A stretch of 64,000 bases of DNA from Candidatus Magasanikiibacteriota bacterium (GTDB taxonomy: Bacteria; Patescibacteriota; Patescibacteriia; Magasanikbacterales; UBA922), in assembly GCA_021648085.1 (NCBI GenBank), contig JAKITS010000001.1, positions 915,201 through 979,200 of the forward strand, written 5' to 3'. Made by a program: the position numbers and the translations under genes. Below, piece by piece: positions 1-64,000 of this stretch (positions within the stretch are counted from its first letter, which is position 1; the number at the start of each line of letters is the position of its first letter). The notes under the pieces are model-generated. The model was not told the origin of the DNA and ran no database searches. It saw nothing but the letters and a program-made list of their open reading frames with translations.

Positions 1-98
1 AATTTCTGGCTTTTTTATTTTGGGGATATTTTTTAGAGTTTTATTTTATTCTTTCTGTAATATATCTTGTTTTTTTATGGTATAATTAAATATCAGAT

Positions 99-258
99 GA
101 GACTATCTCAAAATATACTTTCATTATTAAAATTTCTAAATTTTGAGCGAGACGAAAAGAAAAAATTTTTGCTCAGCCTTAACTTCGGAAATATTTTTTC
201 TTGAAGTCGTAGCCAAAATTTTTATATTTTAATAGAAATGATGTTTTGAGATAGTCTT
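99..258 (+). repeat. Copy A of a conserved ~125-nt core element (three copies in this window, all + orientation). It is closed by a copy-specific perfect inverted repeat, agactatctcaaaa at 100..113 pairing with ttttgagatagtct at 244..257. It lies in the 5' leader of the SpoIID-like gene.
   Basis: Direct sequence comparison with 16742..16932 and 28282..28444. Shared core AAATTTCTAAATTTTGAGCGAGACAAAAAGAAAAAATTTTTG...CGGAAATATTTTTTCTTGAAGTCGTAGTCAAAAT...TTTTAATAGAAATGATGTT. Internal palindrome AGAAAAAAT/ATTTTTTCT. An extended -10 box TGGTATAAT sits upstream at 78..86. Confidence 0.75.
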
Positions 259-279
259 TAATCAAATTTAATCTTTTTT

Positions 280-2151
280 ATGATATCCTCAAAAACTATG
301 ATTTTTTTTAGAAATTTTTTTATATTTTTATTATTTTTAACACCTTTTATTTTTGTAAATGATGTGTTAGCAATAGACCATCCAACTATCCGAGACACAG
401 GATTTTCTGCAAAATATGTAGATCAATCTATTGGTGATCCTATAGTAATTCCAGCAGGAACAAGTGAAACTGTCACAATCCGATTTAAAAACACTGGTAC
501 AAAAGTGTGGTATGCTGGTGGATCTAATTTTATTTCTGCTTATACAATTGAGCCAAAATATCACGACTCATTATTTCGTGGTTCAAACTGGATTGGAAGT
601 GATCAGACTGCAACAATTTCTAAAGATACTTATCAAGGTCAAATTGGAGAGTTAAAAATAGACCTAATAGCTCCAAATAAAGTCGGGGAATACACAGAAA
701 AATTTTATCTTGCAGCAGAAAATTATAGTTGGGTTCGTGGAAGTTATTTCTTTTTAAAAATTAAAGTAATAAATGCTCCAGAAATACAAAAAGCAAAAAT
801 TACGCAAATTGAAAAAGTAGAAACTAAAGAGGAGGTTTCAACAACAATTTACAAAGCTCAGCGTTTTATTTTGAATAAACCAGAAATCACAGCAGTTGGA
901 GGAGAGCAAATAAAAATAATTTTGGGTTATCAAAATGTGGGGGAGTCTGCATGGCAAAATTATTCTTTTGTGGCTGGTGGCACAAGTGTGGCAAGTGGAG
1001 AATTTGCGTCTTTTGCAGATGCTAGCTGGCAAGACAAAAATACTATTTTACAAAAAAATAACCCTATTTCTTCTGGAGGAATTTTACGAGAGACTTTTTT
1101 TATGCGTGCTCCAGCAAAACAGGGAAATTATACTGCTAGATTTCAGTTGAAAGTAGATGGTACAGTATTGGGCGATGGAATTGTGGAAATTCCAATCACT
1201 GTCACATCCGATGCACCCTCACATTATGTTGAGCCAGTTCTTAGTGGGGAACCAATTGAAATTTACAGATTATCACAAGAACCTAGAATTCGTGTAGGGC
1301 TTTGGCGAGATGCAAATTTTGTTGAGTTTGTTTCTGATGAAGACAATTATAATGTTTTTGAAGGTACAGTTTTGATAGGTATTTTACCTCGCGGAACTCT
1401 TGCAAAAATGAGTTATTCTGCTGGAATTTATACTTTTAGCGGTGGTGGAATTTCTCTGAACACAAAAAATTATATTAGACTTGAGCCTATTTCAAATGAG
1501 CGTGCAGTTTTTACACTTCGCAATTATGAAAGGCAGGTTTCATGGAAAGGTCCTAGAAATTTCAATAAATATAGAGGAGCTGCAGAATATAGAGTGACAC
1601 AAGATGGCGCGAATGTTTACCTTATAAATGACGTTTTGTTTGAAGATTATACAGCTGGAATAGGAGAAACTACAAATTATGACAATGTAGAATACATAAA
1701 AGCTTTGTTAACTTCAGCTAGAACTTACGCATATTATATCCAGCAATATAGTAGTAAACATGATAAACGCAATTTTGATGTGGTAGCTCATACCGGCGAT
1801 CAGCTTTATCTTGGTTATTTGCACGAGACTTTGGCGCCAAAAGTCGCAGCCGCAGCTACTGCTACAAAAGGTTCAATTATAACTTACAATGGAACTCCAG
1901 TGATAACACCATATTTTGGAAACACAGATGGTAGAACTAGAGCATGGTCCGAAGTTTGGGGAGGTGAAAAGCCTTGGCTTGTTTCTGTAAAAGCAGACTA
2001 CGACCTTCGTGACGGCAAAAGTTTGTTTGGTCACGGAGTAGGTATGAGTCAACGAGACGCAGAAATCCGCGCCGACGAACTGGGATCTAGTTGGGTTGAT
2101 TTGGTTAAATATTATTATACTGGTGTAGAGGTGGAGAAGTTTTATAAATAA
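280..2151 (+). CDS. Secreted protein with N-terminal signal peptide, tandem Ig-like beta domains and a C-terminal SpoIID/LytB-like domain
   Basis: Hydrophobic N-terminus. The C-terminal region (…ARTYAYYIQQ…HTGDQLYLGY…PYFGNTDGRTRAWSEVWGG…) resembles the SpoIID/LytB amidase-enhancer domain. Confidence 0.55.
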   Translation: MISSKTMIFFRNFFIFLLFLTPFIFVNDVLAIDHPTIRDTGFSAKYVDQSIGDPIVIPAGTSETVTIRFKNTGTKVWYAGGSNFISAYTIEPKYHDSLFRGSNWIGSDQTATISKDTYQGQIGELKIDLIAPNKVGEYTEKFYLAAENYSWVRGSYFFLKIKVINAPEIQKAKITQIEKVETKEEVSTTIYKAQRFILNKPEITAVGGEQIKIILGYQNVGESAWQNYSFVAGGTSVASGEFASFADASWQDKNTILQKNNPISSGGILRETFFMRAPAKQGNYTARFQLKVDGTVLGDGIVEIPITVTSDAPSHYVEPVLSGEPIEIYRLSQEPRIRVGLWRDANFVEFVSDEDNYNVFEGTVLIGILPRGTLAKMSYSAGIYTFSGGGISLNTKNYIRLEPISNERAVFTLRNYERQVSWKGPRNFNKYRGAAEYRVTQDGANVYLINDVLFEDYTAGIGETTNYDNVEYIKALLTSARTYAYYIQQYSSKHDKRNFDVVAHTGDQLYLGYLHETLAPKVAAAATATKGSIITYNGTPVITPYFGNTDGRTRAWSEVWGGEKPWLVSVKADYDLRDGKSLFGHGVGMSQRDAEIRADELGSSWVDLVKYYYTGVEVEKFYK

Positions 2152-2208
2152 AAATTTCTTATTATTATTATGGTGTATAATATAAAAGTTATTAATTAAT
2201 TTAAAAAT

Positions 2209-2676
2209 ATGAAAAGTTCCTTAAGTTCTATAATAATTACAATTGTACTTACAACTTTAATTGTTGGAAGTGCTAGTTATTTAATATTTAATAAATCTGA
2301 AAATAACGAATGTTTTAAAACTTACCAAAAAGATAATATAAGCTTTGAATATCCTTGCGATTGGGGAAAAGATATAACAAATAAAGAAACTTTGGGTGAA
2401 ATAGGAACAGCAGTGGCTCCAGATGGTCAGGCATCATTTCAGTATCCTGCTATAGAAATAGGATTTTCATTTGGTACAGAATTAGTTAATGAGTTTAATA
2501 CAACAATTAATAATAAAAAATATCCAACTAAAAAATTTGAAGGTCTTGGTGTAACTTATCTTATTTTTGAAATGGGAACAGATGTTCATAAAAATGGATA
2601 TAATATTTCATATATTTATACAAATTCAGAACATGAAGATGATTTAAAACATATTATTGAAACCTTCAGGTTTTAA
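2209..2676 (+). CDS. Hypothetical small membrane-anchored or secreted protein
   Basis: ORF with an N-terminal hydrophobic segment. Followed by a bidirectional hairpin terminator. Confidence 0.4.
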   Translation: MKSSLSSIIITIVLTTLIVGSASYLIFNKSENNECFKTYQKDNISFEYPCDWGKDITNKETLGEIGTAVAPDGQASFQYPAIEIGFSFGTELVNEFNTTINNKKYPTKKFEGLGVTYLIFEMGTDVHKNGYNISYIYTNSEHEDDLKHIIETFRF

Positions 2677-2689
2677 ATAAAAAATTCAA

Positions 2690-2722
2690 AAAAAAAGAGC
2701 AGAATATTTCTGCTCTTTTGAC
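2690..2722. terminator. Bidirectional rho-independent terminator (agagcagaatatttctgctct flanked by A- and T-tracts)
   Basis: Perfect 7-bp stem between convergent ORFs, with an A-run upstream and a T-run downstream. Confidence 0.6.
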
Positions 2723-2726
2723 TTTT

Positions 2727-3272
2727 CTAAGCCGATTCAAATTTAACTTCAAAATAACCAGGACTTTCTACTTTTTTAGATATTTTAATCCAATGAGTCT
2801 CACAAATTATTTGTAGAAGAGCAAAAAAATCATTTTTATTTTGAACAAAATAGGCTGGAATTACACCTCTATTTCCCAATTCTATTTCTACGCAATTAAG
2901 AGCATCGTCTTTTTCAGGAATAATTTGGATAAGTTTTCTTTCTTCATCCCAAACTAATCCATTTTTATCCCTTATTACAAAATATTTATAATCATATTTT
3001 AGGCATAAAGTGCAGGCCCACCTTCCATGTCTTACATATGGCTTGTTTATACCCCTTCCAAGAGTAAAAGCCAAAAATTCTACAAATTGTTTGAAATGTG
3101 AAAAACTTTTAATAAAATCAATTTGCTTTTTTTTGTTTTTTATAAAATAAATATTTTGCCACAAACCATTTTCATAGTTTAATATTTCCAAACACTTTGT
3201 GTCCGGATAAAAAATAAATTTTGCGCCAAGCATTATGGCAGTTCTGCTACCTTTTTTTGTACATATACTCAT
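2727..3272 (-). CDS. Hypothetical protein
   Basis: 181-aa ORF with no recognisable motif. Confidence 0.35.
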   Translation of the reverse strand: MSICTKKGSRTAIMLGAKFIFYPDTKCLEILNYENGLWQNIYFIKNKKKQIDFIKSFSHFKQFVEFLAFTLGRGINKPYVRHGRWACTLCLKYDYKYFVIRDKNGLVWDEERKLIQIIPEKDDALNCVEIELGNRGVIPAYFVQNKNDFFALLQIICETHWIKISKKVESPGYFEVKFESA

Positions 3273-3362
3273 TTTCTCCTCCTTTTTATTGTAAAGGTAC
3301 TAATTTATTTGTACCATATATTAATTTTTTTTGTCAATAAAAAACTACTTTTTAAAAGTAGT

Positions 3363-4571
3363 TTATATTTGTGTAATTTTATCAGCTTTTTGAAGTTGAG
3401 GATGGTTGGTTACAAAATAATTTTTATCTAATCCTTTTAGGTTTATATATTGTATAAGGTTGTATACGGCATATTGTAAGGACATAATATCACCTGTGTG
3501 CGCTAATTCTGACGCTGTGTGCATATATCGAAGCGGTACACCAAGCGACATTGCTACTGTGTCTCTACCAACTTTTACACCAGAACTTGCATCTGTTCCA
3601 GTATCTCTTGAACATATAACAGTTTGATATGGAATTGACTTTTTCTTTGATTCTGTTATTAAAATATTATTTAATATTGGTGATATCATTGCACCACAAA
3701 CTACTGTGAAACCATTCCCAATTTCTGTCTCTGGAAAATTTCTCCAAAGTATGTTCGGGGTGTTTACATAGTCGTGACTTACATCAATTGCAATCAAAAT
3801 ATCGGGTTTAAAATTTTCAACAGCGACCATACTCCCATATCTACCAATTTCTTCTTGTGCGGAAATAGTAAAGAGTAGTTGAATATTTTCTAAATCTTGT
3901 ATTTTACTAAACATTTTAGCAAGTTGAACAACAGTAAAGCATCCAACACTATTATCTAAATATGGCCCAGAAAAAATGTTAGTAAAAAGTCTTTTTTCAA
4001 TTTTTCTATCAAAAATAATAGGATCTCCGGGTCGTATACCAAGGTTTTTTAGTTTATAATCAGCATGACTTCCATAAACACCAAGCTCCAAATATAAAGC
4101 AGAGCTAGAAACGCCTTTTTTTCCAGAAATTAGAGATTGACTTGCTAAATGTATTGGCGGAATTCCTTCTATTGTGCCATAAAAAACATTAAATTCTTTT
4201 GGATTATCTGGTTTACGGCTAAAAAGTTTGACTTTGTTAGATATAAGAGATGTTGGTAAAAAAGAAGAGCTTGATATTTTGATTTTTCCGTCAGCTTCTA
4301 TATGTTTTACTTGAAGTCTAATTTTATCAGAATGTCCAACCAACATTATTTTTAAAGGATTACTTTTTTTGCGTTCTGTTTTTAAAACAATTCCAGCATT
4401 TCCAATAAAACTATGAATAGTCCAGCTTTTTTTATTTTCTGTAATTAGTTTTTTAAAAATTGGGTGTATAACCCCGTAAGTTAATGCACCTTCCAAATTA
4501 CTTGGGCTTGGTGCTTCTGCAATTTTTTGTAATAAGAAAAAATCTTCTTCCGACATTTTTTTAATGAGCAT
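3363..4571 (-). CDS. M42-family (FrvX/TET-like) metallo-aminopeptidase
   Basis: Motifs GHSDKI, AQEEIGRYG and IAIDVSHDY resemble the M42 metal-ligand motifs (HxD, EE, D..H). Confidence 0.55.
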   Translation of the reverse strand: MLIKKMSEEDFFLLQKIAEAPSPSNLEGALTYGVIHPIFKKLITENKKSWTIHSFIGNAGIVLKTERKKSNPLKIMLVGHSDKIRLQVKHIEADGKIKISSSSFLPTSLISNKVKLFSRKPDNPKEFNVFYGTIEGIPPIHLASQSLISGKKGVSSSALYLELGVYGSHADYKLKNLGIRPGDPIIFDRKIEKRLFTNIFSGPYLDNSVGCFTVVQLAKMFSKIQDLENIQLLFTISAQEEIGRYGSMVAVENFKPDILIAIDVSHDYVNTPNILWRNFPETEIGNGFTVVCGAMISPILNNILITESKKKSIPYQTVICSRDTGTDASSGVKVGRDTVAMSLGVPLRYMHTASELAHTGDIMSLQYAVYNLIQYINLKGLDKNYFVTNHPQLQKADKITQI

Positions 4572-4628
4572 TCGACCCTCCTTTGTAGGTTTCTATTTTA
4601 TTTTTAACATATTCTTATGTCTTGTGTC

Positions 4629-4660
4629 AAAAAAACCTTGGGTTTAACCCAAGGTTTTTT
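4629..4660. terminator. Hairpin terminator downstream of recA (aaaaaaccttgggtttaacccaaggtttttt)
   Basis: Perfect 9-bp GC-containing stem flanked by A6 and T6, immediately 3' of the recA stop on the minus strand. Confidence 0.7.
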
Positions 4661-4663
4661 ATA

Positions 4664-5722
4664 TTATTTTTGAATTTTTTCTTTTTTCCCAGGTTTTCCT
4701 TGTTCTTCTGGTGGAGCAATTCCTTTTTCCAAAACTTCCCAAATTTGTTTTCTAATTTTTTCCATCAATTTTTTATTTGCCTTTATATATTGTTTTACTT
4801 TTTCTCTTCCAACTCCTAATTTTTCTTCTCCAAATGTGTAAGTATTTCCAGACTTGTCTATTACTCTGTATTCCACACCAACATCTAGTAAATCTCCTGG
4901 AATGGAAATCCCTTCATTATACATAATATCAAACTGAGTTGTTCTAAATGGTGCTGCAACTTTATTTTTAACAACTTTAATTTTTACCCGATTTCCAATT
5001 ACTTTATCTCCTTGTTTTATCTGAGCAGCCCTTCTTATTTCAATTCGTATAGAACAGTAAAATTTCAAAGCATTTCCACCGGTTGTAGTTTCAGGATTTC
5101 CAAAAAATACCCCAATTTTATGACGGATTTGATTTATAAAAATTACAATTGTTTTGGATTTGCTTACAACTCCAGTTAATTTACGAAGTGCTTGGCTCAT
5201 AAGTCTTGCCTGCAAACCCATGTGAGATGCTCCCATGTCGCCGTCTATCTCTGCTTTGGGTACAAGCGCTGCAACCGAGTCAATAACTACCACATCCACA
5301 GCATTTGAGCGTACAAGAGTTTCTAGAATTTCTAATGCTTGCTCTCCAGTGTCTGGTTGAGAAATCAGCATATTATCAACATCTACACCAATTTTACGAG
5401 CATAGTCTGGATCTAGCGCATGCTCTGCGTCTATAAATGCTGCGATTCCACCTTCTTTTTGTACCTCTGCAATTATATGTTGCGCCAAAGTTGTTTTTCC
5501 ACTTGATTCTGGCCCAAAAATTTCCAAAATTCTTCCGCGTGGTACACCTTTTACACCAAGTGCAATGTCCAGTGAAATAGAACCAGTAGAAACTGTTGCA
5601 ATATCCATTGTTCTAGACTCACCAAATTTCATTATAGCACCGTCTCCATATCTTTGTTTTATCTGGTCTATCGCGCTTTGAGCCGCTTGCATTTTACCCT
5701 TCTGCTCGTCTGATTTTGTCAT
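4664..5722 (-). CDS. recA: Recombinase RecA
   Basis: Walker [10 protein letters not shown] and strong conservation across the protein (…[22 protein letters not shown]…-like). Confidence 0.95.
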
Positions 5723-5741
5723 ATTTCCAATATTTATGGTT

Positions 5742-5790
5742 AAAAAAAGAGGATTAATTAAGGACTTTTAATAAAGCCCAAACCCTCTTG
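5742..5790 (-). terminator. Minus-strand hairpin plus T-tract terminator downstream of the RodZ-like gene
   Basis: On the minus strand, aagaggg…cctctt is followed by T7. Confidence 0.4.
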
Positions 5791-5826
5791 ATGATAGTGT
5801 ATTCGTTTTATTTTTGTATGTCAAAT

Positions 5827-6546
5827 TTACTCAATGTAAGAAAATTCTTGATTTTCTTTTAATATAATATACCTTGTTTCTGTTATAGTTTTACCATATT
5901 TTTTTTTCGCCGAAATTGTAATTGTGTTTAAACCATTATTCAAATTTATGGTTTCATTAAACTCACCACTTTCTGTACTTTTAATATCTTTTCCATTTAT
6001 AAAAACATTTACCCCGGGCTTTGTTTTTCCGTGAACCTCCGCTGTGTATTCTTGGGTTATTTGACCATTTTCAGGTGAATAAACTATTAACGAAGGGGGT
6101 TTAAGTATGTTTTGTATTTGAAAACCCAAATAACTAAAAAAACCTAAAATAATTGCAGAAACCAAAATAATCCTTAAAATAAGTGGAAGGTTGTGGGACG
6201 AGTAGTTCGTTTTATTTTGTTTTGGTATTACTGAATTTGTGGATTTTTTTGTGAGAATATTATCTAAAACCCCTTCATTTATTTTAATCTCTAAATAATT
6301 CGCATATTTTTTTATAAAATTTTTTTTATAAATATCTGCAAATGGCAAACTATCTAAATCACCAGATTCTATAAGTTTTAGATAGTGTTTTCCAATTTTT
6401 GTTTTTTTTGATGCTGTCTCTAAGTCTATTTTTGAGAAAATCCTTTCATTTTTTAGGTTTGTGCAAATATCCAAAATGATATTCCCATCTTCTTGAGCAT
6501 CTTGATTATTACTGTTCTTCATCATACGGATTATCAATTTGCTCAT
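5827..6546 (-). CDS. RodZ-like membrane protein with an HTH (XRE-type) domain
   Basis: N-terminal region …KIGKHYLKLIESGDLDSLPFADIYKKNFIKKYANYLEI matches the RodZ HTH pattern. There is a single TM segment (LPLILRIILVSAIILGFFSYLGF). It overlaps the ftsK 3' end. Confidence 0.5.
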   Translation of the reverse strand: MSKLIIRMMKNSNNQDAQEDGNIILDICTNLKNERIFSKIDLETASKKTKIGKHYLKLIESGDLDSLPFADIYKKNFIKKYANYLEIKINEGVLDNILTKKSTNSVIPKQNKTNYSSHNLPLILRIILVSAIILGFFSYLGFQIQNILKPPSLIVYSPENGQITQEYTAEVHGKTKPGVNVFINGKDIKSTESGEFNETINLNNGLNTITISAKKKYGKTITETRYIILKENQEFSYIE

Positions 6547-8815
6547 TAATTTTTATATCTACACTTTCTTGATTTTTGACTTCTTCTTGAAAAATATTAA
6601 GCTCGGCACCGGTATCATTTGTTTGTGGAATATTAGAAATTTCTTCCTGACTCAGTGGAACTTCTGCTATGCTTGTGTCGACTAATATATCACGAGGTTT
6701 TGAGCCTTGTTGTGGCCCTATTATTCCAGCGTCTTCTAACTCATCCATAAGCCTTGCTGCGCGAGCATAACCAACGCGCAGTCTTCTTTGTAGGTACGAG
6801 GCACTAGCTTTTCCCGCTTCTATTACTAATTTTTTTGCATCGTCAAAAAGTAAATCTTTTTTGTGTCTAGATCCTCCACCAAATGAGTTTGTTTTTCCAT
6901 CTCCATCGCCTTCGTCATCTTTTGAAATTATGTTTGAGTCATAAATATTTTCTCCTTCTACTTTTAAGAATTTTACAACATTTTTTAACTCTTCTTCAGA
7001 GATAAAAGCTCCTTGAATACGAACGGGTTTTGAAAGGTCGGCTGTTTGTAAAAGCATATCTCCTTTTCCGACTAGTTTTTCAGCCCCAGGAGAATCCAAG
7101 ATTGTGCGAGAATCAATAAGTGAAGCCACAGAAAAAGCAATTCTACCAGGGATATTTGCTTTCATAAGACCAGTAATAACATCTACGCTTGGTCTTTGTG
7201 TTGCGACAATTAAGTGAATTCCTACAGCTCTAGCCATCTGTGCCAAACGAATAATTCCAGACTCTACCTCGTTCGCTGCAGTTGCCATAAGATCAGCAAG
7301 CTCATCTACAATAAAAACTATATGCGGTAATTTTGTGTCCGGGTGTTTCAAATTGTAAGAAGTAATGTCTCTATTTCCTGCTTTTGCAAGAGTTTCAAAA
7401 CGCCTATCCATTTCGTTTATTGTCCAGCGAAGAGCGTTTACAGTGTCTTGAGTATTCGTTATTACAGGTGTCAAAAGATGGGGAATTCCATTATAAAGAG
7501 TAAGTTCTACTCTTTTTGGGTCAACCATAATCATACGAAGTGTTTCTGCTGTGTTTTGAAAAAGTAGACTCATTATAACTGTGTTCATACATACAGTTTT
7601 TCCAGATCCTGTAGAGCCTGCTATCAAAAGATGTGGCATCTTTGGTAGATCAGCAAACCAAACCTTACCACCCACATCTTTTCCAAGTGCTATCATCATT
7701 CCATGTTTTCTTGCTTTAAAAATCTTACTTTCTAATAACTCTCGAATACTCACTAGTGCTGCTTTTTGGTTTGGAACCTCTATCCCAACCAAAGATTTTC
7801 CAGGTATTGGAGCTTCAATTCTAATGGGATGAGCGGCCAAAGCAAGTGCCAAATTGTTTGTAAGAGATGCAATTTTAGAAAGCCTTACTCCGCGTGCGGG
7901 TGTAAAAGAGTATTGAGTGACTGTTGGTCCAACACGAACTTCTCCAATTTCTACATTTACTCCAAAATCGCTAAGTGTTTCTTGAATAATTCTAACATTT
8001 AATTTTATATCTCCGCTTGTCGGTTTTCCTTTTCTAGTGGTTAAAAGTCGAATTGGTGGCAAGTCTTTAATTACAACTTTTTGACCCCATGACTCATCTT
8101 CGGGTTTTTTTTCTGGTTTTGCAAGAAGCTCTTCTTTACTTTTTATCTTACGAGCCAGAAAATTACCAACACGACTTTCATTATCACTTTCTGTACTTCC
8201 TTCTTTTCCGTACATTCCATTTATTTTTATATCATCTTTTTTGGGCTTGCTTTCAAAAAACTCTGCACCACCAATAGTATTTTTGCCGATAGATCCTACA
8301 CTTCCCAAAGCTTTTCTATTTAAGTGTATAAAATAGACTATACTTGTGTTGAAAAGTAGTAAAAGCGAAACACATACAAAGCCTATTAATAAAATTAAAC
8401 CCGCGGTATTGCCTAAGTATGTTTTTAATGGCCAAGCAAACATTCCAAAAATACCTCCACCTTCTCCGTCTAATGCTTTTAGCCACATCTGACTTGCATC
8501 AAATTTTAAATGAAGTAATCCGGCGGTAGATAAGAAAAATAAAAAAGCACCAATTCCATGAGTTGTTTTGTAGTTGTATTCTACATCTTTTACAAAAAAC
8601 CAGGCTAAAATTGCCAGTACAATAGGTACAAAGTATCTGGAAAATCCAAATAGTGAGCTTAAAATCCATTTATCTATTATAATTCCGACTGTTCCAGCAT
8701 TTTGAAAAAAACTTAAAGTAACAATTATTGCTAAAACTAAAATAAGAATCGCAATAATACCGCGAGATAAGTTGGGATTAAAGGCGTCTATCTGTTGCTT
8801 TTTCTTTCTTGGCAT
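6509..8815 (-). CDS. ftsK: DNA translocase FtsK/SpoIIIE
   Basis: N-terminal polytopic membrane region. Walker A GSTGSGKTV and Walker B IVDELADL in the motor domain. C-terminal gamma-like winged helix. Confidence 0.9.
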   Translation of the reverse strand: MPRKKKQQIDAFNPNLSRGIIAILILVLAIIVTLSFFQNAGTVGIIIDKWILSSLFGFSRYFVPIVLAILAWFFVKDVEYNYKTTHGIGAFLFFLSTAGLLHLKFDASQMWLKALDGEGGGIFGMFAWPLKTYLGNTAGLILLIGFVCVSLLLLFNTSIVYFIHLNRKALGSVGSIGKNTIGGAEFFESKPKKDDIKINGMYGKEGSTESDNESRVGNFLARKIKSKEELLAKPEKKPEDESWGQKVVIKDLPPIRLLTTRKGKPTSGDIKLNVRIIQETLSDFGVNVEIGEVRVGPTVTQYSFTPARGVRLSKIASLTNNLALALAAHPIRIEAPIPGKSLVGIEVPNQKAALVSIRELLESKIFKARKHGMMIALGKDVGGKVWFADLPKMPHLLIAGSTGSGKTVCMNTVIMSLLFQNTAETLRMIMVDPKRVELTLYNGIPHLLTPVITNTQDTVNALRWTINEMDRRFETLAKAGNRDITSYNLKHPDTKLPHIVFIVDELADLMATAANEVESGIIRLAQMARAVGIHLIVATQRPSVDVITGLMKANIPGRIAFSVASLIDSRTILDSPGAEKLVGKGDMLLQTADLSKPVRIQGAFISEEELKNVVKFLKVEGENIYDSNIISKDDEGDGDGKTNSFGGGSRHKKDLLFDDAKKLVIEAGKASASYLQRRLRVGYARAARLMDELEDAGIIGPQQGSKPRDILVDTSIAEVPLSQEEISNIPQTNDTGAELNIFQEEVKNQESVDIKINEQIDNPYDEEQ

Positions 8816-8939
8816 AAAATTATAATGGTTTGTCTGCGTATTAGGTTGTGCTATAATATAGAATAAATAAATTATATCATAGGAATCATCTTAATAAAAC
8901 ATCTTTAAAGTAGTTTTTACTAAAACGGTCTGTGTTTAT

Positions 8940-8968
8940 TTGACAAAATTAAGATAATAGTATATAAT
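8940..8968 (+). promoter_or_regulatory. Consensus sigma70-type promoter (TTGACA, 17-bp spacer, TATAAT) about 350 nt upstream of rpoB
   Basis: TTGACA at 8940..8945 and TATAAT at 8963..8968, read directly from the sequence. Confidence 0.55.
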
Positions 8969-9319
8969 TATGTTCGCTTTTATTTTCACTTATTTTTGTC
9001 GTTTATTTTCGATGAAATTAAGTGTAAAGCAAGGGTAATGACCGCTTTAAAAAATCTACGCCAAACGATAACAAATCGTGAGTGCGCGGGTTATTGCACG
9101 GGAGTGTACAAAAGTAGGAAACCATGCAACAAATCGAAAGAGGGATAAATTAAAAGTAATTAAGAGCGTTCTTAAGTAAAGAGCGTATTTTTTGTTAATT
9201 AAATAAGGAAATTTAGTATAAAAAATTTGACTTTTTCAAATTTTTACATTTTTTAAATCATAACACACTTAGATTTTTCATTCCAAAGAAAATTCTATTA
9301 ATTGTTTCTTATAGGAATT

Positions 9320-12300
9320 ATGCCAATATACAAGAGACAGCCATTAAAGACAAAACAGCGTAAATTTTTTACAAAATTTAGCTCTAGTTTACCTGTTCCA
9401 GATCTTATTCAGGCTCAAAAAGATTCTTACAGTTGGTTCTTAAGAGAGGGTATCAAAGAACTTTTCGAGGAGGTTTCTCCTATTAACGATTTTACAGGTC
9501 GTGATTTAGAGCTTTATTTTGAAGACTATTTCATAGATGAGCCAAAATTTGATGAAACAACTTGCCGAGAAAAGAATATTACTTTCGAGGCTCCACTTCG
9601 CGCTACAGTTAAATTATTAAACAAAAGAACAGGAAAATCAACTAAACAGGAGATTTACCTTGGGGATATGCCACTTATGACAGAGCGTGGCACTTTTGTA
9701 GTAAATGGAATTGAGCGTGTTGTAGTTTCACAACTTATCAGAAGTCCGGGAGCATTTTTTACAGCAACCAACCTTCGCGGACGTCGTTTTTATGGTGCAA
9801 AAATTATTCCAAATCGTGGAGCTTGGGTTGAAATTGAAACAGACCAAAACAATGTAATCTGGGCAAAAGTAGACAGAAAACGAAAAATAGCTGTAACAGC
9901 ACTTTTGCGTGCTTTTGCAGGTCTTAACGATGAACAAATTATAGATTTGTTCAAAGATGTAAATAATCATCCAACGATAGACTTTATTGAGAATACTTTG
10001 AAAAAGGATGTATCTTCAAACGAAGAGGAAGGGTTGATTGAAGTGTACAAGCGTATTAGACCGGGTGATTTGGCTACAGCAGACAATGCAAAAAGTCTTA
10101 TACATTCAATGTTCTTCAATTTCGAAAGGTATGATTTAAGTAAGGTTGGTATTTATAAATTTAATACCAAGTTTAATCTTGGTTTAAAGGATAAAGATTT
10201 TGAAAAGAAAGAAAATCGTATTTTATCACCAGAAAAATTGACATCTGTTATAAAAGAAATAATTAGACTTAACATCACTCAAGAAGAGCCTGACGATATT
10301 GACCATTTGGGAAATAGGCGTGTGCGTGCTGTTGGAGAATTAGTGCAAAATAGATTTAGAGTAGGTCTGTCAAGAATGGAGCGTATTATTAGAGACAGGA
10401 TGAGTACTTATGAACTTATCAAGCTATCTCCAAATAAACTTGTAAATGCCCGTCCAGTTATTGCTTCTGTACATGAGTTTTTTATGAGTGCACAGCTTTC
10501 ACAGTTTATGGATCAAGTAAATCCTTTGGCAGAATTGGAACATAAGCGTCGTATTAGTGCTTTGGGGCCAGGTGGACTTTCTCGTGATAGAGCGGGATTT
10601 GAGGTTCGCGATGTGCACACAACTCATTACGGTCGTGTTTGTCCAATTTCTACTCCAGAGGGACCAAATATTGGTTTAGTTGGACATTTGGCAACATATT
10701 CAAAGATAAATAGTTTTGGATTTTTAGAGACACCTTATAGAAAAGTTATAAATGAGGTTCCAAATGAGGCTCGTTTTACAGAAGATGAGGTTTCAGCAAA
10801 AACTATAAAAGGAATTGTAGAAAGTGGTGAAAAAATTACAAAAACAATCGCTAAAAAACTAGCGAATACAAAAGCAAAAACTATAAAAGTAAAACCTCGT
10901 GTAACAAATGAAGTTGTATATTTAAATTCTTTTGAAGAGGAGCGCACAGTGACAGCTAGTGCTACAACACCAGTAGACGGAGATGGCTTTATTTTGGGAG
11001 TTCGTATTCCAGCGCGTGCTTATTCAGAGTCCACTATTGTAAAAGTGGAAGATGTTAATTATTTAGATGTTGCTTCAAATCAGATTTTAAGTGTTGCAAC
11101 AAGTCTTATTCCTTTCTTGGAGTACGATGATGCTACGCGTGCATTGATGGGGTCAAATATGCAGAGGCAATCTGTACCTTGTATTACTCCAGACGCTCCA
11201 CTTGTGGGAACTGGGATGGAAAAAGATGCCGCAAAAAATAGCGGATATGTTATACACGCACAAGCTACAGGAGAGGTGACTTACTTAGACGGAGATAAAA
11301 TTGAGATTACAAGTTCAAAAGGTGAGGTTTATACTCATAAATTGAAAAAGTATGTGCGTTCAAATGTTTCAAGTTGTATCAATCAAAGACCTGTTGTAAG
11401 GTTGGGAGATAATGTTAAAAAAGGAGAGTCACTTTGTGATGGACCGTCAATAGAGAGTAGTGAGTTGGCTTTGGGACAAAATGTATTGGTTGCGTATATG
11501 ATGTGGGATGGATTCAATTATGAGGATGCTATCATAATTTCTGAAAGACTTGTTCAGTCGGATAAGTACTCCTCAGTTCATATTGAAGACTATAAATTGG
11601 ATATTCGTGATACAAAACTTGGGCCAGAGTTGGTGACAAGTGATATTCCAAATGTAAGTGAAGAAAAATTAAAGAATTTAGATGCCGAAGGTGTTGTTCG
11701 TGTTGGAGCAGAAGTCCATTCTGGTGATATTTTGGTGGGTAAAATTAGTCCAAAAGGTGAGACAGAACTTTCTCCAGAAGAAAGACTTCTTCGTGCAATT
11801 TTTGGTGATAAAGCTAGAGATGTTCGCGATTCTTCTCTTTATCTAGAACATGGAGACAAAGGAAAGGTAATAGATGTAAAAGTATTTTCAGCAGAAGAGG
11901 GGGATAAATTGCAGGCTGGAGTTGTAAAACAGGTTCAAGTGACTGTAGCAGATATGCGTAAAATTCAGGTTGGAGATAAGATGGCTGGTCGTCATGGAAA
12001 TAAAGGTGTTATCGCTCGTGTTGTTCCTGTAGAAGATATGCCTTTCTTGGAAGATGGAACACCAGTTGATATTATCCTTTCACCGCTTGGAGTTGTATCT
12101 CGTATGAACTTGGGACAGCTTCTTGAAACTCATCTTGGTTTAGCTGCGAATGCACTTGGTTATAAAGCTGCTATCCCTACTTTGGATGGAATTCCAGAAG
12201 AAGTAATTCAGGGAGAGCTTAAAAAAGCAGGTTTTCCAGAAGATGGACAACTACAACTTCACGATGGTAGAACAGGTGAACTATTTGATCATAAAACAAC

Positions 12301-12709
12301 AGTTGGTTACAACTATATGTTGAAACTTAACCATATGATCGAAGATAAAATTCATCAACGCTCTATTGGTCCTTATAGTCTTATCACACAGCAACCTCTT
12401 GGAGGAAAGGCTCAGTTTGGTGGACAGCGTTTTGGAGAGATGGAGGTTTGGGCTTTGGAAGCCTATGGAGCAGCTCATACTTTACAGGAAATTTTAACTA
12501 TAAAATCTGACGATGTACCAGGGCGCTCAAAAGCTTATGAGTCTATTATTAAAGGGGAACCAATTACAAAAGTAAATGTTCCAGAATCATTCAATGTACT
12601 AACAAGAGAACTTAAAGGTCTAGCTCTTGATGTAGAACTTTTAAAGAAAACCGAAGATGGTTATATCACTGTAAGAGGTGGAAAAACATCTAAGAGTTCA
12701 AAGGAATAA
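9320..12709 (+). CDS. rpoB: DNA-directed RNA polymerase beta subunit
   Basis: Full-length RpoB homology. The start is taken at the ATG at 9320 (MPIYKRQ…) rather than the TTG at 9302 reported by the ORF track. Confidence 0.95.
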   Translation: MPIYKRQPLKTKQRKFFTKFSSSLPVPDLIQAQKDSYSWFLREGIKELFEEVSPINDFTGRDLELYFEDYFIDEPKFDETTCREKNITFEAPLRATVKLLNKRTGKSTKQEIYLGDMPLMTERGTFVVNGIERVVVSQLIRSPGAFFTATNLRGRRFYGAKIIPNRGAWVEIETDQNNVIWAKVDRKRKIAVTALLRAFAGLNDEQIIDLFKDVNNHPTIDFIENTLKKDVSSNEEEGLIEVYKRIRPGDLATADNAKSLIHSMFFNFERYDLSKVGIYKFNTKFNLGLKDKDFEKKENRILSPEKLTSVIKEIIRLNITQEEPDDIDHLGNRRVRAVGELVQNRFRVGLSRMERIIRDRMSTYELIKLSPNKLVNARPVIASVHEFFMSAQLSQFMDQVNPLAELEHKRRISALGPGGLSRDRAGFEVRDVHTTHYGRVCPISTPEGPNIGLVGHLATYSKINSFGFLETPYRKVINEVPNEARFTEDEVSAKTIKGIVESGEKITKTIAKKLANTKAKTIKVKPRVTNEVVYLNSFEEERTVTASATTPVDGDGFILGVRIPARAYSESTIVKVEDVNYLDVASNQILSVATSLIPFLEYDDATRALMGSNMQRQSVPCITPDAPLVGTGMEKDAAKNSGYVIHAQATGEVTYLDGDKIEITSSKGEVYTHKLKKYVRSNVSSCINQRPVVRLGDNVKKGESLCDGPSIESSELALGQNVLVAYMMWDGFNYEDAIIISERLVQSDKYSSVHIEDYKLDIRDTKLGPELVTSDIPNVSEEKLKNLDAEGVVRVGAEVHSGDILVGKISPKGETELSPEERLLRAIFGDKARDVRDSSLYLEHGDKGKVIDVKVFSAEEGDKLQAGVVKQVQVTVADMRKIQVGDKMAGRHGNKGVIARVVPVEDMPFLEDGTPVDIILSPLGVVSRMNLGQLLETHLGLAANALGYKAAIPTLDGIPEEVIQGELKKAGFPEDGQLQLHDGRTGELFDHKTTVGYNYMLKLNHMIEDKIHQRSIGPYSLITQQPLGGKAQFGGQRFGEMEVWALEAYGAAHTLQEILTIKSDDVPGRSKAYESIIKGEPITKVNVPESFNVLTRELKGLALDVELLKKTEDGYITVRGGKTSKSSKE

Positions 12710-12722
12710 TAAAAATAAATTT

Positions 12723-15700
12723 ATGAGTACTATAAATCGTGACGCGCTACATTCAACTGATTTTGACGCATTAGCTTTAAGGATTGCTTCACCAGAAGTA
12801 ATTAAAGGGTGGTCATACGGTGAAATTACGAAGCCAGAGACTATTAACTATCGCACACAGCGCTCTGAAAAAGCTGGTCTTTTCGCTGAGGAAATTTTTG
12901 GACCTACAAAAGATTGGGAGTGTTATTGTGGAAAATACAAAAAAATTCGCTATAAAGGAATAACTTGTGATAAATGTGGAGTGGAAGTGACTCACTCACT
13001 TGTGCGTCGTGAGCGTATGGGGCATATTGAGCTTTCAGCGCCAGTCACACATATTTGGTTTCTGCGTTCAATTCCTTCAAAAATAGGTTTGGTGTTAGAT
13101 ATGTCTATTCAAGGTTTGGAAAAAGTAATTTATTTTGCTTCTTTTATAATTACAAAAGTAGACGAAGAGCTAAAAGCCGAGACACAAGAAGAATTAAAGA
13201 AAGAGTTTAAAAGTAAGAAAAAACAACTTGAAAATCAGTATAAAAAGAAAATTGCTGAAGCTGTAAAAGAAAATCAAGATGCAAAGCTGTTGGAAGACTT
13301 AGCTAGCGAAAGAGATAAAAAAGTAGAATCACTTGAAGAAGATTTTTCTTATGCTGAAAAAGAGCTAAAAGAAATTTCAATGATGAGTTTAATTTCAGAA
13401 AATCAATATCAAGAACTTTCTTTGAGATTTGGACATATTTTTGATGCAAAAATTGGTGCGGAAGGTGTAAAAGAACTTTTAAAAAAATTAGATTTAAGTA
13501 AAACAATAGAAAATTTAGAGGAATTAATCAAAAAAAGTAAGGGTGCAAAGCGTGACAGACTTGTTCGTCGTGTAAAACTTTTGACAAGTCTTAAGAAGAA
13601 TAATATTAAACCAGAATGGATGGTATTGTCTTCTGTGCCTGTAATTCCACCAGATTTAAGACCTATGGTTGCACTGGATGGTGGTAGGTTTGCAACAAGC
13701 GATCTAAATGATTTATACAGACGCGTTATAAATAGAAATAACCGTTTGAAAAGATTGATAGATTTGAATGCACCAGAGGTAATTCGTAGAAATGAAAAAA
13801 GAATGCTTCAGGAGGCTGTAGACGCTTTAATTGATAATAATGCAAGAACTTCAAAGACTGTGACAGCATCAACTGGGCAAAAACGCCAACTGCGTTCTTT
13901 GGCAGATATTTTGAAAGGTAAACAAGGTCGTTTTCGTCAAAATCTACTTGGTAAACGCGTAGACTATTCAGGGCGTTCAGTAATTGTGGTTGGGCCAAGT
14001 TTGAAAATTAGTGAATGTGGTTTGCCAAAGAAAATGGCTTTGGAATTATTTAAACCATTTGTAATGTCAAAAATAATTCAGAGAGGTTTTGCTCATAATG
14101 TAAGAAGTGCTTCAAGATTTATAGAATCGAACGCACCAGAAGTTTGGGATATCTTAGAAGAGGTGACTAGCACAAGGCGTGTAATGTTGAATCGTGCACC
14201 GACTCTTCATAGATTGGGTATTCAAGCTTTCAAACCACTTCTTATCGAAGGAAAAGCTATCCAACTTCATCCACTTGTTTGTCCTGCGTTCAACGCTGAC
14301 TTCGATGGAGACCAGATGGCTGTACATGTTCCACTTACAGAAGATGCAAAATGGGAAGCTGAAAACCTAATGGCTGCAGAAACTAACATTTTGAAACCAG
14401 CAACTGGTCGTCCTGTGGTAACTCCAGGGCATGACATTGTACTTGGTTGTTATTACTTGACTGGAATTATTGAAACTGAAGAGGAAGTAAAAAAGTTTTT
14501 CTCAGACGCTACAGAAGCAAAATTTGCATATAAAAATCGTAAAATTAACTTGAAAGAAAAGATAAAAGTACGTTTCAAAAATTTGTCTAAATTTGAAGAA
14601 GGTATTGGTCCAATAGTTGAAACAACGGTTGGTAGAATTTTGTTCAATGAAATTTTACCAGAAAAATTATCATTTTATAATGAGACTGTTTCAAAGAAAA
14701 CTTTGGGTCAAATTATTGCTTTCCTGCTTGAATTTTACGGACAAGTATTTACAGCTCGTACTTTGGACGACATCAAAACAATTGGTTTCCGTTATGCTAC
14801 AAAATCTGGATATTCACTTGGAATGCAAGACTTTGGTAAAAATGAAGAAAAGACAGAAATCCTAGCAGAAGGCGACAAAAAAGCACAAGAAGTAGAAGAA
14901 CAATATCAAGATGGTTTGCTTACAGATTCAGAAAGACACGCAAAAATATTAGATATTTGGACAGATGTAAAAGATAGAGTTTTATCTTACAACGATAAAG
15001 CTCTGGACAAAGACGGTCCAGTTTTTGCAATGATTGACTCTGGAGCTCGTGGAAGTTGGGCACAACTTGGGCAGGTAGTAGGAATGAAAGGGCTTGTAGC
15101 TTCACCGAGTGGAGACATTATCGAATTGCCTGTAAAAGGAAACTTTAAAGAAGGTTTTAGTGTATTGGAATTCTTCATATCTTCTCATGGTACTCGTAAA
15201 GGTCTAACTGACACCGCTTTGCGTACAGCGAATGCTGGTTATCTTACTCGTCGTCTTATAGACGTTGCACAAGATGTAGTTGTAAATGCAGACGATTGTG
15301 GAGAAAGAGAGGGAGATTTAATAACAAGAGCTAGCTCAGAAGAAGTTGGGGAAACTATAGCAGAGCGTGTAAGAGGTAGATTTGTATCAAAAACTCTTAA
15401 AGATAGCGAAGGAAAAACAATTGTTAAAAAAGGACAGGTCGTGACAGAAGAGCTTGCAAGACATATTGCAAAAGCAGATCTAGATGAAGTTCATATTCGT
15501 TCAATTATAAAATGTAAACTTGTAAAAGGTGTTTGTAAAAAGTGTTATGGATACGACCTTGGTAACAACGAAGTTGTAGAAATAGGTATGGCAGCTGGTA
15601 TTGTGGCAGCACAATCAATCGGTGAGCCGGGAACACAACTTACTATGAGAACTTTCCATCTTGGAGGAGTTGCTGGAGTAGGAGATATTACACAAGGTTT

Positions 15701-16724
15701 ACCCCGTGTGGAAGAATTATTTGAGGCTCGCAATCCAAAAAGACAAGCTGTTTTGACAGAGGTAGATGGAACAATTGAAATAGAAGATGCAGATGGAAAA
15801 GTAATTACAAACTCAACAGGAAGAAAAGTTTTTGAGGGGCGTAGAGGGCAAAAAATCATCAAGGTTCATTTTGAAGGAACTGAAGAGATGGATATTAAAA
15901 TCAGAAAAACTGACGATGTAAAAATTGTAGACGGACAAAAAATCAAAAAAGGACAAGTATTACTTGTAAGAGGTACAACAGGAGAAGAAACAAAAGCACT
16001 TTACAAAGGAAGTGTTCGTGTTGCTGAAAAATCTATGACTTTGGTTTATGAAGGTAAGCACTTAAGAGAATACATAATTCCAATCGGACTGAAACTTTGG
16101 GTAAAAGATGGTGATGTTGTAGAAAAAGGGGAGCAACTTACAGAAGGAAGTGTAAATCTGCAAGAATTATTTGTTTTGAGAGATCGTGGTTCTGTTCAAA
16201 AATATATTCTTCGTGAAATTAAACAAATTTACGGAGCTCAAGGACAGAAATTGAACGATAAACACCTAGAAGTTATCATTAAGCAATTGTTCAGTCGTGT
16301 ATTTGTAGAAGACGTCGGCGATACAGATCTTATCCCAGGAGAAATCATTGAGAAAACTCAATATATGATTGCAAACAATAAAGCAAAAGAAGCAGGCAAA
16401 AAAACTTCAGAAGTTAGAGAATTATTCTTAGGAATGAGTAAAGTTTCTCTTTCAACACAAAGCTTTTTGTCTGCAGCGTCTTTCCAGGAAACAGCCCGTG
16501 TTCTTGTAAATGCAGCTGTTACTGGTAAGATTGATTATCTAGAAGGATTAAAAGAAAATGTTATTATTGGAAGATTGATTCCAGTAGGAACAGGTGTAAA
16601 ACCAATAGAAAGAAAACAATCTGAAGTTGCAGAAGTTGAGACTGTGAAAGCAGTGGAAACTACGACAGAAGAAGAAGTAACAGAAAAAGTAGAGGCTGTA
16701 AAAACAACAGAAGAAAAAGCATAA
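12723..16724 (+). CDS. rpoC: DNA-directed RNA polymerase beta' subunit
   Basis: Zn-binding CX2C…CX2C motif, NADFDGD catalytic motif and an acidic C-terminal tail. The start is chosen at the ATG at 12723 (MSTINRD…). Confidence 0.95.
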   Translation: MSTINRDALHSTDFDALALRIASPEVIKGWSYGEITKPETINYRTQRSEKAGLFAEEIFGPTKDWECYCGKYKKIRYKGITCDKCGVEVTHSLVRRERMGHIELSAPVTHIWFLRSIPSKIGLVLDMSIQGLEKVIYFASFIITKVDEELKAETQEELKKEFKSKKKQLENQYKKKIAEAVKENQDAKLLEDLASERDKKVESLEEDFSYAEKELKEISMMSLISENQYQELSLRFGHIFDAKIGAEGVKELLKKLDLSKTIENLEELIKKSKGAKRDRLVRRVKLLTSLKKNNIKPEWMVLSSVPVIPPDLRPMVALDGGRFATSDLNDLYRRVINRNNRLKRLIDLNAPEVIRRNEKRMLQEAVDALIDNNARTSKTVTASTGQKRQLRSLADILKGKQGRFRQNLLGKRVDYSGRSVIVVGPSLKISECGLPKKMALELFKPFVMSKIIQRGFAHNVRSASRFIESNAPEVWDILEEVTSTRRVMLNRAPTLHRLGIQAFKPLLIEGKAIQLHPLVCPAFNADFDGDQMAVHVPLTEDAKWEAENLMAAETNILKPATGRPVVTPGHDIVLGCYYLTGIIETEEEVKKFFSDATEAKFAYKNRKINLKEKIKVRFKNLSKFEEGIGPIVETTVGRILFNEILPEKLSFYNETVSKKTLGQIIAFLLEFYGQVFTARTLDDIKTIGFRYATKSGYSLGMQDFGKNEEKTEILAEGDKKAQEVEEQYQDGLLTDSERHAKILDIWTDVKDRVLSYNDKALDKDGPVFAMIDSGARGSWAQLGQVVGMKGLVASPSGDIIELPVKGNFKEGFSVLEFFISSHGTRKGLTDTALRTANAGYLTRRLIDVAQDVVVNADDCGEREGDLITRASSEEVGETIAERVRGRFVSKTLKDSEGKTIVKKGQVVTEELARHIAKADLDEVHIRSIIKCKLVKGVCKKCYGYDLGNNEVVEIGMAAGIVAAQSIGEPGTQLTMRTFHLGGVAGVGDITQGLPRVEELFEARNPKRQAVLTEVDGTIEIEDADGKVITNSTGRKVFEGRRGQKIIKVHFEGTEEMDIKIRKTDDVKIVDGQKIKKGQVLLVRGTTGEETKALYKGSVRVAEKSMTLVYEGKHLREYIIPIGLKLWVKDGDVVEKGEQLTEGSVNLQELFVLRDRGSVQKYILREIKQIYGAQGQKLNDKHLEVIIKQLFSRVFVEDVGDTDLIPGEIIEKTQYMIANNKAKEAGKKTSEVRELFLGMSKVSLSTQSFLSAASFQETARVLVNAAVTGKIDYLEGLKENVIIGRLIPVGTGVKPIERKQSEVAEVETVKAVETTTEEEVTEKVEAVKTTEEKA

Positions 16725-16741
16725 AACTACTTTAAAAATAC

Positions 16742-16932
16742 AAAAAACCTTGTTAAGGGTCTATCTAAAAATACGCTTTCGTTATTTAAATTTCTAAATT
16801 TTGAGCGAGACAAAAAGAAAAAATATTTGCCCAGCCTAAGCTTCGGAAATATTTTTTCTTGAAGTTGTAGTCAAAATTTGGAGATTTTAATAGAAATGGT
16901 ATGTTTAGATAGGCCCATCAGCAAGGTTTTTT
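16742..16932 (+). repeat. Copy B of the conserved ~125-nt core element. Inner closing inverted repeat gggtctatctaaa (16758..16770) pairs with tttagataggccc (16904..16916). An outer terminator-like arm aaaaaaccttg…caaggtttttt also pairs.
   Basis: Direct alignment with copies A and C. Located between the rpoC stop and the 991-aa repeat-protein gene. Confidence 0.75.
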
Positions 16933-16990
16933 GTTATTTAATTTTTTTATATGGTAATATATAAAACATAAACAAATTCATATATTTTTT

Positions 16991-19966
16991 ATGAGAGAAT
17001 ATAATAGAGAACAAGAAAATGAAATTAAAGAATTGGCGGTGAGTGAGGCTGAGGAAGCAGAAATTCACACTGAATTAGAAAAAAAAGCTTATTTACAAAA
17101 AATAGAAGATATTTTCAAAGCACAAAAACTAAAAAAATATGAATATGAATATGAATATTATAATAATCTAAAAGATAAGTTGTTTAAAACTATTGATAAT
17201 TATGAAGGAGATAAAAATGATATTTATTTATATATTTTAGATAAAGAGGTGTATTTTTTTAAAGAATCTTTTTTATTTGACGAAAGAGTCCAGGATTTGA
17301 ATAGTACAGTTGCAAATAAACTTTGTGAGTTTAGTGGAGGTTATAATAATATTGAAAGTAATCGAGATAAATTTCAAAATTTAAATTATAAAGACATTGC
17401 AAACAGACTTATTAAATCAGACCAAGGTTATGTGCTTGCAAATAACCTAGAAAAATTCCAAGGTTTAGATCATCAAGACATTGCAAACAGACTTATTAAA
17501 TCAGACCAAGGTTATGTGCTTGCAAATAACCTAGAAAAATTCCAAGGTTTAGATCATCAAGACATTGCAAATAGACTTATTAAATCTAATAATGTATGGC
17601 CTTTAGTAAATAACCTAGAAAAATTTAGAGGATTAAACCATCAAGAATTAGCAAATAAACTTATTAAACCTAATAATGCTGAGTTTTTAGTAAAAAATTT
17701 AGAAAAATTCCAAGGTTTAGATCATCAAGACATTGCGAGCAAACTTATTGAAAATGCACAAATAGATTTGCTTATAAATAATATAGAAAAATTCCAAGGT
17801 GGTTTAAACACAGTATCACAAGGATTTCAACAAAATGCACAAACAAATTTTGGTGGTAAAAAAGAAGATTATAAAAAGATTTTTGAAAATCAAACTCCAC
17901 CGCACGATATGGAAAATCAATTATTAGAGGAATTTTTAAGAAAATATGGTAGTTTTTTACAAAATTTTAATGAATTAAAAGAAGCACAAAACATTTCCGA
18001 AGAAGATAAAAAATATCTTGAATCTGGAAAATTTGGAGAAGAATTTTTAATTCCTGTTTGTAATTCTCAAAGTGTTGGAAGTTTTCGGTTTTTGGATTTT
18101 ACATCAAAACTTATTGAATTTGAAAGAGTTATTTCAGAAAAAGATTTTTCTTTGTTAAGTGAAATTGCTATAAGACAAGGAATAAGAGCAATAGAAACAA
18201 TGGATTTTTTAACAAAACAACATGGTAAATACAATGAGTCATTATCAGAAAATAAAAACTTAAAAGAATTCATATTTTCTGGTTTACCAACTATACAAGA
18301 TATATATAAAGAATATTTATCAATTATAGAAGATGATTCACTCACAGATTTGGAGAGAAAAACAGAATTGAATAATCTTAAAGAAAAAGTTTTGAAAATA
18401 CAAGGGCAAATAATAAAAGGTGGAGGTGAAAATTCTGAAAATAAAGAAGATGAGAAAATGTTGGTTGGTTTAACTTACGATGTTTTTTCACCAGCTTCAT
18501 CTATAGGAAGGGCGCAATATGAAAACCTGTTGAGTAGAAGAGAGGATAGGACAAAAGATATCCCACAAGAATTAATGGATTTAAACAAAGAAACAAAAAT
18601 AACAGCTGTATATAAAAAATTTGGATTTTGGAATTTAAAAGAAGGTGAAAAAACCGACTTTACTTTACCAGAAAAATATACTGGTTTTATTGATAAAATA
18701 AATAAAACCGCAAAAGAGAAAAAAGAGGAAAATAAAGATTGGCGTGCGGAATATGTAAAACTTGCGCAACAACTTTTGCGAACAAAAAAAATTAATTGGA
18801 AAGAAAAAAATGAGGTTTTCCAAGATATTTATAGACTTATTGCAAGCGGAGCTGTTCCTGGAGTTGCAGGAATTGAAAAAAAGGGAGATACTTTTGAAGA
18901 TAACAAACAATTGTTAGATTTGGTTGGTGATAAATTTAAAGATGCTATTGATATTGCACTCAAAACATACAAAGAAGAAAATCCAGAAGAATATGAAAAA
19001 GATGTAGATATTGCTACAAAACTTGTGATAAATAAAAAAGCAAAAAAAGGAATAGTAAAAAGTATGGTGGGAGTTTTGAAACAGTATACTCGCGTGCCAA
19101 AACATAAAATATTTGATGAGGATACAGACAGGTTTGTAAATAGTAAAATAAAAAGAATATTGAAAAAATATAGTATTCATTTTGAAGGGGATATATTGAG
19201 TGAACTTGTAAATAATGAAAAATTGATGGAAAGTGTGGAGAAAATAGATGTCGAAATAGGTGAAAATGAAAAAACAGAAGATATAAAAGCGAGAATGGAA
19301 GCAGAGACAATGGAAATGGAACAAATTTTAAAAGAGTACTTTCAAGAAAAACTATTGAATGCAGAAATGAATCGTAATGCAGGAAAACTTTCTTCAGAAT
19401 TGGCTGGTAAATTTTTTGGTGAAGAAAAAAATAAACTGCAAGATGATATTTCTAAATATGAATTTGTAGAAGGTGGAGGTGGATCTGGAAAACCTTTGCG
19501 TTTGGAAATATCAAAACACAAATTGCACAGTGTAGCTGGTTTAAATATGGGAGTTTGTGTAGCAGTGGACGAAAAACTTTGGAACAAAGAAACTTTTATG
19601 AATGTAATTTTGTGGGACGATGAAATTAAGAAATCTCAGGGAGGAATGCATTTTGAAATTGTAGAAGATAAAGGTGAAAAGTATCTTAGTTTACCTGGAA
19701 TAAATCCAACTCCAAAATTACTTGCTTCTGCAAATCCAGAAAGTATATATGATCAAATGATAGAATTTGCAAAAAAATCCGCAAAAGCAATTGGTGCAAA
19801 AGGAGTGTTGATTCCTACTCGTGGAGAGATACATTCAAATCGTGCGGAAATACATAAAATTGTGCAAGATAAAAAATATCCAGTTCATAGTTTAGAAAAT
19901 AGTCATGACTTTTCATATAAACCTTATATTTATTCTTGGAAGGATACTTATTTTATAGAAGTATAA
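16991..19966 (+). CDS. Large K/E-rich hypothetical protein with about five tandem 28-aa repeats (DIANRLIKSDQGYVLANNLEKFQGLDHQ)
   Basis: ORF of 991 aa with 84-bp DNA tandem repeats. No signal peptide is apparent. Confidence 0.6.
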   Translation: MREYNREQENEIKELAVSEAEEAEIHTELEKKAYLQKIEDIFKAQKLKKYEYEYEYYNNLKDKLFKTIDNYEGDKNDIYLYILDKEVYFFKESFLFDERVQDLNSTVANKLCEFSGGYNNIESNRDKFQNLNYKDIANRLIKSDQGYVLANNLEKFQGLDHQDIANRLIKSDQGYVLANNLEKFQGLDHQDIANRLIKSNNVWPLVNNLEKFRGLNHQELANKLIKPNNAEFLVKNLEKFQGLDHQDIASKLIENAQIDLLINNIEKFQGGLNTVSQGFQQNAQTNFGGKKEDYKKIFENQTPPHDMENQLLEEFLRKYGSFLQNFNELKEAQNISEEDKKYLESGKFGEEFLIPVCNSQSVGSFRFLDFTSKLIEFERVISEKDFSLLSEIAIRQGIRAIETMDFLTKQHGKYNESLSENKNLKEFIFSGLPTIQDIYKEYLSIIEDDSLTDLERKTELNNLKEKVLKIQGQIIKGGGENSENKEDEKMLVGLTYDVFSPASSIGRAQYENLLSRREDRTKDIPQELMDLNKETKITAVYKKFGFWNLKEGEKTDFTLPEKYTGFIDKINKTAKEKKEENKDWRAEYVKLAQQLLRTKKINWKEKNEVFQDIYRLIASGAVPGVAGIEKKGDTFEDNKQLLDLVGDKFKDAIDIALKTYKEENPEEYEKDVDIATKLVINKKAKKGIVKSMVGVLKQYTRVPKHKIFDEDTDRFVNSKIKRILKKYSIHFEGDILSELVNNEKLMESVEKIDVEIGENEKTEDIKARMEAETMEMEQILKEYFQEKLLNAEMNRNAGKLSSELAGKFFGEEKNKLQDDISKYEFVEGGGGSGKPLRLEISKHKLHSVAGLNMGVCVAVDEKLWNKETFMNVILWDDEIKKSQGGMHFEIVEDKGEKYLSLPGINPTPKLLASANPESIYDQMIEFAKKSAKAIGAKGVLIPTRGEIHSNRAEIHKIVQDKKYPVHSLENSHDFSYKPYIYSWKDTYFIEV
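17393..17812 (+). repeat. Intragenic 84-bp tandem repeat array. Two copies are perfect (17393..17476 and 17477..17560) and about three are diverged.
   Basis: Identical 84-nt strings read directly. Downstream units diverge at both the nucleotide and protein level. Confidence 0.85.
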
Positions 19967-19981
19967 ATTACTTTTTAAAAC

Positions 19982-20012
19982 AAAAAACCTTGTTAATTAC
20001 AGGGTTTTTTGT
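19982..20012 (+). terminator. Rho-independent terminator (aaaaaaccttgttaattacagggtttttt)
   Basis: Hairpin plus T-tract. It shares the aaaaaaccttgtt motif with the outer arm of element copy B. Confidence 0.55.
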
Positions 20013-20055
20013 TATGTTAAATTAGGATTTAGTATTATAAATTAATATTTATTTT

Positions 20056-20784
20056 ATGTCAGGACATTCAAAATGGAGTAAGATTAAAAATAAAAAAGGA
20101 AAAGAAGATCAAAAAAGAGGCGCTATTTTTACAAAGGCGACTAGAGCTATTAATCTGGCGGCACGACAAGGTGGGGGTAATATAGATATGAATTTTTCAC
20201 TTAGACTTGCTGTGGAAAAAGCAAAGTCTTTGAATATGCCAAAAGATAATATTGAAAGAGCTATCAAAAAAGGAGCTGGTGAAACTGGTGGTGTGGATCT
20301 GGAAGAGATATTGTACGAAGGTTTTGGAGTAGGAGGAATTGCAATAATGATAGAAACTTTATCAGATAATAGAAATAGAACAGGATCAGAGGTCAAAAAT
20401 ACATTAACAAAAAATGGTGGATCCCTTGGTGCCCCCGGAAGTGTAAAGTGGCAGTTTGAAAGAAAGGGTGTGGTAAGACTTGTAAATGAAAAGAAAGATA
20501 TAACTGGTGATTGGGAATCTTTACAACTTGCATTAATGGATGCAGGCGCAGAAGACATAAGAGAAGCAGATGAAGGTGTGGAAATAATTTCTGCCACAGA
20601 AGACTTTAAAAATCTATTGGAATTTTTGAAGAAATCTGAAATAGAAACAGATGACTCTGGACTTGAATGGGTCGCAAGAGAACCTTTGTCATTGAGCGAA
20701 GAGGCTAGTATAAAACTTGAAAAGTTGGTAGAAAAAATTGAGGATTGCGACGATGTTCAAGATGTGTTTACAAATCAAAAATAA
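20056..20784 (+). CDS. yebC: YebC/PmpR-family transcriptional regulator
   Basis: N-terminal MSGHSKWSKIK… signature. yebC-ruvC synteny. Confidence 0.85.
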   Translation: MSGHSKWSKIKNKKGKEDQKRGAIFTKATRAINLAARQGGGNIDMNFSLRLAVEKAKSLNMPKDNIERAIKKGAGETGGVDLEEILYEGFGVGGIAIMIETLSDNRNRTGSEVKNTLTKNGGSLGAPGSVKWQFERKGVVRLVNEKKDITGDWESLQLALMDAGAEDIREADEGVEIISATEDFKNLLEFLKKSEIETDDSGLEWVAREPLSLSEEASIKLEKLVEKIEDCDDVQDVFTNQK

Positions 20785-21039
20785 GGAAGTTGGGAAAGTT
20801 GAAAATCTGTATTACCATTTCCGACTCGATCAGGAATCCAGAGTTTACAAAACAGAACTATGGTACAAACCCTGGATCCCCAATCAAGTTGGGGATGACA
20901 GGAGGAAATATGAGATATGATATAAATTTTCATATTTTTTTCAAGTGAAGCGATTTATCAAGAAAAGCATGGCTTTTCGATTCACCAAAAGAGCGAAGCG
21001 ACTGATCCATCAAGCGTTAGCGATACATCATTTTTATTT

Positions 21040-21555
21040 ATGATTGAAAAAAAAGTTGAATACATTTTAGGTGTTGATCCTGGATATGGTAGGGTTGGAT
21101 ATGGAATTATAAAAAAAGAAAAAGGAAACTATATTTATGTGGATCATGGTTGTATAGAAACTTCGCCAAAACAAATTTTTGTGGATAGGTTGGAGACGGT
21201 TTTCAAGGAATTGGAAAAAATAGTTAAAAAATATCCAATTACGTATTCTGCGGTAGAGGATTTATTTTTTGCCAAAAATGTAAAAACTGCAATTGCTGTC
21301 GCGCAGGCAAGAGGCGCAATTCTTTTGACTTTAAAGTTGGCAAATTTACCTATTTATGAATTTACACCTTTGCAAATAAAACAGGCGTTAACAGGTTATG
21401 GTAGAGCAGATAAAAAACAAGTGGAAAAAATGGTAATAGTAAATTTAGGAAAATTAAGAAAAGAACATGACGACGCTGTGGATGCTTTGGCGATTGCACT
21501 TACTTGTGGGGCAACTTTAAAATTTTCGCATAAAGCAGGAATTTTTAGGAAATAA
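21040..21555 (+). CDS. ruvC: Holliday junction resolvase RuvC
   Basis: ILGVDPGYGRVGYGII N-terminal motif. Conserved acidic residues. Confidence 0.85.
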   Translation: MIEKKVEYILGVDPGYGRVGYGIIKKEKGNYIYVDHGCIETSPKQIFVDRLETVFKELEKIVKKYPITYSAVEDLFFAKNVKTAIAVAQARGAILLTLKLANLPIYEFTPLQIKQALTGYGRADKKQVEKMVIVNLGKLRKEHDDAVDALAIALTCGATLKFSHKAGIFRK

Positions 21556-21619
21556 TTATTTTGAAATAAGTTCAATTATTGTGTTATACTAAATACGGAT
21601 CCTTAAAAAGGAGGCTGTA

Positions 21620-21895
21620 ATGAGTAGGTACAAAGGTATAAAGATTTATGAGATTTTTATTACTACACCAAAACATATAACCGATATAAATAAAAAGGTT
21701 TGGCCGCATGTAAGAGGGTTGTTTAAAAATGTTGGAGTAATGGTGAGTGTACTTTCTTCTTCTAAAAAATACAAAGTGCCAAAAGATAGGAATTTATTTT
21801 GGGCTAAACTGTCTCTAACAGAAGTTCAGTTGGAGCAAGTTAGGGCAATAAAAGATGTTCTGCATATTTTCTGCAAAGACAAGATGTTAAAATAA
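21620..21895 (+). CDS. Small basic protein, possibly a divergent ribosomal protein S6 (bS6)-like
   Basis: Strong SD (AAGGAGG) 7 nt upstream. N-terminal …YEIFITTP… and …KKYKVPKDRNLFWAKLSLTEVQLEQVRAIKDVL loosely follow the S6 pattern (YEivf..P … LAYpInK…G.Y…ELE…R..D.V.R). Weak call. Confidence 0.3.
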   Translation: MSRYKGIKIYEIFITTPKHITDINKKVWPHVRGLFKNVGVMVSVLSSSKKYKVPKDRNLFWAKLSLTEVQLEQVRAIKDVLHIFCKDKMLK

Positions 21896-22142
21896 CTGTC
21901 AAAATAAGTCATTTTTGAGTTTTCTTTAAAATTATTATTAAAGTAGACTTCAGAGTGATTTATAGGCAGTTTTTGTTTGACAAATTATCATTTTTCTGTT
22001 ATAGTTTGATTATTAAATTACTGCTTTTTATAAGGAGTCTTTAACAAATATAATAATGTTATATTTGTCAAAGATTCTCTATTCAGAAGCGCGGACCTAT
22101 GTGGACATGCCCGCACAGAGCCCGTTAAAAGTATGCATGGTT

Positions 22143-22442
22143 ATGTTGTCAAAAACAAAGAAAAAGAATATAATTAAGAAATACCAAACTCACGAAGGTG
22201 ATACTGGTTCTTCAGAAGTTCAAATTGCACTTTTAAGTGCAGAGATAGACGAGTTGGTTTCTCATTTAAAAGCTCACCACAAAGATCATTCATCGCGTCG
22301 TGGTCTACTTAGAAAAGTAGGACAAAGACACAGGCTGTTGCGTTTCTTGAAAAAGGAAGATGCAAAATCTTATGAAAACTTGGTGATCGCATTGAAATTA
22401 AAACAAGCAAAAGCTTTCCTAAAAAACAAAGCAACAGCTTAA
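22143..22442 (+). CDS. rpsO: 30S ribosomal protein S15
   Basis: …SSEVQIALLSAEIDELVSHLKAHHKDHSSRRGLLRKVGQRHRLLRFL… is the canonical bS15 sequence. The start is set at the internal ATG at 22143, giving 99 aa. Confidence 0.85.
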   Translation: MLSKTKKKNIIKKYQTHEGDTGSSEVQIALLSAEIDELVSHLKAHHKDHSSRRGLLRKVGQRHRLLRFLKKEDAKSYENLVIALKLKQAKAFLKNKATA

Positions 22443-22448
22443 AATAAA

Positions 22449-23012
22449 ATGGAAAAGAAAATTATTAAAAGTAAAAAACCGCTTAAACACCCCGACCAAA
22501 GAGTAGGGGTGTTTATCGATGTACAAAATTTATATTATAGTGCAAAAAATTTGCATAGTAAAAAGGTAAATTTTGGTGAGATTGTAAAAGAAGCAGCAGA
22601 AGGTAGGAAGCTTATCCGTGCTATCGCATATGTTGTAAGAACAGAGTCAAAAGATGAGCAACCATTCTTTGAAGCTTTGTATAATCTTGGAATCGAAACA
22701 AGAGAAAAAGATTTGCAAATATTCTTTGGTGGAAGTAAAAAAGCAGATTGGGATGTAGGTCTTACTGTGGATGCTATTCGTTTGTCTGCAAGTTTGGACG
22801 CTGTAGTTTTGGTTTCTGGAGACGGAGATTATGTGCCACTGATTGAGTATATTCAAAAAAGTGCTGGTAAACAAGTCGAAGTTATGGCGTTTGGCGGTAC
22901 AACTTCTTCAAAACTAATAGAAGCGGCAGATGCTTTTACAGATTTGAGTGAGGTTGGTAAAAAATTTCTAATTGTAGACAGAAAAAGACGCCCAAGAAAC
23001 AAAAGAAAATAA
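22449..23012 (+). CDS. NYN-domain (LabA/DUF88-like) protein
   Basis: VGVFIDVQNLYYS…VLVSGDGDYVPL matches the NYN/LabA fold motifs. Confidence 0.6.
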   Translation: MEKKIIKSKKPLKHPDQRVGVFIDVQNLYYSAKNLHSKKVNFGEIVKEAAEGRKLIRAIAYVVRTESKDEQPFFEALYNLGIETREKDLQIFFGGSKKADWDVGLTVDAIRLSASLDAVVLVSGDGDYVPLIEYIQKSAGKQVEVMAFGGTTSSKLIEAADAFTDLSEVGKKFLIVDRKRRPRNKRK

Positions 23013-23174
23013 ATTAATTATAGATGGTCTAGAAACAAATAGATCCCTAAAAAACTTTTTAAGTTTTTCGTTGAGGGTCTGTAGTATCTAGATCATCTCT
23101 TGGGAATATCAGCAAATACCATTTCAATAACGAAAGCGTATTTGGCGACATTCCCGTTAGAAAATAAAAATACT

Positions 23175-25388
23175 ATGTTGGTAAATCCAAAAAGTTGGTC
23201 AATTGAGTGGGGAGGAAGGGAGTTAACTATTGAGACAGGAAAACTTGCACTTCAGGCAGGTGCAGCCTGTACTGTAAGGTATGGTGATACAATGATCTTG
23301 GCTACAGCTACTAGAAGTAGTGGTGTTCGTGAAGGGTTAGATTTTTTTCCTTTGAGTGTAGAATTTCAAGAAAAATTATACGCAGCAGGAAAAATTAAAG
23401 GATCTCGTTTTATAAAAAGAGAAGGTCGTCCAAGTGATGATGCTGTTCTTTCTGGGCGTATTATAGACCGAGCTATTCGCCCATTGTTTGACGATAGTAC
23501 AAGAAATGAAGTTCAGGTTGTGACTATGGCACTTTCAGTAGATGGTGAAAACGATGCATTTGTGACAGCATTTATTGCTGCAAGTTGCGCTCTAGCTATC
23601 TCACCAATTCCTTGGAATGGTCCTATTGGAGCAGCTAGAATTGGGAGAGTAGACGGAGAGTTAGTTTTAAATGTTAAAAAATCAGAATTAGAAAACAGCG
23701 ATTTAGATCTAATAGTCGCAGGAACTCCAGAAAAATTAATCATGGTTGAATCTGGTTCAAAAGAAGTCAAAGAGCAAGATATGTTCGATGCAATGAAATG
23801 GGGTTGTGAACAATTGAATCCAATAGTTGAACTTATAAAGAAAATTCAAACAGAACTTGGTACAGAAAAAGTGGAAGTTGGTACAAAAGTTGAAGAATTG
23901 GAAGATATAAAAAAGCAAGTAAAAAAAGCTTCTAGAGATTTTGTATTTTCAGTTGCAGATTCTATGATTTTCGACTCGAAGAAAATTACAAAGAAAGAAA
24001 GAAAACAAACGATGACGGATGTAAAAAATGCATTACAAAGTCATTTGGAAGAAAAAGGATTTAATGAAGATGCTCAGAAAATTGGTTTGGGAGATACAAA
24101 GAAACATATTTCAGATGTAATTTCAAACAGAATTTTGGAAAAAGATGAGCGTTTAGATGGAAGAGGATTGGAAGAGGTTCGTGAATTATTTGTAGATGGT
24201 GATACGATTCCTCGTGTTCATGGTTCTGCGATTTTTATGCGTGGCGACACACAAGTTTTGTCTATCGTGACTCTTGGTTCTCCGGGAGATGTTCAAACTA
24301 TGGACACTATGGAAGAAGATGGTACAAAGCGCTATATGCACCATTACAATGATATGCCATATACTTATGGAGAGACGGGTAGAATTTTTGGACCAGGAAG
24401 GCGCGCTATCGGACATGGTGCATTAGCAGAAAGAGCATTAATGCCTATGCTTCCAACTGTGGAAGAGTTTCCTTACACAATGCGTGTAGTTTCAGAAGTA
24501 ATGGGTTCAAACGGATCTAGTTCTATGGCTTCAACTTGTGCATCAACTCTATCTTTGATGATCTCTGGTGTACCAATTAAAAAGCCGGTTGCAGGAATTG
24601 CAATTGGTCTTGCATCAGATTTGGAAAACGATGAAAATAGATGGAAAGTTTTGACAGACTTGCAAGATGTGGAAGATGGAAAAGGTGGAATGGACTTTAA
24701 AATTACAGGAACAATAGACGGAATTACAGCAATGCAAATGGATACAAAAACTCAAGGATTGAATTGGGATATTGTAGATCAAACTTTAAAACAAAGTGCA
24801 GATGCTCGTACAAAGATTTTGGCAAAAATGTCAGAATTGATTTCTGAGCCTCGTCCAGAACTTGCATCAACAGCTCCTAGAATTGAAACAATAGAAATTG
24901 ATCCAGATAAGATTAGAGATGTGATTGGGCCAGGTGGAAAAATGATAAATAAAATTATTGCTGACACTGGAGTTCAAATGGATATTGAGCAGGATGGAAG
25001 AGTAATCATAACTTCAAGCGACCAAGAAGGAATGGACAAAGCTACTGAAATGGTTTTGAATATTACAAAGGAAGTTGAAGCTGGAGAAATCTATGAAGGA
25101 ACTGTAGCGCGTTTGGAAAACTTTGGAGCTTTTGTAAATATATTGCCAGGAAAAGATGGACTTGTTCATGTAAGTGAAATTGCTTGGGCAAGAATTGGAG
25201 AGCCAAGCGATGTATTAAAAATTGGAGATAAAGTACAAGTAAAAGTGAAGGAAATAGATAATATGAAAAGAATAAACTTATCTATTAAAGCACTACTTCC
25301 AAAACCAGAAGGTTTTGTAGAACAGAGCAGGCCTCCAAGAAGAGACGATAAAAGACAACCAAAACGTTACGAAAAAACAGGAAGTTAA
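23175..25388 (+). CDS. pnp: Polynucleotide phosphorylase (polyribonucleotide nucleotidyltransferase)
   Basis: Two RNase PH-like domains followed by C-terminal KH and S1 domains. The start is chosen at the ATG at 23175 (MLVNPKSWSIEWGGREL…). Confidence 0.9.
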   Translation: MLVNPKSWSIEWGGRELTIETGKLALQAGAACTVRYGDTMILATATRSSGVREGLDFFPLSVEFQEKLYAAGKIKGSRFIKREGRPSDDAVLSGRIIDRAIRPLFDDSTRNEVQVVTMALSVDGENDAFVTAFIAASCALAISPIPWNGPIGAARIGRVDGELVLNVKKSELENSDLDLIVAGTPEKLIMVESGSKEVKEQDMFDAMKWGCEQLNPIVELIKKIQTELGTEKVEVGTKVEELEDIKKQVKKASRDFVFSVADSMIFDSKKITKKERKQTMTDVKNALQSHLEEKGFNEDAQKIGLGDTKKHISDVISNRILEKDERLDGRGLEEVRELFVDGDTIPRVHGSAIFMRGDTQVLSIVTLGSPGDVQTMDTMEEDGTKRYMHHYNDMPYTYGETGRIFGPGRRAIGHGALAERALMPMLPTVEEFPYTMRVVSEVMGSNGSSSMASTCASTLSLMISGVPIKKPVAGIAIGLASDLENDENRWKVLTDLQDVEDGKGGMDFKITGTIDGITAMQMDTKTQGLNWDIVDQTLKQSADARTKILAKMSELISEPRPELASTAPRIETIEIDPDKIRDVIGPGGKMINKIIADTGVQMDIEQDGRVIITSSDQEGMDKATEMVLNITKEVEAGEIYEGTVARLENFGAFVNILPGKDGLVHVSEIAWARIGEPSDVLKIGDKVQVKVKEIDNMKRINLSIKALLPKPEGFVEQSRPPRRDDKRQPKRYEKTGS

Positions 25389-25396
25389 CCTTCTAA

Positions 25397-25432
25397 AAAC
25401 AAAAAACAACTCATTTGTGGGTTGTTTTTTTG
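25397..25432 (+). terminator. Rho-independent terminator after pnp
   Basis: aaaaaacaactcatttgtgggttgttttttt: stem caactca/tgggttg (one G-U pair) plus a T-run. Confidence 0.55.
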
Positions 25433-25519
25433 TTTTGTACATAGTTTTATTTAGTCTACTTATTTTTCATAGTTTGATGTCTTTTTATGGTATAATAAAA
25501 AAGAATTTATTTTTTTGTT

Positions 25520-26965
25520 ATGTCGAAAAGAGAGGTTATTATAAAAACAAGAGATATCGCTGTTACTTATTTTATGGGTAAAAGCAATGAAGTAAAAGCT
25601 CTAAAAAAAATGTCTTTAGAAATTTATAAAGGCGAATTTGTTATTTTTTTTGGTCCTTCTGGTTGTGGAAAATCTACACTTCTTTATTCTATTGCGGGTT
25701 TAGAGCGTCAAGCTACGGGCGAGGCAATAATACAAGGTAAAGATGTTGTGAAGATGACTAATAAAGATTTGGAAAAACACTATCAAAAAACTATTGGTAT
25801 GATTTTTCAAGCTTTTTATTTAATACCTTCTCTTTCTGTTTTGCAAAATGTAATGATGCCTCAGATTGCTATTGGAGTAAGCCCAAAAAAAAGAAAAAAG
25901 AAAGCCTCAGATCTTTTAGAATATTTTGGAGTAGGACCTCAGTCAAGTAAATTGCCAACTGAGCTTTCTGGTGGACAGCAACAGCGAGTGGCTATTAGTA
26001 GATCTCTTGTAAATGATCCAGATATGATTTTGGCAGATGAACCTGTGGGAAACCTAGACTCAAAGTCTGCTGCCGATGTGCTTAGTTTGATTCAAGAGAT
26101 GAACAGAAAACAAAAAAAGACTGTTATTTTAGTAACGCACGATCCTACACATTTGGATATTGCAGACAGGGTTTTTTATTTGAAAGATGGTGCGTTAATT
26201 GATGTGAAAGAAAATAAGAATCCGCGCGTGATTCACAGAATTGGTAAGAAAACTAAAGAAGATAAAGAGCTTAAAAAAGAAAAAAGTAATCTAGAATTAA
26301 TATCTAAAATATACTCAAAAAATACAAAAAAAATAGATGGAATGCTTTTGGAATATAAAGCTAAAGAAATTTTACTAGAAGTTTTAACAGGAATGAATAG
26401 TAGGCAGCTTTTAGTTTTAGAGGAATACACAAAACAAATGATTAAAACAGGTGTAGATGGTAAGAGTGAAATGTATGAATATTTGGACAAAGATTTTGAA
26501 AATGGTGGTGCAGATTTGGATAGTCGTACAGCAAAAGAAATATCAAAAAAAGTAAAAGATATTGTTTCAGAAATGAGGATTGTTTCAGATTCAGATAAGA
26601 TAGAAACCTCAAAACCAATAGAAACATATGTAAAGCAGATAAGATATTATTTGTTGGAAACTTTTGATGTTCAAGTAAATAGTACAGAAAGTTTAGATGC
26701 AATTGACTATATTTTGAAAGACAGGGTTCAGGGTGTAACAGACAAAAAAGGTGTTTTTAAAATGTTAGATTTAGATTTGGAGCACGGTGGTGCGGGATTA
26801 AATAAAAGAACTGCAAAAAAAATTGCAAAACGATTAGAGTTGGTTTTACTTGGAAAATATACAAGAAATAAAAAACGAGAAAAAGAGTTATTAAAAGCAC
26901 AAAAAGAAGAAAGAAAAAAGCATAAAAAAGAAAAAGATACTAAAGAAAAAAAGAATAAATTATAA
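25520..26965 (+). CDS. ABC transporter ATP-binding protein (LolD/MacB-ATPase-like) with a ~250-aa C-terminal extension carrying two repeated modules
   Basis: Walker [10 protein letters not shown], signature LSGGQQQRV and Walker B ILADEP. The C-terminal extension contains repeated LD.D.E.GGA.L..RTAK(K/E)I.K modules and a KE-rich tail. Confidence 0.8.
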
Positions 26966-26968
26966 GCT

Positions 26969-28174
26969 ATGAGACTTTCCGACGCTTTGTCGTTATCCAC
27001 AAGAATGTTTAGAACAAGACCACTTAGAACATTATTAACAGTAATGGGTGTTGGTGTTGGTATTGGAACTGTTCTATTTTTGGTCTCACTTGGTTACGGT
27101 CTGCAAGACGCTGTATTAAGTCGTATTACAACGGCAGACGCTTTACTTAGTTTAGATGTTGCACCAGGAAGTTCAGAGTTAATTACTTTAAATAAAGATG
27201 TAATTGATAAAATAAAAAAAATTCCAAATGTGGAAGAGGTCAGTCCTGTGATTTCTGCTTCTGCACAAATAAGTTTAGAAAATTTGGTTGGAGACGGAAC
27301 AATGTATGCTGTCAAACCATCATACTTTAGATTAAGTGGAGTGGATACAATTTTAGGGGATTTATTTGAGAATAATACTGATGAAAATCCAAAAGCAATA
27401 GTTTCTTCCGCGGCTGTTCAGTTATTCAATATGAACCCAGAAGATATCTTAGGAAAGGAGTTTAATTTAAGTTTTTTTATTCCACGCATAGATGGCGAAG
27501 GTGTGGAGCATTTGGAAATTGTAGATAAGGATACAATGTATTCTATTGTTGGTGTTGTGGCTGATGACTCAGAAAGTTTTGTTTATATCCCTTTGGCTTC
27601 GGTAGAAAGTGTCGGAATAGAAAATTTTTTAGAAACAAAAGTAAAAGTCTCTAGTATAGAAGCAATGGACAATATACGACTTGAAATTGTGGAGATGGGT
27701 TTTTTTGTTTCTGCACTTAAAGATGTAATTGAAGATGCACAAAAAATATTTAGCATTGTACAATTAATTTTAGGTTTGTTTGGTTTGGTGGCACTTACTG
27801 TTTCTGCTATCGGAATGTTCAATACAATGACAGTTATGCTTTTGGAGCGTACAAATGAAATAGGTATTATGAGATCAATCGGCGTCACTCGTAGAAGCAT
27901 TAGAACTTTATTTATTGTTGAGGCAATGCTAATGGGATTTTTGGGTGGGCTTGGAGGTGTTGGTATTGGAATTTTAGGTGGAGAAATTTTTAATTTTATA
28001 ATAAATATTTTGGCAAAAAATTTGGGTGGTGAATCTGTTGACTTGTTTGTAAGCCCATTTTGGTTTATTGGTGTTATTATTTTTTTCTCAACTGTTATTG
28101 GTTTTATGACTGGTGTTTTTCCTGCCAGGCGTGCAGCCAAATTAAACCCATTAGATGCACTGCGTTACAAATAA
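26969..28174 (+). CDS. ABC transporter permease, FtsX/MacB-like
   Basis: N-terminal TM, a large extracytoplasmic domain and three C-terminal TMs with an FtsX-like topology. Directly downstream of the ATPase gene. Confidence 0.75.
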   Translation: MRLSDALSLSTRMFRTRPLRTLLTVMGVGVGIGTVLFLVSLGYGLQDAVLSRITTADALLSLDVAPGSSELITLNKDVIDKIKKIPNVEEVSPVISASAQISLENLVGDGTMYAVKPSYFRLSGVDTILGDLFENNTDENPKAIVSSAAVQLFNMNPEDILGKEFNLSFFIPRIDGEGVEHLEIVDKDTMYSIVGVVADDSESFVYIPLASVESVGIENFLETKVKVSSIEAMDNIRLEIVEMGFFVSALKDVIEDAQKIFSIVQLILGLFGLVALTVSAIGMFNTMTVMLLERTNEIGIMRSIGVTRRSIRTLFIVEAMLMGFLGGLGGVGIGILGGEIFNFIINILAKNLGGESVDLFVSPFWFIGVIIFFSTVIGFMTGVFPARRAAKLNPLDALRYK

Positions 28175-28205
28175 TTTTTTATATATAAAATTGCAAGTAA
28201 TTAAG

Positions 28206-28234
28206 TTGACAGAATACTTTATTTAGTATATAAT
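28206..28234 (+). promoter_or_regulatory. Consensus sigma70-type promoter (TTGACA, 17 bp, TATAAT) driving element copy C and tRNA-Leu
   Basis: TTGACA at 28206..28211 and TATAAT at 28229..28234, read directly. Confidence 0.6.
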
Positions 28235-28281
28235 ATACCCGCCCAATTTAGGTGGGTATTTAAAATAGGTTGTTTCAAGTA

Positions 28282-28444
28282 GGGAATAATTTTCAAAAAT
28301 GCTTTCCATTATTAAAATCTTTAAATTTTGAGCGAGACAAAAAGAAAAAATTTTTGACTAGTCATATCTTCAGAAATATTTTTTCTTAAAGTCGTAGTCA
28401 AAATCTAAATATTTTAATAGAAATGATGTTTGGAAATTATTCCC
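28282..28444 (+). repeat. Copy C of the conserved ~125-nt core element. Closing inverted repeat gggaataattttcaaa (28282..28297) pairs with tttggaaattattccc (28429..28444). It ends 9 nt upstream of tRNA-Leu.
   Basis: Direct alignment with copies A and B. The variable central loop contains the palindrome TGACTAGTCA. Confidence 0.75.
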
Positions 28445-28452
28445 ACAAAAAG

Positions 28453-28533
28453 CGGGTGTGGTGAAATTGGTATACACGCGTGGTTTAGGACCATGTGCCT
28501 TCGGGCGTGAGAGTTCGAGTCTCTCCACCCGCA
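28453..28533 (+). tRNA. tRNA-Leu (anticodon UAG), type II with a long variable arm. CCA is not encoded.
   Basis: Manual cloverleaf fold. Acceptor GCGGGTG/CACCCGC, anticodon loop TTTAGGA and T-loop TTCGAGT. Confidence 0.85.
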
Positions 28534-28538
28534 CTAAA

Positions 28539-28697
28539 ATAGATATATTTTAAAACAATCTTTTGTTGAAACTTTTAGATTTCGGCTGCAAAGTAAAATT
28601 ATCAAAAAACATTATGTATATAAAGCTTTTTTCAAATTTCACTTTTCGCTCGAAATCTAAAAGTTGCACCTAAAAGCTGTTTCAAAATATATCTATA
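28539..28697. repeat. Roughly 160-nt imperfect palindrome (MITE-like or cruciform) immediately 3' of tRNA-Leu
   Basis: Left arm tagatatattttaaaacaatcttttgttgaaacttttagatttcg. The reverse complement of the right arm is tagatatattttgaaacagcttttaggtgcaacttttagatttcg. The central roughly 65 nt is also partly self-complementary. Confidence 0.7.
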
Positions 28698-28700
28698 AAT

Positions 28701-28973
28701 ATGGAGAGTATAAAAATTTTTGCAAGTCAGATAAATCCAAATATAGATACTATAGATTTGCACACAGAAAATTCTTTGTATGCTTCTATGGAAAAATTAG
28801 ACCAAAAATTATATTCTTTGTATCAAGATGAAAAAGAATATTGTAGGATTATTTTTGGGATTGGAACTGGTAAGCTTAAAAATGAAACTTTAAAATCTTT
28901 AGAAAAAAACCCACTAATTGAACATGTTGAAATGGATGAAAACGGTGGAAGTTGTATCGTATTCTTTTCTTAA
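28701..28973 (+). CDS. Small Smr-domain-like protein
   Basis: IDLHTENSL…IIFGIGTGKLK…GGSCIVFF follows the Smr pattern (DLHG…IhGkG…GG.G….V.l). Confidence 0.45.
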   Translation: MESIKIFASQINPNIDTIDLHTENSLYASMEKLDQKLYSLYQDEKEYCRIIFGIGTGKLKNETLKSLEKNPLIEHVEMDENGGSCIVFFS

Positions 28974-29007
28974 AATTATTAGTTATCCACTGTTATAAGA
29001 AAAGTAC

Positions 29008-29036
29008 TTGACAGCTTTTTTTAAATAGTGTAAAAT
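29008..29036 (+). promoter_or_regulatory. rRNA promoter candidate (TTGACA, 17 bp, TAAAAT) upstream of the 23S rRNA
   Basis: TTGACA at 29008..29013 and TAAAAT at 29031..29036. Followed by a leader containing a processing-stem-like hairpin. Confidence 0.5.
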
Positions 29037-29312
29037 GTGGAGCGTTATCGAAATTTAAAAAATAGTCTCACTACAGAAGTTAATCAAGTCGTTAATTTCT
29101 GTGGTCAGATTATAAGAGTCTCTAAATAAACATCTCAGCAGATGACTTATTTACTTAGAGAATCCAACTGATAGCACATTACAATTCAAGAGTCTTAATA
29201 GAGATATAAATTAAAATAATCTTTATAGCGATACAAAGTTATTTTAAATATATCTAAAAGAAAAATTGTAAGTAAAAAAATATTATATGCGAAAATACTA
29301 TTATGTGTTTTC

Positions 29313-32255
<2,943 letters not shown>

Positions 32256-32466
32256 GAAAGCACATAGTAGTTTTTTACTATAATAAATTCACATTTGTGT
32301 ATTTATATTACAAACATTTTTCTAATTATTTGAGGTTTAAATTGAATAGATTTTGCCAAAAAATTAGTTAGGACTCTTATTTGTGAAACAAAAAAGCAAT
32401 ATTTTGTTGATTTAAGTAGATTTATTTCTATTTAATTCTAGATTTTTTACAATTTAGTTTACAATT

Positions 32467-32573
32467 CCTGGTGTCTTTTGTGACGAGGGTACACCTGTTC
32501 CCATCTCGAACACAGCAGTTAAGTTCGTTTACGCCGATGATAGTCGAAAGGCAAAAGTAGGTAGGTGCCAGGT
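32467..32573 (+). rRNA. rrf: 5S ribosomal RNA
   Basis: CCTGGTG…CCCATCTCGAACACAGCAGTTAAG…GCCAGG with terminal helix pairing. The ends are approximate. Confidence 0.75.
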
Positions 32574-32753
32574 ATTGTAAACTAAATTGAAAATCTTAGA
32601 GCTACAAGATATTGTTTTTTTAATAGAAAAATACAACTTAAATGCTGTATTTTTTGTTTTTTAAATTATATTTTTATTTTTTGCTTGGCAAAATGGATTG
32701 TTTATGATAATGTTTGATATTCTTTAGACAATTCATCAACAAAAAAGGAGAAA

Positions 32754-33050
32754 ATGATGAATACAAAAATTAAAGAAAATAAAGAAGAAAGAAGTTTCCC
32801 AACTTTGGTCGACAAGTCTGTTGGCAGTAGAATGGAGGCTTTGAAACAACTTAAAACAAGAAAAGACTCTAAACTTATTGAATCTATTCTTGGGACTTTG
32901 TTCGTCTCTTTGATGAGTATGGTTCTGAGATCGACAAAAAAGGGGAGTAGTTTGTTAAGCTGGAAGAGAAAGAAAACCTTCGTCTTTTGGAAGCCGAGTG
33001 GCACGAGTGGAATCGTGCTAAAAAAGAGGAAAGGAGGTTCAAAAAAGTAG
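32754..33050 (+). CDS. Low-confidence small basic ORF. The region may instead be a frameshifted or degraded gene.
   Basis: Strong SD AAGGAG 6 nt upstream. A plus-strand terminator lies downstream. A second frame (32987..) encodes the more protein-like …NLRLLEAEWHEWNRAKKEERRFKK…. Confidence 0.25.
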   Translation: MMNTKIKENKEERSFPTLVDKSVGSRMEALKQLKTRKDSKLIESILGTLFVSLMSMVLRSTKKGSSLLSWKRKKTFVFWKPSGTSGIVLKKRKGGSKK

Positions 33051-33078
33051 TAATAATAGACGGAAGTAATGTCTTTAG

Positions 33079-33109
33079 AGTGGTATACAAATTGTATACC
33101 ACTTTTTTT
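33079..33109 (+). terminator. Rho-independent terminator (agtggtatacaaattgtataccact + T6)
   Basis: Perfect 10-bp stem and a T-run. Confidence 0.7.
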
Positions 33110-33240
33110 ATTACAAAATTTTTAATATTTTTTATGTTATCCACATTTGCAAAAGAATATTATTATGGTATAGTTTTATTTGTTGGGATTATTTTTGAAT
33201 ATTAGAAAATAATCCAATATTAATTTTTTATATAATTTTT

Positions 33241-33498
33241 ATGGAGTACGAATACGATGAAGCAAAAGGTGCTATTTTGGACCATTTAAAAGAAATATTT
33301 GAAGAGATAGAAGGTGAGATGGCAATGGCACATCAAGAAAAATATGCACTTTTAGAAGATGTTTTGGGAAATGCGTCAGACATCGGTGAGCTTAAAGTTG
33401 CTTTCGAGCAATGGTGCGCAGACCATATAGGAGAATTAGATTTAGAAGAGGATTTTGAGGAGTTGTGGGATCAGGCTTTTGCTAGATTAGAAGACTAA
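33241..33498 (+). CDS. Small, highly acidic hypothetical protein. Its locus has GC content above the window average.
   Basis: 85-aa ORF rich in E/D. A terminator hairpin follows at about 33505..33540. Confidence 0.45.
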   Translation: MEYEYDEAKGAILDHLKEIFEEIEGEMAMAHQEKYALLEDVLGNASDIGELKVAFEQWCADHIGELDLEEDFEELWDQAFARLED

Positions 33499-33619
33499 AA
33501 GATTAAAAAAATACCTTTTAAATAGGTATTTTTTATTTTAATATAAAAAAACTTGCTTCATTGCCTTGTTTGTTGATACTATAAATAGTAGGTTAGTTTT
33601 ATTTTTTTAATTATATTTT

Positions 33620-34555
33620 ATGCCATTTGTAAGCACAAAAAAAATGTTTAAAAAAGCAATGCAAGAGGGTTATGCAATTGGTGCTTTTAATATAAATAAT
33701 CTGGAAATCGCACAAGCGATAGTTGATGCAGCTGCAAAGACAAATTCCCCTGTTATTATCCAGGTTTCAGAGGGTGCTAGAGAATATGCAGGAACAGAAG
33801 ATCTCGTTGCAATAGTAAGAGCAGAATTGGAAATGAGCCCAAAGTTGGTTTCTGCACTTCATCAAGATCATGGTTCTAGTTTTGAAATATGTAAAAGTGC
33901 AATTAAAGCTGGATTTAGCTCTGTGATGATAGATGGTTCACATCTGCCTTTTGAAGAAAATGTAAAACTTACAAAAAAAGTTGTGGATTATGCACATAAA
34001 AAAAATATAACAGTAGAAGCAGAACTTGGGGAATTGATTGGAGAACAGTTTGACGCGGGCGAGGGAAGTGAAAAAAGCGAGGGAGCTTATACAGATCCAA
34101 AAAAAGCAAAAGAATTTGTAAAAAGGACTGGTTGTGATTCTTTGGCAGTTTCTATTGGAACTTCTCATGGAGTTTATAAATTTAAAGGTGATCCAAAATT
34201 AGACTTGAAACGCTTGGAAGAAATTCAAAAAATGATTCCAAAAATACCTTTGGTTTTGCACGGAGCATCTAGTATTTTGCAAAAATATGTAAAAATGGCA
34301 ACAAAACATGGTGCAGAAATTTCTGGTGCGCGAGGTGTTCCTGAAAGTGTAATTCGTAAATCTACAAAATTTGGTGTGGTAAAAGTAAATATTGATAGTG
34401 ATTTGCGTTTAGCAATGACTGCCACAATTCGTAAATATATGGATGAAAATCCTGGCGAAGTGGATCCTCGTAAATATTTGGGTGCAGGAAGAGATGAGTT
34501 GGAAAAATTAATTATACATAAATTTAAAGCTTTTGGTTGTCTTGGAAAAGCTTAG
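33620..34555 (+). CDS. fba: Fructose-bisphosphate aldolase, class II
   Basis: …NSPVIIQVSEGAREYAG…HQDHGSSFE…SVMIDGSH… are class II FBA motifs. Confidence 0.85.
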   Translation: MPFVSTKKMFKKAMQEGYAIGAFNINNLEIAQAIVDAAAKTNSPVIIQVSEGAREYAGTEDLVAIVRAELEMSPKLVSALHQDHGSSFEICKSAIKAGFSSVMIDGSHLPFEENVKLTKKVVDYAHKKNITVEAELGELIGEQFDAGEGSEKSEGAYTDPKKAKEFVKRTGCDSLAVSIGTSHGVYKFKGDPKLDLKRLEEIQKMIPKIPLVLHGASSILQKYVKMATKHGAEISGARGVPESVIRKSTKFGVVKVNIDSDLRLAMTATIRKYMDENPGEVDPRKYLGAGRDELEKLIIHKFKAFGCLGKA

Positions 34556-34576
34556 TAAAAAATTTAATTATTTTGT

Positions 34577-35320
34577 ATGGATTTTAAAAAAGTTGGAGTA
34601 GTAATTTTGGCAGGAGGAAGAGGTGCTAGATTGAATTGTACTGAAATTCCTAAGGTTATGTGCCCAATTGGGGATAAACCGATTATAAGCTATATTGTAG
34701 ATACTTTATTTCAAATTGGGTTTGAAAAAAGTAGTATTTCTCTTGTTGTTGGTTTTAAGAGAGAAAAAGTTGAAGAATATTTTGGTGAAGGTTTTATTTA
34801 TGCCCACCAAAAAGAACAACTAGGAACTGGACATGCTGCATATGTGGGAATGCAAAAACTACCAAAAGAAATTGAGATTGTTTTAGTATTAAATGGAGAT
34901 GACAGTGCTTTTTATAAAAAGGAAAGTTTGGTTAATTTCATTCAGTCGCATTTGGAAAATAATGCTACTATTTCTCTTTTAACCACAGAACTCGATCATC
35001 CAATAGGCTATGGAAGAGTAATTCGTAAAAATAATTCTTTCAAAATTATAGAAAAAGAATATTTAACAGAGGAACAGGAGAAAGTACAGGAAATTAGCAC
35101 TGGAACTTTTGTGTTTGATAGGTTTTGGTATGAAGGTGTGTTTCCAAACATGCCAAAAATGCGCGCAATAAACGAATATGGTATACCAGCAGCTATAATG
35201 ATGGCACGCGATGAAAATAAAAAAATTCAAGCTGTTTTGTTGGAAGATAGAAAAGAGTGGTACGGAGTAAACAAACCTCATGAATTGGAAGAGGCTAATA
35301 AAAGAAAGCAGATTAAGTAA
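34577..35320 (+). CDS. Sugar-phosphate nucleotidyltransferase (GlmU-like pyrophosphorylase domain only, no LβH acetyltransferase part)
   Basis: ILAGGRGARL nucleotide-binding motif. 8-nt gap to glmS. Confidence 0.65.
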   Translation: MDFKKVGVVILAGGRGARLNCTEIPKVMCPIGDKPIISYIVDTLFQIGFEKSSISLVVGFKREKVEEYFGEGFIYAHQKEQLGTGHAAYVGMQKLPKEIEIVLVLNGDDSAFYKKESLVNFIQSHLENNATISLLTTELDHPIGYGRVIRKNNSFKIIEKEYLTEEQEKVQEISTGTFVFDRFWYEGVFPNMPKMRAINEYGIPAAIMMARDENKKIQAVLLEDRKEWYGVNKPHELEEANKRKQIK

Positions 35321-35328
35321 AGAAATGT

Positions 35329-37149
35329 ATGTGTGGAATTATAGGTTATATTGGAAAAAAAGATGCTTCTACGATTTTGCTTCAGGGTTTGCGTCGTTTG
35401 GAGTATAGGGGGTATGACTCTGCAGGAATAGTTTGTTTTGCAGATAAGTTTTCTATTATAAAATCTGTTGGTAAAATAGAAAATTTAGCTGAAAAATTGA
35501 AATTTAATCCAGTTTCTGGAAATATTGGAATTGCTCACACTCGTTGGGCAACTCATGGTGGCGTGACAGAACAAAATGCACACCCTCATTCTTCTTGTAG
35601 AGATGAGGTTTTTTTGGTTCACAATGGAATTATAGAAAATTATAGAGAGTTAAAAAAAGAATTAGGATTTGAGCATAATTTTAAATCAGAAACAGATTCA
35701 GAAGTTTTGGCACATTTGATAGAAAAATTTTATAATGGTGATATTCGTTTGGCAGTTCAAAAAGCATTGAAAAAAATACGTGGAACTTATGGTTTGGTGG
35801 TAATGCACAAAAATGAACCAGATAAAATGATTGTGGCGAGAATGGGAAGTCCTATTGTTTTGGGAGTTGGTGAGGGGGAATATTTTGTGGCAAGCGATGC
35901 TACACCACTTTTGGCACATACTAGAGATGTGATTTTTTTGGATGACGGAGAATTGGCAGAAGTTTCAAAAAAAGGTTTTGAAATTTTTAATTTAAAAGAG
36001 CAAGAAGTTCAGAAAACAATAGAACATATAGAATGGAATGATGAACAGGCTGAAAAACAAGGATATCCTCACTTTATGCTCAAGGAAATTTTTGAACAGC
36101 CTGCTGTTTTTAAGGATGCAATTCGCGGAAGAATAAATGAGGAAGATGGAACTTCACATTTGGGCGGGTTGAATATGACAATAGAGGAAATGCACAGAAT
36201 AAACAGGATTGTTTTGATAGCTTGTGGAACTGCTTATTATGCATGTATGGTTGGTAAATATGCTTTTGAAAAGTTGGTTGGAATTCCAGTGGAGGTGGAT
36301 GTTGCAAGTGAGTTTAGATATAGAGATCCAATTATAGATAAAAATACTTTGGTTTTTGCAGTTTCTCAATCTGGTGAAACTGCTGATACTTTGGCGGCAT
36401 TGCGCGAGGCAAAAAGAAAAGGCGCTTTTGTACGGGGAATTGTAAATGTGGTTGGTTCTACAATTGCGCGTGAGACTGACGGTGGAACTTATATCCATGC
36501 TGGTCTTGAGTTTGCTGTTGCCTCTAGCAAGGCTTACACAAATATGGTTGCTGTTTTACTACTTTACGCATTGCAGTTTGGTAGATTAAATAAAACTAGC
36601 TTGCACCAAGGAAAAGAATTTATAGAAGAATTAAGGCAAATTCCACAAAAAATGGATAGAATTTTAGAACAAAAAGAAAAAATAAGACAGGTTGCGGAAA
36701 AATACTCACATTACAAAAATTTTCTATTTCTTGGTCGTGGAATAAATTATCCTGTTGCTTTGGAAGGGTCACTAAAACTAAAAGAAATTACTTATATTCA
36801 TAGTGAGGCGTGTCCAGCTGGAGAGATGAAGCATGGTGTAAATGCACTTTTGTCTGAAGATTTTCCTATTCTTGCAATTCTTACAAAAAATAGTTTGTAT
36901 GAAAAAATGAGGAGTAATGTTGAAGAAGTGAAAGCAAGAAAAAGTCCTATTTTACTACTCGCAAGTGAAGGTGATTTTACGGCACAAGAATTGGCAGATG
37001 ACATTTTATTTACACCAAAAACAATAGAAATTTTAGAGCCATTATTAAATACAATTATCTTGCAGTTGTTCGCTTATTATACAGCAGTTAAGCTTGGTAG
37101 AGATGTCGATAGACCTAGGAATTTGGCTAAGTCTGTGACAGTAGAGTAA
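35329..37149 (+). CDS. glmS: Glutamine--fructose-6-phosphate aminotransferase
   Basis: N-terminal MCGIIGYIG (Ntn Cys2), two SIS domains and a C-terminal …VTVE. Confidence 0.95.
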   Translation: MCGIIGYIGKKDASTILLQGLRRLEYRGYDSAGIVCFADKFSIIKSVGKIENLAEKLKFNPVSGNIGIAHTRWATHGGVTEQNAHPHSSCRDEVFLVHNGIIENYRELKKELGFEHNFKSETDSEVLAHLIEKFYNGDIRLAVQKALKKIRGTYGLVVMHKNEPDKMIVARMGSPIVLGVGEGEYFVASDATPLLAHTRDVIFLDDGELAEVSKKGFEIFNLKEQEVQKTIEHIEWNDEQAEKQGYPHFMLKEIFEQPAVFKDAIRGRINEEDGTSHLGGLNMTIEEMHRINRIVLIACGTAYYACMVGKYAFEKLVGIPVEVDVASEFRYRDPIIDKNTLVFAVSQSGETADTLAALREAKRKGAFVRGIVNVVGSTIARETDGGTYIHAGLEFAVASSKAYTNMVAVLLLYALQFGRLNKTSLHQGKEFIEELRQIPQKMDRILEQKEKIRQVAEKYSHYKNFLFLGRGINYPVALEGSLKLKEITYIHSEACPAGEMKHGVNALLSEDFPILAILTKNSLYEKMRSNVEEVKARKSPILLLASEGDFTAQELADDILFTPKTIEILEPLLNTIILQLFAYYTAVKLGRDVDRPRNLAKSVTVE

Positions 37150-37151
37150 TT

Positions 37152-37577
37152 ATGTTAATAATTTTATTCGGTCCTCCTGCTAGTGGAAAATCTACGCTTT
37201 TAGAATTTTTAGAAAATAAAAATTATAATGTTTTGGATATTGAAAAGCTTGGGAAAAACTATAAAGAGCGTAAAGAAAATTTTTATAAAAAACTAAATAC
37301 TAAAAAGTTCGATGTCGATTTTCTTTTTGTTGGTGCTGCAGACTTGTCGCCAGATGATTTTTTGGGAGATAAGAAGTCTATTATGCTTTTGCCGAATAAG
37401 AAGATATATAAGAAGCGTTTATTTGAGCGTAAATACAAAACAAAACAGAACGGGCTGTTTAAATATGATAAATTTAAAAAATGGAGTATTTTTTTTGATG
37501 GTTTTATTATTGAAAACAATGGAAGTGTGGAAGAAACAGTAAATAAAATTTTAAAACTGATTTTTATTGATAAGTAA
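37152..37577 (+). CDS. Small P-loop NTPase / nucleotide-kinase-like protein
   Basis: Walker A GPPASGKST at the N-terminus. 141 aa. Confidence 0.5.
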   Translation: MLIILFGPPASGKSTLLEFLENKNYNVLDIEKLGKNYKERKENFYKKLNTKKFDVDFLFVGAADLSPDDFLGDKKSIMLLPNKKIYKKRLFERKYKTKQNGLFKYDKFKKWSIFFDGFIIENNGSVEETVNKILKLIFIDK

Positions 37578-37580
37578 ATT

Positions 37581-38804
37581 ATGATAAAACAAATTTTAGA
37601 TTTACATATTCATTCCAAATATTCTCGTGCTTGTAGTAAAAGATTAGAGCTTTCAACAATTGCAAAAGCTTGTGAAATTCGTGGAATCGATATTGTAGCT
37701 ACAGGAGATTTTACACACCCAAAATGGTTTGAAAGTATTAAAAATGAATTGGTAGAAAGCTCGGTTGGTGTGTATAAATTAAAAAATAAAAAAAGTAAAA
37801 CTAAATTTATTTTGGGAACTGAAGTTTCTTCAATTAAAAAACACAAAGGAAAAACTAGACGAGTACATTTGCTAATTTTTGCTCCAAACATAGAGATTGC
37901 AGAAAAATTTAATAAAACTCTTGAACAAAAGGGGTTTAATTTAAAATCTGATGGGCGTCCAATTTTGGGAATTCCAAGTAAAGATATTTTGAAATTGATG
38001 TTGGAGGTGGACGAAAGAATGGTTATGATTCCAGCACACGCTTGGACGCCATGGTTTGGTATATTTGGTTCAAAAGGTGGCTACAATTCGTTAGAAGAAG
38101 CTTTTGATGAGTTGTCAGTACATATAAATGCAATTGAAACCGGGCTTTCTAGTGACCCTGCTATGAATTGGCGTTTGTCTGCTTTGGATAATATTACTTT
38201 AATTTCAAATTCAGATGCACACAGCCTACAAAAACTTGGGCGTGAGGCAAATGTTTTTCAATTTAAAAATGAATCTGAAATAACTTACAAAGAAATAATA
38301 AGGATAATTCAAGAAGGTGATAAAACAAAATTTTTAAATACTATTGAATTTTATCCTGAGGAAGGAAAATATCATGTGGACGGTCATAGGGGTTGCAGAT
38401 TTTTTTGTGAACCAGAAGAGACTAAAAAGTTAAAAGGAAAATGTCCAAAATGTAAAAAATCTCTGATAATCGGTGTTTTAAATAGAGTTGTAGGATTGGC
38501 AGACAGAACTGAAAATGAGGCAAAAAAAGTAAATAAAATTCCATATAAAAGTATAGTTCCACTTCCAGAAATTTTGTCTGGTGTATTGGGAAGAGGTGTG
38601 AACACAAAAACTGTACAAAAAGAATATGATAATTTAATTGAGAATATTGGTAGTGAATTTTTTATTCTTTTGGATGCAAAAATAGAAGATATCCACATGG
38701 TCGCTGGGGATAACATTGCAAAAGCTGTGGATAAAGTACGAAAAGGTGAGGTTGTTTTAAGTCCTGGATATGATGGTGAGTTTGGAAAAGTTAATGTTAA
38801 ATAA
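37581..38804 (+). CDS. PHP-domain nuclease with C-terminal zinc ribbon, EndoQ-like
   Basis: N-terminal LDLHIHSKYSRACS (PHP His cluster). C-terminal …GHRGCRFFCEPEE…GKCPKCKK… with four Cys. Size and architecture match the endonuclease Q family. Confidence 0.5.
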   Translation: MIKQILDLHIHSKYSRACSKRLELSTIAKACEIRGIDIVATGDFTHPKWFESIKNELVESSVGVYKLKNKKSKTKFILGTEVSSIKKHKGKTRRVHLLIFAPNIEIAEKFNKTLEQKGFNLKSDGRPILGIPSKDILKLMLEVDERMVMIPAHAWTPWFGIFGSKGGYNSLEEAFDELSVHINAIETGLSSDPAMNWRLSALDNITLISNSDAHSLQKLGREANVFQFKNESEITYKEIIRIIQEGDKTKFLNTIEFYPEEGKYHVDGHRGCRFFCEPEETKKLKGKCPKCKKSLIIGVLNRVVGLADRTENEAKKVNKIPYKSIVPLPEILSGVLGRGVNTKTVQKEYDNLIENIGSEFFILLDAKIEDIHMVAGDNIAKAVDKVRKGEVVLSPGYDGEFGKVNVK

Positions 38805-38821
38805 TTTTTGTAAATAAAAAA

Positions 38822-38850
38822 TAGAGTAATAATTTACTCTATTTTTTCAA
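38822..38850. terminator. Bidirectional terminator (atagagtaataatttactctat plus flanking A/T runs)
   Basis: Perfect 8-bp stem between convergent genes. Confidence 0.6.
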
Positions 38851-38857
38851 TTTATTT

Positions 38858-39583
38858 TTAAGTAGTTTTTAAACCTGTAAGAATTAAAGTATCTAATATT
38901 CTATTTATATTGCTTAGCATTTTGTCTGCCCATTTTAATCCAAAAGTTTTTTCAAAAAAGTCTTTTACTTCTTTGCTGGAAACCCAAGCTATAAATTGTT
39001 TGATTAATTTTTCTAAATATTTTTGTGCAACTTTTGTTTTCATTTTTAGTTTATTTTTAGATATAAACCACCATGTTGCTGTTTTATAGCCAAAATAGTA
39101 AATTTTTGATTCTTCTACTAGATCTAATGTCTTTTTCATTCTTTCTATTCCTAGTACATCTAAAGTGTCTGCGTCTTTTAGTAAATCTACCAAAAATCTA
39201 TTTTTTTTCTTGAATAATATTTTTGTAAAAAATGCTCCAGTTCCAAGACTTTTGCACAGAATTAATTTTATACTTGTACCAGCTAGCTCACCAAAAAGTT
39301 TATATTTTAACGTAAAAAACCACAGCATTAAAGCTGAAATAATATCATCTAAAAAAGGCATCCAAATAAAAGAAGTTTTGTTTGGAACTGTTCTAGACAC
39401 ATCGTGCCACCACGCTGCCAAAACTAGTGCATTTTTTTGTTTTGAATTTAAATGAAGATCATTACTGAAGGTTTTAACATGATTTACAACATTTTTGACA
39501 TGTTCTAGGTCGTGTATAGAGTCAGATGAGTGCTTCATTTTTTGTTTTGCAATTTTTATCAAACTGCTAAGCGTATCTTTCAT
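38858..39583 (-). CDS. HD-domain phosphohydrolase
   Basis: H…HD motif (LAAWWHDVSR) and an upstream His. Confidence 0.55.
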   Translation of the reverse strand: MKDTLSSLIKIAKQKMKHSSDSIHDLEHVKNVVNHVKTFSNDLHLNSKQKNALVLAAWWHDVSRTVPNKTSFIWMPFLDDIISALMLWFFTLKYKLFGELAGTSIKLILCKSLGTGAFFTKILFKKKNRFLVDLLKDADTLDVLGIERMKKTLDLVEESKIYYFGYKTATWWFISKNKLKMKTKVAQKYLEKLIKQFIAWVSSKEVKDFFEKTFGLKWADKMLSNINRILDTLILTGLKTT

Positions 39584-39661
39584 AAAAAAAATAGTTTTCT
39601 GGTATAATTATAACATATCCTTGATTTTTTATAAATAATCTGCTATTATTATTGCATAAAT

Positions 39662-39734
39662 GTGCCTGTAGCTCAGGGGTTAGAGCACCACGCTTATAAC
39701 GTGGGGGTCGATGGTTCAATCCCATCCAGGCGCA
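39662..39734 (+). tRNA. tRNA-Ile (anticodon UAU)
   Basis: Manual cloverleaf. Acceptor GTGCCTG/CAGGCGC (one U-G pair), anticodon loop CTTATAA and T-loop TTCAATC. An extended -10 box TGGTATAAT lies about 60 nt upstream. Confidence 0.75.
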
Positions 39735-39751
39735 CAAATTAATTTCTACAA

Positions 39752-40717
39752 ATGCCTGCCTTAAATCAAAAAATTATTTTAGATGAAGAGTCGAAAAAGA
39801 AGCGTCTCGACCTTTTGTTGAGTGAAAAATTGGGAATTAGTCGTTCACAAATAGAAAAAATGATAAAAAGAGGTGGTGTTTTGGTGGATGGAAAGCTAAT
39901 AGTAAAAGCTGGAAAAAAATTAATTTCTGCAAATGAGATAACTTTTCAAGAAATAGAGGAAAGAAAAAGTGAGGTACAAATTAAAAAAGAGGAAAACTTC
40001 GATGTAACAATTATAAAAGAAGAGTCGGATTATTTAGTAGTAGAAAAACCAGCTGGACTTTTGATACACCCAACCGAAGCTTTGGAAAAGGTGACAATGG
40101 CTGGAATTTTACTAGAAAAATATCCAGAATTAAAAGGTGTTGGAGAAGGTAAACTCCGTCCTGGAATTGTTCATCGTTTGGACAAAGACGCTTCTGGGCT
40201 TTTGGTAGTTGCCAAAAATCAAAAAATGTATGAACATCTAAAAAAACAATTTCAAAATAGAGAGGTAGAAAAAATTTATAAGGTTTTGGTTTATGGAATT
40301 ATAGAGACAGACCAAGAAATAATTGATTTTGAAATAGATAGAGGGAGAGATGGTAGAATGGTATCGCGTCCAACTTTGAAGAAGTTAACTTTGAGAACTG
40401 TAAGAGATATTCAAGAAGGTAGAAAAGCAAAAACAGAGTTTTGGGTAGAAAAAAGATTCGGTAGGTTTAGTTTTTTGAAGATAAAAATTTATTCTGGTAG
40501 AACACATCAAATCCGTGTTCATATGTATGCATACAACCATCCTGTTGTTGGCGACAATATATATTTCAATAAAAATTTATTCAAAAAACAAGATAAATTG
40601 GAAAGACTTTTTCTTCATTCAGCAAGACTTGGATTTAAAGATTTTGGTGGAAAATATGTTGTTTTTGAATCTGAACTTCCAGAAAAATTACAAAATTTTT
40701 TAAATAAACTAAGATAA
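39752..40717 (+). CDS. rluD: RluA/RluD-family pseudouridine synthase with N-terminal S4 domain
   Basis: HRLDKDASGLLVVAK catalytic-Asp motif. Confidence 0.85.
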   Translation: MPALNQKIILDEESKKKRLDLLLSEKLGISRSQIEKMIKRGGVLVDGKLIVKAGKKLISANEITFQEIEERKSEVQIKKEENFDVTIIKEESDYLVVEKPAGLLIHPTEALEKVTMAGILLEKYPELKGVGEGKLRPGIVHRLDKDASGLLVVAKNQKMYEHLKKQFQNREVEKIYKVLVYGIIETDQEIIDFEIDRGRDGRMVSRPTLKKLTLRTVRDIQEGRKAKTEFWVEKRFGRFSFLKIKIYSGRTHQIRVHMYAYNHPVVGDNIYFNKNLFKKQDKLERLFLHSARLGFKDFGGKYVVFESELPEKLQNFLNKLR

Positions 40718-40721
40718 TCTT

Positions 40722-41285
40722 ATGGAGGAGAATAAGGGGAAAATAATTGTAATCTCTGCGCCATCTGGCGGCGGAAAGACTACAATTTTAAAAGAGTTGA
40801 TAAAGAGAATTCCAAATTCCGCTCGTGTAATAACAGTGACATCGCGACCAAAAAGAGAGAGTGAACAGGAAGGAGTTGATTATTTTTTTGTTTCAAAAGA
40901 AAAATTTGAAGAGAAGATTGGGAACAATGAATTTGTTGAATACAATTTTTATTCAGGAAATTATTATGGTACAGAAAAGTCAAAATTGGAAGAATCAAAA
41001 CAAAAATACGCTTTTTCTTTTTTACCAACAGAGACAAATGGAAAAAATAATTTGGATAAATTGGGTATAGATCATATTTCGATATTTTTACTTCCGGAAT
41101 CTTTGGAAGTTTTGCGAAATAGAATTATGCAAAGAGGTGGGCACACAGCCAAAGAAATAGTAGAGAGACTGGGAATAGCAAAAGATGAGATAGCTGAGTC
41201 AGAAAAATATAATTTTAAGGTTGTAAATAAGGAAGGATATTTGGAAGAAACGATAGAGAAAATAGTGGAATTTTTGAGGAAATGA
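40722..41285 (+). CDS. gmk: Guanylate kinase
   Basis: P-loop SAPSGGGKTT. Ends with a TGA stop. Confidence 0.8.
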   Translation: MEENKGKIIVISAPSGGGKTTILKELIKRIPNSARVITVTSRPKRESEQEGVDYFFVSKEKFEEKIGNNEFVEYNFYSGNYYGTEKSKLEESKQKYAFSFLPTETNGKNNLDKLGIDHISIFLLPESLEVLRNRIMQRGGHTAKEIVERLGIAKDEIAESEKYNFKVVNKEGYLEETIEKIVEFLRK

Positions 41286-41311
41286 AATGATGTTTGGTAA
41301 TATTTCTATAA

Positions 41312-41340
41312 ATAAAAAAAGACCCGTTTGGGTCTTTTGT
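41312..41340. terminator. Bidirectional terminator (aaaaaaagacccgtttgggtcttttgt)
   Basis: 6-bp GC stem with an A-run and a T-run, between convergent genes. Confidence 0.6.
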
Positions 41341-41342
41341 GT

Positions 41343-41669
41343 TTAACTGTAGAAATCTTTTATTTGTTTTTCAATTTTTTCATAATGTGCACGACCTTCA
41401 AAAGTCAATGTATAGCGACTATCATTGATAGTAACAATGAGCTCATAACATAGAATGTTGATAGGGTTTTTTACTCTTCTTAATAATATATGTACAAAGT
41501 CTCTATTTATATTTACTCTCGCTAATCCTGAAATTCCAAGATCGAAGATTAAATAGTTTTTTGAAGTAGAAGATATTTTTTTGTTTAACGCCAGTGCAAG
41601 CTTTTTTAAGAGTTCTATATTTTCTGGGTCTTCTGTAGATTGCTTAAGTAGGTTGGATAAATTTGTCAT
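41343..41669 (-). CDS. Hypothetical protein
   Basis: 108-aa ORF with no motif recognised. Confidence 0.35.
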   Translation of the reverse strand: MTNLSNLLKQSTEDPENIELLKKLALALNKKISSTSKNYLIFDLGISGLARVNINRDFVHILLRRVKNPINILCYELIVTINDSRYTLTFEGRAHYEKIEKQIKDFYS

Positions 41670-41752
41670 TACAAACTCCTTTCTTTTGATTGTATGTTGA
41701 AATGAACTTTATAAAATATTACCACTTTTAAGCTAGAAAGTCAATCTTTTCC

Positions 41753-41781
41753 TTGACATTTTCAATGAATTGGTGTAAACT
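41753..41781 (+). promoter_or_regulatory. Promoter candidate for rplS (TTGACA, 17 bp, TAAACT)
   Basis: Read directly from the sequence. Confidence 0.4.
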
Positions 41782-41868
41782 AGTTCCATTATTACATTTT
41801 TAGTGATGTTGGGTATTAAAACTTAACCTCTCCGCAAGTGGGCAAATGCTCACAAATAATTTTAAAAT

Positions 41869-42288
41869 ATGTCAGAAGATATTCGCAGTAAATTGCGTTC
41901 TGGAATGATCGTAAAGGTTTACCAAAAAATTAGAGAAACTAACACAAAAGGTGAAGAAAAAGAAAGAACCCAGGTTTTTGAAGGAATCATATTAGCTACA
42001 AAACATGGAAGAGAGGTTGGAGCAACTGTGACAGTTAGAAAAATTTCAAATGGTGTGGGAGTAGAAAAGATTTTCCCAATAAATTCACCAATAGTAGAAA
42101 AAATTGAATTAGTGAGAACAATGAAAGTTGATCAATCTAGAGCATACTACTTGAGAAATTACAAAAAGAAATTGAAAGAGGTCAGAAAAGATCAACCAAA
42201 AAAAGCAAAGAAAGTTGCAAAAAAGGTTGAAGAAAAAGTAGAAGCTCCAAAAGAAGAAGTAAAGATGGAAACTGAAGTAAAAACATAA
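41869..42288 (+). CDS. rplS: 50S ribosomal protein L19 with a Lys-rich C-terminal extension
   Basis: …[35 protein letters not shown]… is canonical bL19. Confidence 0.85.
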
Positions 42289-42302
42289 GAAAATTAAAAA
42301 TA

Positions 42303-42334
42303 AAAAACTGACGTAAATTGCGTCAGTTTTTTAT
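42303..42334. terminator. Bidirectional terminator (aaaaaactgacgtaaattgcgtcagtttttt) between rplS and uvrA
   Basis: 6 to 7-bp stem with A/T runs on both sides. Confidence 0.65.
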
Positions 42335-42347
42335 TTTGTTAGATTTT

Positions 42348-45233
42348 TTATCTATTGAAAACCTCTGCTTTCAAGTATTGTCCTGTCCAACTTTCTTTCA
42401 CTTTTGAGATTTCTTTTGGTGTGCCAACAGCTACAACCTGTCCTCCAGCTTTTCCACCTTCTGGTCCCATATCTATTACCCAGTCAGAACTTTTTACAAC
42501 ATCTAGATTATGCTCTATTGTTAGAACTGTATTTCCTTTTTTTACCAATTCGTTCAACACATGAAGTAGTCTTTTGATATCTTCGAAGTGAAGTCCTGTT
42601 GTAGGTTCATCCAAAATATACAAAGTTTTTCCTGTTGCTCTTCTTGATAATTCTGTTGCCAGTTTAATTCTTTGTGCCTCACCACCAGAAAGTGTGGTTG
42701 CAGGCTGTCCTAAATGCAGATAACCAAGCCCAACATTTCGTAGTACTTGTAATTTGTCTGCAATGTTTGAAATTTCTCTAAAGAATAAATATGCTTCTTC
42801 AACTGTCATTGCCAAAACATCTGCAATATTTTTTCTTTTGTAGTGAATTTCCAAAGCTTCTTTGTTGTATCTTCTTCCTTCGCATTCAGGGCATTCTATA
42901 AACACATCGTTTAAGAATTGCATTGGAATTCTTTTGTAACCTTCACCAGAACAAGCTTCACACCTTCCACCACCTTTTACATTGAAACTAAACATTCCAG
43001 CATCGTAGCCACGCATTTTGGCCTCTGGTACGCTTGTAAACAGATCGCGAATAGCTGTGAAAACTCCAGTATAGGTTGCAGGATTACTACGAGGAGTTCG
43101 ACCAATTGGACTTTGGTTTATTGTGATAACTTTGTCAATATGGTTGAATCCTGTGATTTTTTTGTGAGCTGCGGGTTCTGCTTTTGCTCTATAAAAATGT
43201 TTATGCAAAGCTTTGGATAAAATTCCAGAAATAAGAGTGGATTTTCCAGATCCAGAAACACCGGTCACACATACAAATTTTCCAAGTGGAATTTCAACGT
43301 CAATATTTTTTAGATTGAATGCTGTCGCACCTTGAATAGAAATACTTTTTCCATTTCCTTTGTTTTGTTTTTTTGGAATAGGGATTTCTTCGCGGTTTGC
43401 CATATATTGACCAGTCAGTGAATCTGTTTTACTAACTTCTTCTGGTGTTCCTTTTGCCATTATTTTCCCACCATAAATTCCAGCCCCAGGTCCAATGTCT
43501 ATTAAATAATCCGCAGCTTCCATTATGGCGCGGTCGTGCTCAACAACAATTACAGTATTTCCACTATCGCGTAATGCTTTTAAAGTGTCTATTAGTTTGT
43601 CATTGTCTTTTGAGTGAAGTCCAATTGAGGGCTCGTCCAAGACATAGATAACCTCATTTAATCCAGTTGAAAGTTGACTAGAAAGTCTAATTCTTTGTGA
43701 TTCACCACCTGAAAGTGTGGCAAAAGATCTGTCTAAAGTTAAATAGGATAACCCAACTTTTTGAAGATTTTCTAATTTTTTTGTAGATTCTTTTAGTAAA
43801 GGATTTGCAATTAATTTTTCATTTTTTGTAAAAGTTGGAATGCCGTCATATTTTTTTGGATCCACCAGTTTTTTGAAAAATGTTACAGCATCCCCAATAC
43901 CCATTTCTACAATATCACTAATGGAATAGTCTCCAATTCGTACAGCGAGTGAATCTTGCTTTAGTCTTCTTCCTTCACAAATAGGACAGACACTTTCTCT
44001 CATATAATGTTCAATTTCTTTACGAACATATTCTGAGTCTGTTTCTGCGTGTCGTTGGGTTAGGTTTGGAATAACTCCTTCAAATCGAACAACTTTGCTG
44101 TCCAGTTGATAAGTTTGTCCATCTGTGCCATATAAAACCAAGTCCATTACTTTTTTTGAAAGGTCCTTTACTGGTTTGTTTATGTTGAATTTTTGTTTTT
44201 CAGAAACAACTTTCAACAATTTTTGGTAATAAGTTTGATTTCCTACAATTCTGGTCCAAGGTTGAATAGCACCCTCTGCCAAAGTTAGGCGAGGGTTTGG
44301 AATTATTAGGGATGAATCAACATTTAAAGTATATCCAAGTCCTGTACAGCGGTTACATGCTCCGTGCGGGCTGTTGAAACTAAAACTTCTTGGCTCAACA
44401 GACTCAAAGGTTTTTCCAGATTCTGGACAGAATGGGAATGTTGTATATAAATTTTCGTCTCCTGTTTCTAGGTTCAATGCTATCAAAGATCCATTTGAAA
44501 GATCTAATGCTTTTTCTACAGCTTCTACTACCTTTTGTTTTTTAATATCGCTAATTGTTTCAATTACTATCTCTACATCATAAAGCTTTTTTGGTTCAAA
44601 TTTATATCTCTTTAAACTTAAAAGACTCATTTGAACACCATTTACGCGAAGTGAGTTGAAACCTGATTTTTCTAAGTTTGGCAAAAGCTGTTTTGCTTTT
44701 ATTGTTTTTTGTGCAATTATTGGAGCTAAAATTATAATTTCATCGCCAGAACGCGCTATCTTTCGTACTTGTTCTGCAATTTCTCCGGAGCTATATTGTT
44801 TTACGCAATGGTTTGTTTCGGGACAATACTGAATTCCTATTTTTGAAAAAAGTAATCGTAAATGATCGTAAATTTCTGTTATAGTTCCCACTGTTGAGCG
44901 TGGGTTTGTGCTGCTATTTTTTTGATCAATTGCAATAGTAGGGGAAAGTCCCAAAATTTCATCCACATCTGGCTTGTCATTTACATCCATAAATTGACGC
45001 GCATAAGAATTCAAGCTTTCTGCATAGCGTCTTTGTCCTTCGGCATATATAGTATCAAAAGCCAAAGAAGACTTTCCTGATCCAGAAAGTCCTGTGATGA
45101 CTGTTAATTTGTTCTTTGGTATTTCTACCGACACATCTTTTAAATTGTGTACTCTTGCGTTCTTAATTTTTATTTTGTTTATTTTCTTCATAATCTGTTT
45201 TTTCTGACTTTTTGTTTTAGTTACAGGTGTCAC
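42348..45233 (-). CDS. uvrA: Excinuclease ABC subunit A
   Basis: Duplicated ABC ATPase modules and zinc-finger Cys clusters (CPECEGRRY, CNRCTG, CEAC…). 961 aa. Confidence 0.95.
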   Translation of the reverse strand: MTPVTKTKSQKKQIMKKINKIKIKNARVHNLKDVSVEIPKNKLTVITGLSGSGKSSLAFDTIYAEGQRRYAESLNSYARQFMDVNDKPDVDEILGLSPTIAIDQKNSSTNPRSTVGTITEIYDHLRLLFSKIGIQYCPETNHCVKQYSSGEIAEQVRKIARSGDEIIILAPIIAQKTIKAKQLLPNLEKSGFNSLRVNGVQMSLLSLKRYKFEPKKLYDVEIVIETISDIKKQKVVEAVEKALDLSNGSLIALNLETGDENLYTTFPFCPESGKTFESVEPRSFSFNSPHGACNRCTGLGYTLNVDSSLIIPNPRLTLAEGAIQPWTRIVGNQTYYQKLLKVVSEKQKFNINKPVKDLSKKVMDLVLYGTDGQTYQLDSKVVRFEGVIPNLTQRHAETDSEYVRKEIEHYMRESVCPICEGRRLKQDSLAVRIGDYSISDIVEMGIGDAVTFFKKLVDPKKYDGIPTFTKNEKLIANPLLKESTKKLENLQKVGLSYLTLDRSFATLSGGESQRIRLSSQLSTGLNEVIYVLDEPSIGLHSKDNDKLIDTLKALRDSGNTVIVVEHDRAIMEAADYLIDIGPGAGIYGGKIMAKGTPEEVSKTDSLTGQYMANREEIPIPKKQNKGNGKSISIQGATAFNLKNIDVEIPLGKFVCVTGVSGSGKSTLISGILSKALHKHFYRAKAEPAAHKKITGFNHIDKVITINQSPIGRTPRSNPATYTGVFTAIRDLFTSVPEAKMRGYDAGMFSFNVKGGGRCEACSGEGYKRIPMQFLNDVFIECPECEGRRYNKEALEIHYKRKNIADVLAMTVEEAYLFFREISNIADKLQVLRNVGLGYLHLGQPATTLSGGEAQRIKLATELSRRATGKTLYILDEPTTGLHFEDIKRLLHVLNELVKKGNTVLTIEHNLDVVKSSDWVIDMGPEGGKAGGQVVAVGTPKEISKVKESWTGQYLKAEVFNR

Positions 45234-46803
45234 CAGGTACGTCTCTCACAGAATCATCAAGTATACTATATGTTTGCGAAATTAAACTTTCTGTTATTGT
45301 TAATTCTAAAAATAAACTTTTTTGAGAATTTCCTATTACACTTTCTATTGGTATAACATTATTTTGCCAACTTCCTGGTTTTTCACACCAAAGATGTGCA
45401 GATGCAGTTCTGTCACCTGATTTTACTACAAAAATATAAGCATCTTTTGGTGTTAAATTTATATTAATTTGATTCATTATCATGAATCCGTATGCTTTAC
45501 TACCAGACGGACATTGTACTGCAGCCTGTACAAACATACTTTCTTTAAACTTCAAAACATATTCGTAAAAGGAATTTGATGAGTTGAGAGTTTCAAATTC
45601 TGGTGTAACTTCTTTATAATTATCTCCTGTAACTTCTCCTTCACAAACAGGGTAAATTCTCACAGTCATTTGATAGTCCTCATCCCCACTAAGGTTTGAT
45701 GGATCTTCCAACCATCTATCATCTCCATTGTCGGATTGCTCCAAAGTTACAACATCTTCAAGAGTGGATCTTTTTGCCAACTCCCAAAGTGATTGTTCCA
45801 CTTTATAATGCATTATTAAAACTCCATCCCAACAAGCACTTTCAGGAATTTTTTCATGAACTCTGTGTATTCCTGTTTGTATGAAATTATTTATATTTGT
45901 ATCAAACGGAACACACGCTTTATTCCTCTCACTACATATAGCACCAACACAAGTTGAACTTCCTGCTCCTTGTACAAAATAATCGCTACCACATTCTGTT
46001 TTTTGTGGATCAACATTATATCCATTAGTTTGGATTTTATTTAATCCATCTATTTTTAGTTGATTTATGCGTTGTTCTTCTTTAGTAATTCTTTGTTCTG
46101 CAAGTACTTTTGCTTCTGGCGTTAAGGCACTTGTAGATTGACTTTTTAAAAGTAAAAGTTGTTGTTTTTGACTTTTTGGAAGTGCTAAAGCAACTGGGGT
46201 TTTAATTAAACTACAATAGTTTGCACCCAAAGCAATCCTATTTATCATCCAGACATTTGGTAAACGCAATTCTACAAGTGCAGGATTTATAGTTTCCAAA
46301 AGTGTAAAAGAACCAACTGCCAAAACTAATCCTATTATTGCTCCAAATATGCGTTTTTTGGCTGAACCAATTGTAGCTGCATTTCCTCCAGACGCAACCC
46401 ATTGAAATCCTGCAACGATTACCATAAGTGTTGCCAAGATTCCAGCCACCATTACACCATATTTATAGATATATTTCAAGAAATCACCTATATTTGCAAA
46501 ATTTTGTCTTCCACCAAATTTGACTTGAGTCTTTGTTTCGGATGCTGGCAGACAAAATCCCATAACCTCTCCCGGTGTTCCAGTTATAGAGCCAACCGGT
46601 ACTTTTCCGCAACCATTTTTTGGATCTGGTTTTTCAAAAAAACCTTCGTTTGGGGTTTGTGATTTATATTGTGTTCGTAGTTGTACGCACTGTTCTTTTG
46701 TAAAGCATTTACTATCCACTTGTGCGTTTGCAAAAATTGGTGCAAATAAAAATAAAATACTTAAAGCAATAATGATTTTTTTCATATTATTTTTGTAGTT
46801 CAC
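45217..46803 (-). CDS. Cys-rich secreted/membrane protein of unknown function
   Basis: Signal peptide, about 16 Cys, a hydrophobic pair of helices (GVMVAGILATLMVIVAGF… and IFGAIIGLVLAVGSF…) and a large C-terminal domain. Overlaps the upstream DsbA-like gene by 17 nt. Confidence 0.55.
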   Translation of the reverse strand: MNYKNNMKKIIIALSILFLFAPIFANAQVDSKCFTKEQCVQLRTQYKSQTPNEGFFEKPDPKNGCGKVPVGSITGTPGEVMGFCLPASETKTQVKFGGRQNFANIGDFLKYIYKYGVMVAGILATLMVIVAGFQWVASGGNAATIGSAKKRIFGAIIGLVLAVGSFTLLETINPALVELRLPNVWMINRIALGANYCSLIKTPVALALPKSQKQQLLLLKSQSTSALTPEAKVLAEQRITKEEQRINQLKIDGLNKIQTNGYNVDPQKTECGSDYFVQGAGSSTCVGAICSERNKACVPFDTNINNFIQTGIHRVHEKIPESACWDGVLIMHYKVEQSLWELAKRSTLEDVVTLEQSDNGDDRWLEDPSNLSGDEDYQMTVRIYPVCEGEVTGDNYKEVTPEFETLNSSNSFYEYVLKFKESMFVQAAVQCPSGSKAYGFMIMNQININLTPKDAYIFVVKSGDRTASAHLWCEKPGSWQNNVIPIESVIGNSQKSLFLELTITESLISQTYSILDDSVRDVPGDTCN

Positions 46804-47557
46804 TTACTATTATAGAATCCCAACTAGACAAGTTTGTAGTGCCTTCTAGTTTTGTTTGGTTTACAATATAGGTTGGAGTTCCTCTTACACCTAAACTAAC
46901 ACCATCTTTTAAGTCTTGTTCTATATTTGCACGGTGCACCTGTTTTGTTAGGCAGTTTTGAAAAATTGAAATATTTAAATTTAAATCTTCTGCATTTTTT
47001 ACCAAAGATTCATAATCCAACTTTTTATTTATAAAAAGCAGATCATAATATTCCCAAAACATTCCCTGATCTTGCGCGCAAGTGGAAGCAAGCCCAGCTT
47101 GAACTGCATTTGGATGAATACTTGTAAGTGGAAAGTGTTTAAATACTACATTTATGGCTGAGTCGTATTTTGAGACTACCTGTTTAAGTATAGGATAAGA
47201 TTCCTGACTAAACGGGCATTCAAAATCTATAAATGCGATAATTGTGATAGGAGCGTTTGTATTATTAAGCGTTGGGTTGAAGCTTCTTATAAATTGACTA
47301 ACATCTTCTTCAATTTCTGGACGGGCTTCCAAAGGAATATCCGTACTAAAGCTAAAGTGGTTGTTGAATTTTTCTGTAAGCTCTGTCGGGTCGCCAAACT
47401 TAACATTCCATAAATAATACCCTAAAAGTATTAAGAAAGCAAGTGTTAAAGCTGTAATAGTAAAAGAAAAAATTAAAAATAAAATACCTAGCGTCTTTTT
47501 GTACCAAGGTTTTTTTGGAATATAATTGTCTTTTGATAGTTCTACAAAACCACTCAT
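46787..47557 (-). CDS. DsbA-like thioredoxin-fold protein with an N-terminal TM anchor and a CPFS (single-Cys) active-site motif
   Basis: …FIDFECPFSQ… and …GTPTYIVN… match the DsbA family CxxC and cis-Pro regions. The second Cys is replaced by Ser. Confidence 0.55.
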   Translation of the reverse strand: MSGFVELSKDNYIPKKPWYKKTLGILFLIFSFTITALTLAFLILLGYYLWNVKFGDPTELTEKFNNHFSFSTDIPLEARPEIEEDVSQFIRSFNPTLNNTNAPITIIAFIDFECPFSQESYPILKQVVSKYDSAINVVFKHFPLTSIHPNAVQAGLASTCAQDQGMFWEYYDLLFINKKLDYESLVKNAEDLNLNISIFQNCLTKQVHRANIEQDLKDGVSLGVRGTPTYIVNQTKLEGTTNLSSWDSIIVSELQK

Positions 47558-47652
47558 ATATCTAGTTATGTATTTATTTCTTATATTATAGCAAAAAATA
47601 AAACAACATTATAGTGAGTTTTAGTTTTTATTGATTGAATAACAGATTTCTA

Positions 47653-47681
47653 TTGACAAAAACACTAAAATGTAATACAAT
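47653..47681 (+). promoter_or_regulatory. Promoter candidate for rpsB-tsf (TTGACA, 17 bp, TACAAT)
   Basis: Read directly. Followed by a ~115-nt leader containing the tttgaaaacattttcaaa palindrome. Confidence 0.5.
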
Positions 47682-47795
47682 ATTGCCATTACCGAGTCAA
47701 CAATTAGTTGGTAAACATATTTATCACTTTCTGTATTTTTCCTCTTTTTGAAAACATTTTCAAAAGGTACACAGGAAGGAAGTTAAAAGGAAATT

Positions 47796-48524
47796 ATGAA
47801 AATACCGAGTATAGAAGAAATGTTAAAGGCTGGAGTTCATTTTGGACACCAAAAATCACGCTGGCATCCAAAAATGGACCAATTCATTTTTACAGACAGA
47901 AATGGTGTTCATGTTATTAATTTAGAAAAAACACAAGAAGAACTTAAAAAAGTTTTAGAAATTGTAAAACAGATGACTTCAGAAGGAAAAGTTATTCTTT
48001 TCACAACTACAAAACCACATGCAAAAGAAATTGTAAAAGAAGCTGCTATTAGCTGTGGAACACCTTATTTGGTAGATCGTTGGATTGGTGGAATGCTTAC
48101 AAACTTTACTGAAATTCAAAAACTGATTAAGAAATATTTAACTTATAAAGAAGAAAAAGCAACTGGTGAGTGGGAAAGATATACAAAAAAAGAAGCCTTA
48201 GAAAAACAAAGAGAATTGGATAAAATGGAAGAATATATTTCTGGTATCTCTACTTTAGAAAAAATACCAGATGTATTATTTACTCCTACAGTTCAACAAG
48301 AAAAAACCGCAATAGTAGAAGCAAACCGTCTTGGAGTAAAAGTTGTGGGTGTCTGTGATACAAATGCAAACCCAATAAAGGTTGATTATGTTATTCCAGG
48401 AAATGATGATGCTATGAACTCAATTAAAATGATGTCAGTTTTGGTAGCAAATGCTGTAAAAGAAGGAAAGGTGGAGTATGAAAAAAATCAAAAAGCACAG
48501 GCTCAACCTGTGAAAGCTGTATAA
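47796..48524 (+). CDS. rpsB: 30S ribosomal protein S2
   Basis: …GVHFGHQKSRWHPKM… is canonical uS2. Confidence 0.9.
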   Translation: MKIPSIEEMLKAGVHFGHQKSRWHPKMDQFIFTDRNGVHVINLEKTQEELKKVLEIVKQMTSEGKVILFTTTKPHAKEIVKEAAISCGTPYLVDRWIGGMLTNFTEIQKLIKKYLTYKEEKATGEWERYTKKEALEKQRELDKMEEYISGISTLEKIPDVLFTPTVQQEKTAIVEANRLGVKVVGVCDTNANPIKVDYVIPGNDDAMNSIKMMSVLVANAVKEGKVEYEKNQKAQAQPVKAV

Positions 48525-48553
48525 TAATTACTTCTTAAAATAAAATAAAAACT

Positions 48554-49204
48554 ATGTCAATAAACACAAGTGATATTTCAAGACTTCGTGAGCAAACTGG
48601 TGCAGGAATTTTGGATTGTAAAAAGGCTTTGGAAGAGGCTGGTGGAAATTATGACTCAGCAGTGGATATTTTGCGTAAATTAGGTGGAGCAAAAGCTGCA
48701 AAGCGCGCAGGAAAAATTGCTGCAGAAGGTGTGGTTGTAAGCTACATTCATGGCCAAAATAAAATTGCTACTTTGGTAGAATTAAACTGTGAAACTGACT
48801 TTGTGGCAAAAAATGATAAATTTGTTGAATTGGCAAAAGATATTGCCATGCATATCGTTGCAGCTTCTCCAATTTATTTGAACCGCGAAGAAGTTCCAGT
48901 AGAGGTTGTAACAAAAGAAAGAGATATTTATAGAGAACAGCTACGAACAGAAGGAAAACCAGATGAAATTATAGAGAAAATTTTGGAAGGAAAATTGAAT
49001 AAATTTTATTCAGAAATTTGTTTGATGGATCAATCTTATGTAAAAGATGAAGACAAAACAATTGCAGAACTTTTGACCACAGCAACAGCTGAAATAGGTG
49101 AAAAGATTAGTTTGCGTCGTTTTGCTAGATATGAAGTTGGTGAAGGAATGGAAAAGAAAAGCTGTGATTTTGTAGCAGAAGTTGCAGAACAGATGGAAAA
49201 ATAA
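48554..49204 (+). CDS. tsf: Elongation factor Ts (short form, 216 aa)
   Basis: N-terminal UBA-like …[32 protein letters not shown]. Confidence 0.85.
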
Positions 49205-49218
49205 AAATAAAGAATTTA

Positions 49219-49250
49219 AAAAAGAGACTTTTGAAAGTCTCTTTTTTATT
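49219..49250 (+). terminator. Rho-independent terminator after tsf (aaaaagagacttttgaaagtctctttttt)
   Basis: Perfect 10-bp stem plus T-run. Confidence 0.75.
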
Positions 49251-49356
49251 TATAAAATATAAAAAATAATTATTTTTATATAATTTATTTCCTTTTTTCT
49301 TGTGCTTTAATACTATTGTGATAAACTAAGAGTAATTATTTTTTGTATATATTTTT

Positions 49357-50355
49357 ATGATAAAAGTAGCAATAAACGGCTTTGGTAGAATTGGCCGACA
49401 CACATTTAAAGTGGCTCTTAAGAATTCTGAGATGGAAGTGGTTGCAATAAATGACCTAACAGATCCAAAAACTTTGGCTCATCTTTTTAAGTACGACACA
49501 GCTTATCCAGAATTTGTAGGTGAGGTAGGCTTTGACGAGGAAAATTTGATTGTAGATGGAAAAAAGGTGAGAGTTTTTGCAGAGAAAGAACCAGAAAAAT
49601 TACCTTGGGGAAAAATGGAAATAGATGTGGTAGTAGAATCAACAGGAGTTTTTAGAACTGGCGAAGAAGCTGGAAGACATATAAAAGCTGGAGCAAAAAG
49701 AGTAGTTATTTCTGCGCCTGCAAAAAGTGAAGAGGTTTCAACATATTTGCGTGGAGTAAACGACGAAGAATATGATGGAAAAGAAATAATTAATAATGCC
49801 TCTTGTACTACAAACTGTGCTGCGCCTGTAATTCGTGTACTAAATGATATTTTTGGAGTAGAAAAAGCATTTTTGACAACGGTTCACTCTTATACTTCAG
49901 ATCAGCGTTTGCAAGACGCACCACACAAAGATTTGCGTAGAGCTAGGGCTGCGGCTATGAATATTGTTCCAACTACAACTGGAGCAGCTATTGCAACTAC
50001 AAAAGTAATTCCAGAGTTGGAGGGTAAATTTGATGGAATTTCAATCCGTGTCCCAACTCTTTCTGTGTCACTTACAGATTTTGTGGCAGTTTTGAAAAAG
50101 GACACAACGGTAGAAGAAATAAATGAAGCATTTATCGATGCTTCAAAAGGCTATTTAAAAGATGTTTTAGCAGTATCAAATGAACCATTAGTTTCTAGTG
50201 ATTACATTGGAAATCCATATTCAGCAATTGTAGATTTGGAATTTACAAAAGTTGTGGGTGGAAATTTGGTAAAAGTTTTGGCTTGGTATGACAATGAGTG
50301 GGGTTATGCAAACAGACTTGTAGAAATGGTTGAGCGAGTTGGAAAAAAGATATAA
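49357..50355 (+). CDS. gap: Glyceraldehyde-3-phosphate dehydrogenase
   Basis: NGFGRIGR Rossmann motif. Catalytic SCTTNC. Confidence 0.95.
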   Translation: MIKVAINGFGRIGRHTFKVALKNSEMEVVAINDLTDPKTLAHLFKYDTAYPEFVGEVGFDEENLIVDGKKVRVFAEKEPEKLPWGKMEIDVVVESTGVFRTGEEAGRHIKAGAKRVVISAPAKSEEVSTYLRGVNDEEYDGKEIINNASCTTNCAAPVIRVLNDIFGVEKAFLTTVHSYTSDQRLQDAPHKDLRRARAAAMNIVPTTTGAAIATTKVIPELEGKFDGISIRVPTLSVSLTDFVAVLKKDTTVEEINEAFIDASKGYLKDVLAVSNEPLVSSDYIGNPYSAIVDLEFTKVVGGNLVKVLAWYDNEWGYANRLVEMVERVGKKI

Positions 50356-50381
50356 AAACTTTTTTAAGACAAAAAAATAAA

Positions 50382-50407
50382 CGGCGATTTTAAATCGCCG
50401 TTTTTGT
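50382..50407. terminator. Bidirectional terminator (aaacggcgattttaaatcgccgttttt)
   Basis: Perfect 10-bp stem with A/T runs, between gap (+) and a minus-strand ORF. Confidence 0.7.
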
Positions 50408-50416
50408 TTATTTTTT

Positions 50417-51037
50417 TCATTTTTCTTTCCTTGGAAAAAGTTGCCAAATAAGCCATAAGTGATGTTTGGCAAGCTTTAGTTCTTTTTTAAATTTTGAGTT
50501 AGTTATAATTCCCTCGGGCATATTTTTTGATCTTGACCCAGGAACTATGCAACTCTCTCTTATTTGATCTATAAAAGCTGAAAAAATCGTCTTTATTCTT
50601 CTCTCAACTTTTCCTAAAATTATTATATTTTCAATGAAAACTTTTTCATTTGGTTTGAGTTTGTAAGTTAAAGAAATCGTAAAATTATATTTTTCACTTA
50701 ATTCTTTAAAGTGTTGGTACAAACTCTTTTCTTCAAAGGCTTTTTCTTTTTGAATAAGCCTATTGTTTATTTGTGGAACTGTCTCTATAAACAGTTCTGG
50801 GTGTATTTTTTTGATTAGATTCGCAATGTTTTTATCTGTGATGAATTTTCCACACACAACATATGCCTCATAATCATCTAAAGTGTTTCCACTAATTTCA
50901 TCAACTAAATACCCCAATGAGTTTCTTTTTCTTTCGATATCTTTTTGAGTTTCAAACTCTAATCTATCTAAAAATAATTTTATTCGTTTAAAATAAAACT
51001 CCCCCTTATTACTATCTGAGGAAATTACTCCTTCCAT
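50417..51037 (-). CDS. Hypothetical protein, inserted on the opposite strand between gap and pgk
   Basis: 206-aa ORF with no motif recognised. Confidence 0.4.
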   Translation of the reverse strand: MEGVISSDSNKGEFYFKRIKLFLDRLEFETQKDIERKRNSLGYLVDEISGNTLDDYEAYVVCGKFITDKNIANLIKKIHPELFIETVPQINNRLIQKEKAFEEKSLYQHFKELSEKYNFTISLTYKLKPNEKVFIENIIILGKVERRIKTIFSAFIDQIRESCIVPGSRSKNMPEGIITNSKFKKELKLAKHHLWLIWQLFPRKEK

Positions 51038-51159
51038 GTTTATTCTCCAATTGTTAAGGAAATTGTAATGAGCACTAATAGATAAGTATACATCAGTATT
51101 TACATTTTGTCAAGGTATTGTGGTATATTTACTTAAAGTAATTAGTTTTTAAGAATTTT

Positions 51160-52335
51160 ATGCGTTTTATAAAAGAAGTAGAGAGTATTGATGGAAAGAG
51201 GGTTTTGGTTCGTGTAGATTTCAATTTACCTATTAAAAATAAGAAAATTGTGGATAATTCTAGGATTTTAGCGTCTTTACCAACTATAAAATATTTAAGT
51301 GAAAACGGTGCAAAAGTGATAATAATTAGTCATTTGGGGCGACCAGAAGGAAAAATCGATGAAAATTTGCGTTTAGATGGTGTTGCTGAGGAATTTTCAG
51401 GTTTATTTGGAAAAAAAATAAAGAAATTTTTAGATTATTTTGGAGAAGAGGTAAAAACAGGAATTGACGAAATGCAAAACGGGGAAGTGGTAATGCTAGA
51501 AAATATAAGATTTTCACCAGACGAAAAAGATAATAAAGGAACTTTGGCAAAAGATTTGGCAAGTTTGGCGGATGTTTTTGTTTTGGATGCTTTTTCTGTT
51601 ACTCATAGAGCAGATGCTTCTGTAGTTGGAATTGCAGAATTTATTCCAAGTTATGCTGGATTTTTGATTGAAAAAGAATTGAAAAATTTAAATAAAGTTT
51701 TAGAAAATCCAGAAAAACCATTTGTGGTAGTTTTGGGTGGTGCAAAAGTTGAAACAAAATTACATTTGATAGAAGGTTTGTCCAATTTGGCAGATTTGTT
51801 TTTGGTTGGTGGTGCGATTGCAAATAGTTTTTTAAAGAAAAAAGGTTTTGGGGTTGGAAATTCTTTGGAAGTAGGTTTTGAAAATGAAAAAATAATGAGT
51901 CTACTTGAAGAAAAAACAATAATTTTACCTGTTGATGTTGTTGTTGGAAAAAAAGATGGAACAGATTTTAGAGTGGTAAAAATAGAAGAAAATCCACATA
52001 ATATTTGTTTGGAATCTGAAGGAATATTTGATATAGGACCAGAAACAATAAAAATATTTGCAAATAAAATGCAAAATGTAAAAATAATTTTGTGGAATGG
52101 TGCTATGGGTTATTTTGAACAAAAACCTTATAATGAAGGTACAGATAAATTGGTAAAAATAATTGTAAAAAACTCAAAAAAAGGAGCTTTTAGTATTGTT
52201 GGTGGTGGAGAAACTATAGAAAGTATAAAAAAATTAAGTTTTGAAAAAGAAATTGATTTTATTTCTATGGGCGGTGGCGCAATGTTGGAATATCTGTCTG
52301 GAAAAAGTTTACCAGGTTTGAAAGCACTTCAATAG
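51160..52335 (+). CDS. pgk: Phosphoglycerate kinase
   Basis: …RVDFNLPI… N-terminal motif and the hinge-region glycine-rich motifs. Confidence 0.9.
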   Translation: MRFIKEVESIDGKRVLVRVDFNLPIKNKKIVDNSRILASLPTIKYLSENGAKVIIISHLGRPEGKIDENLRLDGVAEEFSGLFGKKIKKFLDYFGEEVKTGIDEMQNGEVVMLENIRFSPDEKDNKGTLAKDLASLADVFVLDAFSVTHRADASVVGIAEFIPSYAGFLIEKELKNLNKVLENPEKPFVVVLGGAKVETKLHLIEGLSNLADLFLVGGAIANSFLKKKGFGVGNSLEVGFENEKIMSLLEEKTIILPVDVVVGKKDGTDFRVVKIEENPHNICLESEGIFDIGPETIKIFANKMQNVKIILWNGAMGYFEQKPYNEGTDKLVKIIVKNSKKGAFSIVGGGETIESIKKLSFEKEIDFISMGGGAMLEYLSGKSLPGLKALQ

Positions 52336-52396
52336 TTTTATTTGTTGGAGTTGGAAAATAGGTTTATAATATACATATAAAATTAATTATAAAAAT

Positions 52397-53215
52397 ATGC
52401 CTGTCTTAAAAAATGGACCGAAAATTTTGGAAAAAATGAAAATGAATAAGTGTGAGTCTCACTCAAAAAGTTTAACTAAAAAAATAATTGGAGTTTTTCT
52501 TGCTATTTTACTGTTGTATCTTATTGTGTTGGTTGGCACAATGATTAGAAATAATACCCAAAAATATCATTATATTGGGCAGGCAGATCGTGCTGAAAGA
52601 ACAATAAATATCTCAGCATCAGGAAAAGCTGTTGTAACACCAGACATAGCAACAATTACAATGGGTATTGTTTCAGAAAGTGAAACAGTTGTAGAGGCAC
52701 AAGAAAAAAACACCTTAATAATGAATAGGTTATTTATTCAGTTAGATGAGTTGGGAATTGAAAGAAGAGATGTAAAAACACAGGACTATTCTGTTTATCC
52801 AATGTATAACTACAAAGAAGGGGATAGAGAATTGACGGGTTATACTGTAAACCAAGATGTGGTTGTAAAGGTTAGAAATGTAGATAATTCAGGAAAAGTT
52901 CTGGCTTTGGTTGGAGAGCTTGGGTTGAACAGGGTTGGTGGAGTTAGTTTTTCAATTGATGACACAGAGGTTTATAAAAATGAAGCACGACAAGATGCTT
53001 TAAAAAATGCTCTTGAAAAAGCTAAAATAATTGCAAAAACACTAGGTCTGGAGGTTGTTGGCGTAGTCTCATATAATGAGTACGAACAAAGTGGAATTGT
53101 TCCTTATTATGCTAAACTTGAGTCAGGTTTTGGTGGGGATGCCTCTGAGCCAAATATTGAAACTGGAACTTCAGATGTGGTTATGAATATAAATGTTTTG
53201 TTTGAAATAAGATAA
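52397..53215 (+). CDS. SIMPL/DUF541-domain protein, membrane-anchored
   Basis: N-terminal TM. …[16 protein letters not shown]…[13 protein letters not shown]…[18 protein letters not shown]… is the DUF541 pattern. Confidence 0.65.
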
Positions 53216-53217
53216 TT

Positions 53218-54474
53218 ATGAGTAAAAAAACTAATATAAAATCTGTAAAAGCAAGGGAGATATTAGATTCACGAGGAAACCCAACTATCGAGACAGAGGT
53301 TTTATTGGTCGATGGTTCTATTGGTATTGCCTGTGTTCCGAGTGGTGCCTCTACTGGAATTCATGAAGCTGTGGAGCTTCGAGATGGTGGAAAAAGATAT
53401 GGTGGAAAAGGGGTTTTGAAAGCTGTTGAAAATGTAAATAAAAAAATCAACAAACTCTTGAAAGGTGAGGACGCTAGTAAACAAAGAGAATTGGATAGAT
53501 TAATGATAGAATTGGATGGAACAGAAAACAAAAGTAAACTTGGTGCAAATGCTATTTTGGCGGTTTCTTTGGCTTCTGCTAGAGCTTGTGCAAATTCCAA
53601 AAAAGTTCCACTTTATAAATATATTCGTAGTGCTTTTAAACTTCAAGAAAAAACTTGGGTAATGCCGATACCTACTATGAATGTGTTGAATGGGGGGAGG
53701 CATGCAGACAATAAACTTTCTGTGCAGGAGTTTATGCTTGTGCCTGTAAAAGGAAGTTTTGCAGAAAAAGTAATGGTCGGATCAGAAATATTTCAGACTT
53801 TAAAAGTATTATTGAAAGAGAAAAAATTAAATACTGCCGTTGGAGATGAGGGTGGTTTTGCACCAAACTTAACTTTTAATGAGGAGGCGTTAAAATTATT
53901 AATGAAAGCTATTAAAAAAGCTGGATATATTGCTGGGAAAGATGTAATGCTTGCTTCAGACATTGCAGCTTCAGAATTTTATAAAGATAGAAAATATTTT
54001 TTTAACAGCTCAAAAATAGGGATAAAAGCAGAAGAAATGATGAAAATTTTATCAGGTTGGATTAAAAAATATCCTTTTATTTCTTTGGAAGATCCTTTTG
54101 CAGAAGATGATTGGGAAAATTGGGCAAGTTTTACTCGTGAAGTTGGAAAAAAAGTTGCTATTATTGGAGACGATCTTTTTGTGACAAATGTAAAAAGATT
54201 GAAAAAAGGAATAGATAGAAAAGTTGGAAATGCAATTTTAATTAAATTAAATCAAATAGGAACACTTAGTCAAACGATAGATGCAATTTATCTGGCAAAG
54301 AAAAATAAGTACAAAGTTTCAGTTTCTCACAGATCTGGAGAAACTTGCGATACTTTTATTGCAGATTTGTCTGTGGCAGTAAACGCGGATTTTATAAAAA
54401 CAGGTTCTCTTTCTCGTTCGGAGCGTGTGGGAAAATACAACAGATTGATGAAGATTGAAAGTGAATTAAAATAA
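53218..54474 (+). CDS. eno: Enolase
   Basis: …[14 protein letters not shown]… N-terminus and [10 protein letters not shown] near the C-terminus. Confidence 0.95.
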
Positions 54475-54476
54475 TT

Positions 54477-56045
54477 ATGTCAAAAATTAAAGATAAAAAA
54501 CTTACGGTTTTGGTTATTTTGGATGGGTTTGGTTTGACTGGGTTTAAGAATATTGGAAATGCTATTACACCAAAAACTGCTCCAAATATTTTTAAGTATA
54601 TAAAAAAATATCCAAGTACAGAATTGAAAGCATCTGGTGTAAGTGTTGGTTTGCGTTCTGGTCAAAAAGGAAATTCCGAAGCAGGACACTTTAATATAGG
54701 CGCAGGAAGAATTGTTGAGCAGGATTTAATGATAATATCAAAAGCAATAAAAGATGGTACTTTTTTCAAAAATTTAGCTTTCAAGCAGGCACTTTTTCAC
54801 GCAAAAAAATATAATTCTACTGTGCATATTTTTGGACTTTTAACCAATGGACATTCTGCACACGCTTGCCCAGATCATTTATACGAGCTTTTAAATTTTT
54901 TTAGAAGAGAAGAGTATAAAAAAATCTCATTACACTTATTTACAGATGGTAGAGATGCACCTCCTAATTCTGCAATAAAGTATTTAAAGAAATTAAAAAA
55001 ATATTTAAAAAATGGAGAAAAAATAGCCAGTATAAGTGGTCGTTTTTATTCTATGGATAGAAATAAGGTCTGGGAAAGAACAGAAAAAACTTACAATTTG
55101 ATAGTTTCTGGAGAAGCTAAATATACAGCAGTAAGTGCAGAGGAAGCCATAAATAAAGCATACAAAAGAGGGGAAACAGATGAATTTATTCATCCAACAG
55201 TTTTAATAAATAAAAAAAGAAAACCAATATCAAAAATAAAAGATAACGATGTGGTATATTTTTATAATGCAAGAAGTGATAGAGCAAGACAGCTTACAAA
55301 AGCTTTTGTACAAAAGGATTTCATAAAGCACAATAAAGGTGCATTTAAGAGGAAAAATAAACCAAAAAATATTCGCTTTGTCGCGATGACAGATTTTGGG
55401 CCAGATTTAGAAGGTGTTTTAACTGCGTTTCCTAGTCCAGATATAAAAATGCCGCTAGCAAAAGCAATTGGAGAGGAATATAAACAACTTTATATATCAG
55501 AAACAGAGAAATATGCACATATTACATATTTTATAAATGGAGGTTATGCTGGTGCGGTAAATGGTGAAGATAGGGAAATGATAAGATCGGGCTGTCACTA
55601 TTCTTATTCAGAAAAGCCACAGATGCATTGTAAAAATTTAACTAGTATTATTTTGGATTATATTAAAAAAGATAAATATAATTTTATTTGTGTAAATTAT
55701 CCAAATGCGGATATTGTTGCACATACTGGAAATTTTAAATCTGCAAAAAAAGCATTAGGATTTCTGGATAAACAGATAAAACGACTAGTAAAAGGTGTTT
55801 TAAAAAAGAATGGGCAGGTGTTAATTATTGCAGATCATGGTAATGCTGAAGAAATGATTTACAAAAAAACAAAAGGAGTTAGAACAGAACACACAACAAA
55901 CCCTGTCCCTTGTATTTTTATTAAGAAAAAAGTAAAAGATATAGAATTGAAAACAGGAGGAAAACTTGCCGATGTTGCACCAACGCTATTAAAAATAATG
56001 GATATTAAAAAACCAAAGGAGATGACCGGTAAATCTTTAATTTAA
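54477..56045 (+). CDS. gpmI: 2,3-bisphosphoglycerate-independent phosphoglycerate mutase, paralogue 1
   Basis: ILDGFG, GNSEAGHFNIGAGR, VAHTGN and IADHGNAEEM are iPGM metal and catalytic-Ser motifs. Confidence 0.85.
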   Translation: MSKIKDKKLTVLVILDGFGLTGFKNIGNAITPKTAPNIFKYIKKYPSTELKASGVSVGLRSGQKGNSEAGHFNIGAGRIVEQDLMIISKAIKDGTFFKNLAFKQALFHAKKYNSTVHIFGLLTNGHSAHACPDHLYELLNFFRREEYKKISLHLFTDGRDAPPNSAIKYLKKLKKYLKNGEKIASISGRFYSMDRNKVWERTEKTYNLIVSGEAKYTAVSAEEAINKAYKRGETDEFIHPTVLINKKRKPISKIKDNDVVYFYNARSDRARQLTKAFVQKDFIKHNKGAFKRKNKPKNIRFVAMTDFGPDLEGVLTAFPSPDIKMPLAKAIGEEYKQLYISETEKYAHITYFINGGYAGAVNGEDREMIRSGCHYSYSEKPQMHCKNLTSIILDYIKKDKYNFICVNYPNADIVAHTGNFKSAKKALGFLDKQIKRLVKGVLKKNGQVLIIADHGNAEEMIYKKTKGVRTEHTTNPVPCIFIKKKVKDIELKTGGKLADVAPTLLKIMDIKKPKEMTGKSLI

Positions 56046-56055
56046 ATATAATTTT

Positions 56056-57639
56056 ATGGCAGATAGACCAAAGCCAGTTGTGTTGGCTGTATTAGATGGT
56101 TGGGGTGTTGCCCCAGATCACAAAGGAAACGCAATTACACAAGGAAAAACACCAAGTTTTGACAAATTTATAAAAGAGTACCCAGTGATGACTATTTCGG
56201 CATCTAGTTCAGAGGTCGGTCTTTCTTATGGGGAAATGGGAAATTCAGAAGTTGGGCATTTGAATATTGGGGCTGGAAGAGTTTATTACCAAACTTTTCC
56301 AAGAATAAACAAGAGTATTGAAGAGGGTGATTTTTTTGAAAATGAAGCTTTTTTAAAAGTTGCTGAGCAGGTAAAAAATAATAAGTCATCACTTCATTTG
56401 ATAGGTTTGGTAAGTCCTGGAAATGTGCATGCAGCAGACAAACATTGTTATGCTCTCTTGGAGTTTGCAAAAAAACAAAAAATCAAAAAAGTTTTTGTGC
56501 ATGTAATTATGGATGGTCGCGATGCGTTGTATAATGCTGGAATTCAATTTGTACAAGAACTTCAAACAAAAATGAAAGAAATTGGTGTTGGAAAAATTGC
56601 GTCTTTGTCTGGAAGATATTTTGCATTGGATAGGGACAGTAGATGGGATAGAGTAGAAAAAGCATATAGAGCAATGGTAGAAGGTGTCGCTGAAAATTAT
56701 ACAACAGACCCTTTAAAAACAATTCAGGAGTTTTATGATAAAGAAATTTTTGATGAAGAATTTCCACCAACTGTAATTGGAAAAGAGGGAAAACCAGAAA
56801 CCACAATAAAAAGTGAAGATGGTGTAATATTCTTTAATTTTAGACCAGATAGAGCACGGCAGCTTACTCAATCTTTTGTCTTGCCTGGATTTGATAAATT
56901 TGAAAGAGAATATATAAAAGGTTTATCTTTTACGACCATGACTGAATATGAAAAAGAACTTCCTGTTGATGTTGCTTTTCCACCAGATATTGTAAGAAAT
57001 TGCTTGGCAGAAGTTGTGAGCAGAGCTGGTTTGAAACAATTTCATATAGCAGAAACAGAAAAATATGCGCATATTACTTTTTTCTTGAATGGAACTGTTG
57101 AGGATCCATTTGAAAATGAAGATAGAGAAATAGTACCGTCGCCAAAAGTAGCTTCGTATGACAAAGCTCCAGAAATGTCTGCTCCAGAAATCACAAAAAA
57201 AGTTATAAAAGCAATTGAGTCAGATAAATACGATGTAATATTTATGAATTTTGCCAATGCGGACATGGTAAGCCATACGGGGGACTTAGGAGCTACAAAA
57301 CTTGCAGTAGAAATAGTAGATAAAGGGCTTGGGCAAATAGCAGAGTATGTACTTGCAAAAGACGGCGTAATGCTCATTACAGCCGACCATGGAAACGCTG
57401 AAGAGGTGGTAAATTTGCAGACTGGCGATAAAGTAAAAGAACATAGTACAAATCCTGTACCATTTATAATTATTGGTAATAATTATAAAGGACAGGCTGG
57501 TCCAGCAGGAGATCCGCCAGAAGGAGATTTGAGTCTTATGACTTCAGTTGGCATGCTTGCAGATGTAGCACCAACAGTTTTGAAGATTTTAGAAATAGAG
57601 CAACCACCGGAGATGACAGGCCAGTCACTATTACCTTGA
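56056..57639 (+). CDS. gpmI: 2,3-bisphosphoglycerate-independent phosphoglycerate mutase, paralogue 2
   Basis: VLDGWGV, GNSEVGHLNIGAGR, VSHTGD and TADHGNAEEV. About 35-40% identity to paralogue 1 by eye. Confidence 0.85.
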   Translation: MADRPKPVVLAVLDGWGVAPDHKGNAITQGKTPSFDKFIKEYPVMTISASSSEVGLSYGEMGNSEVGHLNIGAGRVYYQTFPRINKSIEEGDFFENEAFLKVAEQVKNNKSSLHLIGLVSPGNVHAADKHCYALLEFAKKQKIKKVFVHVIMDGRDALYNAGIQFVQELQTKMKEIGVGKIASLSGRYFALDRDSRWDRVEKAYRAMVEGVAENYTTDPLKTIQEFYDKEIFDEEFPPTVIGKEGKPETTIKSEDGVIFFNFRPDRARQLTQSFVLPGFDKFEREYIKGLSFTTMTEYEKELPVDVAFPPDIVRNCLAEVVSRAGLKQFHIAETEKYAHITFFLNGTVEDPFENEDREIVPSPKVASYDKAPEMSAPEITKKVIKAIESDKYDVIFMNFANADMVSHTGDLGATKLAVEIVDKGLGQIAEYVLAKDGVMLITADHGNAEEVVNLQTGDKVKEHSTNPVPFIIIGNNYKGQAGPAGDPPEGDLSLMTSVGMLADVAPTVLKILEIEQPPEMTGQSLLP

Positions 57640-57717
57640 CGATGATATAATTTTGTGTGCATAATATAACTATGTTTAAAAAATAGACAGTGTTCACAAT
57701 CACAACAGGAGGGGAAA

Positions 57718-58419
57718 ATGCCAGAGTATATTCAAGGTGATAATCATTTTGCAAAATCCTATCAAGTTATGAAAGAGGTTTTGAGGGGTGATTATGTAGA
57801 GACTCCTTCTAGAATACCTTTTAGTACTCCAGAGGATAAAAATGGTGAACTTACTATTGTTTGTTCTTTAAAATTAGGAAATAGAACTGTAGAAATCAAT
57901 GAGAAACAGGGAGTTGGCACACTTCATGCTTTCTTTTTAGGTTTGCGTTCTGCTTTATTTGCAGATTTTCAAACTTTAAAAACTGTTACAACTCTTAGTT
58001 TTAAACAGGAGTCAATAGGTAGGCAAAATAGTATTTCTCGAAATCCAAAAAATGATAAATTGTATGAGTTTGGCTTTGGAGTAGCTGTTAAAACTAGTTT
58101 AACTATTAAAAATGGCAAAGGAAGTGAGTTTACTTTTGAAAAAACTTCTTTAGATTGTATTCAAGCACCACTTTTGTTGGTTTTGGAAGCTGTTTTATTT
58201 TTTGTAAATAGTGAAGAAGCTTACAGAAGAGCTAGGAGGAGATTTGCAGATAGTAAATCTGATTCTGGATATATTCAAGACAGTATTTTACCAACTTTGA
58301 CAAAGAATAATGATTATAGATGTATTGCTAAAAGCATAAGAGAAGAAGCAGACAAAGAGCGTGCAAAACTTCCAAAACAAGGAGGAATTGCAATGCCTTT
58401 GAAACATTATAATGACTAA
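57718..58419 (+). CDS. Hypothetical protein
   Basis: SD AGGAGGGG upstream. 233 aa with no motif recognised. Confidence 0.45.
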   Translation: MPEYIQGDNHFAKSYQVMKEVLRGDYVETPSRIPFSTPEDKNGELTIVCSLKLGNRTVEINEKQGVGTLHAFFLGLRSALFADFQTLKTVTTLSFKQESIGRQNSISRNPKNDKLYEFGFGVAVKTSLTIKNGKGSEFTFEKTSLDCIQAPLLLVLEAVLFFVNSEEAYRRARRRFADSKSDSGYIQDSILPTLTKNNDYRCIAKSIREEADKERAKLPKQGGIAMPLKHYND

Positions 58420-58444
58420 ACACACAAACCAAAAGGTATAAATC

Positions 58445-59170
58445 ATGAGAAAAGGGGTAAAGATTTTTTTGGCAATATCAGTATTTTTATTGTTTGGTTC
58501 TAGTTTTACTTTTGCAGAGGGGTTTAGACCTTCTATTGCTGTGCCAGATGATATAGATTTTCAAGATTTGGAAAAAGATACTTTGGAACAAGTCTTGCAA
58601 GAAGTAAAAGAAATAAAACAAGAATTGAAAGAATTAACAGTGGAATATAAAAAAGCCACAAAAGATACTACGGATTATATTTTTGTGAGTGGTAAACAGT
58701 GGAGTAAAACCACTACAAATTTGACGGCTTCGTTTATTATTATCGATGACTTGGAAGATAATTATTTTTTTATGATTGGATATTTGTATCCGCCAACAGA
58801 GTTAACAGATACAAAAGATCTTCCAAAGGATACGGCGTCAATTTCTTACCGCGAATTTAATATTCAAGGTTCTGCAAATTGGCTACCAATCCGTTGGAAT
58901 AATTTTGATAGTGTAAAGGATTATTGTAAGCTTGGTTTAGATTTTGGATTTGGTTTTTATTTCAATTGGCAGGCTGGATTGCGAATCAAAAACCATGAAG
59001 TTGGGCTTGGTTTAGACATAGAAATTCCAGATCCAGTTGTGAATTTGGAAGATGGTTTAGGTTTCCAAATTCTAATGGTAGGTACGATAAGCCATGCTGT
59101 GATTGTAAGCGGTTGTAGAGCAACTGCAGATTATTCTGCATGCTTCCTAACTGGAGGAGCACGCTTTTAA
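58445..59170 (+). CDS. Hypothetical secreted protein with signal peptide
   Basis: N-terminal MRKGVKIFLAISVFLLFGSSFTFA. Alternating hydrophobic, beta-rich C-terminal half. Confidence 0.45.
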   Translation: MRKGVKIFLAISVFLLFGSSFTFAEGFRPSIAVPDDIDFQDLEKDTLEQVLQEVKEIKQELKELTVEYKKATKDTTDYIFVSGKQWSKTTTNLTASFIIIDDLEDNYFFMIGYLYPPTELTDTKDLPKDTASISYREFNIQGSANWLPIRWNNFDSVKDYCKLGLDFGFGFYFNWQAGLRIKNHEVGLGLDIEIPDPVVNLEDGLGFQILMVGTISHAVIVSGCRATADYSACFLTGGARF

Positions 59171-59472
59171 TGAAAAAACAAAAGTTCTTCAAAAAACAAA
59201 ACTCCCTATTTTCAATAGGGAGTTTTTTAATTGAAATAATTAACAACTATCAATTAACAAAGAACAAAAGTAAAAGATGGACTAACGTTTTAATTTAATT
59301 GTTTATATTCTAATTATACTGCACAAGTATACCTTCGACTCCACTTCGTTCTGCTCAAGATGACGTAAAATAATCACGTTATCCTGAGCGAAATGTAGCG
59401 AAGCGGAATGCAGTCGAATGGATCTCGTTTTTGATTCACAATATTTTAAAAATAAAATTATATAGAAAAACA

Positions 59473-60642
59473 TTAAAGATTTTCTAATATTTTTTGTGTA
59501 ATTTTGTTTTCTGCATTTTTTAGTGTTTCGTTGGTCAAAACAAAACGAACTTCTGTAGAATTTCCTGTTGGTCTAAACTCTCTAGAAATTTTTATAGCAT
59601 TAAATGGTTTTACAGTTTTCAAAATTCCATATATTGAATTATTTTGTTTTGGATGTTCGTGCAAAAGTAGTACTATTTTTGCATCAGGTGAAGTTAGGAT
59701 TAAATCATCAAAAATATCATTTAAATCTTTCACATTTGTTCCAGTTCTTACAAAATTATCACTAGTAATGGTGGACCACACAAACTTTGACTCAATATTA
59801 TTTTGTAAATTTGTCAAAACATCTCCCCATAATTTTAATGTAGAAAGTTTTTTATTTTTGTATAAATTTTGTACAACTTCTTGCCTATTTGCTCCAAGTT
59901 TTATGAGTTGGCTTGCAATCATCAAGGTACGCGGACGAATTTTTGGAGATTGAAAACTTTTTGTATTTACAATCATTCCAGTAAGTAGCGCATTTGCAAT
60001 ATCACTATCCAAATGTTCTGAAGCCAACTTGTTGATAAGTAGATATACAGTTTCAGAGATAGAAGTAGATGTAATGTTTACAAAATTGATATGACCAAAA
60101 TGTTCATTTTCTGTACTAAATCCTACATTTAAAATCGGTGTATCGAAAAATAATTTTGTATTGTTTCTATAAATTTTTCCTAAAGATTCCAATTCTACTA
60201 CTCCAACCGTTACAATTAAATCGTATTTAAATTCAGTTGAACGCATTTTTATTTGGTCTGGCAAAAATGCTCCATTTTTTGGAGTGATAGAAATGCTCAA
60301 CTTATCACCAGCTACACTATAGTTTACTTCTTTTAGACCATTTTTTGTTAGATCTACTTTTATAATACATCTACGCAAATCTTCAAATTTTGAAGTTATT
60401 TTTTTTGTTTCTGGAAGAAAATTTAGCTGTTCAGGATTTTTAAAACTTTCTGATATAACATCTACATTTTTACCTAATTTTTTGAAAAACAAAGAAAGCG
60501 CAATCGAACTTGCGATAGCGTCGTGATTTCCATTTTTTGGGAAGCATACAAGTACATTCTTTTTATTCTCCAGTACTTGGTTAATTTGTTCTACTAATGT
60601 TAATACCATATTGGTGATATGTATAGTAGATAATATTATCAA
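59473..60642 (-). CDS. DHH-family NrnA-like protein with degenerate catalytic motifs
   Basis: …VCFPKNGNHDAIASSIALSL…GKNVDVIS aligns with NrnA H.HxxPDGDAIGS…L…G.nv. …EHFGHINFVNITSTSISETVYLL aligns with IDHHPNEDPYGDLLWVDTSASSVSEMIYEL, but DHH is replaced by EHF. The GGGH motif is not found. Confidence 0.45.
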   Translation of the reverse strand: MIILSTIHITNMVLTLVEQINQVLENKKNVLVCFPKNGNHDAIASSIALSLFFKKLGKNVDVISESFKNPEQLNFLPETKKITSKFEDLRRCIIKVDLTKNGLKEVNYSVAGDKLSISITPKNGAFLPDQIKMRSTEFKYDLIVTVGVVELESLGKIYRNNTKLFFDTPILNVGFSTENEHFGHINFVNITSTSISETVYLLINKLASEHLDSDIANALLTGMIVNTKSFQSPKIRPRTLMIASQLIKLGANRQEVVQNLYKNKKLSTLKLWGDVLTNLQNNIESKFVWSTITSDNFVRTGTNVKDLNDIFDDLILTSPDAKIVLLLHEHPKQNNSIYGILKTVKPFNAIKISREFRPTGNSTEVRFVLTNETLKNAENKITQKILENL

Positions 60643-61382
60643 TTTGTGAGCATAATGTCAAGCAGAAAAACAAAAAATAGTAAATAAATATGCCAAGTAT
60701 TTTTAATAAATAAAAAACCGTACTGCAAATAGTACGATTTTGTGAGTTTTAGAAAATTCTTTTTTCTCTTGCTTCTTTCTTTTCTCTTTCTTTTTGTGCT
60801 TTTTCTATATTTATTTCTTCTTGTTTGTGTTTTCTTCCATCAAGCCAAAAAGTTCGTGCAATTACAAATTCATATCCTGTCGTAAGTAAATCTCCAGTAT
60901 CTGGATTTCTTGGAAGGATAGATTCGATAGCTTGAGAAAATATAACACGGTCTTGACATTCTACAATTTCTTTCAATGTATTATTTCTATTATATATTTT
61001 TCCAATAAAAAAGTTATTCTATTTATCATAGTAAATCTATATCTTTTGTGTCCATCAAACCTACGAATTTCAAATTCACAAACTTGAATTTCTTCACCTT
61101 TAGAATTTTTTGAAAAATGATTTTTTGTAAAAGTCAGACCGAGCATAATTTTCTCCTTGTGGTACTGGTAAAATGAACCAATATTAAATTACCATTTTTT
61201 ACGTATTTTGTAAAGTTAAATAATCATTATTTTCCCTTTTTACAACTTTAACAACCGGAACAAGTGTAGCGATAGAACATTTAGAACACTTATTAGTTGA
61301 TTTTTTAGTGAATTTCTTTTAAACTACAAGGAGAAATGAGATTAAACTTGAAAATACATCTTTACTGAATACAAAAATTGTT

Positions 61383-64000
61383 ATGAAGGAATTAGATAAG
61401 GCATACGAGCCAAAAAAGTTTGAGGATAAAATTTACAAAAGTTGGGAAGACTCTGGATTTTTTAGTCCAGACGAATGCGTTAAAAAAGGTGTTACAAAAA
61501 AAGATGCAAAACCTTTTTCAATAGTATTGCCTCCGCCAAATGTGACAGGAACACTTCATATGGGGCACGCTATGATGCTCGCTATTGAAGATGTGATGGT
61601 TCGTTATCACAGAATGAAAGGAGATAAGACTTTGTGGCTTCCTGGGACTGATCATGCTGCAGTTGCAACAGAGACAAAAGTAGAAAAAATGTTGATAGAC
61701 GCTGGAATGCAAAAACCAAAAGAAACTTTAGGAAGAGAAAAATTTTTGGATGAAGTAAGAAAATTTGCACAAGAATCTCACGACACAATAGTCCATCAAA
61801 CAAAAAAAATAGGAGCAAGTTTGGATTGGGGTCGCGAGGCTTTTACGCTGGACGAAAAAAGACATAAAGCAGTAAACACAGTTTTCAAAAAAATGTTTGA
61901 CGACGGTCTTATTTACCGCGGTCATAGAGTTATCAACTGGTCTGTTGCTGGGCAATCTACTTGTAGCGACGACGAACTTGTGCATTTGGAGCGTCCTACA
62001 AAACTCTACACTTTTAAATATTCCAAAGATTTTCCAATTGAAATTGCAACAACACGCCCAGAAACAAAATTGGGTGATACTGCAGTTGCGGTAAACCCAG
62101 AAGACAAAAGATATAAAGAATTTGTTGGGCAAACTTTTAGTATAGATGTGGGAGCTTTTAAACCCTTAGAAATAAAAATAATTGCAGACGAAGAGGTAAA
62201 TCCAGAATTTGGAACTGGGGCTGTTGGTGTGACGCCTGCTCATAGCAAAGTTGACTTCGAAATGTACGAAAGGCAAAAAGCAAAAAATGAACCAATTGAA
62301 CTTATTCAAGTAATTGGTGAAGATGGAAAAATGAATGAAAACTCTGGAAAATATAAAGGACTTACAGTTTTGAAAGCACGAGAAAAATTTGTAGAATATT
62401 TAGAAAGTGAAGGTCTTCTTGTTAAAACAGAAGATATAACACAAAATGTTGGAACTTCTGACAGGTTTAAAGATGTTGTAGAAGCATTACCAAAAACACA
62501 GTGGTTTGTAAATGTGAATAAAAAATTTGTACTTCCAAAATCAAACTTAAAAGGTGTGGAAAGTGGGAGTGAAGTGACACTAAGAGAATTGATGCAAAAA
62601 GTTGTTCAAAATAAAGAAATTGAAATTTTACCAAACAGATTTGAAAAAACTTATTTTCATTGGATAGACAATTTGCGCGACTGGTGTATTAGTCGCCAGA
62701 TTTGGTATGGGCATAGGATTCCTGTTTGGTACAAAGGCTACGAGGTTTATTCTGGAGTAGAAGCTCCAGAGGATGATGGTTGGGAGCAAGATCCAGACAC
62801 ACTGGACACATGGTTTAGTTCTGGAATTTGGACATTTTCAACACTTGGCTGGCCAGATGATCTAAAAGATATGGAATTTCACCCAACTTCTGTTTTGGAG
62901 ACAGGGTATGATATTCTATTCTTTTGGGTTGCAAGAATGATTCTAATGACGACTTATACTTTGGGCGAAGTTCCTTTCAAAACTGTGTACTTGCACGGAA
63001 TGGTAAGAGATGAAAAAGGAAGAAAAATGAGTAAATCTATAGGAAATATCATAAACCCACTAGATATGATAGAAAAGTATGGCACAGACGCCACACGACT
63101 TTCTTTGCTTATTGGTGGAACTCCTGGAAATGATATGAAATTGTCCGAGGAAAAAGTTGCAGGATTTAGGAATTTTACAAATAAACTTTGGAATATTTCT
63201 AGGTTTATTTTGATGAATATAGAAAATCCACAAAAAGATATTGAGCGACCTGAGCCAAAAACTTTGGCGGATAAATTTATTTATTATAAATTGGATAATT
63301 TAATACATTTATCAGTGGTTAGCTTAGAGAATAATATGTTTTCTAAAGTTGGAGAAAGATTGCGAGACTTTACTTGGGGAGAATTGGCAGATTGGTATTT
63401 GGAAATTGCAAAAGTTGAAGGAAATAAACCTGAAATTTTAAATTATATTTTGAATACAATTCTTAAACTTTGGCATCCATTTATGCCATTCGTCACAGAA
63501 GCGATTTGGCAAGAAGTTTATGGTGAAAATGAAGTATTAATGGTAGAAAAATATCCGGAATCTACAGGAGATGAGCAAAAATATATTTCTGAATATGATA
63601 AGTTTTTCTTTTTGCAAAATTTTATTACAGAAATTCGTGTAAAAAGAAATAATAACAAAGTAAAACCAAAAGAAAAAATCGATGCATTTATTTTAAGTGA
63701 GAAATATAAAGAATTGTTTACTCAAAATAGTGAGATAATTAAAAAATTAGCAAACATATCTGAGTTGAATTTTGTAGATGAAGCTCCAAACAATAAAAAT
63801 TTGATTAAGTTTGCGACTAGAAATTATACAATTTATTTAGAGATAGATATAAACCTAGAAGAGCAAAAAGAAAGAATCCAAAAAGAAATAGATTTTGTAG
63901 CGCCGTTTGTAAAGGTTTTGGAAGGAAAATTAACAAACAAGAATTTTGTGCAAAATGCTCCTGTAGAATTGGTAGAGGAAGAAAGAAAAAGATTGGAAGA
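61383..64000 (+). CDS. valS: Valyl-tRNA synthetase (5' part; the gene runs past the window end)
   Basis: …PPPNVTGTLHMGHA… (HIGH motif), …WLPGTDHAA… and the KMSKS-like RKMSKSIGN. The open frame continues to position 64000 without a stop. Confidence 0.9.
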   Translation, partial: MKELDKAYEPKKFEDKIYKSWEDSGFFSPDECVKKGVTKKDAKPFSIVLPPPNVTGTLHMGHAMMLAIEDVMVRYHRMKGDKTLWLPGTDHAAVATETKVEKMLIDAGMQKPKETLGREKFLDEVRKFAQESHDTIVHQTKKIGASLDWGREAFTLDEKRHKAVNTVFKKMFDDGLIYRGHRVINWSVAGQSTCSDDELVHLERPTKLYTFKYSKDFPIEIATTRPETKLGDTAVAVNPEDKRYKEFVGQTFSIDVGAFKPLEIKIIADEEVNPEFGTGAVGVTPAHSKVDFEMYERQKAKNEPIELIQVIGEDGKMNENSGKYKGLTVLKAREKFVEYLESEGLLVKTEDITQNVGTSDRFKDVVEALPKTQWFVNVNKKFVLPKSNLKGVESGSEVTLRELMQKVVQNKEIEILPNRFEKTYFHWIDNLRDWCISRQIWYGHRIPVWYKGYEVYSGVEAPEDDGWEQDPDTLDTWFSSGIWTFSTLGWPDDLKDMEFHPTSVLETGYDILFFWVARMILMTTYTLGEVPFKTVYLHGMVRDEKGRKMSKSIGNIINPLDMIEKYGTDATRLSLLIGGTPGNDMKLSEEKVAGFRNFTNKLWNISRFILMNIENPQKDIERPEPKTLADKFIYYKLDNLIHLSVVSLENNMFSKVGERLRDFTWGELADWYLEIAKVEGNKPEILNYILNTILKLWHPFMPFVTEAIWQEVYGENEVLMVEKYPESTGDEQKYISEYDKFFFLQNFITEIRVKRNNNKVKPKEKIDAFILSEKYKELFTQNSEIIKKLANISELNFVDEAPNNKNLIKFATRNYTIYLEIDINLEEQKERIQKEIDFVAPFVKVLEGKLTNKNFVQNAPVELVEEERKRLE

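Follow-up and report, generated by a model that had tools for sequence, protein, structure and literature searches.

The window analysed here is a stretch of 64,000 nucleotides, and the host of its repeats is an ultra-small Candidatus Magasanikbacteria genome. Three repeat copies lie on the same strand (copies A, B and C; Table 1), and each folds into a single long rod hairpin. An earlier sequence-only reading had described three same-orientation copies with a shared core, and their positions are confirmed: two core motifs occur exactly three times each in the window (at most one mismatch), with none expected from shuffled sequence. Copy A lies in the 5' leader of a SpoIID-domain gene, begins 12 nt downstream of an extended -10 box and has the terminal repeats GAGACTATCTCAAAA and TTTTGAGATAGTCTT. 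Copy B sits within the terminator-like hairpin that had been noted around it, the intrinsic terminator of rpoC, and copy C occupies the leader of tRNA-Leu, between a promoter and the tRNA itself. The promoters that had been proposed upstream of copies A and C were likewise recovered. The minimum free energies of the predicted RNAs are -54.8, -82.2 and -49.1 kcal/mol for copies A, B and C (z-scores -9.0, -13.4 and -8.5), with the value for copy B including the terminator arms.

Table 1. Family members and neighbouring features in the window
Feature	Position	Strand	Details
Extended -10 box	78-86		TGGTATAAT
Copy A, full length, 160 nt	99-258	+	153.9 bits, covariance model
SpoIID-domain gene	280-2151		
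rpoC intrinsic terminator hairpin	16742-16932	+	Arms AAAAAACCTTG (16742-16752) and CAAGGTTTTTT (16922-16932); copy B in loop
Copy B, full length, 160 nt	16757-16916	+	165 bits, covariance model
Duplicate unoccupied terminator	19982-20010	+	AAAAAACCTTG-TTAATTA-CAGGGTTTTTT; downstream of 991-aa ORF
Apex-deleted subfamily-2 member	22034-22078	+	22 bits, E 0.05
Apex-deleted member, 54 nt	23102-23155	-	GGGAATGTCGCCAAATACGCTTTCGTTATT / GAAATGGTATTTGCTGATATTCCC; 40.4 bits
Promoter	28206-28234		TTGACA-17-TATAAT, score 12/12
Copy C, full length, 161 nt	28283-28443	+	133.5 bits, covariance model
tRNA-Leu	28452-28534		
Copy D, diverged full length, subfamily 3, 154 nt	28541-28694	-	59.6 bits, E 8e-10

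Family members in the window and in related genomes

The search for further copies that the sequence-only reading had proposed yielded three more members in the window, by a covariance-model scan, and more than 60 copies in related Magasanikbacteria genomes and metagenomes. Oriented opposite to copy C, copy D begins 6 nt downstream of tRNA-Leu; its 77-nt arms are 78% complementary, and its fold reaches -60.6 kcal/mol compared to -42.3 kcal/mol on the other strand. The 54-nt member lies upstream of the polynucleotide phosphorylase gene and has a single mismatch to the 28-nt consensus end. The rpsO (S15) leader has the third and lowest-scoring member as its first hairpin. Assignment of this member to the family is supported by the orthologous position in two relatives (L001 and L043), which is occupied by a full-length subfamily-2 copy whose arms are homologous. 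The outer arms of the rpsO member recur at other loci (L004, L012, L034, L039 and L071). The idea that this leader hairpin pre-existed as an acceptor for an insertion was rejected, since the hairpin is an apex-deleted member of the family.

The element unit spans GGGAC... to ...GTCCC, with the consensus terminal inverted repeats GGGACTGTCGCCAAA...TTTGGCGACAGTCCC included, and every copy found is intergenic. A scan of species-representative genomes returned 21 copies on 19 contigs, all from one relative MAG, in which six of the 19 contigs terminate at the element, while a metagenome scan added about 50 copies. The short forms of 73-74 nt have one junction in common, at an AAAATTT direct repeat, and shorter apex-deleted forms (67, 54 and 45 nt) have other junctions. 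Half copies also occur, as does a nested composite of 319 nt at two sites (L031/L069), in which one member occupies the apical loop of another. In some subfamilies the core is different (L012:186). Copies decay in two ways, through truncation and through loss of the hairpin apex. The element had not been recognised from its sequence, and comparison with Rfam gave no match at the gathering threshold; relaxing it brought up only generic models of long-hairpin plant microRNAs, with scores far below threshold. No conserved internal promoter was found in the copies.

Pairing and strand polarity of the hairpin

The repeats closing copies A, B and C had been described as completely different. This description does not hold, as they align column by column to each other and to the family consensus, with their differences compensated on both arms. 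In the family alignment 95.8% of 3122 cells are paired, and the proposed covariation test gives a strong signal: both sides have changed in 28 of 58 pairs, where shuffles give 17.5 +/- 2 and slid controls no more than 16, and G:U intermediates accompany the changes. An apparently orthologous copy C, for which the promoter and tRNA flanks align, is present in L036. Between the two, ten stem pairs are compensated and one has changed on one side only, and identity is 50-56% in the outer stem and 81-83% in the remainder; the benchmark, four-fold degenerate sites of rpoC, is 62% identical, measured against L001, a genome of the clade of L036. The outermost 12 bp vary freely in sequence, whereas the inner core (TTTTGAGCGAGAC...GTCGTAGCCAAAA, with a 2x3 internal loop and an A6/U6 stem) is conserved.

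The hairpin is furthermore polar. The plus strand is the more stable one in 49 of 53 copies, by a mean of 11.6 kcal/mol, with an excess of G:U pairs on one strand, and the preference is also seen in diverged subfamilies. It is equally strong in copies inserted antisense and sense to genes, so that simple selection on host transcripts does not account for it. Some of the covariation stems from the amplification of master copies whose arms were already matched (copies A and B share a CTATCT variant), and hairpin-templated mismatch correction could be a source of matched arms that involves no selection. A transposase that recognises the ends as double-stranded DNA would not, on its own, account for their covariation with each other.

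Such conservation invites a reading in which the repeats are genes for structured non-coding RNAs, or cis-regulatory RNA modules, that reached their several loci by duplication or recruitment and without transposition; the conserved core would be the functional site and the outer helix would need pairing only. The covariation with its G:U intermediates, the contrast between core and outer stem in the orthologous copies relative to the synonymous benchmark, the fixed strand polarity and the sense orientation of the three original copies downstream of promoters all agree with it. It is nevertheless improbable in view of the nested, truncated and apex-deleted copies, the contigs breaking at the element, the different core of some subfamilies, the results on Rfam and promoters given above, and the insertion evidence below.

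Target-site duplications, empty sites and orientation

Near-consensus copies in relatives carry perfect 5-bp AT-rich target-site duplications directly outside their ends. Among the first 28 insertions, the flanking 5-mers were identical at all five positions in six and at four or more in ten (permutation p < 5e-5); in the full set of 61 unique insertions, the corresponding counts are 20 and 29. Examples include ATTAT, TTTAT, GAATA, ATTAA, AAAAG, TTGTA, AACTA and CTATT, and the target is an AT-rich 5-mer of roughly the form W-T-W-A-W that is duplicated on insertion. The window's own copies have no recognisable target duplications (one to three of five flanking positions match), and their assignment as transposons rests on family membership and on empty sites.

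Clean filled and empty sites were found in both directions, through the comparison of orthologous loci that had been suggested. Copy B is absent from L001, where the same rpoC terminator has a 7-nt loop and no element (L001 14010-14045), and the duplicate terminator in the window serves as an in-genome empty-site control. Copy D is missing at the orthologous site in L036, and the 54-nt copy is precisely absent in L001 and L043. Insertions often follow closely on a promoter, and some occupy a terminator loop or the interior of another copy; their orientation relative to genes is random (23 sense and 20 antisense among the 61 insertions). We conclude with high confidence that the repeats constitute a family of ~160-bp palindromic, non-coding, non-autonomous MITEs (as defined in PMC3184786) in a Candidatus Magasanikbacteria (Patescibacteria/CPR) clade.

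The variable target duplications directly outside the ends, the clean empty sites and the random orientation argue against the RNA modules considered above, and the duplications and orientation together largely refute them as a stand-alone explanation. Being dispersed, polymorphic and present in either orientation, the element is neither a conventional RNA gene nor a sense-only cis-regulator. Of the earlier proposal of a structured RNA closed by its flanks, the conserved structure stands, but the target-site duplications directly abut the outer side of the closing helix, which identifies this helix as the element's own terminal inverted repeat.

The sequence-only reading had also offered a miniature mobile element that prefers pre-existing hairpins, of which mobility is borne out and hairpin targeting is not. 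In its strict form, a shorter core would insert specifically into hairpin loops and the variable closing helices would be host sequence, as the position of copy B, the nested copies in L031/L069 and the 73-74-nt forms might suggest; the latter equal long forms minus the exact segment between the AAAATTT repeats and can be read as core insertion with a 7-bp duplication. This is very improbable. All variable helices can be aligned to one consensus end, with the 5-bp duplications found beyond them, the outer arms of each subfamily recur at unrelated loci, and several junctions (74, 67, 54 and 45 nt) fit deletions instead of a single empty acceptor. In addition, the flanks of the 29 insertions with good duplications show no excess of complementarity (p = 0.74) or folding energy (p = 0.15) over permuted flanks, and no virgin hairpins lacking family similarity were seen in relatives to match the outer arms of occupied sites. 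The location of copy B and the nested copy are consistent with AT-rich loops as ordinary targets of the MITE.

Known systems, mobilisation and constraint on the hairpin

The kind of element is ordinary; its unusual part is a long hairpin whose pairing has been kept by mutations that match between the two arms. The element is most closely analogous to bcr1 of Bacillus cereus and the Tn3-derived TIMEs. The bcr1 element (group A repeats of the B. cereus group) is ~155 bp, non-coding and intergenic, is not conserved in distribution between related strains, is flanked by 5-bp direct repeats and has no known cognate transposase; it is transcribed, and compensatory base-pair changes maintain a double-stranded RNA structure (PMC3184786; PMC6542083). 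The Magasanikbacteria element shares the size (~160 bp), intergenic location, variable distribution between relatives, 5-bp repeats, compensatory changes and absence of a known cognate transposase. It differs in host phylum, in its variable duplications and single-rod fold, and in giving no relevant blastn match to plasmids, including Bacillus plasmids, in a comparison made without the bcr1 consensus itself.

Correia/NEMIS of Neisseria, ERIC/IRU of Enterobacteriaceae, RUP of S. pneumoniae and RPE of Rickettsia are intergenic multicopy repeats of 100-170 bp with inverted terminal repeats, which form long stem-loops when transcribed and can affect neighbouring genes through promoters, protein-binding sites and RNA processing or stability (PMC3184786). 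The Magasanikbacteria element is likewise intergenic and multicopy, with terminal inverted repeats and a long hairpin. However, its sequence is unrelated, the duplications known for these families are typically TA instead of 5 bp, and RPEs can sit inside genes, whereas all copies found here are intergenic.

REP/BIME and REPIN sequences resemble the element in being extragenic palindromes, often transcribed at the ends of genes, in which structure is conserved above sequence. REPs are GC-rich, carry a GTAG or CGTC tag and are mobilised by RAYT enzymes with no known target duplication; IS200/IS605 and REPIN mobility is not known to leave one either. The size, AT-richness and 5-bp duplications of the Magasanikbacteria element do not fit this group. 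Although a polarity independent of host transcription, covarying ends that could be recognised by shape and a GTAG in the conserved core would suit a palindrome moved by a single-strand-specific HUH-type enzyme acting on one strand's hairpin (as for REP/REPIN-RAYT or IS200/IS605 derivatives), this is the least probable reading given the variable 5-bp duplications, a mark of staggered double-strand cutting, a length of 160 nt far above the 20-40 bp of REPs (PMC3733652) and the absence of RAYT or TnpA genes from the limited set of loci examined.

Tn3-family elements and TIMEs generate 5-bp AT-rich duplications in A+T-rich targets (PMC4133298), and TIMEs are non-autonomous elements with terminal inverted repeats, two copies of which can bracket and mobilise intervening DNA (PMC4133298; PMC3184786). 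The arrangement of copy C, tRNA-Leu and copy D resembles such a pair. Unlike TIMEs, the Magasanikbacteria element is almost perfectly palindromic from end to end and has covarying arms, and the analysis revealed no Tn3-family transposon whose ends match. With Tn3-family ends in general it seems to share no more than the leading GGG. Nor did ~600 kb of related sequence, viral contigs and plasmids yield an autonomous element or a transposase with corresponding ends. The MITE would be mobilised in trans by a DDE-type transposase making 5-bp staggered cuts; judging by how long and how AT-rich the duplications are, the likeliest candidate is the Tn3 family.

Copies in the SpoIID-gene leader, rpoC terminator, tRNA-Leu leader and trailer, and rpsO leader would be co-transcribed with their neighbours, each transcript's copy forming a rod of ~58 predicted base pairs that old copies keep paired through compensatory substitutions. 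We infer that the hairpin of the favoured strand is constrained as a single-stranded nucleic acid. Less likely, this hairpin is a feature required for mobilisation; most likely, the constrained form is RNA acting as a passive stem, such as a 5' or 3' stabiliser, a terminator extension or a substrate of a double-strand-specific RNase, in parallel with proposals for bcr1, ERIC and Correia elements.

Members of the family and their ends

The three ~160-nt copies A, B and C were found where the sequence-only reading had placed them, and a three-way alignment brings out their shared core, of which two motifs (29 and 32 nt) have exactly three window matches each, allowing up to one mismatch, and none in shuffled sequence. 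Furthermore, the covariance-model search suggested by that reading, with a model built from 17 copies, yielded three further members, giving six in the 64-kb window. Copy D and copy C enclose tRNA-Leu in inverted orientation at 6 and 8 nt from its ends (28283-28694). The tRNA is thus bracketed by two inverted members, an arrangement reminiscent of composites that have a MITE (a small non-autonomous non-coding transposable element) at either end. The tRNA-Leu locus of the related contig L036 carries the upstream member only. The hairpin in the rpsO leader was considered as a virgin host target and rejected as such: its arms correspond to the outer arms of a subfamily dispersed over several unrelated loci, so that it is an apex-deleted member, having lost the hairpin tip, instead of a pre-existing host hairpin. 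At the same position, the syntenic contig L001 holds a full-length copy.

Coordinates of family members and other features, in the window unless a related contig (L-number) is named
Feature	Position	Strand	Remarks
Copy A	99-258	+	leader of SpoIID gene
Copy B	16757-16916	+	loop of rpoC terminator
Copy C	28283-28443	+	leader of tRNA-Leu
tRNA-Leu			8 nt past copy C; ARAGORN
Copy D	28541-28694	-	covariance-model match; diverged subfamily; 6 nt after tRNA-Leu
54-nt apex-deleted copy	23102-23155	-	covariance-model match
rpsO-leader hairpin	22034-22078	+	weak covariance-model match
Promoter-proximal copies	L051 3876-4034; L041 2990-3148; L015 5510-5669; window 78-98 (just upstream of copy A)		
rpoC terminator, upstream	16742-16932		with copy B
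rpoC terminator, downstream	19982-20010		empty
991-aa ORF	16991-19966		
tRNA-Leu promoter	28206-28234		
23S promoter	29008-29036		TTGACA-17-TAAAAT
23S rRNA	29312-32258		
Extra blocks in 23S	~29598-29658; 29689-29710		relative to Rfam model
5S rRNA	32467-32573		
Inverted repeat around 5S	32446-32471 / 32568-32593		26 nt
tRNA-Ile	39662-39735; L002 3154-3227		anticodon UAU
GC-richer short sequences	20816-20901; 59263-59392		

Full-length copies measure 152-165 nt, and no listed ORF of at least 90 aa lies inside any of those in the window. The consensus terminal inverted repeats are GGGACTGTCGCCAAA / TTTGGCGACAGTCCC, and their counterparts in the window copies have diverged from these yet are still complementary to each other; most aligned copies start with GGGACTGTCGCCAAAYAC and finish with GTGTTTGGCGACAGTCCC, and the ends are of the GGGACTGTCGCC type. 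The closing repeats of A (GAGACTATCTCAAAA), B (GGGTCTATCTAAAAA) and C (GGGAATAATTTTCAAAAA), described earlier as completely different, all align column for column with this one family consensus, every difference in a 5' arm having its counterpart on the 3' arm. The closing repeats are part of the element itself. As RNA, each copy folds into one long rod with a minimum free energy of -54.8 (A), -82.2 (B, terminator arms included) and -49.1 kcal/mol (C), corresponding to z-scores of -9.0, -13.4 and -8.5, and the opposite strand of copy A folds about 10 kcal/mol more weakly.

Transposition, targets and distribution

The element is a transposon derivative. Just outside their ends, near-consensus copies are flanked by a 5-bp direct repeat that is identical on the two sides and whose AT-rich sequence varies; the first 28 insertions comprised six perfect duplications and ten matching at four or more of the five positions, and in a permutation test none of 20,000 rounds reached the observed value (p < 5e-5). 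Among 61 unique insertions, 20 duplications are perfect and 29 match at four positions or more. The six window copies themselves have no recognisable target duplication. TTTAT is the commonest duplication, one among many, and the target consensus is roughly W-T-W-A-W.

Comparison of occupied and empty sites, as proposed in the sequence-only reading, gave filled/empty pairs in both directions. The rpoC terminator of L001 is empty (AAAAAACCTTG-ctaaatg-CAGGGTTTTTT), a second rpoC-terminator copy within the window is unoccupied, copy D is missing at the orthologous L036 site, and the 54-nt copy is precisely missing in L001 and L043. For the copy at L002:7263 the window offers no informative empty site, as synteny is broken there, and none of the related loci retrieved spans the site orthologous to copy A. 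Insertion orientation is random relative to the flanking genes, with 23 sense and 20 antisense copies, 11 between divergent and seven between convergent genes. A sense bias was considered and rejected, since the overall ratio is 23 to 20 and that of old copies, 10 to 5, is a non-significant trend. Decay products include half copies and short forms, of which those of 73-74 nt have a common junction at an AAAATTT direct repeat and those of 67, 54 and 45 nt have other junctions. In addition, a 319-nt composite, consisting of a consensus member whose apical loop holds a diverged member in antisense orientation, occurs at two different insertion sites (L031, reverse 1893-2211; L069, reverse 3037-3355), so that the composite itself seems to have moved. 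Upstream of the composite, L031 also contains repeats of ~50-115 nt spaced by roughly 190 nt.

The mobile-element explanation of the sequence-only reading is sound in its general form, while its version in which insertion is directed into hairpins fails: in 29 well-duplicated insertions, complementarity between the flanks does not exceed that of permuted pairs (2.72 versus 2.86 of 8, p = 0.74), nor is the folding of the reconstructed empty sites any stronger than in permuted sites (p = 0.15). Proximity to promoters is enriched: a strong promoter motif precedes seven copies at a distance of 0-21 nt, and in two promoter-proximal copies an extended -10 box (TGnTATAAT) ends in the duplicated ATTAT. 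The -10 boxes of promoters thus appear to be favoured targets, which fits an AT-rich target preference.

The rpoC product of the window matches a Candidatus Magasanikbacteria protein at 100% identity across 99% of its length, and the next relative, at 86% identity, is encoded on L001, which is syntenic with window positions 994-23693. At four-fold degenerate sites of rpoC, the window and L001 are 62% identical against a chance expectation of 40%, indicating that unconstrained DNA has diverged far between the two genomes. The rpoB gene of L001 (6585-9973) is split into two ORFs of 710 and 435 aa, corresponding to a single 1135-aa ORF in the window; either a frameshift or an assembly error would account for this. 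A search for a 21-nt core pattern in species-representative genomes recovered at least 21 copies on 19 contigs of one MAG conspecific with L001, and six contigs of this MAG terminate within the element. A metagenome scan added ~50 copies; 12 of the 59 metagenome pattern matches, as well as L003, lie in unrelated, mostly GC-richer DNA and were excluded as chance matches. The contigs L002 and L004-L021 (GenBank CAZHUL01...) belong to a MAG titled "uncultured Gammaproteobacteria bacterium", a label that looks wrong, as they are AT-rich (GC 0.29-0.34) and syntenic with the window and L001. Genomes of Patescibacteria (CPR) are ~1 Mb in size, highly streamlined and mostly from uncultured organisms. 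The family explains why assemblies of these reduced genomes fragment at particular points. Its copies, numbering dozens, its recent burst in a single lineage and the lack of any visible transposase together imply active or recently active transposition.

Pairing conservation and strand polarity

A covariation check of the kind recommended in the sequence-only reading shows that pairing is kept far better than sequence. Across 54 distinct copies, 95.8% of 3122 cells are standard pairs, and both sides have changed at 28 of 58 pairs, compared to 17.5 +/- 2.0 in shuffles and at most 16 in slid controls. Doubly changed cells number 186 versus 40 in shuffles, and the 17-copy set gives the same picture. 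The outermost 12 bp are the most variable and the inner core the least; part of this core served as the search pattern, yet conservation is just as strong in the 3' partner, which was not subject to that ascertainment. The other explanation of the sequence-only reading, a structured RNA, does not hold as an RNA gene, but it drew on a structural conservation that is genuine. The comparison with Rfam which that reading had also proposed gave no family at the gathering threshold, and relaxed thresholds likewise produced nothing specific to the element: the best relaxed matches reach 33 bits versus thresholds of 90-230, and all are to generic long-hairpin plant microRNA precursor models. For the window as a whole, the Rfam output consists of 23S, 5S and two tRNAs. 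An internal sigma-70-type promoter conserved above chance was not found.

Copy C and the L036 copy are probably orthologous, since both lie between the same conserved promoter-leader segment and the tRNA, although conceivably they represent independent insertions at one spot. Their outer stems are only 50-56% identical compared to 81-83% for the rest, and ten pairs have changed on both sides and one on a single side, all of them still paired. Direct reading of the rpsO pair gives at least one compensated change, a C-G in the window versus a T-A in L001.

The hairpin is also polar. With the plus strand defined as the one that has GAGCGA in its 5' half and GTAGCC in its 3' half, it is the better-folding strand in 49 of 53 copies, with a mean advantage of 11.6 kcal/mol. 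G:T mismatch cells outnumber A:C cells by 137 to 51, and the ratio is reversed among private single-copy mismatches (21 A:C versus 5 G:T), as expected if A:C were purged and G:T tolerated. The polarity is kept in very diverged copies and is equal in sense- and antisense-inserted ones. Candidate origins are strand-biased deamination, inheritance from master copies and a function of one single strand, as RNA or DNA.

Relation to known elements and neighbouring features

This is a previously undescribed family of a kind of element that is already well known. Bacterial MITEs are generally <200 bp and at most ~400 bp long and lack a transposase gene (PMC3184786), and the family agrees with their published definition in size, absence of such a gene, terminal repeats, duplications, dispersal and long stem-loop. 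A description of MITEs in Patescibacteria was not found in the papers searched. By analogy, the closest counterpart is bcr1 of the Bacillus cereus group, which is ~155 bp long, is flanked by 5-bp direct repeats, is transcribed, has no known transposase and maintains its RNA structure through compensatory changes (PMC3184786; PMC6542083). However, bcr1 probably differs in sequence, is from another host and has a fixed TTTAT motif and a two-stem-loop fold, and a blastn search of plasmids returned no Bacillus plasmid match resembling the element. Correia, ERIC and RUP are alike in general design but unlike in duplication length. Membership of the REP/REPIN class was rejected: its members are GC-rich palindromes of 20-40 bp tagged with GTAG or CGTC, lack a target duplication and have an associated RAYT gene, whereas the element is 160 nt long and AT-rich with 5-bp duplications, and none of the large ORFs that were tested is a RAYT.

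Transposons of the Tn3 family, and miniature elements derived from them, also generate 5-bp AT-rich duplications (PMC4133298), a likeness from which we infer that the mobilising enzyme may be Tn3-like. The Tn3-derived miniature elements (TIMEs) share with the element both this duplication and the ability to bracket cargo. A TIME is recognised by terminal repeats of ~38-40 bp closely resembling those of a Tn3-family transposon, and the leading GGG is presumably all that Tn3-family ends and those of the element have in common. The definition of a MITE also includes an autonomous partner with similar ends from which transposase is supplied in trans; such a partner was not found in the related loci, viral contigs or plasmids examined. 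Searching the viral contigs with core and end sequences gave zero matches and one chance match in a GC-rich phage, and the consensus matched plasmids by blastn over only 27-37 nt (E 0.04-0.4), none of it end-like. The search for unpaired ends or long-range end pairs returned only truncated relics (L002:1493 and L019:6736), and Pfam detected neither a transposase nor a RAYT among the ten largest unassigned ORFs of related loci.

The 991-aa ORF beside copy B was considered as a transposase and rejected, as searches of Pfam, NCBIfam, PADLOC and PDB sequences gave nothing in favour of this; its single sub-threshold Pfam match is to a ParB-like nuclease (E 0.014). It is missing from the syntenic L001 and is flanked by two rpoC terminators, an arrangement that looks like an insertion that duplicated the terminator.

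Only three aspects deserve follow-up: the structural conservation, the strand polarity and the missing transposase. We regard it as unlikely that the family is more than a decaying MITE, namely a structured module that is mobile and whose selected unit is the hairpin of one defined strand. In one version, the module would be self-transcribed or would act as an RNA that binds a host factor, putatively through the conserved asymmetric internal loop (GC-GA-GAC / GUC-GUA-GC) and the A6/U6 stem. In another, it would be mobilised via a single-stranded hairpin intermediate recognised by shape, with 5-bp duplications still being made, a combination that to our knowledge has never been described. Such a module would jointly account for the covariation of the ends and a polarity independent of host transcription, and also for the apparent retention of the tRNA-Leu and rpsO-leader copies across species. 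These two apparently orthologous, species-spanning copies with compensated stems offer a tractable test of selection versus hairpin-templated repair. Elements in the leaders or terminators of the core genes rpoC, rpsO and tRNA-Leu are future false riboswitch-like or small-RNA candidates in covariation screens, and this risk of misannotation makes the covariance model useful as a mask.

Further features were observed in the window. Two other short sequences, with a higher GC content than the DNA around them, match sequence flanking the element copies of L040, L045, L046 and L078 and in L004 and L010, suggesting at least one further dispersed repeat family in the clade. The 23S and 5S genes have their own promoter, with no 16S upstream, and tRNA-Leu has a separate one. 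The 23S contains two extra blocks, and the 5S lies within an inverted repeat that is probably a processing stem. A tRNA-Ile with anticodon UAU, an uncommon route to AUA decoding in bacteria, is conserved in the relative L002.

Follow-up and report, generated by a model that had tools for sequence, protein, structure and literature searches.

The palindrome between the tRNA-Leu and smr genes of this Candidatus Magasanikbacteria genome (element D, Table 1) is best explained as a diverged member of a MITE-like superfamily, made up of ~160-bp, non-coding mobile elements that are palindromic over their whole length and occupy intergenic positions in this genome and in its congeners, and we assign this reading a probability of roughly 0.7. 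Within the superfamily D is probably an ordinary, old and decaying copy. Its best non-self matches are the copies of a multicopy family (family F), which it matches in reverse orientation (nhmmer), and from the sequence comparison D is best read as a diverged, inverted relative of F, with a likeness that is weak but non-random.

Geometry and setting of element D

An inverted-repeat search over the whole 64-kb stretch of DNA analysed here (the window) returned D as its longest inverted repeat, with arms of 77 nt each (28539-28615 and 28620-28696) that are 78% complementary and ungapped around a 4-nt loop. The palindrome of about 160 nt that the preliminary description had placed directly 3' of tRNA-Leu is real, with a length of 158 nt, and the distances given for it are right: D starts 6 nt after the tRNA-Leu discriminator base (counted from the Rfam end at 28533, where ARAGORN puts the discriminator at 28534) and 4 nt separate the end of D from the ATG of the Smr-like ORF. 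What had been described as ~45-nt arms around a self-complementary ~65-nt centre is instead one continuous imperfect hairpin, in which the terminal inverted repeats pair from the outermost base inwards (28539 with 28696) and the 79 arm positions comprise 61 Watson-Crick pairs, 4 G.T, 5 A.C and 9 other mismatches. The element is AT-rich, its ends read ATAGATAT...ATATCTAT, and the sequence directly 3' of it is AAATATGG.

The folding predictions bear the palindrome out, with each strand and the DNA lying far below their shuffles (0 of 200 equal in each case). The plus-strand RNA reaches −45.7 kcal/mol (z = −8.9), the minus-strand RNA −63.5 kcal/mol (z = −11.6) and the DNA −35.3 kcal/mol (z = −8.8). 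A minus-strand RNA gene was considered, as the minus strand folds better by 18 kcal/mol, yet the wobbles are balanced (4 G.T vs. 5 A.C), and because there is no clear wobble asymmetry the energy gap between the strands is not evidence for such an RNA. The cruciform that had been suggested earlier holds up in its physical part, as extrusion of a cruciform or hairpin from D is thermodynamically plausible by these predictions; nothing points to a function for the extrusion.

Coding capacity is absent from D, and the single ORF that touches it (55 aa, out of frame) runs into smr. At the gathering threshold no Rfam 15 family matches D, and in the whole window the tRNA, 23S and 5S alone pass; the matches to D obtained in E-value mode are generic long-hairpin plant MIR models, lie far under the cut-offs of those models and were set aside. 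A scan of 28000-29300 found no terminator-like sites, and D is without a G+C-rich stem and T run. For promoter-like sites the scan gave none on the plus strand of D and a weak 9/12 match on the minus strand.

The gene order around D is pnp, ABC ATPase, FtsX-like permease (ending at 28174), promoter, leader hairpin, F copy C, tRNA-Leu, D, smr, promoter, 23S and 5S. The leader hairpin is short and lies between the first of these promoters (28206-28234) and copy C, and C and D bracket the tRNA-Leu gene in inverted orientation. The 90-aa ORF matches Pfam Smr with 27.2 bits against a cut-off of 25.7. From the sequence and order of these features, the promoter at 28206 is the probable start of a transcript that runs through C, tRNA-Leu, D and smr.

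For comparison we located close relatives via Smr, the tRNA anchor and PNPase, and distant ones via the FtsX-like protein; one 562-nt contig with a chimeric Smr (L024) was left out as uninformative. The closest relatives found are L145, which holds L131 and L023 in one 21-kb contig, and L096 (hereafter the sister lineage). They are ~80-84% identical to the window at the nucleotide level in protein-coding regions, with ~91% in the stretch from smr to 23S.

Table 1. Coordinates, strands and characteristics of the features discussed in the text (window positions).
Feature	Position	Strand	Remarks
F copy A	99-258	+	full length
F copy B	16757-16916	+	lies in the rpoC terminator hairpin, within the loop; that hairpin intact in the sister lineage (L131)
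F short form	22030-22082	.	outer stem only; full-length F copy at the orthologous site of L131/L145
F short form	23101-23155	-	outer stem only; just upstream of pnp; absent in L131 and L096
Sigma-70-like promoter	28206-28234	+	TTGACA, 17 nt, TATAAT; 12/12 consensus; conserved in the sister lineage
F copy C	28283-28443	+	between promoter/leader hairpin and tRNA-Leu gene
tRNA-Leu(UAG) gene	28452-28533	+	CCA not encoded in the window; encoded in the sister lineage
Direct repeat AAAATA, left copy	28536-28541	.	one boundary of the indel with respect to the sister lineage; shares positions with the candidate duplication TAAAA (28535-28539)
Element D	28539-28696	-	158-nt imperfect palindrome; strand set by homology to family F (GAGCGA-bearing strand = minus)
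GCAGCC, 3' half of internal-loop motif in D	28584-28589	-	position 108 of D in minus-strand reading; GTAGCC at ~110 in F
GAGCGA, 5' half of internal-loop motif in D	28646-28651	-	position 46 of D in minus-strand reading; 47 in F
Direct repeat AAAATA, right copy	28684-28689	.	inside the 3' arm of D; bounds the indel relative to the sister lineage
Candidate right duplication TAAAT of D	28696-28700		
Smr-domain ORF	28701-28973	+	90 aa; 78% identity to the sister-lineage protein
Second promoter	29008-29036		3' of smr, ahead of 23S
23S	29312-32258		followed by 5S

Family F and its probable relationship to D

In the 64-kb window family F is represented by three full copies (A, B and C) and two short forms, the latter internally deleted. 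Over the inner ~110 nt A and B are ~90% identical to C, and each of the three folds as one hairpin with z between −7 and −13. The ends of the family are sharp (GGGACTGTCGCC...GGCGACAGTCCC) and G-rich (GGGAC...GTCCC), the flanks are unrelated between copies, and the density is ~1 per 10 kb. A search with a 26-nt core pattern gave at least 18 copies on 17 contigs of the congeneric MAG CAZHUL01, many of them at contig ends; genes common to this MAG and the window are ~80-84% identical. With about six related repeats in the window, elements of this kind also matter for assembly, as such repeats break the assemblies of related MAGs and leave copies at contig ends.

The F copies are inserted in promoter-gene spacers and in a terminator loop, and the family rearranges both kinds of sequence from one close relative to the next. 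The site at tRNA-Leu is occupied by F both in the window (copy C) and in L096. Targeting of tRNA genes as a rule was considered and set aside: beyond the tRNA-Leu site one copy adjoins a tRNA (L004b, 12 nt upstream of tRNA-Thr).

Several observations bear on the mobility of F. Perfect 5-bp direct repeats, including ATTAT, AAAAG, TTGTA, AACTA, CTTAT and TAAAA, flank 6 of 19 full-length copies where 1.1 would be expected, and none of 2000 flank permutations reaches 6. A filled and an empty site can be compared directly at tRNA-Leu, where L096 reads TTTCTT-TAAAA-[F]-TAAAA-tRNA-Leu and L131/L145 read TTTCTT-TAAAA-tRNA-Leu; identity between these genomes is 94-97%. Between the window and the sister lineage F differs in presence or absence, or in long or short form, at 16757-16916, 22030-22082, 23101-23155 and ~51.1 kb, the last being the place at which an F copy of L006 has no counterpart in the window. 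Judging from the dispersed copies, the sharp ends, the 5-bp duplications, the filled/empty pair and these differences in position, F is a dispersed, mobile, MITE-like family of palindromic elements, and a streamlined Patescibacteria genome of ~1 Mb carries an active-looking palindromic mobile family. Searches of the examined window ORFs against Pfam and NCBIfam gave no transposase domain, and a 991-aa ORF beside copy B that was considered as a candidate transposase has no Pfam or NCBIfam match.

The sequence match that connects D to this family is weak by score. With nhmmer the F profile aligns colinearly, over its positions 31-138, with the minus strand of D from 28669 to 28564; the match scores 10.1 bits (E = 0.04), compared with 106-169 bits for true F members. 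Because of this weak score we also scored decoy palindromes that keep the composition, pair types and mismatch count of D; the best of 2000 column-shuffled decoys scores 6.7 and the best of 2000 dinucleotide-preserving decoys 9.4, and no decoy reaches the score of D. At 158 nt D falls in the length range of full F copies (158-165 nt; 161 nt in L009), both are single end-to-end hairpins, and D aligns colinearly with 19 F copies. The two halves of the internal-loop motif are found at closely similar positions, with GAGCGA at 46 in D vs. 47 in F and GYAGCC at 108 vs. ~110, and the chance probability of both halves lying at the F positions in D is ~1e-7. The pattern GAGCGA...(50-70 nt)...G[CT]AG[CT]C occurs four times in the window, namely in A, B and C on the plus strand and in D on the minus strand.

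D does not carry the GGGAC...GTCCC ends of F, and for this reason we file D as a diverged relative or separate subfamily and not as F proper. Its pairing is also somewhat poorer (~85-88% vs. 95% in F). The deep divergence from F, the poorer pairing and the absence of close copies from the DNA searched would suit an old element.

A likeness to a MITE had been proposed in the preliminary description, and it stands in so far as D is kin to a mobile multicopy family and is present or absent between close relatives; a close copy of D and a TA or TTA target-site duplication, both of which had been envisaged, did not turn up. No second D-type copy was found with blastn (word size 7) or nhmmer in the 903 kb searched, which include the window and ~140 kb from congeners and take in 64 kb (6.5%) of the source genome, and the consensus of the two D arms has no exact match in viral contigs; it is the related family F that is multicopy. 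At the flanks of D the sole candidate duplication is TAAAA/TAAAT (or CTAAA/ATAAA), which matches at 4 of 5 positions, a level that is frequent by chance in AT-rich DNA and is reached by ~7 of 19 permuted flank pairs.

It is also important to consider how the hairpins of this superfamily vary from copy to copy. In a consensus-hairpin alignment of 19 F copies and D with 55 pairs, 95.4% of cells are paired vs. 40-55% when the partners are slid, and 29 of the 55 pairs change on both sides, compared with 15.4 ± 2 in shuffles, none of 500 of which reaches 29. The most conserved feature of F is the internal loop, whose 5' side carries GAGCGA(GAC) near position 47 and whose 3' side carries G(T/C)AGCC near position 110; among full-length copies (n = 20) GAGCGA is found in 20/20, GTAGCC in 14/20 and GCAGCC in 1/20. 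The centre of F is nearly invariant, and the terminal ~20 nt vary between copies with complementary changes. On the GAGCGA strand G.U wobbles outnumber A.C by 44 to 15, where both the wobble and the covariation counts are inflated by the shared descent of the copies. The F copy of L096 combines divergent ends with a perfect duplication, and a genome of 94-97% identity has the corresponding site empty.

Several subfamilies may be active, the arms may be homogenised, slippage may excise copies precisely, or recognition may go through shape or the internal loop; any of these could give this pattern. The combination of a fixed core with co-varying ends poses a small testable puzzle on element recognition and copying. 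One solution, which we regard as speculative and on balance unlikely, is that the members of the superfamily are hairpin-dependent mobile elements, recognised via the invariant internal loop (GAGCGA opposite GYAGCC) or via shape, with arms that each round of copying would regenerate or homogenise, for example through fold-back synthesis or a single-stranded intermediate. Such a route would explain the complementary end changes around a fixed centre, the recent-looking insert with divergent ends and the wobble bias of one strand, and if it were true D would represent a second lineage of them, in a symbiont-type genome of ~1 Mb where no transposase is visible.

Relatives, gain or loss, and possible effects on neighbouring genes

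The sister lineage keeps the order promoter, tRNA-Leu, smr and 23S, and the flanks of the D site are common to L023, L096, L131 and L145 at ~77-92% identity, with D absent from all four. The tRNA-Leu of this lineage ends ...CCGCACCA, with the CCA encoded, and is followed by only (A)GAAAATATTCTAAGT before the smr ATG, which makes a tRNA-smr spacer of 15-16 nt that holds no hairpin. The role as tRNA-processing element or terminator suggested in the preliminary description is not supported by this comparison, and the terminator signature is missing as well; conservation of the palindrome in relatives, which that description named as a sign of a local role, was not seen. As judged from the sister lineage, in which tRNA-Leu and smr stand in the same order, D is dispensable there for tRNA-Leu maturation and smr expression, which argues against a conserved processing or terminator role; in annotation D should not be read as a conserved signal of either type. 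In distant Magasanikbacteria, whose FtsX-like proteins are 65-70% identical, tRNA-Leu, smr and D are all absent at the locus; the order there is ABC, FtsX, 23S and 5S, and the spacer measures 455-607 nt.

The spacer of the sister lineage, GAAAATAT-TCTA-AGT, aligns to 28683/28684-28700, that is, to the last 12-13 nt of the 3' arm of D and its 4-nt flank. An outgroup with the tRNA-smr block was not found, the single cluster of close PNPase homologues being the sister lineage. Gain in the lineage of the window and loss of D in the sister lineage both fit the two lineages compared, and loss may be the more parsimonious. The encoded CCA was considered as a polarity marker of the indel and rejected; because the tRNA-Ile of the window is also without an encoded CCA, the argument from CCA for the direction of the change is weak.

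In the sequence of events that we propose, an F-like element entered the short AT-rich spacer immediately 3' of tRNA-Leu by transposition long ago, may have duplicated TAAAA there, and would later have decayed. The sister lineage either never had D or, as the more parsimonious course, lost it when replication slipped across the hairpin from one AAAATA repeat to the other, with a 12-nt remnant left in its spacer. In the window D would almost certainly be co-transcribed with tRNA-Leu and smr from the 28206 promoter, as it sits between the promoter-driven tRNA and an ORF that lies 15-16 nt from the tRNA in the sister lineage. As RNA, D would fold into a duplex of ~75 bp, which tRNA 3' maturation would have to remove and which seems a plausible substrate for RNase III, whose cleavage we propose by analogy with the CREE of Neisseria (PMC2649163). 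The same duplex would bury the 4 nt upstream of the smr start. Because the region just upstream of the start would be buried in this way, D is more likely to be a passenger that the cell tolerates and that disturbs smr expression than a signal built for the purpose, and nothing indicates that its effects were selected for.

That D is a lineage-specific cis-regulatory RNA or DNA hairpin under selection now, whatever its origin, strikes us as rather improbable. It might then provide an RNase III site at which tRNA-Leu and the smr mRNA are split, block translation of smr, or hold back transcription between the tRNA and smr. The tight fit between the tRNA (6 nt) and the ATG (4 nt) would suit such a function, as would the great stability of the hairpin on either strand and the arms that are still ~77% Watson-Crick despite the far divergence from F, and for MITE-like elements such as CREE, RNase III binding and altered expression of neighbouring genes have been published (PMC2649163; PMC10969869). 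Against this, D is absent from the closest relatives with the same gene order, for which the 15-16-nt spacer is enough, and it has neither a G+C-rich stem with a T run nor a promoter-like site on the plus strand.

The regular pairing of the family could also be taken to mean that D and the F copies are structured non-coding RNA genes that were copied around the genome, with the hairpin selected as RNA and not as part of a DNA transposon, an explanation that we find quite unlikely. The two-sided changes in 29 of 55 pairs, the 95% of cells paired vs. 40-55% when slid, the excess of G.U over A.C on one strand of F (44 vs. 15) and the invariant internal loop are what such genes would be expected to produce. 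However, F copies lie in both orientations relative to the flanking genes (~7 sense, ~6 antisense), DNA transposition is indicated by the sharp inverted ends and the fixed 5-bp duplications, Rfam gives no match, the wobbles of D are balanced (4 vs. 5), and part of the covariation and wobble signal comes from the shared descent of the copies. An origin of D de novo, by inverted duplication or template switching of local sequence and with convergence of AT-rich hairpins behind the likeness to F, is highly unlikely, since although the outer 3' arm (AAAATATATCTA) resembles the ancestral-looking sister spacer, with its exact complement carried by the 5' arm as an inverted duplication would give, and although D is single-copy in all DNA examined (903 kb) and lacks the F termini, just ~12 of 79 arm positions can be derived locally, the other ~65 nt per arm are without a local source, and the length, the colinearity and the GAGCGA/GYAGCC positions are unexpected by convergence (~1e-7; 0 of 4000 decoys).

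Comparison with known mobile palindromes

A full-text literature search found no description of MITE-like elements in Patescibacteria, and the superfamily of F and D is apparently new for this group while being known in kind, with the individual element an ordinary one. MITEs are defined generically as small (~30-300 bp), non-coding, multicopy and mobile elements with terminal inverted repeats and a target-site duplication, whose ends match those recognised by the transposase of an autonomous element (PMC4133298, PMC10969869). F and D are like them in their small size (158-165 bp), in being AT-rich, non-coding and intergenic, and in their inverted-repeat ends (PMC4133298, PMC10969869); F is further like them in its multiple copies and short direct repeats, and the transcripts of F and D are predicted to be very stable stem-loops. 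The direct repeats of MITEs fade with age, which the 4/5 match at D would fit. The differences lie in the architecture, as MITEs have two short terminal repeats around an unrelated core whereas the whole of F or D is one hairpin, and in the pattern of conservation, which is the reverse of the usual one in F, with a near-invariant centre and terminal ~20 nt that co-vary. D moreover is single-copy in the DNA searched.

Closer in form are the CREE of Neisseria (PMC2649163), ERIC and RUP (PMC2229807, PMC3049150), which like F and D are palindromic, intergenic, ~100-160 bp long and built around a conserved core. As in F, full and internally shortened forms occur and positions vary between strains, and in those systems the elements are co-transcribed with their neighbours. 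CREE has been reported to bind or be cut by RNase III (PMC2649163). F and D have no sequence relationship to any of these systems, and their host is a Patescibacteria genome of ~1 Mb. The target duplication of CREE is TA, compared with 5 bp in F. Promoter creation, IHF binding and RNase III cleavage would be putative for F and D.

The Tn3-derived MITEs (TIMEs) provide a precedent for 5-bp AT-rich duplications, among them AAATT, AAATA and AATAT, in elements of 262 bp that have terminal repeats of ~38-40 bp matching Tn3-family transposons and are usually single-copy, mainly on Pseudomonas plasmids (PMC4133298). Of these characteristics F shares the 5-bp AT-rich duplication alone. The ends of the Tn3 family begin with a run of G and F begins GGGAC, a possible likeness. 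A Tn3-type transposase has no match in the window ORFs examined.

REPINs are paired REP sequences that form hairpins and are moved by RAYT (HUH) transposases without target-site duplication. They differ from F in being shorter and in lacking a duplication where F has one of 5 bp, and no RAYT gene is visible in the window. Both F and REPINs are multicopy intergenic hairpin doublets in which the mutations of the two arms tend to be matched, and F carries a conserved GTAG within its GTAGCC.

Structure and placement of the palindromic elements

The dispersed ~160-nt palindromes of family F, which are MITE-like, are flanked by 5-bp target-site duplications, and a comparison of close relatives finds their sites filled in some and empty in others. 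The hairpin of F contains 29 covarying pairs and an invariant internal loop (GAGCGAGAC/GTAGCC). The core of the element is fixed while its ends co-vary; MITEs usually show the opposite.

The leader hairpin and tRNA-Leu are separated by a ~20-nt spacer, which holds an F copy both in the window (copy C) and in L096, a contig of the sister lineage (the closest relatives found, ~80–84% nucleotide identity in coding regions). Since these two copies differ in their ends and are slightly shifted in their insertion points, and since the same site is empty in L145, also of the sister lineage, the spacer either has been hit twice independently, as a hot spot, or received one old insertion that was later precisely lost. 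Separately, tRNA-Thr in the congeneric MAG has another F copy 12 nt upstream, an arrangement that echoes that of copy C upstream of tRNA-Leu.

The rpoC terminator hairpin is present twice, once on each side of a 991-aa ORF with no match in Pfam or NCBIfam, and copy B sits in the loop of the first. The sister lineage is without this ORF and has ~130 nt in its place; the ORF looks like an inserted gene.

Features of the window and of contigs (L-numbers), mostly of related Magasanikbacteria
Feature	Position	Strand	Sequence
F, full copies (A, B, C)	window 99–258, 16757–16916, 28283–28443
F, short forms	window 22030–22082, 23101–23155
F in relatives	L001–L017; L096 717–879; L131 3628–3789
F near tRNA-Thr, congeneric MAG	L004 5980–6143
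tRNA-Thr, congeneric MAG	L004 5895–5968
991-aa ORF	window 16991–19966	+
ABC-ATPase + FtsX-like permease pair	window 25520–28174
tRNA-Leu/smr junction, sister lineage	L145 8390–8500; L096 600–720 (minus strand)
Contig with partial Smr identity	L024 1–562
23S-5S promoter block	window 28983–29040; L020 6244–6300; L023 330–400		TTATCCAC...CTTGACAGC, 17 nt, TAAAAT
5S rRNA gene	window 32467–32573
Inverted repeat around 5S	window 32446–32471 / 32568–32593
tRNA-Ile (anticodon TAT)	window 39662–39735	+
tRNA-Ile(UAU), congeneric MAG	L001 3154–3227

Gene order from pnp to the rRNA genes

In the window, pnp and the tRNA-Leu promoter are separated by the ABC-ATPase/FtsX-like pair. The sister lineage lacks the pair at this place, and there the promoter directly follows pnp; in more distant relatives (FtsX-like protein 65–70% identical) the pair immediately precedes the 23S gene.

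The putative Smr-type nuclease gene smr is directly upstream of the rRNA genes. Its start codon in the sister lineage falls only 15–16 nt past the encoded CCA of tRNA-Leu, and this spacing implies a tRNA-mRNA co-transcript in which smr would have a very short leader. The protein encoded on a 562-nt contig from a metagenome matches the sister-lineage Smr exactly over its C-terminal half, but its N-terminal half and the DNA upstream are unrelated; the contig is a rearranged allele or else an assembly chimera.

The 23S-5S unit and tRNA-Ile

The 16S gene is apart from the 23S-5S unit, which has its own promoter block. This block is kept even by Magasanikbacteria that share just 65% identity with the window in the FtsX-like protein. 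The 5S gene is enclosed by a 26-nt inverted repeat (92% complementary) that is probably a processing stem. The window also carries a tRNA-Ile with a UAU anticodon, conserved in the congeneric MAG, which is unusual because bacteria usually read AUA by a modified CAU anticodon.

What the first reader, a model, noticed from the sequence alone, without database searches (positions are those of the whole stretch)
45217..47557. Two-gene operon: a single-cysteine DsbA-like protein with a Cys-rich membrane protein
The upstream gene encodes a membrane-anchored thioredoxin-fold protein whose active site is CPFS rather than CxxC, and it keeps the DsbA cis-Pro region GTPTYIVN. It overlaps by 17 nt a 528-aa protein with a signal peptide, about 16 cysteines, a hydrophobic helix pair reminiscent of TrbC/VirB2-type pilin membrane hairpins, and a large C-terminal domain. 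The pairing suggests a dedicated oxidative-folding or isomerase partner for a disulfide-rich surface protein. A single-Cys DsbA cannot catalyse oxidation in the usual way.
Basis: partly seen in the sequence, partly recalled or inferred. Interest (0 to 1): 0.55.

Follow-up and report, generated by a model that had tools for sequence, protein, structure and literature searches.

The report
One-cysteine DsbA beside cysteine-rich pilin-like protein
In a tiny-genome bacterium (Candidatus Magasanikbacteria) a membrane-anchored DsbA-type disulfide enzyme that has lost its second catalytic cysteine is co-transcribed with a large surface protein built on 12 invariant cysteines; the pairing is conserved across dozens of species, and the second cysteine has been lost about 30 separate times in this enzyme family.

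Summary
The likely pilin start is ATG 46785, one base after the dsbA stop, not a 17-nt overlap. The protein is 522 aa with 14 cysteines, and uvrA follows with no terminator, so the unit probably has three genes.

Gene 1 is a class-II DsbA (BdbD/MdbA/ScsC-like; AF2 pLDDT 91) with an N-terminal membrane anchor. It has CPFS in place of CxxC, an intact Thr-cisPro loop and a conserved second cysteine pair.

Gene 2 has a signal peptide, a 4-Cys ectodomain, a VirB2/T4SS_pilin-type helical hairpin and a 10-Cys C-terminal ectodomain with no match to solved (PDB) or predicted viral (BFVD) structures. Twelve cysteines are invariant in 144 diverse relatives, and cysteine counts are overwhelmingly even.

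dsbA→pilin adjacency holds in 47 species loci and in 5 of 6 loci sampled from the DsbA side.

The monothiol site is a recurrent polymorphism. Of 161 orthologues, 109 are CPxC, 45 CPxS and 7 CPxT, in about 30 shallow independent groups. The first cysteine is invariant, and there is no compensating change or rate acceleration.

Best reading: a thiol-disulfide exchange (isomerase-like) folding catalyst for the co-encoded disulfide-rich surface protein, working through the N-terminal cysteine alone. This is a new variant of a known kind.

The parts
46787..47557 (-). dsbA-like gene, 256 aa, a membrane-anchored class-II DsbA (BdbD/MdbA/ScsC-like) with a monothiol active site
   Evidence: ORF. Pfam Thioredoxin_4 1.3e-19 and DSBA 1.1e-13. 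100% identical to NCBI 'DsbA family protein', Candidatus Magasanikbacteria (P0026). AF2 pLDDT 90.9. Foldseek PDB matches to 3gyk, BdbD, ScsC, TsdA and alpha-DsbA.
47402..47485 (-). N-terminal signal-anchor transmembrane helix of the DsbA (about residues 25-52), preceded by a basic cytoplasmic stretch KKPWYKK
   Evidence: Kyte-Doolittle peak 2.57 at residues 25-43. AF2 helix 22-54. KPWYK is conserved in the A3 consensus.
47207..47218 (-). Active-site tetrad CPFS (C114-P-F-S117; codons TGC CCG TTT AGT) at the N-terminus of helix alpha1
   Evidence: Sequence and codons. The first Cys is invariant in 161/161 orthologues; the fourth position is C 109, S 45, T 7.
47078..47080 (-). C160, first of the invariant non-catalytic Cys pair in the helical insertion (probable structural disulfide with C202)
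   Evidence: Invariant in A3 and in all 48 syntenic DsbAs.
46952..46954 (-). C202, second of the invariant non-catalytic Cys pair
   Evidence: Invariant.
46871..46882 (-). cis-Pro loop G226-T-P-T229
   Evidence: T227 and P228 are invariant in A3. GTPT is present in 43 of the 48 syntenic DsbAs; the five exceptions keep the Pro.
45217..46785 (-). Cysteine-rich VirB2-hairpin ('pilin') gene, 522 aa from ATG 46785 (the mechanical ORF extends to GTG 46803)
   Evidence: ORF. Junction sequence. P0001 is 100% identical, 522 aa, named 'pilin' by NCBI. 486 representative clusters at E<=1e-30.
46723..46785 (-). Signal peptide MKKIIIALSILFLFAPIFANA (residues 1-21, A-N-A cleavage motif)
   Evidence: Hydrophobic peak at residues 4-22. 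AF2 helix 2-13.
46480..46722 (-). N-terminal ectodomain (residues 22-102) with four invariant Cys (C27, C33, C59, C78)
   Evidence: 144/144 conservation. 4 Cys in most syntenic partners. Small beta domain in the AF2 model.
46288..46479 (-). VirB2/T4SS_pilin-type transmembrane helical hairpin (residues 103-166) with a basic loop SAKKR
   Evidence: PF18895 E 1.1e-5 and TrbC E 2.9e-3. 25/25 relatives hit PF18895. NCBIfam Mbov_0395 pilin-like 6.4e-4. TM peaks at 109-127 and 146-164. AF2 helices 99-131 and 136-166.
45220..46287 (-). C-terminal ectodomain (residues 167-522). Eight invariant Cys (C191, C265, C279, C284, C291, C318, C381, C425) plus a lineage-specific pair (C467, C521). Helical stalk 204-254 and a beta-rich domain.
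   Evidence: Cys conservation. AF2 model pLDDT 75.6. No significant fold match in PDB or BFVD and no PDB sequence relative.
42348..45191 (-). uvrA, third co-directional gene, probably in the same transcript
   Evidence: Pfam UvrA_DNA-bind and UvrA_inter. 25-nt spacer. No terminator before it. Follows the pair in most loci.
42297..42337 (.). Bidirectional terminator-like hairpin that closes the dsbA-pilin-uvrA unit and the convergent rplS
47558..47795 (.). Divergent intergenic region between dsbA and rpsB-tsf (presumed promoters)
   Evidence: The promoter scan is not above the shuffle expectation.

Best explanation
The unit is dsbA-like -> Cys-rich hairpin protein -> uvrA in a Candidatus Magasanikbacteria (Patescibacteria/CPR) chromosome.

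The DsbA-like protein is anchored N-in by one helix, so its catalytic domain faces the outside of the cytoplasmic membrane. The co-transcribed 522-aa protein is exported by a signal peptide and held in the membrane by a VirB2-type helical hairpin (basic loop inside). It displays two ectodomains that together carry 14 cysteines, 12 of them invariant in the family, so six conserved disulfides plus one extra (inferred).

The enzyme keeps the nucleophilic N-terminal cysteine (C114), the Thr-cisPro loop and a structural cysteine pair, but has Ser in place of the resolving cysteine. It therefore cannot cycle through an intramolecular CxxC disulfide and cannot be recharged by a DsbB/VKOR-type partner in the canonical way.

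The most likely mechanism is inferred, not shown. C114 attacks client disulfides, or is itself loaded as a mixed disulfide, and forms enzyme-client mixed disulfides that the client's own cysteines resolve. This is isomerase/shuffling chemistry, as in CxxS protein disulfide isomerases. It would guide the multi-disulfide surface protein, and probably other exported proteins, to its native pairing.

Across the family the resolving cysteine is evolutionarily optional while the first cysteine is indispensable. That argues the essential chemistry of the whole family needs only the first cysteine.
For: Shown:
- DsbA fold and class.
- CPFS, with only three Cys in the protein, so no substitute resolving Cys.
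- Topology of both proteins.
- Twelve Cys invariant in 144 representatives of <=50%-identity clusters. Cys counts are even in 120 of 143 (binomial p 5e-17) and in 37 of 39 complete syntenic partners.
- dsbA immediately upstream of the Cys-rich protein in 47 species loci, typically 1-30 nt apart. This includes loci with very divergent DsbA-likes and no uvrA (L044, L046, L047, L049). The same order is seen in 5 of 6 loci reached from the DsbA side.
- Ordinary small PF18895 pilins (median 135 aa, median 0 Cys) never have a dsbA within 6 kb.
- Fourth active-site residue: C 109, S 45, T 7 among 161 orthologues. The first Cys is present in 161/161. At least 29 parsimony changes, in 30 non-Cys groups of at most 4 leaves.
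- Ser is encoded by both AGY and TCN codons, which indicates independent origins.
- No other column co-varies with the change, and branch lengths are the same in both states. The Ser/Thr forms are therefore functional, not decaying.

From the literature:
- A single cysteine suffices for the S. gordonii oxidoreductase SdbA in vivo, and quinone-less anaerobes are proposed to use low-molecular-weight disulfides (PMC12453122).
- T4SS gene sets of F-like plasmids carry thioredoxin-fold helpers, one with CXXC (TrbB) and one without (TraF) (PMC11315126).
Against: - No biochemical data exist for any member.
- Partners of CxxC and CxxS/T enzymes show the same even cysteine counts, so disulfides must still be introduced in CxxS/T lineages. 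A pure isomerase does not explain where the oxidising equivalents come from. The DsbA itself also has an invariant, presumably oxidised, cysteine pair.
- One relative has dsbA -> uvrA with no pilin between them (L082), so the enzyme is not strictly tied to this client.
- The whole genome could not be searched for a second DsbA, DsbB, VKOR or MauE. Only the 64-kb window and about +/-6 kb of the related loci were examined, with none found.
- The NJ tree is approximate, so the number of independent switches is an estimate.
- Gene order in reduced genomes can be conserved without functional coupling, and uvrA is conserved next to the pair as well.
Confidence: 0.5

Rival explanations
1. It is a genuine oxidase that works with one cysteine. 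C114 is loaded by an external oxidant: a low-molecular-weight disulfide such as cystine, sulfenylation by O2/H2O2, or an intermolecular C114-C114 dimer. It then passes the disulfide to clients through a mixed disulfide. On this view it is the cell's general disulfide-forming enzyme, and the pilin-like protein is simply its largest client.
For: - Disulfide-rich partners with even Cys counts persist unchanged in CxxS/T lineages, so oxidation continues there.
- The enzyme itself keeps an invariant second Cys pair.
- No DsbB/VKOR-like gene lies in the window or near any locus.
- SdbA provides a precedent for single-cysteine oxidation, and LMW-thiol-driven pathways have been proposed for quinone-less anaerobes (PMC12453122).
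- L082 keeps the enzyme without the adjacent pilin.
Against: - SdbA uses the C-terminal cysteine, whereas here the N-terminal one is kept.
- No oxidant or loading partner is identified.
- About two thirds of the family keep CxxC, so the dithiol form is still favoured over long times: non-Cys clades have at most 4 leaves.
Confidence: 0.25
2. It is a redox-silent or retention-type helper. The CxxS protein acts as a holdase/chaperone, like the CXXC-less TraF of F-like T4SS. Alternatively, like ERp44, it captures immature pilin through a reversible mixed disulfide and releases it only on assembly, as quality control rather than catalysis.
For: - Tight co-transcription with a single large client.
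- T4SS-associated thioredoxin-fold proteins lacking a functional CXXC are known (PMC11315126).
- One relative next to a Cys-rich pilin has lost both active-site cysteines (L049, EASDT), so a cysteine-free form can exist.
Against: - The N-terminal Cys and the cis-Pro loop are invariant in 161 of 161 orthologues, which argues for thiol chemistry.
- Partners have even Cys counts and no conserved spare cysteine to be held.
- There is no rate acceleration or co-varying surface change in the Ser/Thr forms.
Confidence: 0.12
3. There is no specific functional link. The adjacency is inherited gene order (rpsB-tsf | dsbA - pilin - uvrA) in a streamlined genome, and Cys-to-Ser/Thr is a nearly neutral drift polymorphism of a housekeeping enzyme.
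For: - uvrA, which has no plausible link, is conserved in the same block.
- The neighbourhood is housekeeping.
- The C/S/T state shows no correlated change anywhere else in the protein or in the partner.
Against: - The dsbA-pilin pairing persists where uvrA and rpsB-tsf are absent, and with DsbA-likes only 20-32% identical (L044, L046, L047, L049).
- Spacers are 1-30 nt.
- dsbA is linked only to the Cys-rich subfamily, never to Cys-free small pilins.
Confidence: 0.13

Closest known systems
Class-II (Gram-positive-type) DsbA: B. subtilis BdbD, actinobacterial MdbA/TsdA, M. tuberculosis DsbA, ScsC, Wolbachia alpha-DsbA
   Same: Thioredoxin fold with a helical insertion, a Thr-cisPro loop and a membrane anchor or lipoprotein-type tether. 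alpha-DsbA1 (PDB 3f4t, a C97A/C146A variant) and M. tuberculosis DsbA (the latter from my own knowledge) also carry a second non-catalytic disulfide. Profile E-values are 1e-23 to 1e-16 and Foldseek TM to target is 0.66-0.88.
   Different: All characterised members use CxxC and, where known, a DsbB/VKOR partner. Here the resolving Cys is Ser, and in the family it switches among C, S and T. No partner gene was seen locally.
Natural CxxS thioredoxin-fold proteins (ERp44 CRFS, yeast Eug1p, CxxS variants of PDI; monothiol glutaredoxins)
   Same: They retain only the N-terminal nucleophilic cysteine and act through mixed disulfides (isomerisation, thiol-mediated retention). This comparison is from established knowledge, not tested here.
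   Different: These are eukaryotic ER or cytosolic proteins of the PDI/Grx subfamilies, not DsbA-class enzymes with the helical insertion. There is no evidence of homology beyond the shared fold.
S. gordonii SdbA
   Same: An extracytoplasmic oxidoreductase of a monoderm without a DsbB/VKOR partner that can work with one cysteine of its CXXC (PMC12453122, citing Davey et al. 2016).
   Different: SdbA belongs to the AhpC/TSA-type family, the sufficient cysteine is the C-terminal one, and the wild-type protein still has CXXC.
Pilus/T4SS-linked thioredoxin-fold helpers: F-plasmid TrbB and TraF, Salmonella BcfH
   Same: A thiol-disulfide oxidoreductase-like gene is encoded with the surface-appendage genes it serves. 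TraF lacks CXXC (PMC11315126). BcfH appears among the structural matches.
   Different: TrbB and TraF are periplasmic proteins of diderm conjugation systems (described as putative DsbC homologues) and were not compared directly here. The present pair sits in a housekeeping chromosomal block with no T4SS ATPase nearby.
VirB2/TrbC and Patescibacteria T4SS_pilin (PF18895) proteins
   Same: Signal peptide plus two hydrophobic helices around a short basic loop. HMM matches fall on that region in all 25 relatives. VirB2-like pilins are widespread in Patescibacteria (PMC12102498).
   Different: Typical members are 110-150 aa with no or two Cys, and often lie in arrays near virB4 (PMC12102498). This protein is 522 aa with two disulfide-rich ectodomains flanking the hairpin and is not near T4SS genes. 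The window protein scores just below Pfam's gathering threshold (25.9 or 22.9 bits against 26.6).

Membership tests
DsbA family (Pfam DSBA PF01323 / Thioredoxin_4 PF13462), class II | Thioredoxin fold with an inserted helical domain | tested here: met
   Pfam scores are above the gathering thresholds (71.4 and 51.9 bits). Profile hits to solved DsbA-class structures. AF2 pLDDT 90.9, and Foldseek TM to target up to 0.88.
DsbA family (Pfam DSBA PF01323 / Thioredoxin_4 PF13462), class II | Catalytic CxxC dithiol at the N-terminus of helix alpha1 | tested here: not met
   CPFS (TGC CCG TTT AGT), and there are only 3 Cys in the protein. 52 of 161 orthologues likewise have S or T.
DsbA family (Pfam DSBA PF01323 / Thioredoxin_4 PF13462), class II | cis-Pro loop facing the active site | tested here: met
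   G226-T-P-T229. T227 and P228 are invariant in the 66-sequence alignment A3; in the 48 syntenic DsbAs the Pro is invariant and the Thr is present in 46. The cis conformation itself is inferred.
DsbA family (Pfam DSBA PF01323 / Thioredoxin_4 PF13462), class II | Extracytoplasmic location | tested here: met
   A single N-terminal TM helix (residues 25-52) follows a basic segment (AF2 helix 22-54). This is a prediction only.
DsbA family (Pfam DSBA PF01323 / Thioredoxin_4 PF13462), class II | Re-oxidation by a DsbB or VKOR partner | tested here: inconclusive
   No candidate was found in the 64-kb window or within about 6 kb of dsbA in 86 loci. The rest of the genome could not be searched.
DsbA family (Pfam DSBA PF01323 / Thioredoxin_4 PF13462), class II | Disulfide oxidase activity | not testable with these tools
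   This requires biochemistry.
VirB2/TrbC-type T4SS pilin (PF04956, PF18895) | Signal peptide followed by two hydrophobic helices separated by a short basic loop | tested here: met
VirB2/TrbC-type T4SS pilin (PF04956, PF18895) | Family HMM match at or above the curated threshold | tested here: inconclusive
   The window protein scores 25.9 bits (528-aa form) or 22.9 bits (522-aa form) against a gathering score of 26.6. All 25 relatives match at E<=0.01, with a best value of 1.8e-9. There is no sequence match to any solved pilin.
VirB2/TrbC-type T4SS pilin (PF04956, PF18895) | Small protein (about 100-150 aa) consisting essentially of the hairpin | tested here: not met
   522 aa, with an 81-aa N ectodomain and a 356-aa C ectodomain. 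Ordinary family members in the fetched loci have a median length of 135 aa.
VirB2/TrbC-type T4SS pilin (PF04956, PF18895) | Encoded with T4SS machinery (VirB4 etc.) | tested here: not met
   No T4SS ATPase or VirB6-like gene was found among the window ORFs of at least 120 aa that were scanned; six of them, in 9302-16724 and 57718-62132, were not scanned. The neighbours are uvrA, rpsB, tsf and glycolytic genes.
VirB2/TrbC-type T4SS pilin (PF04956, PF18895) | Polymerises into a pilus | not testable with these tools
   No structural or experimental data are available.
Monothiol (CxxS) thiol-disulfide isomerase/retention proteins (ERp44, Eug1p type): a 'works like' comparison only | Only the N-terminal active-site Cys is retained, and it is conserved under selection | tested here: met
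   C114 is invariant in 161/161 while position 117 varies among C, S and T.
Monothiol (CxxS) thiol-disulfide isomerase/retention proteins (ERp44, Eug1p type): a 'works like' comparison only | Homology to the PDI/ERp44 subfamily | tested here: not met
   The best sequence and structure matches are all bacterial DsbA-class proteins.

The most novel reading that the evidence does not exclude
In this Patescibacteria lineage (Magasanikbacteria and relatives) extracytoplasmic disulfide formation and shuffling runs on a one-cysteine DsbA mechanism that is independent of DsbB, VKOR and quinones. The resolving cysteine is an evolutionarily switchable accessory, gained and lost dozens of times, perhaps tracking the redox state of the habitat. 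On this reading the dsbA-pilin cassette is a core module that builds a six-disulfide, VirB2-anchored surface protein with a previously undescribed ectodomain fold, possibly used for host attachment by these epibionts.
Probability: 0.3. Interest if true: 0.72.

Novelty: new variant of a known kind. Interest (0 to 1): 0.52.

Why it matters
How bacteria without respiratory quinones make and proof-read disulfide bonds is an open question. CPR/Patescibacteria have not been examined: no paper in the searchable library mentions both DsbA and the Candidate Phyla Radiation.

This family offers a natural experiment. There are 161 orthologues in which the resolving cysteine of a DsbA is present or absent in closely related species, while the nucleophilic cysteine, the fold and the disulfide-rich client stay fixed. 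That makes the question of what a DsbA can do with one cysteine directly testable with matched natural pairs, for example the window protein (CPFS) against P0029 (CPFC, 57% identical).

It also defines a large uncharacterised family, with at least 486 clusters at 50% identity. These are surface proteins that use a VirB2-type hairpin as a membrane anchor for a 12-cysteine scaffold. That is relevant to the cell-surface and host-interaction biology of Patescibacteria, in which VirB2-like pilin arrays have been reported as essential (PMC12102498).

Tried and rejected
- Covalent-partner idea: a CxxS DsbA stably disulfide-linked to a spare cysteine of the pilin. Rejected, because partner Cys counts are even in both ectodomains and do not differ between CxxC, CxxS and CxxT lineages.
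- Compensating cysteine elsewhere in CxxS proteins. Rejected, because they have exactly three Cys.
- Co-adaptation of other residues with loss of the resolving Cys. No column is significant after correction (best p 2e-4 over 954 tests).
- Decay or pseudogenisation of the Ser/Thr forms. Rejected, because terminal and root-to-tip branch lengths are the same (p 0.53 and 0.44) and the invariant residues are kept.
- Sequencing error or recoding. Rejected, because the variant recurs in 52 sequences with both AGY and TCN Ser codons and ACN Thr codons, and there is no in-frame UGA.
- Local search for DsbB/VKOR-like genes (at least 3 TM helices plus CxxC) in the window and 86 loci. It returned only other Cys-rich pilin-type proteins.
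- NCBIfam hit to the Rcas_1661 (seleno)lipoprotein family. The score is far below the cutoff (64 against 190 bits), so this is a general thioredoxin-like similarity only.
- Promoter scan. The result was not above the shuffled expectation.

Full report
**What is there**

The window is a low-GC (about 32%) chromosomal segment. It carries 23S and 5S rRNA. The ORFs I scanned include recA, ftsK, ruvC, pnp and glycolytic genes; the two largest ORFs (9302-16724) were not scanned.

Both proteins of the finding are 100% identical to proteins of a 984-kb Candidatus Magasanikbacteria (Patescibacteria/CPR) contig. NCBI names them 'DsbA family protein' and 'pilin' (P0026 and P0001).

The genes lie on the minus strand:
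- dsbA-like, 47557..46787 (256 aa);
- the large ORF, 46803..45217 as a mechanical GTG ORF;
- uvrA, directly downstream.

The junction reads ...CAA AAA TAA t ATG AAA AAA ATC. All close homologues begin MKKIII, and NCBI's model is 522 aa. The real start is therefore almost certainly ATG 46785, one base after the dsbA stop, rather than a 17-nt overlap.

uvrA most likely starts at ATG 45191, 25 nt after the pilin stop. No terminator-like hairpin occurs until 42297-42337, just past uvrA. The transcription unit is thus probably dsbA-pilin-uvrA, divergent from rpsB-tsf.

**Gene 1**

Pfam gives Thioredoxin_4 (1.3e-19) and DSBA (1.1e-13).

A profile of 66 orthologues hits solved DsbA-class structures:
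- 3gyk, 1.4e-23;
- C. diphtheriae DsbA/TsdA, about 2e-19;
- ScsC, about 1e-17;
- BdbD, 1.9e-16.

The AlphaFold model is confident (pLDDT 90.9). It superposes on 3gyk, BdbD, ScsC, TsdA, alpha-DsbA and BcfH with Foldseek probability 1.0.

The model has one long N-terminal helix (residues 22-54; hydrophobic peak 25-43) after a basic KKPWYKK stretch. This is a signal anchor that puts the catalytic domain outside the membrane.

C114 sits at the start of helix alpha1 in C-P-F-S. G226-T-P-T229 is the cis-Pro loop. C160 and C202 are the only other cysteines; both are invariant in the family and most likely form a structural disulfide in the helical insertion.

**Gene 2**

The 522-aa protein has four parts:
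- a signal peptide (residues 1-21, ANA|Q);
- an 81-aa ectodomain;
- two hydrophobic helices (109-127 and 146-164) around SAKKR;
- a 356-aa C-terminal region with a helical stalk (204-254) and a beta-rich domain.

The AF2 model of the whole protein has mean pLDDT 75.6.

The hairpin matches PF18895 T4SS_pilin (E 1e-5; 25.9 bits against a gathering score of 26.6), TrbC/VirB2 (3e-3) and NCBIfam Mbov_0395 pilin-like conjugal transfer protein (6e-4). All 25 relatives match PF18895, with a best E-value of 1.8e-9.

All 14 cysteines lie in the two ectodomains: four in the N ectodomain and ten in the C ectodomain.

An exhaustive profile search found 486 cluster representatives (50% identity) at E<=1e-30. 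These are full-length family members. It found 39,828 at E<=1e-3, which is the hairpin superfamily.

In 144 full-length representatives, twelve cysteines are invariant or nearly so: C27, C33, C59, C78, C191, C265, C279, C284, C291, C318, C381 and C425. The minimum cysteine count is 12. Counts are even in 120 of 143 proteins (p 5e-17). That is the signature of a fully disulfide-bonded extracytoplasmic scaffold with six conserved bonds. The window protein adds a lineage-specific pair (C467, C521).

The ectodomains have no significant structural match in PDB or BFVD and no sequence relative among solved structures.

**Is the pairing real?**

A scan of one genome per GTDB species with the family profile returned 79 loci.

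- In 47 of the 79 loci the Cys-rich protein is immediately preceded by a dsbA-like gene on the same strand, usually 1-30 nt away. Most are Magasanikbacteria, a few are labelled Uhrbacteria, Parcubacteria or Patescibacteria group, and many carry mislabelled MAG titles. uvrA follows in most of them.
- Three more large members (L021, L027, L042) sit at a contig edge, so their upstream side is unknown.
- The pairing persists where uvrA and rpsB-tsf are absent, and where the DsbA-like protein is only 20-32% identical (L044, L046, L047, L049).
- The ordinary small PF18895 pilins in the remaining loci (median 135 aa, median 0 Cys) never have a dsbA within 6 kb.
- Sampling from the DsbA side gave the same order in 5 of 6 cases (P0069, P0036, P0045, P0064, P0094). 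In one case dsbA is followed directly by uvrA (L082).

The link is with the Cys-rich subfamily specifically, although the enzyme can exist without the adjacent client.

**The single cysteine is a family-wide polymorphism**

- Among the 120 best database hits the motif is CPFC 52, CPYC 31, CPFS 19, CPYS 14 and CPHS 1.
- Among the 48 syntenic DsbAs, the fourth residue is C in 28, S in 12 and T in 7; one has lost both cysteines.
- In a combined set of 161 non-identical orthologues, the first cysteine is present in 161/161, and the fourth residue is C 109, S 45, T 7.
- On a neighbour-joining tree built without the active-site columns, parsimony needs at least 29 C/non-C changes, with a Cys root. 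Shuffled states give a mean of 44 and a minimum of 37.
- The non-Cys sequences fall into 30 groups of at most four leaves.
- Serine is encoded by both AGY (4) and TCN (8) codons. These are each one step from TGY but not from each other, which independently argues for repeated origins.
- Ser/Thr forms show no longer branches (p 0.53 and 0.44), no other co-varying column and no extra cysteine.
- Their partners have the same even cysteine counts as partners of CxxC enzymes: 11 of 11 complete CxxS partners, 5 of 6 CxxT and 21 of 22 CxxC.

**Mechanistic reading**

Two things are shown. This is an outward-facing DsbA-class domain whose nucleophilic cysteine and substrate-binding loop are under strict selection. 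It is co-transcribed with a protein that needs six or seven disulfides.

The rest is inferred. Without the resolving cysteine the enzyme cannot hold an intramolecular disulfide or be recharged in the DsbB/VKOR manner, so catalysis must run through enzyme-client mixed disulfides resolved by the client. This is isomerase or shuffling chemistry, as established for CxxS forms of protein disulfide isomerase (general knowledge).

The resolving cysteine comes and goes while nothing else changes, so the essential function of the whole family probably needs only the first cysteine.

The main weakness is the source of oxidising equivalents, since disulfides clearly persist in CxxS/T lineages. A single-cysteine oxidase loaded by a small-molecule disulfide, by sulfenylation or by dimerisation is therefore a serious rival. 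SdbA is a precedent for single-cysteine oxidation, and low-molecular-weight thiol pathways have been proposed for quinone-less anaerobes (PMC12453122).

Two other alternatives are less likely but not excluded. One is a redox-silent chaperone or ERp44-like retention role (compare TraF of F-like T4SS, PMC11315126). The other is mere inherited synteny.

No DsbB/VKOR-like gene lies in the window or near any locus. The rest of the genome could not be examined.

**Comparison with what is known**

By fold and sequence the enzyme belongs with class-II DsbAs (BdbD, MdbA/TsdA, ScsC, alpha-DsbA), but it fails the defining CxxC criterion.

By chemistry it would work like natural CxxS thioredoxin-fold proteins (ERp44, Eug1p), to which it is not specifically related.

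The client carries a VirB2/T4SS_pilin hairpin, a module recently shown to be widespread in Patescibacteria (PMC12102498). It is four times larger than a pilin, is not near T4SS genes, and seems to use the hairpin as an anchor for ectodomains. The same use is suggested by relatives that fuse VanY or Hint domains to the hairpin protein.

The searchable literature holds no paper that mentions both DsbA and the Candidate Phyla Radiation.

**Verdict**

The added value is threefold:
- the conserved dsbA-pilin cassette;
- the 12-cysteine scaffold family;
- the recurrent loss of the resolving cysteine.

It is a new variant of known kinds rather than a new kind of system, and the mechanism remains inferential. 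Interest is moderate (0.52).

Noticed in passing
L083 5857-7884; L085 5779-7722: Two members of the Cys-rich hairpin family (675 and 647 aa) end in a Gly/Ser-rich linker followed by a C-terminal Hint/intein-like domain (CFPAGT...VLVHNK; weak Pfam PT-HINT, Hint and Hint_2 hits). This suggests autoprocessing of the ectodomain in some lineages.
   Followed up: partly
P0019, P0025 (relatives): These relatives combine a VanY D-Ala-D-Ala carboxypeptidase domain with the T4SS_pilin hairpin. The hairpin therefore seems to serve as a general membrane anchor for ectodomains in Patescibacteria.
   Followed up: no
L082 8001-10772: In one metagenomic relative the order is rpsB-tsf | dsbA (CPFS) -> uvrA, with no pilin-like gene between them.
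   Followed up: partly
L049 4042-4524: A DsbA-like gene upstream of a Cys-rich pilin pair has lost both active-site cysteines (EASDT in place of ECPFS) while keeping the structural Cys pair.
   Followed up: no
L055 7380; L059 7184; L061 679; L064 1081; L068 7590; L074 3070: Other Cys-rich pilin-type proteins (300-370 aa, 18-24 Cys) sit in small-pilin arrays with no dsbA nearby.
   Followed up: no
window 39662-39735: There is a tRNA-Ile with anticodon TAT. This is unusual for bacteria, which normally read AUA with a lysidine-modified CAU tRNA (own knowledge).
   Followed up: no
window 29312-32573: 23S and 5S rRNA are present, with a tRNA-Leu upstream, but there is no 16S rRNA anywhere in the 64-kb window. 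The rRNA operon appears to be unlinked.
   Followed up: no
window 54477-56045 and 56056-57639: Two tandem paralogues of cofactor-independent phosphoglycerate mutase (iPGM_N + Metalloenzyme) lie after enolase.
   Followed up: no
window 16991-19966: A 991-aa ORF has no Pfam match at E<=0.001.
   Followed up: no
window 47494-47530 (DsbA residues about 10-21): The cytoplasmic N-terminus of the DsbA family carries a conserved motif, KPWYK(T/K), just before the membrane anchor (A3 consensus). Its function is unknown.
   Followed up: no
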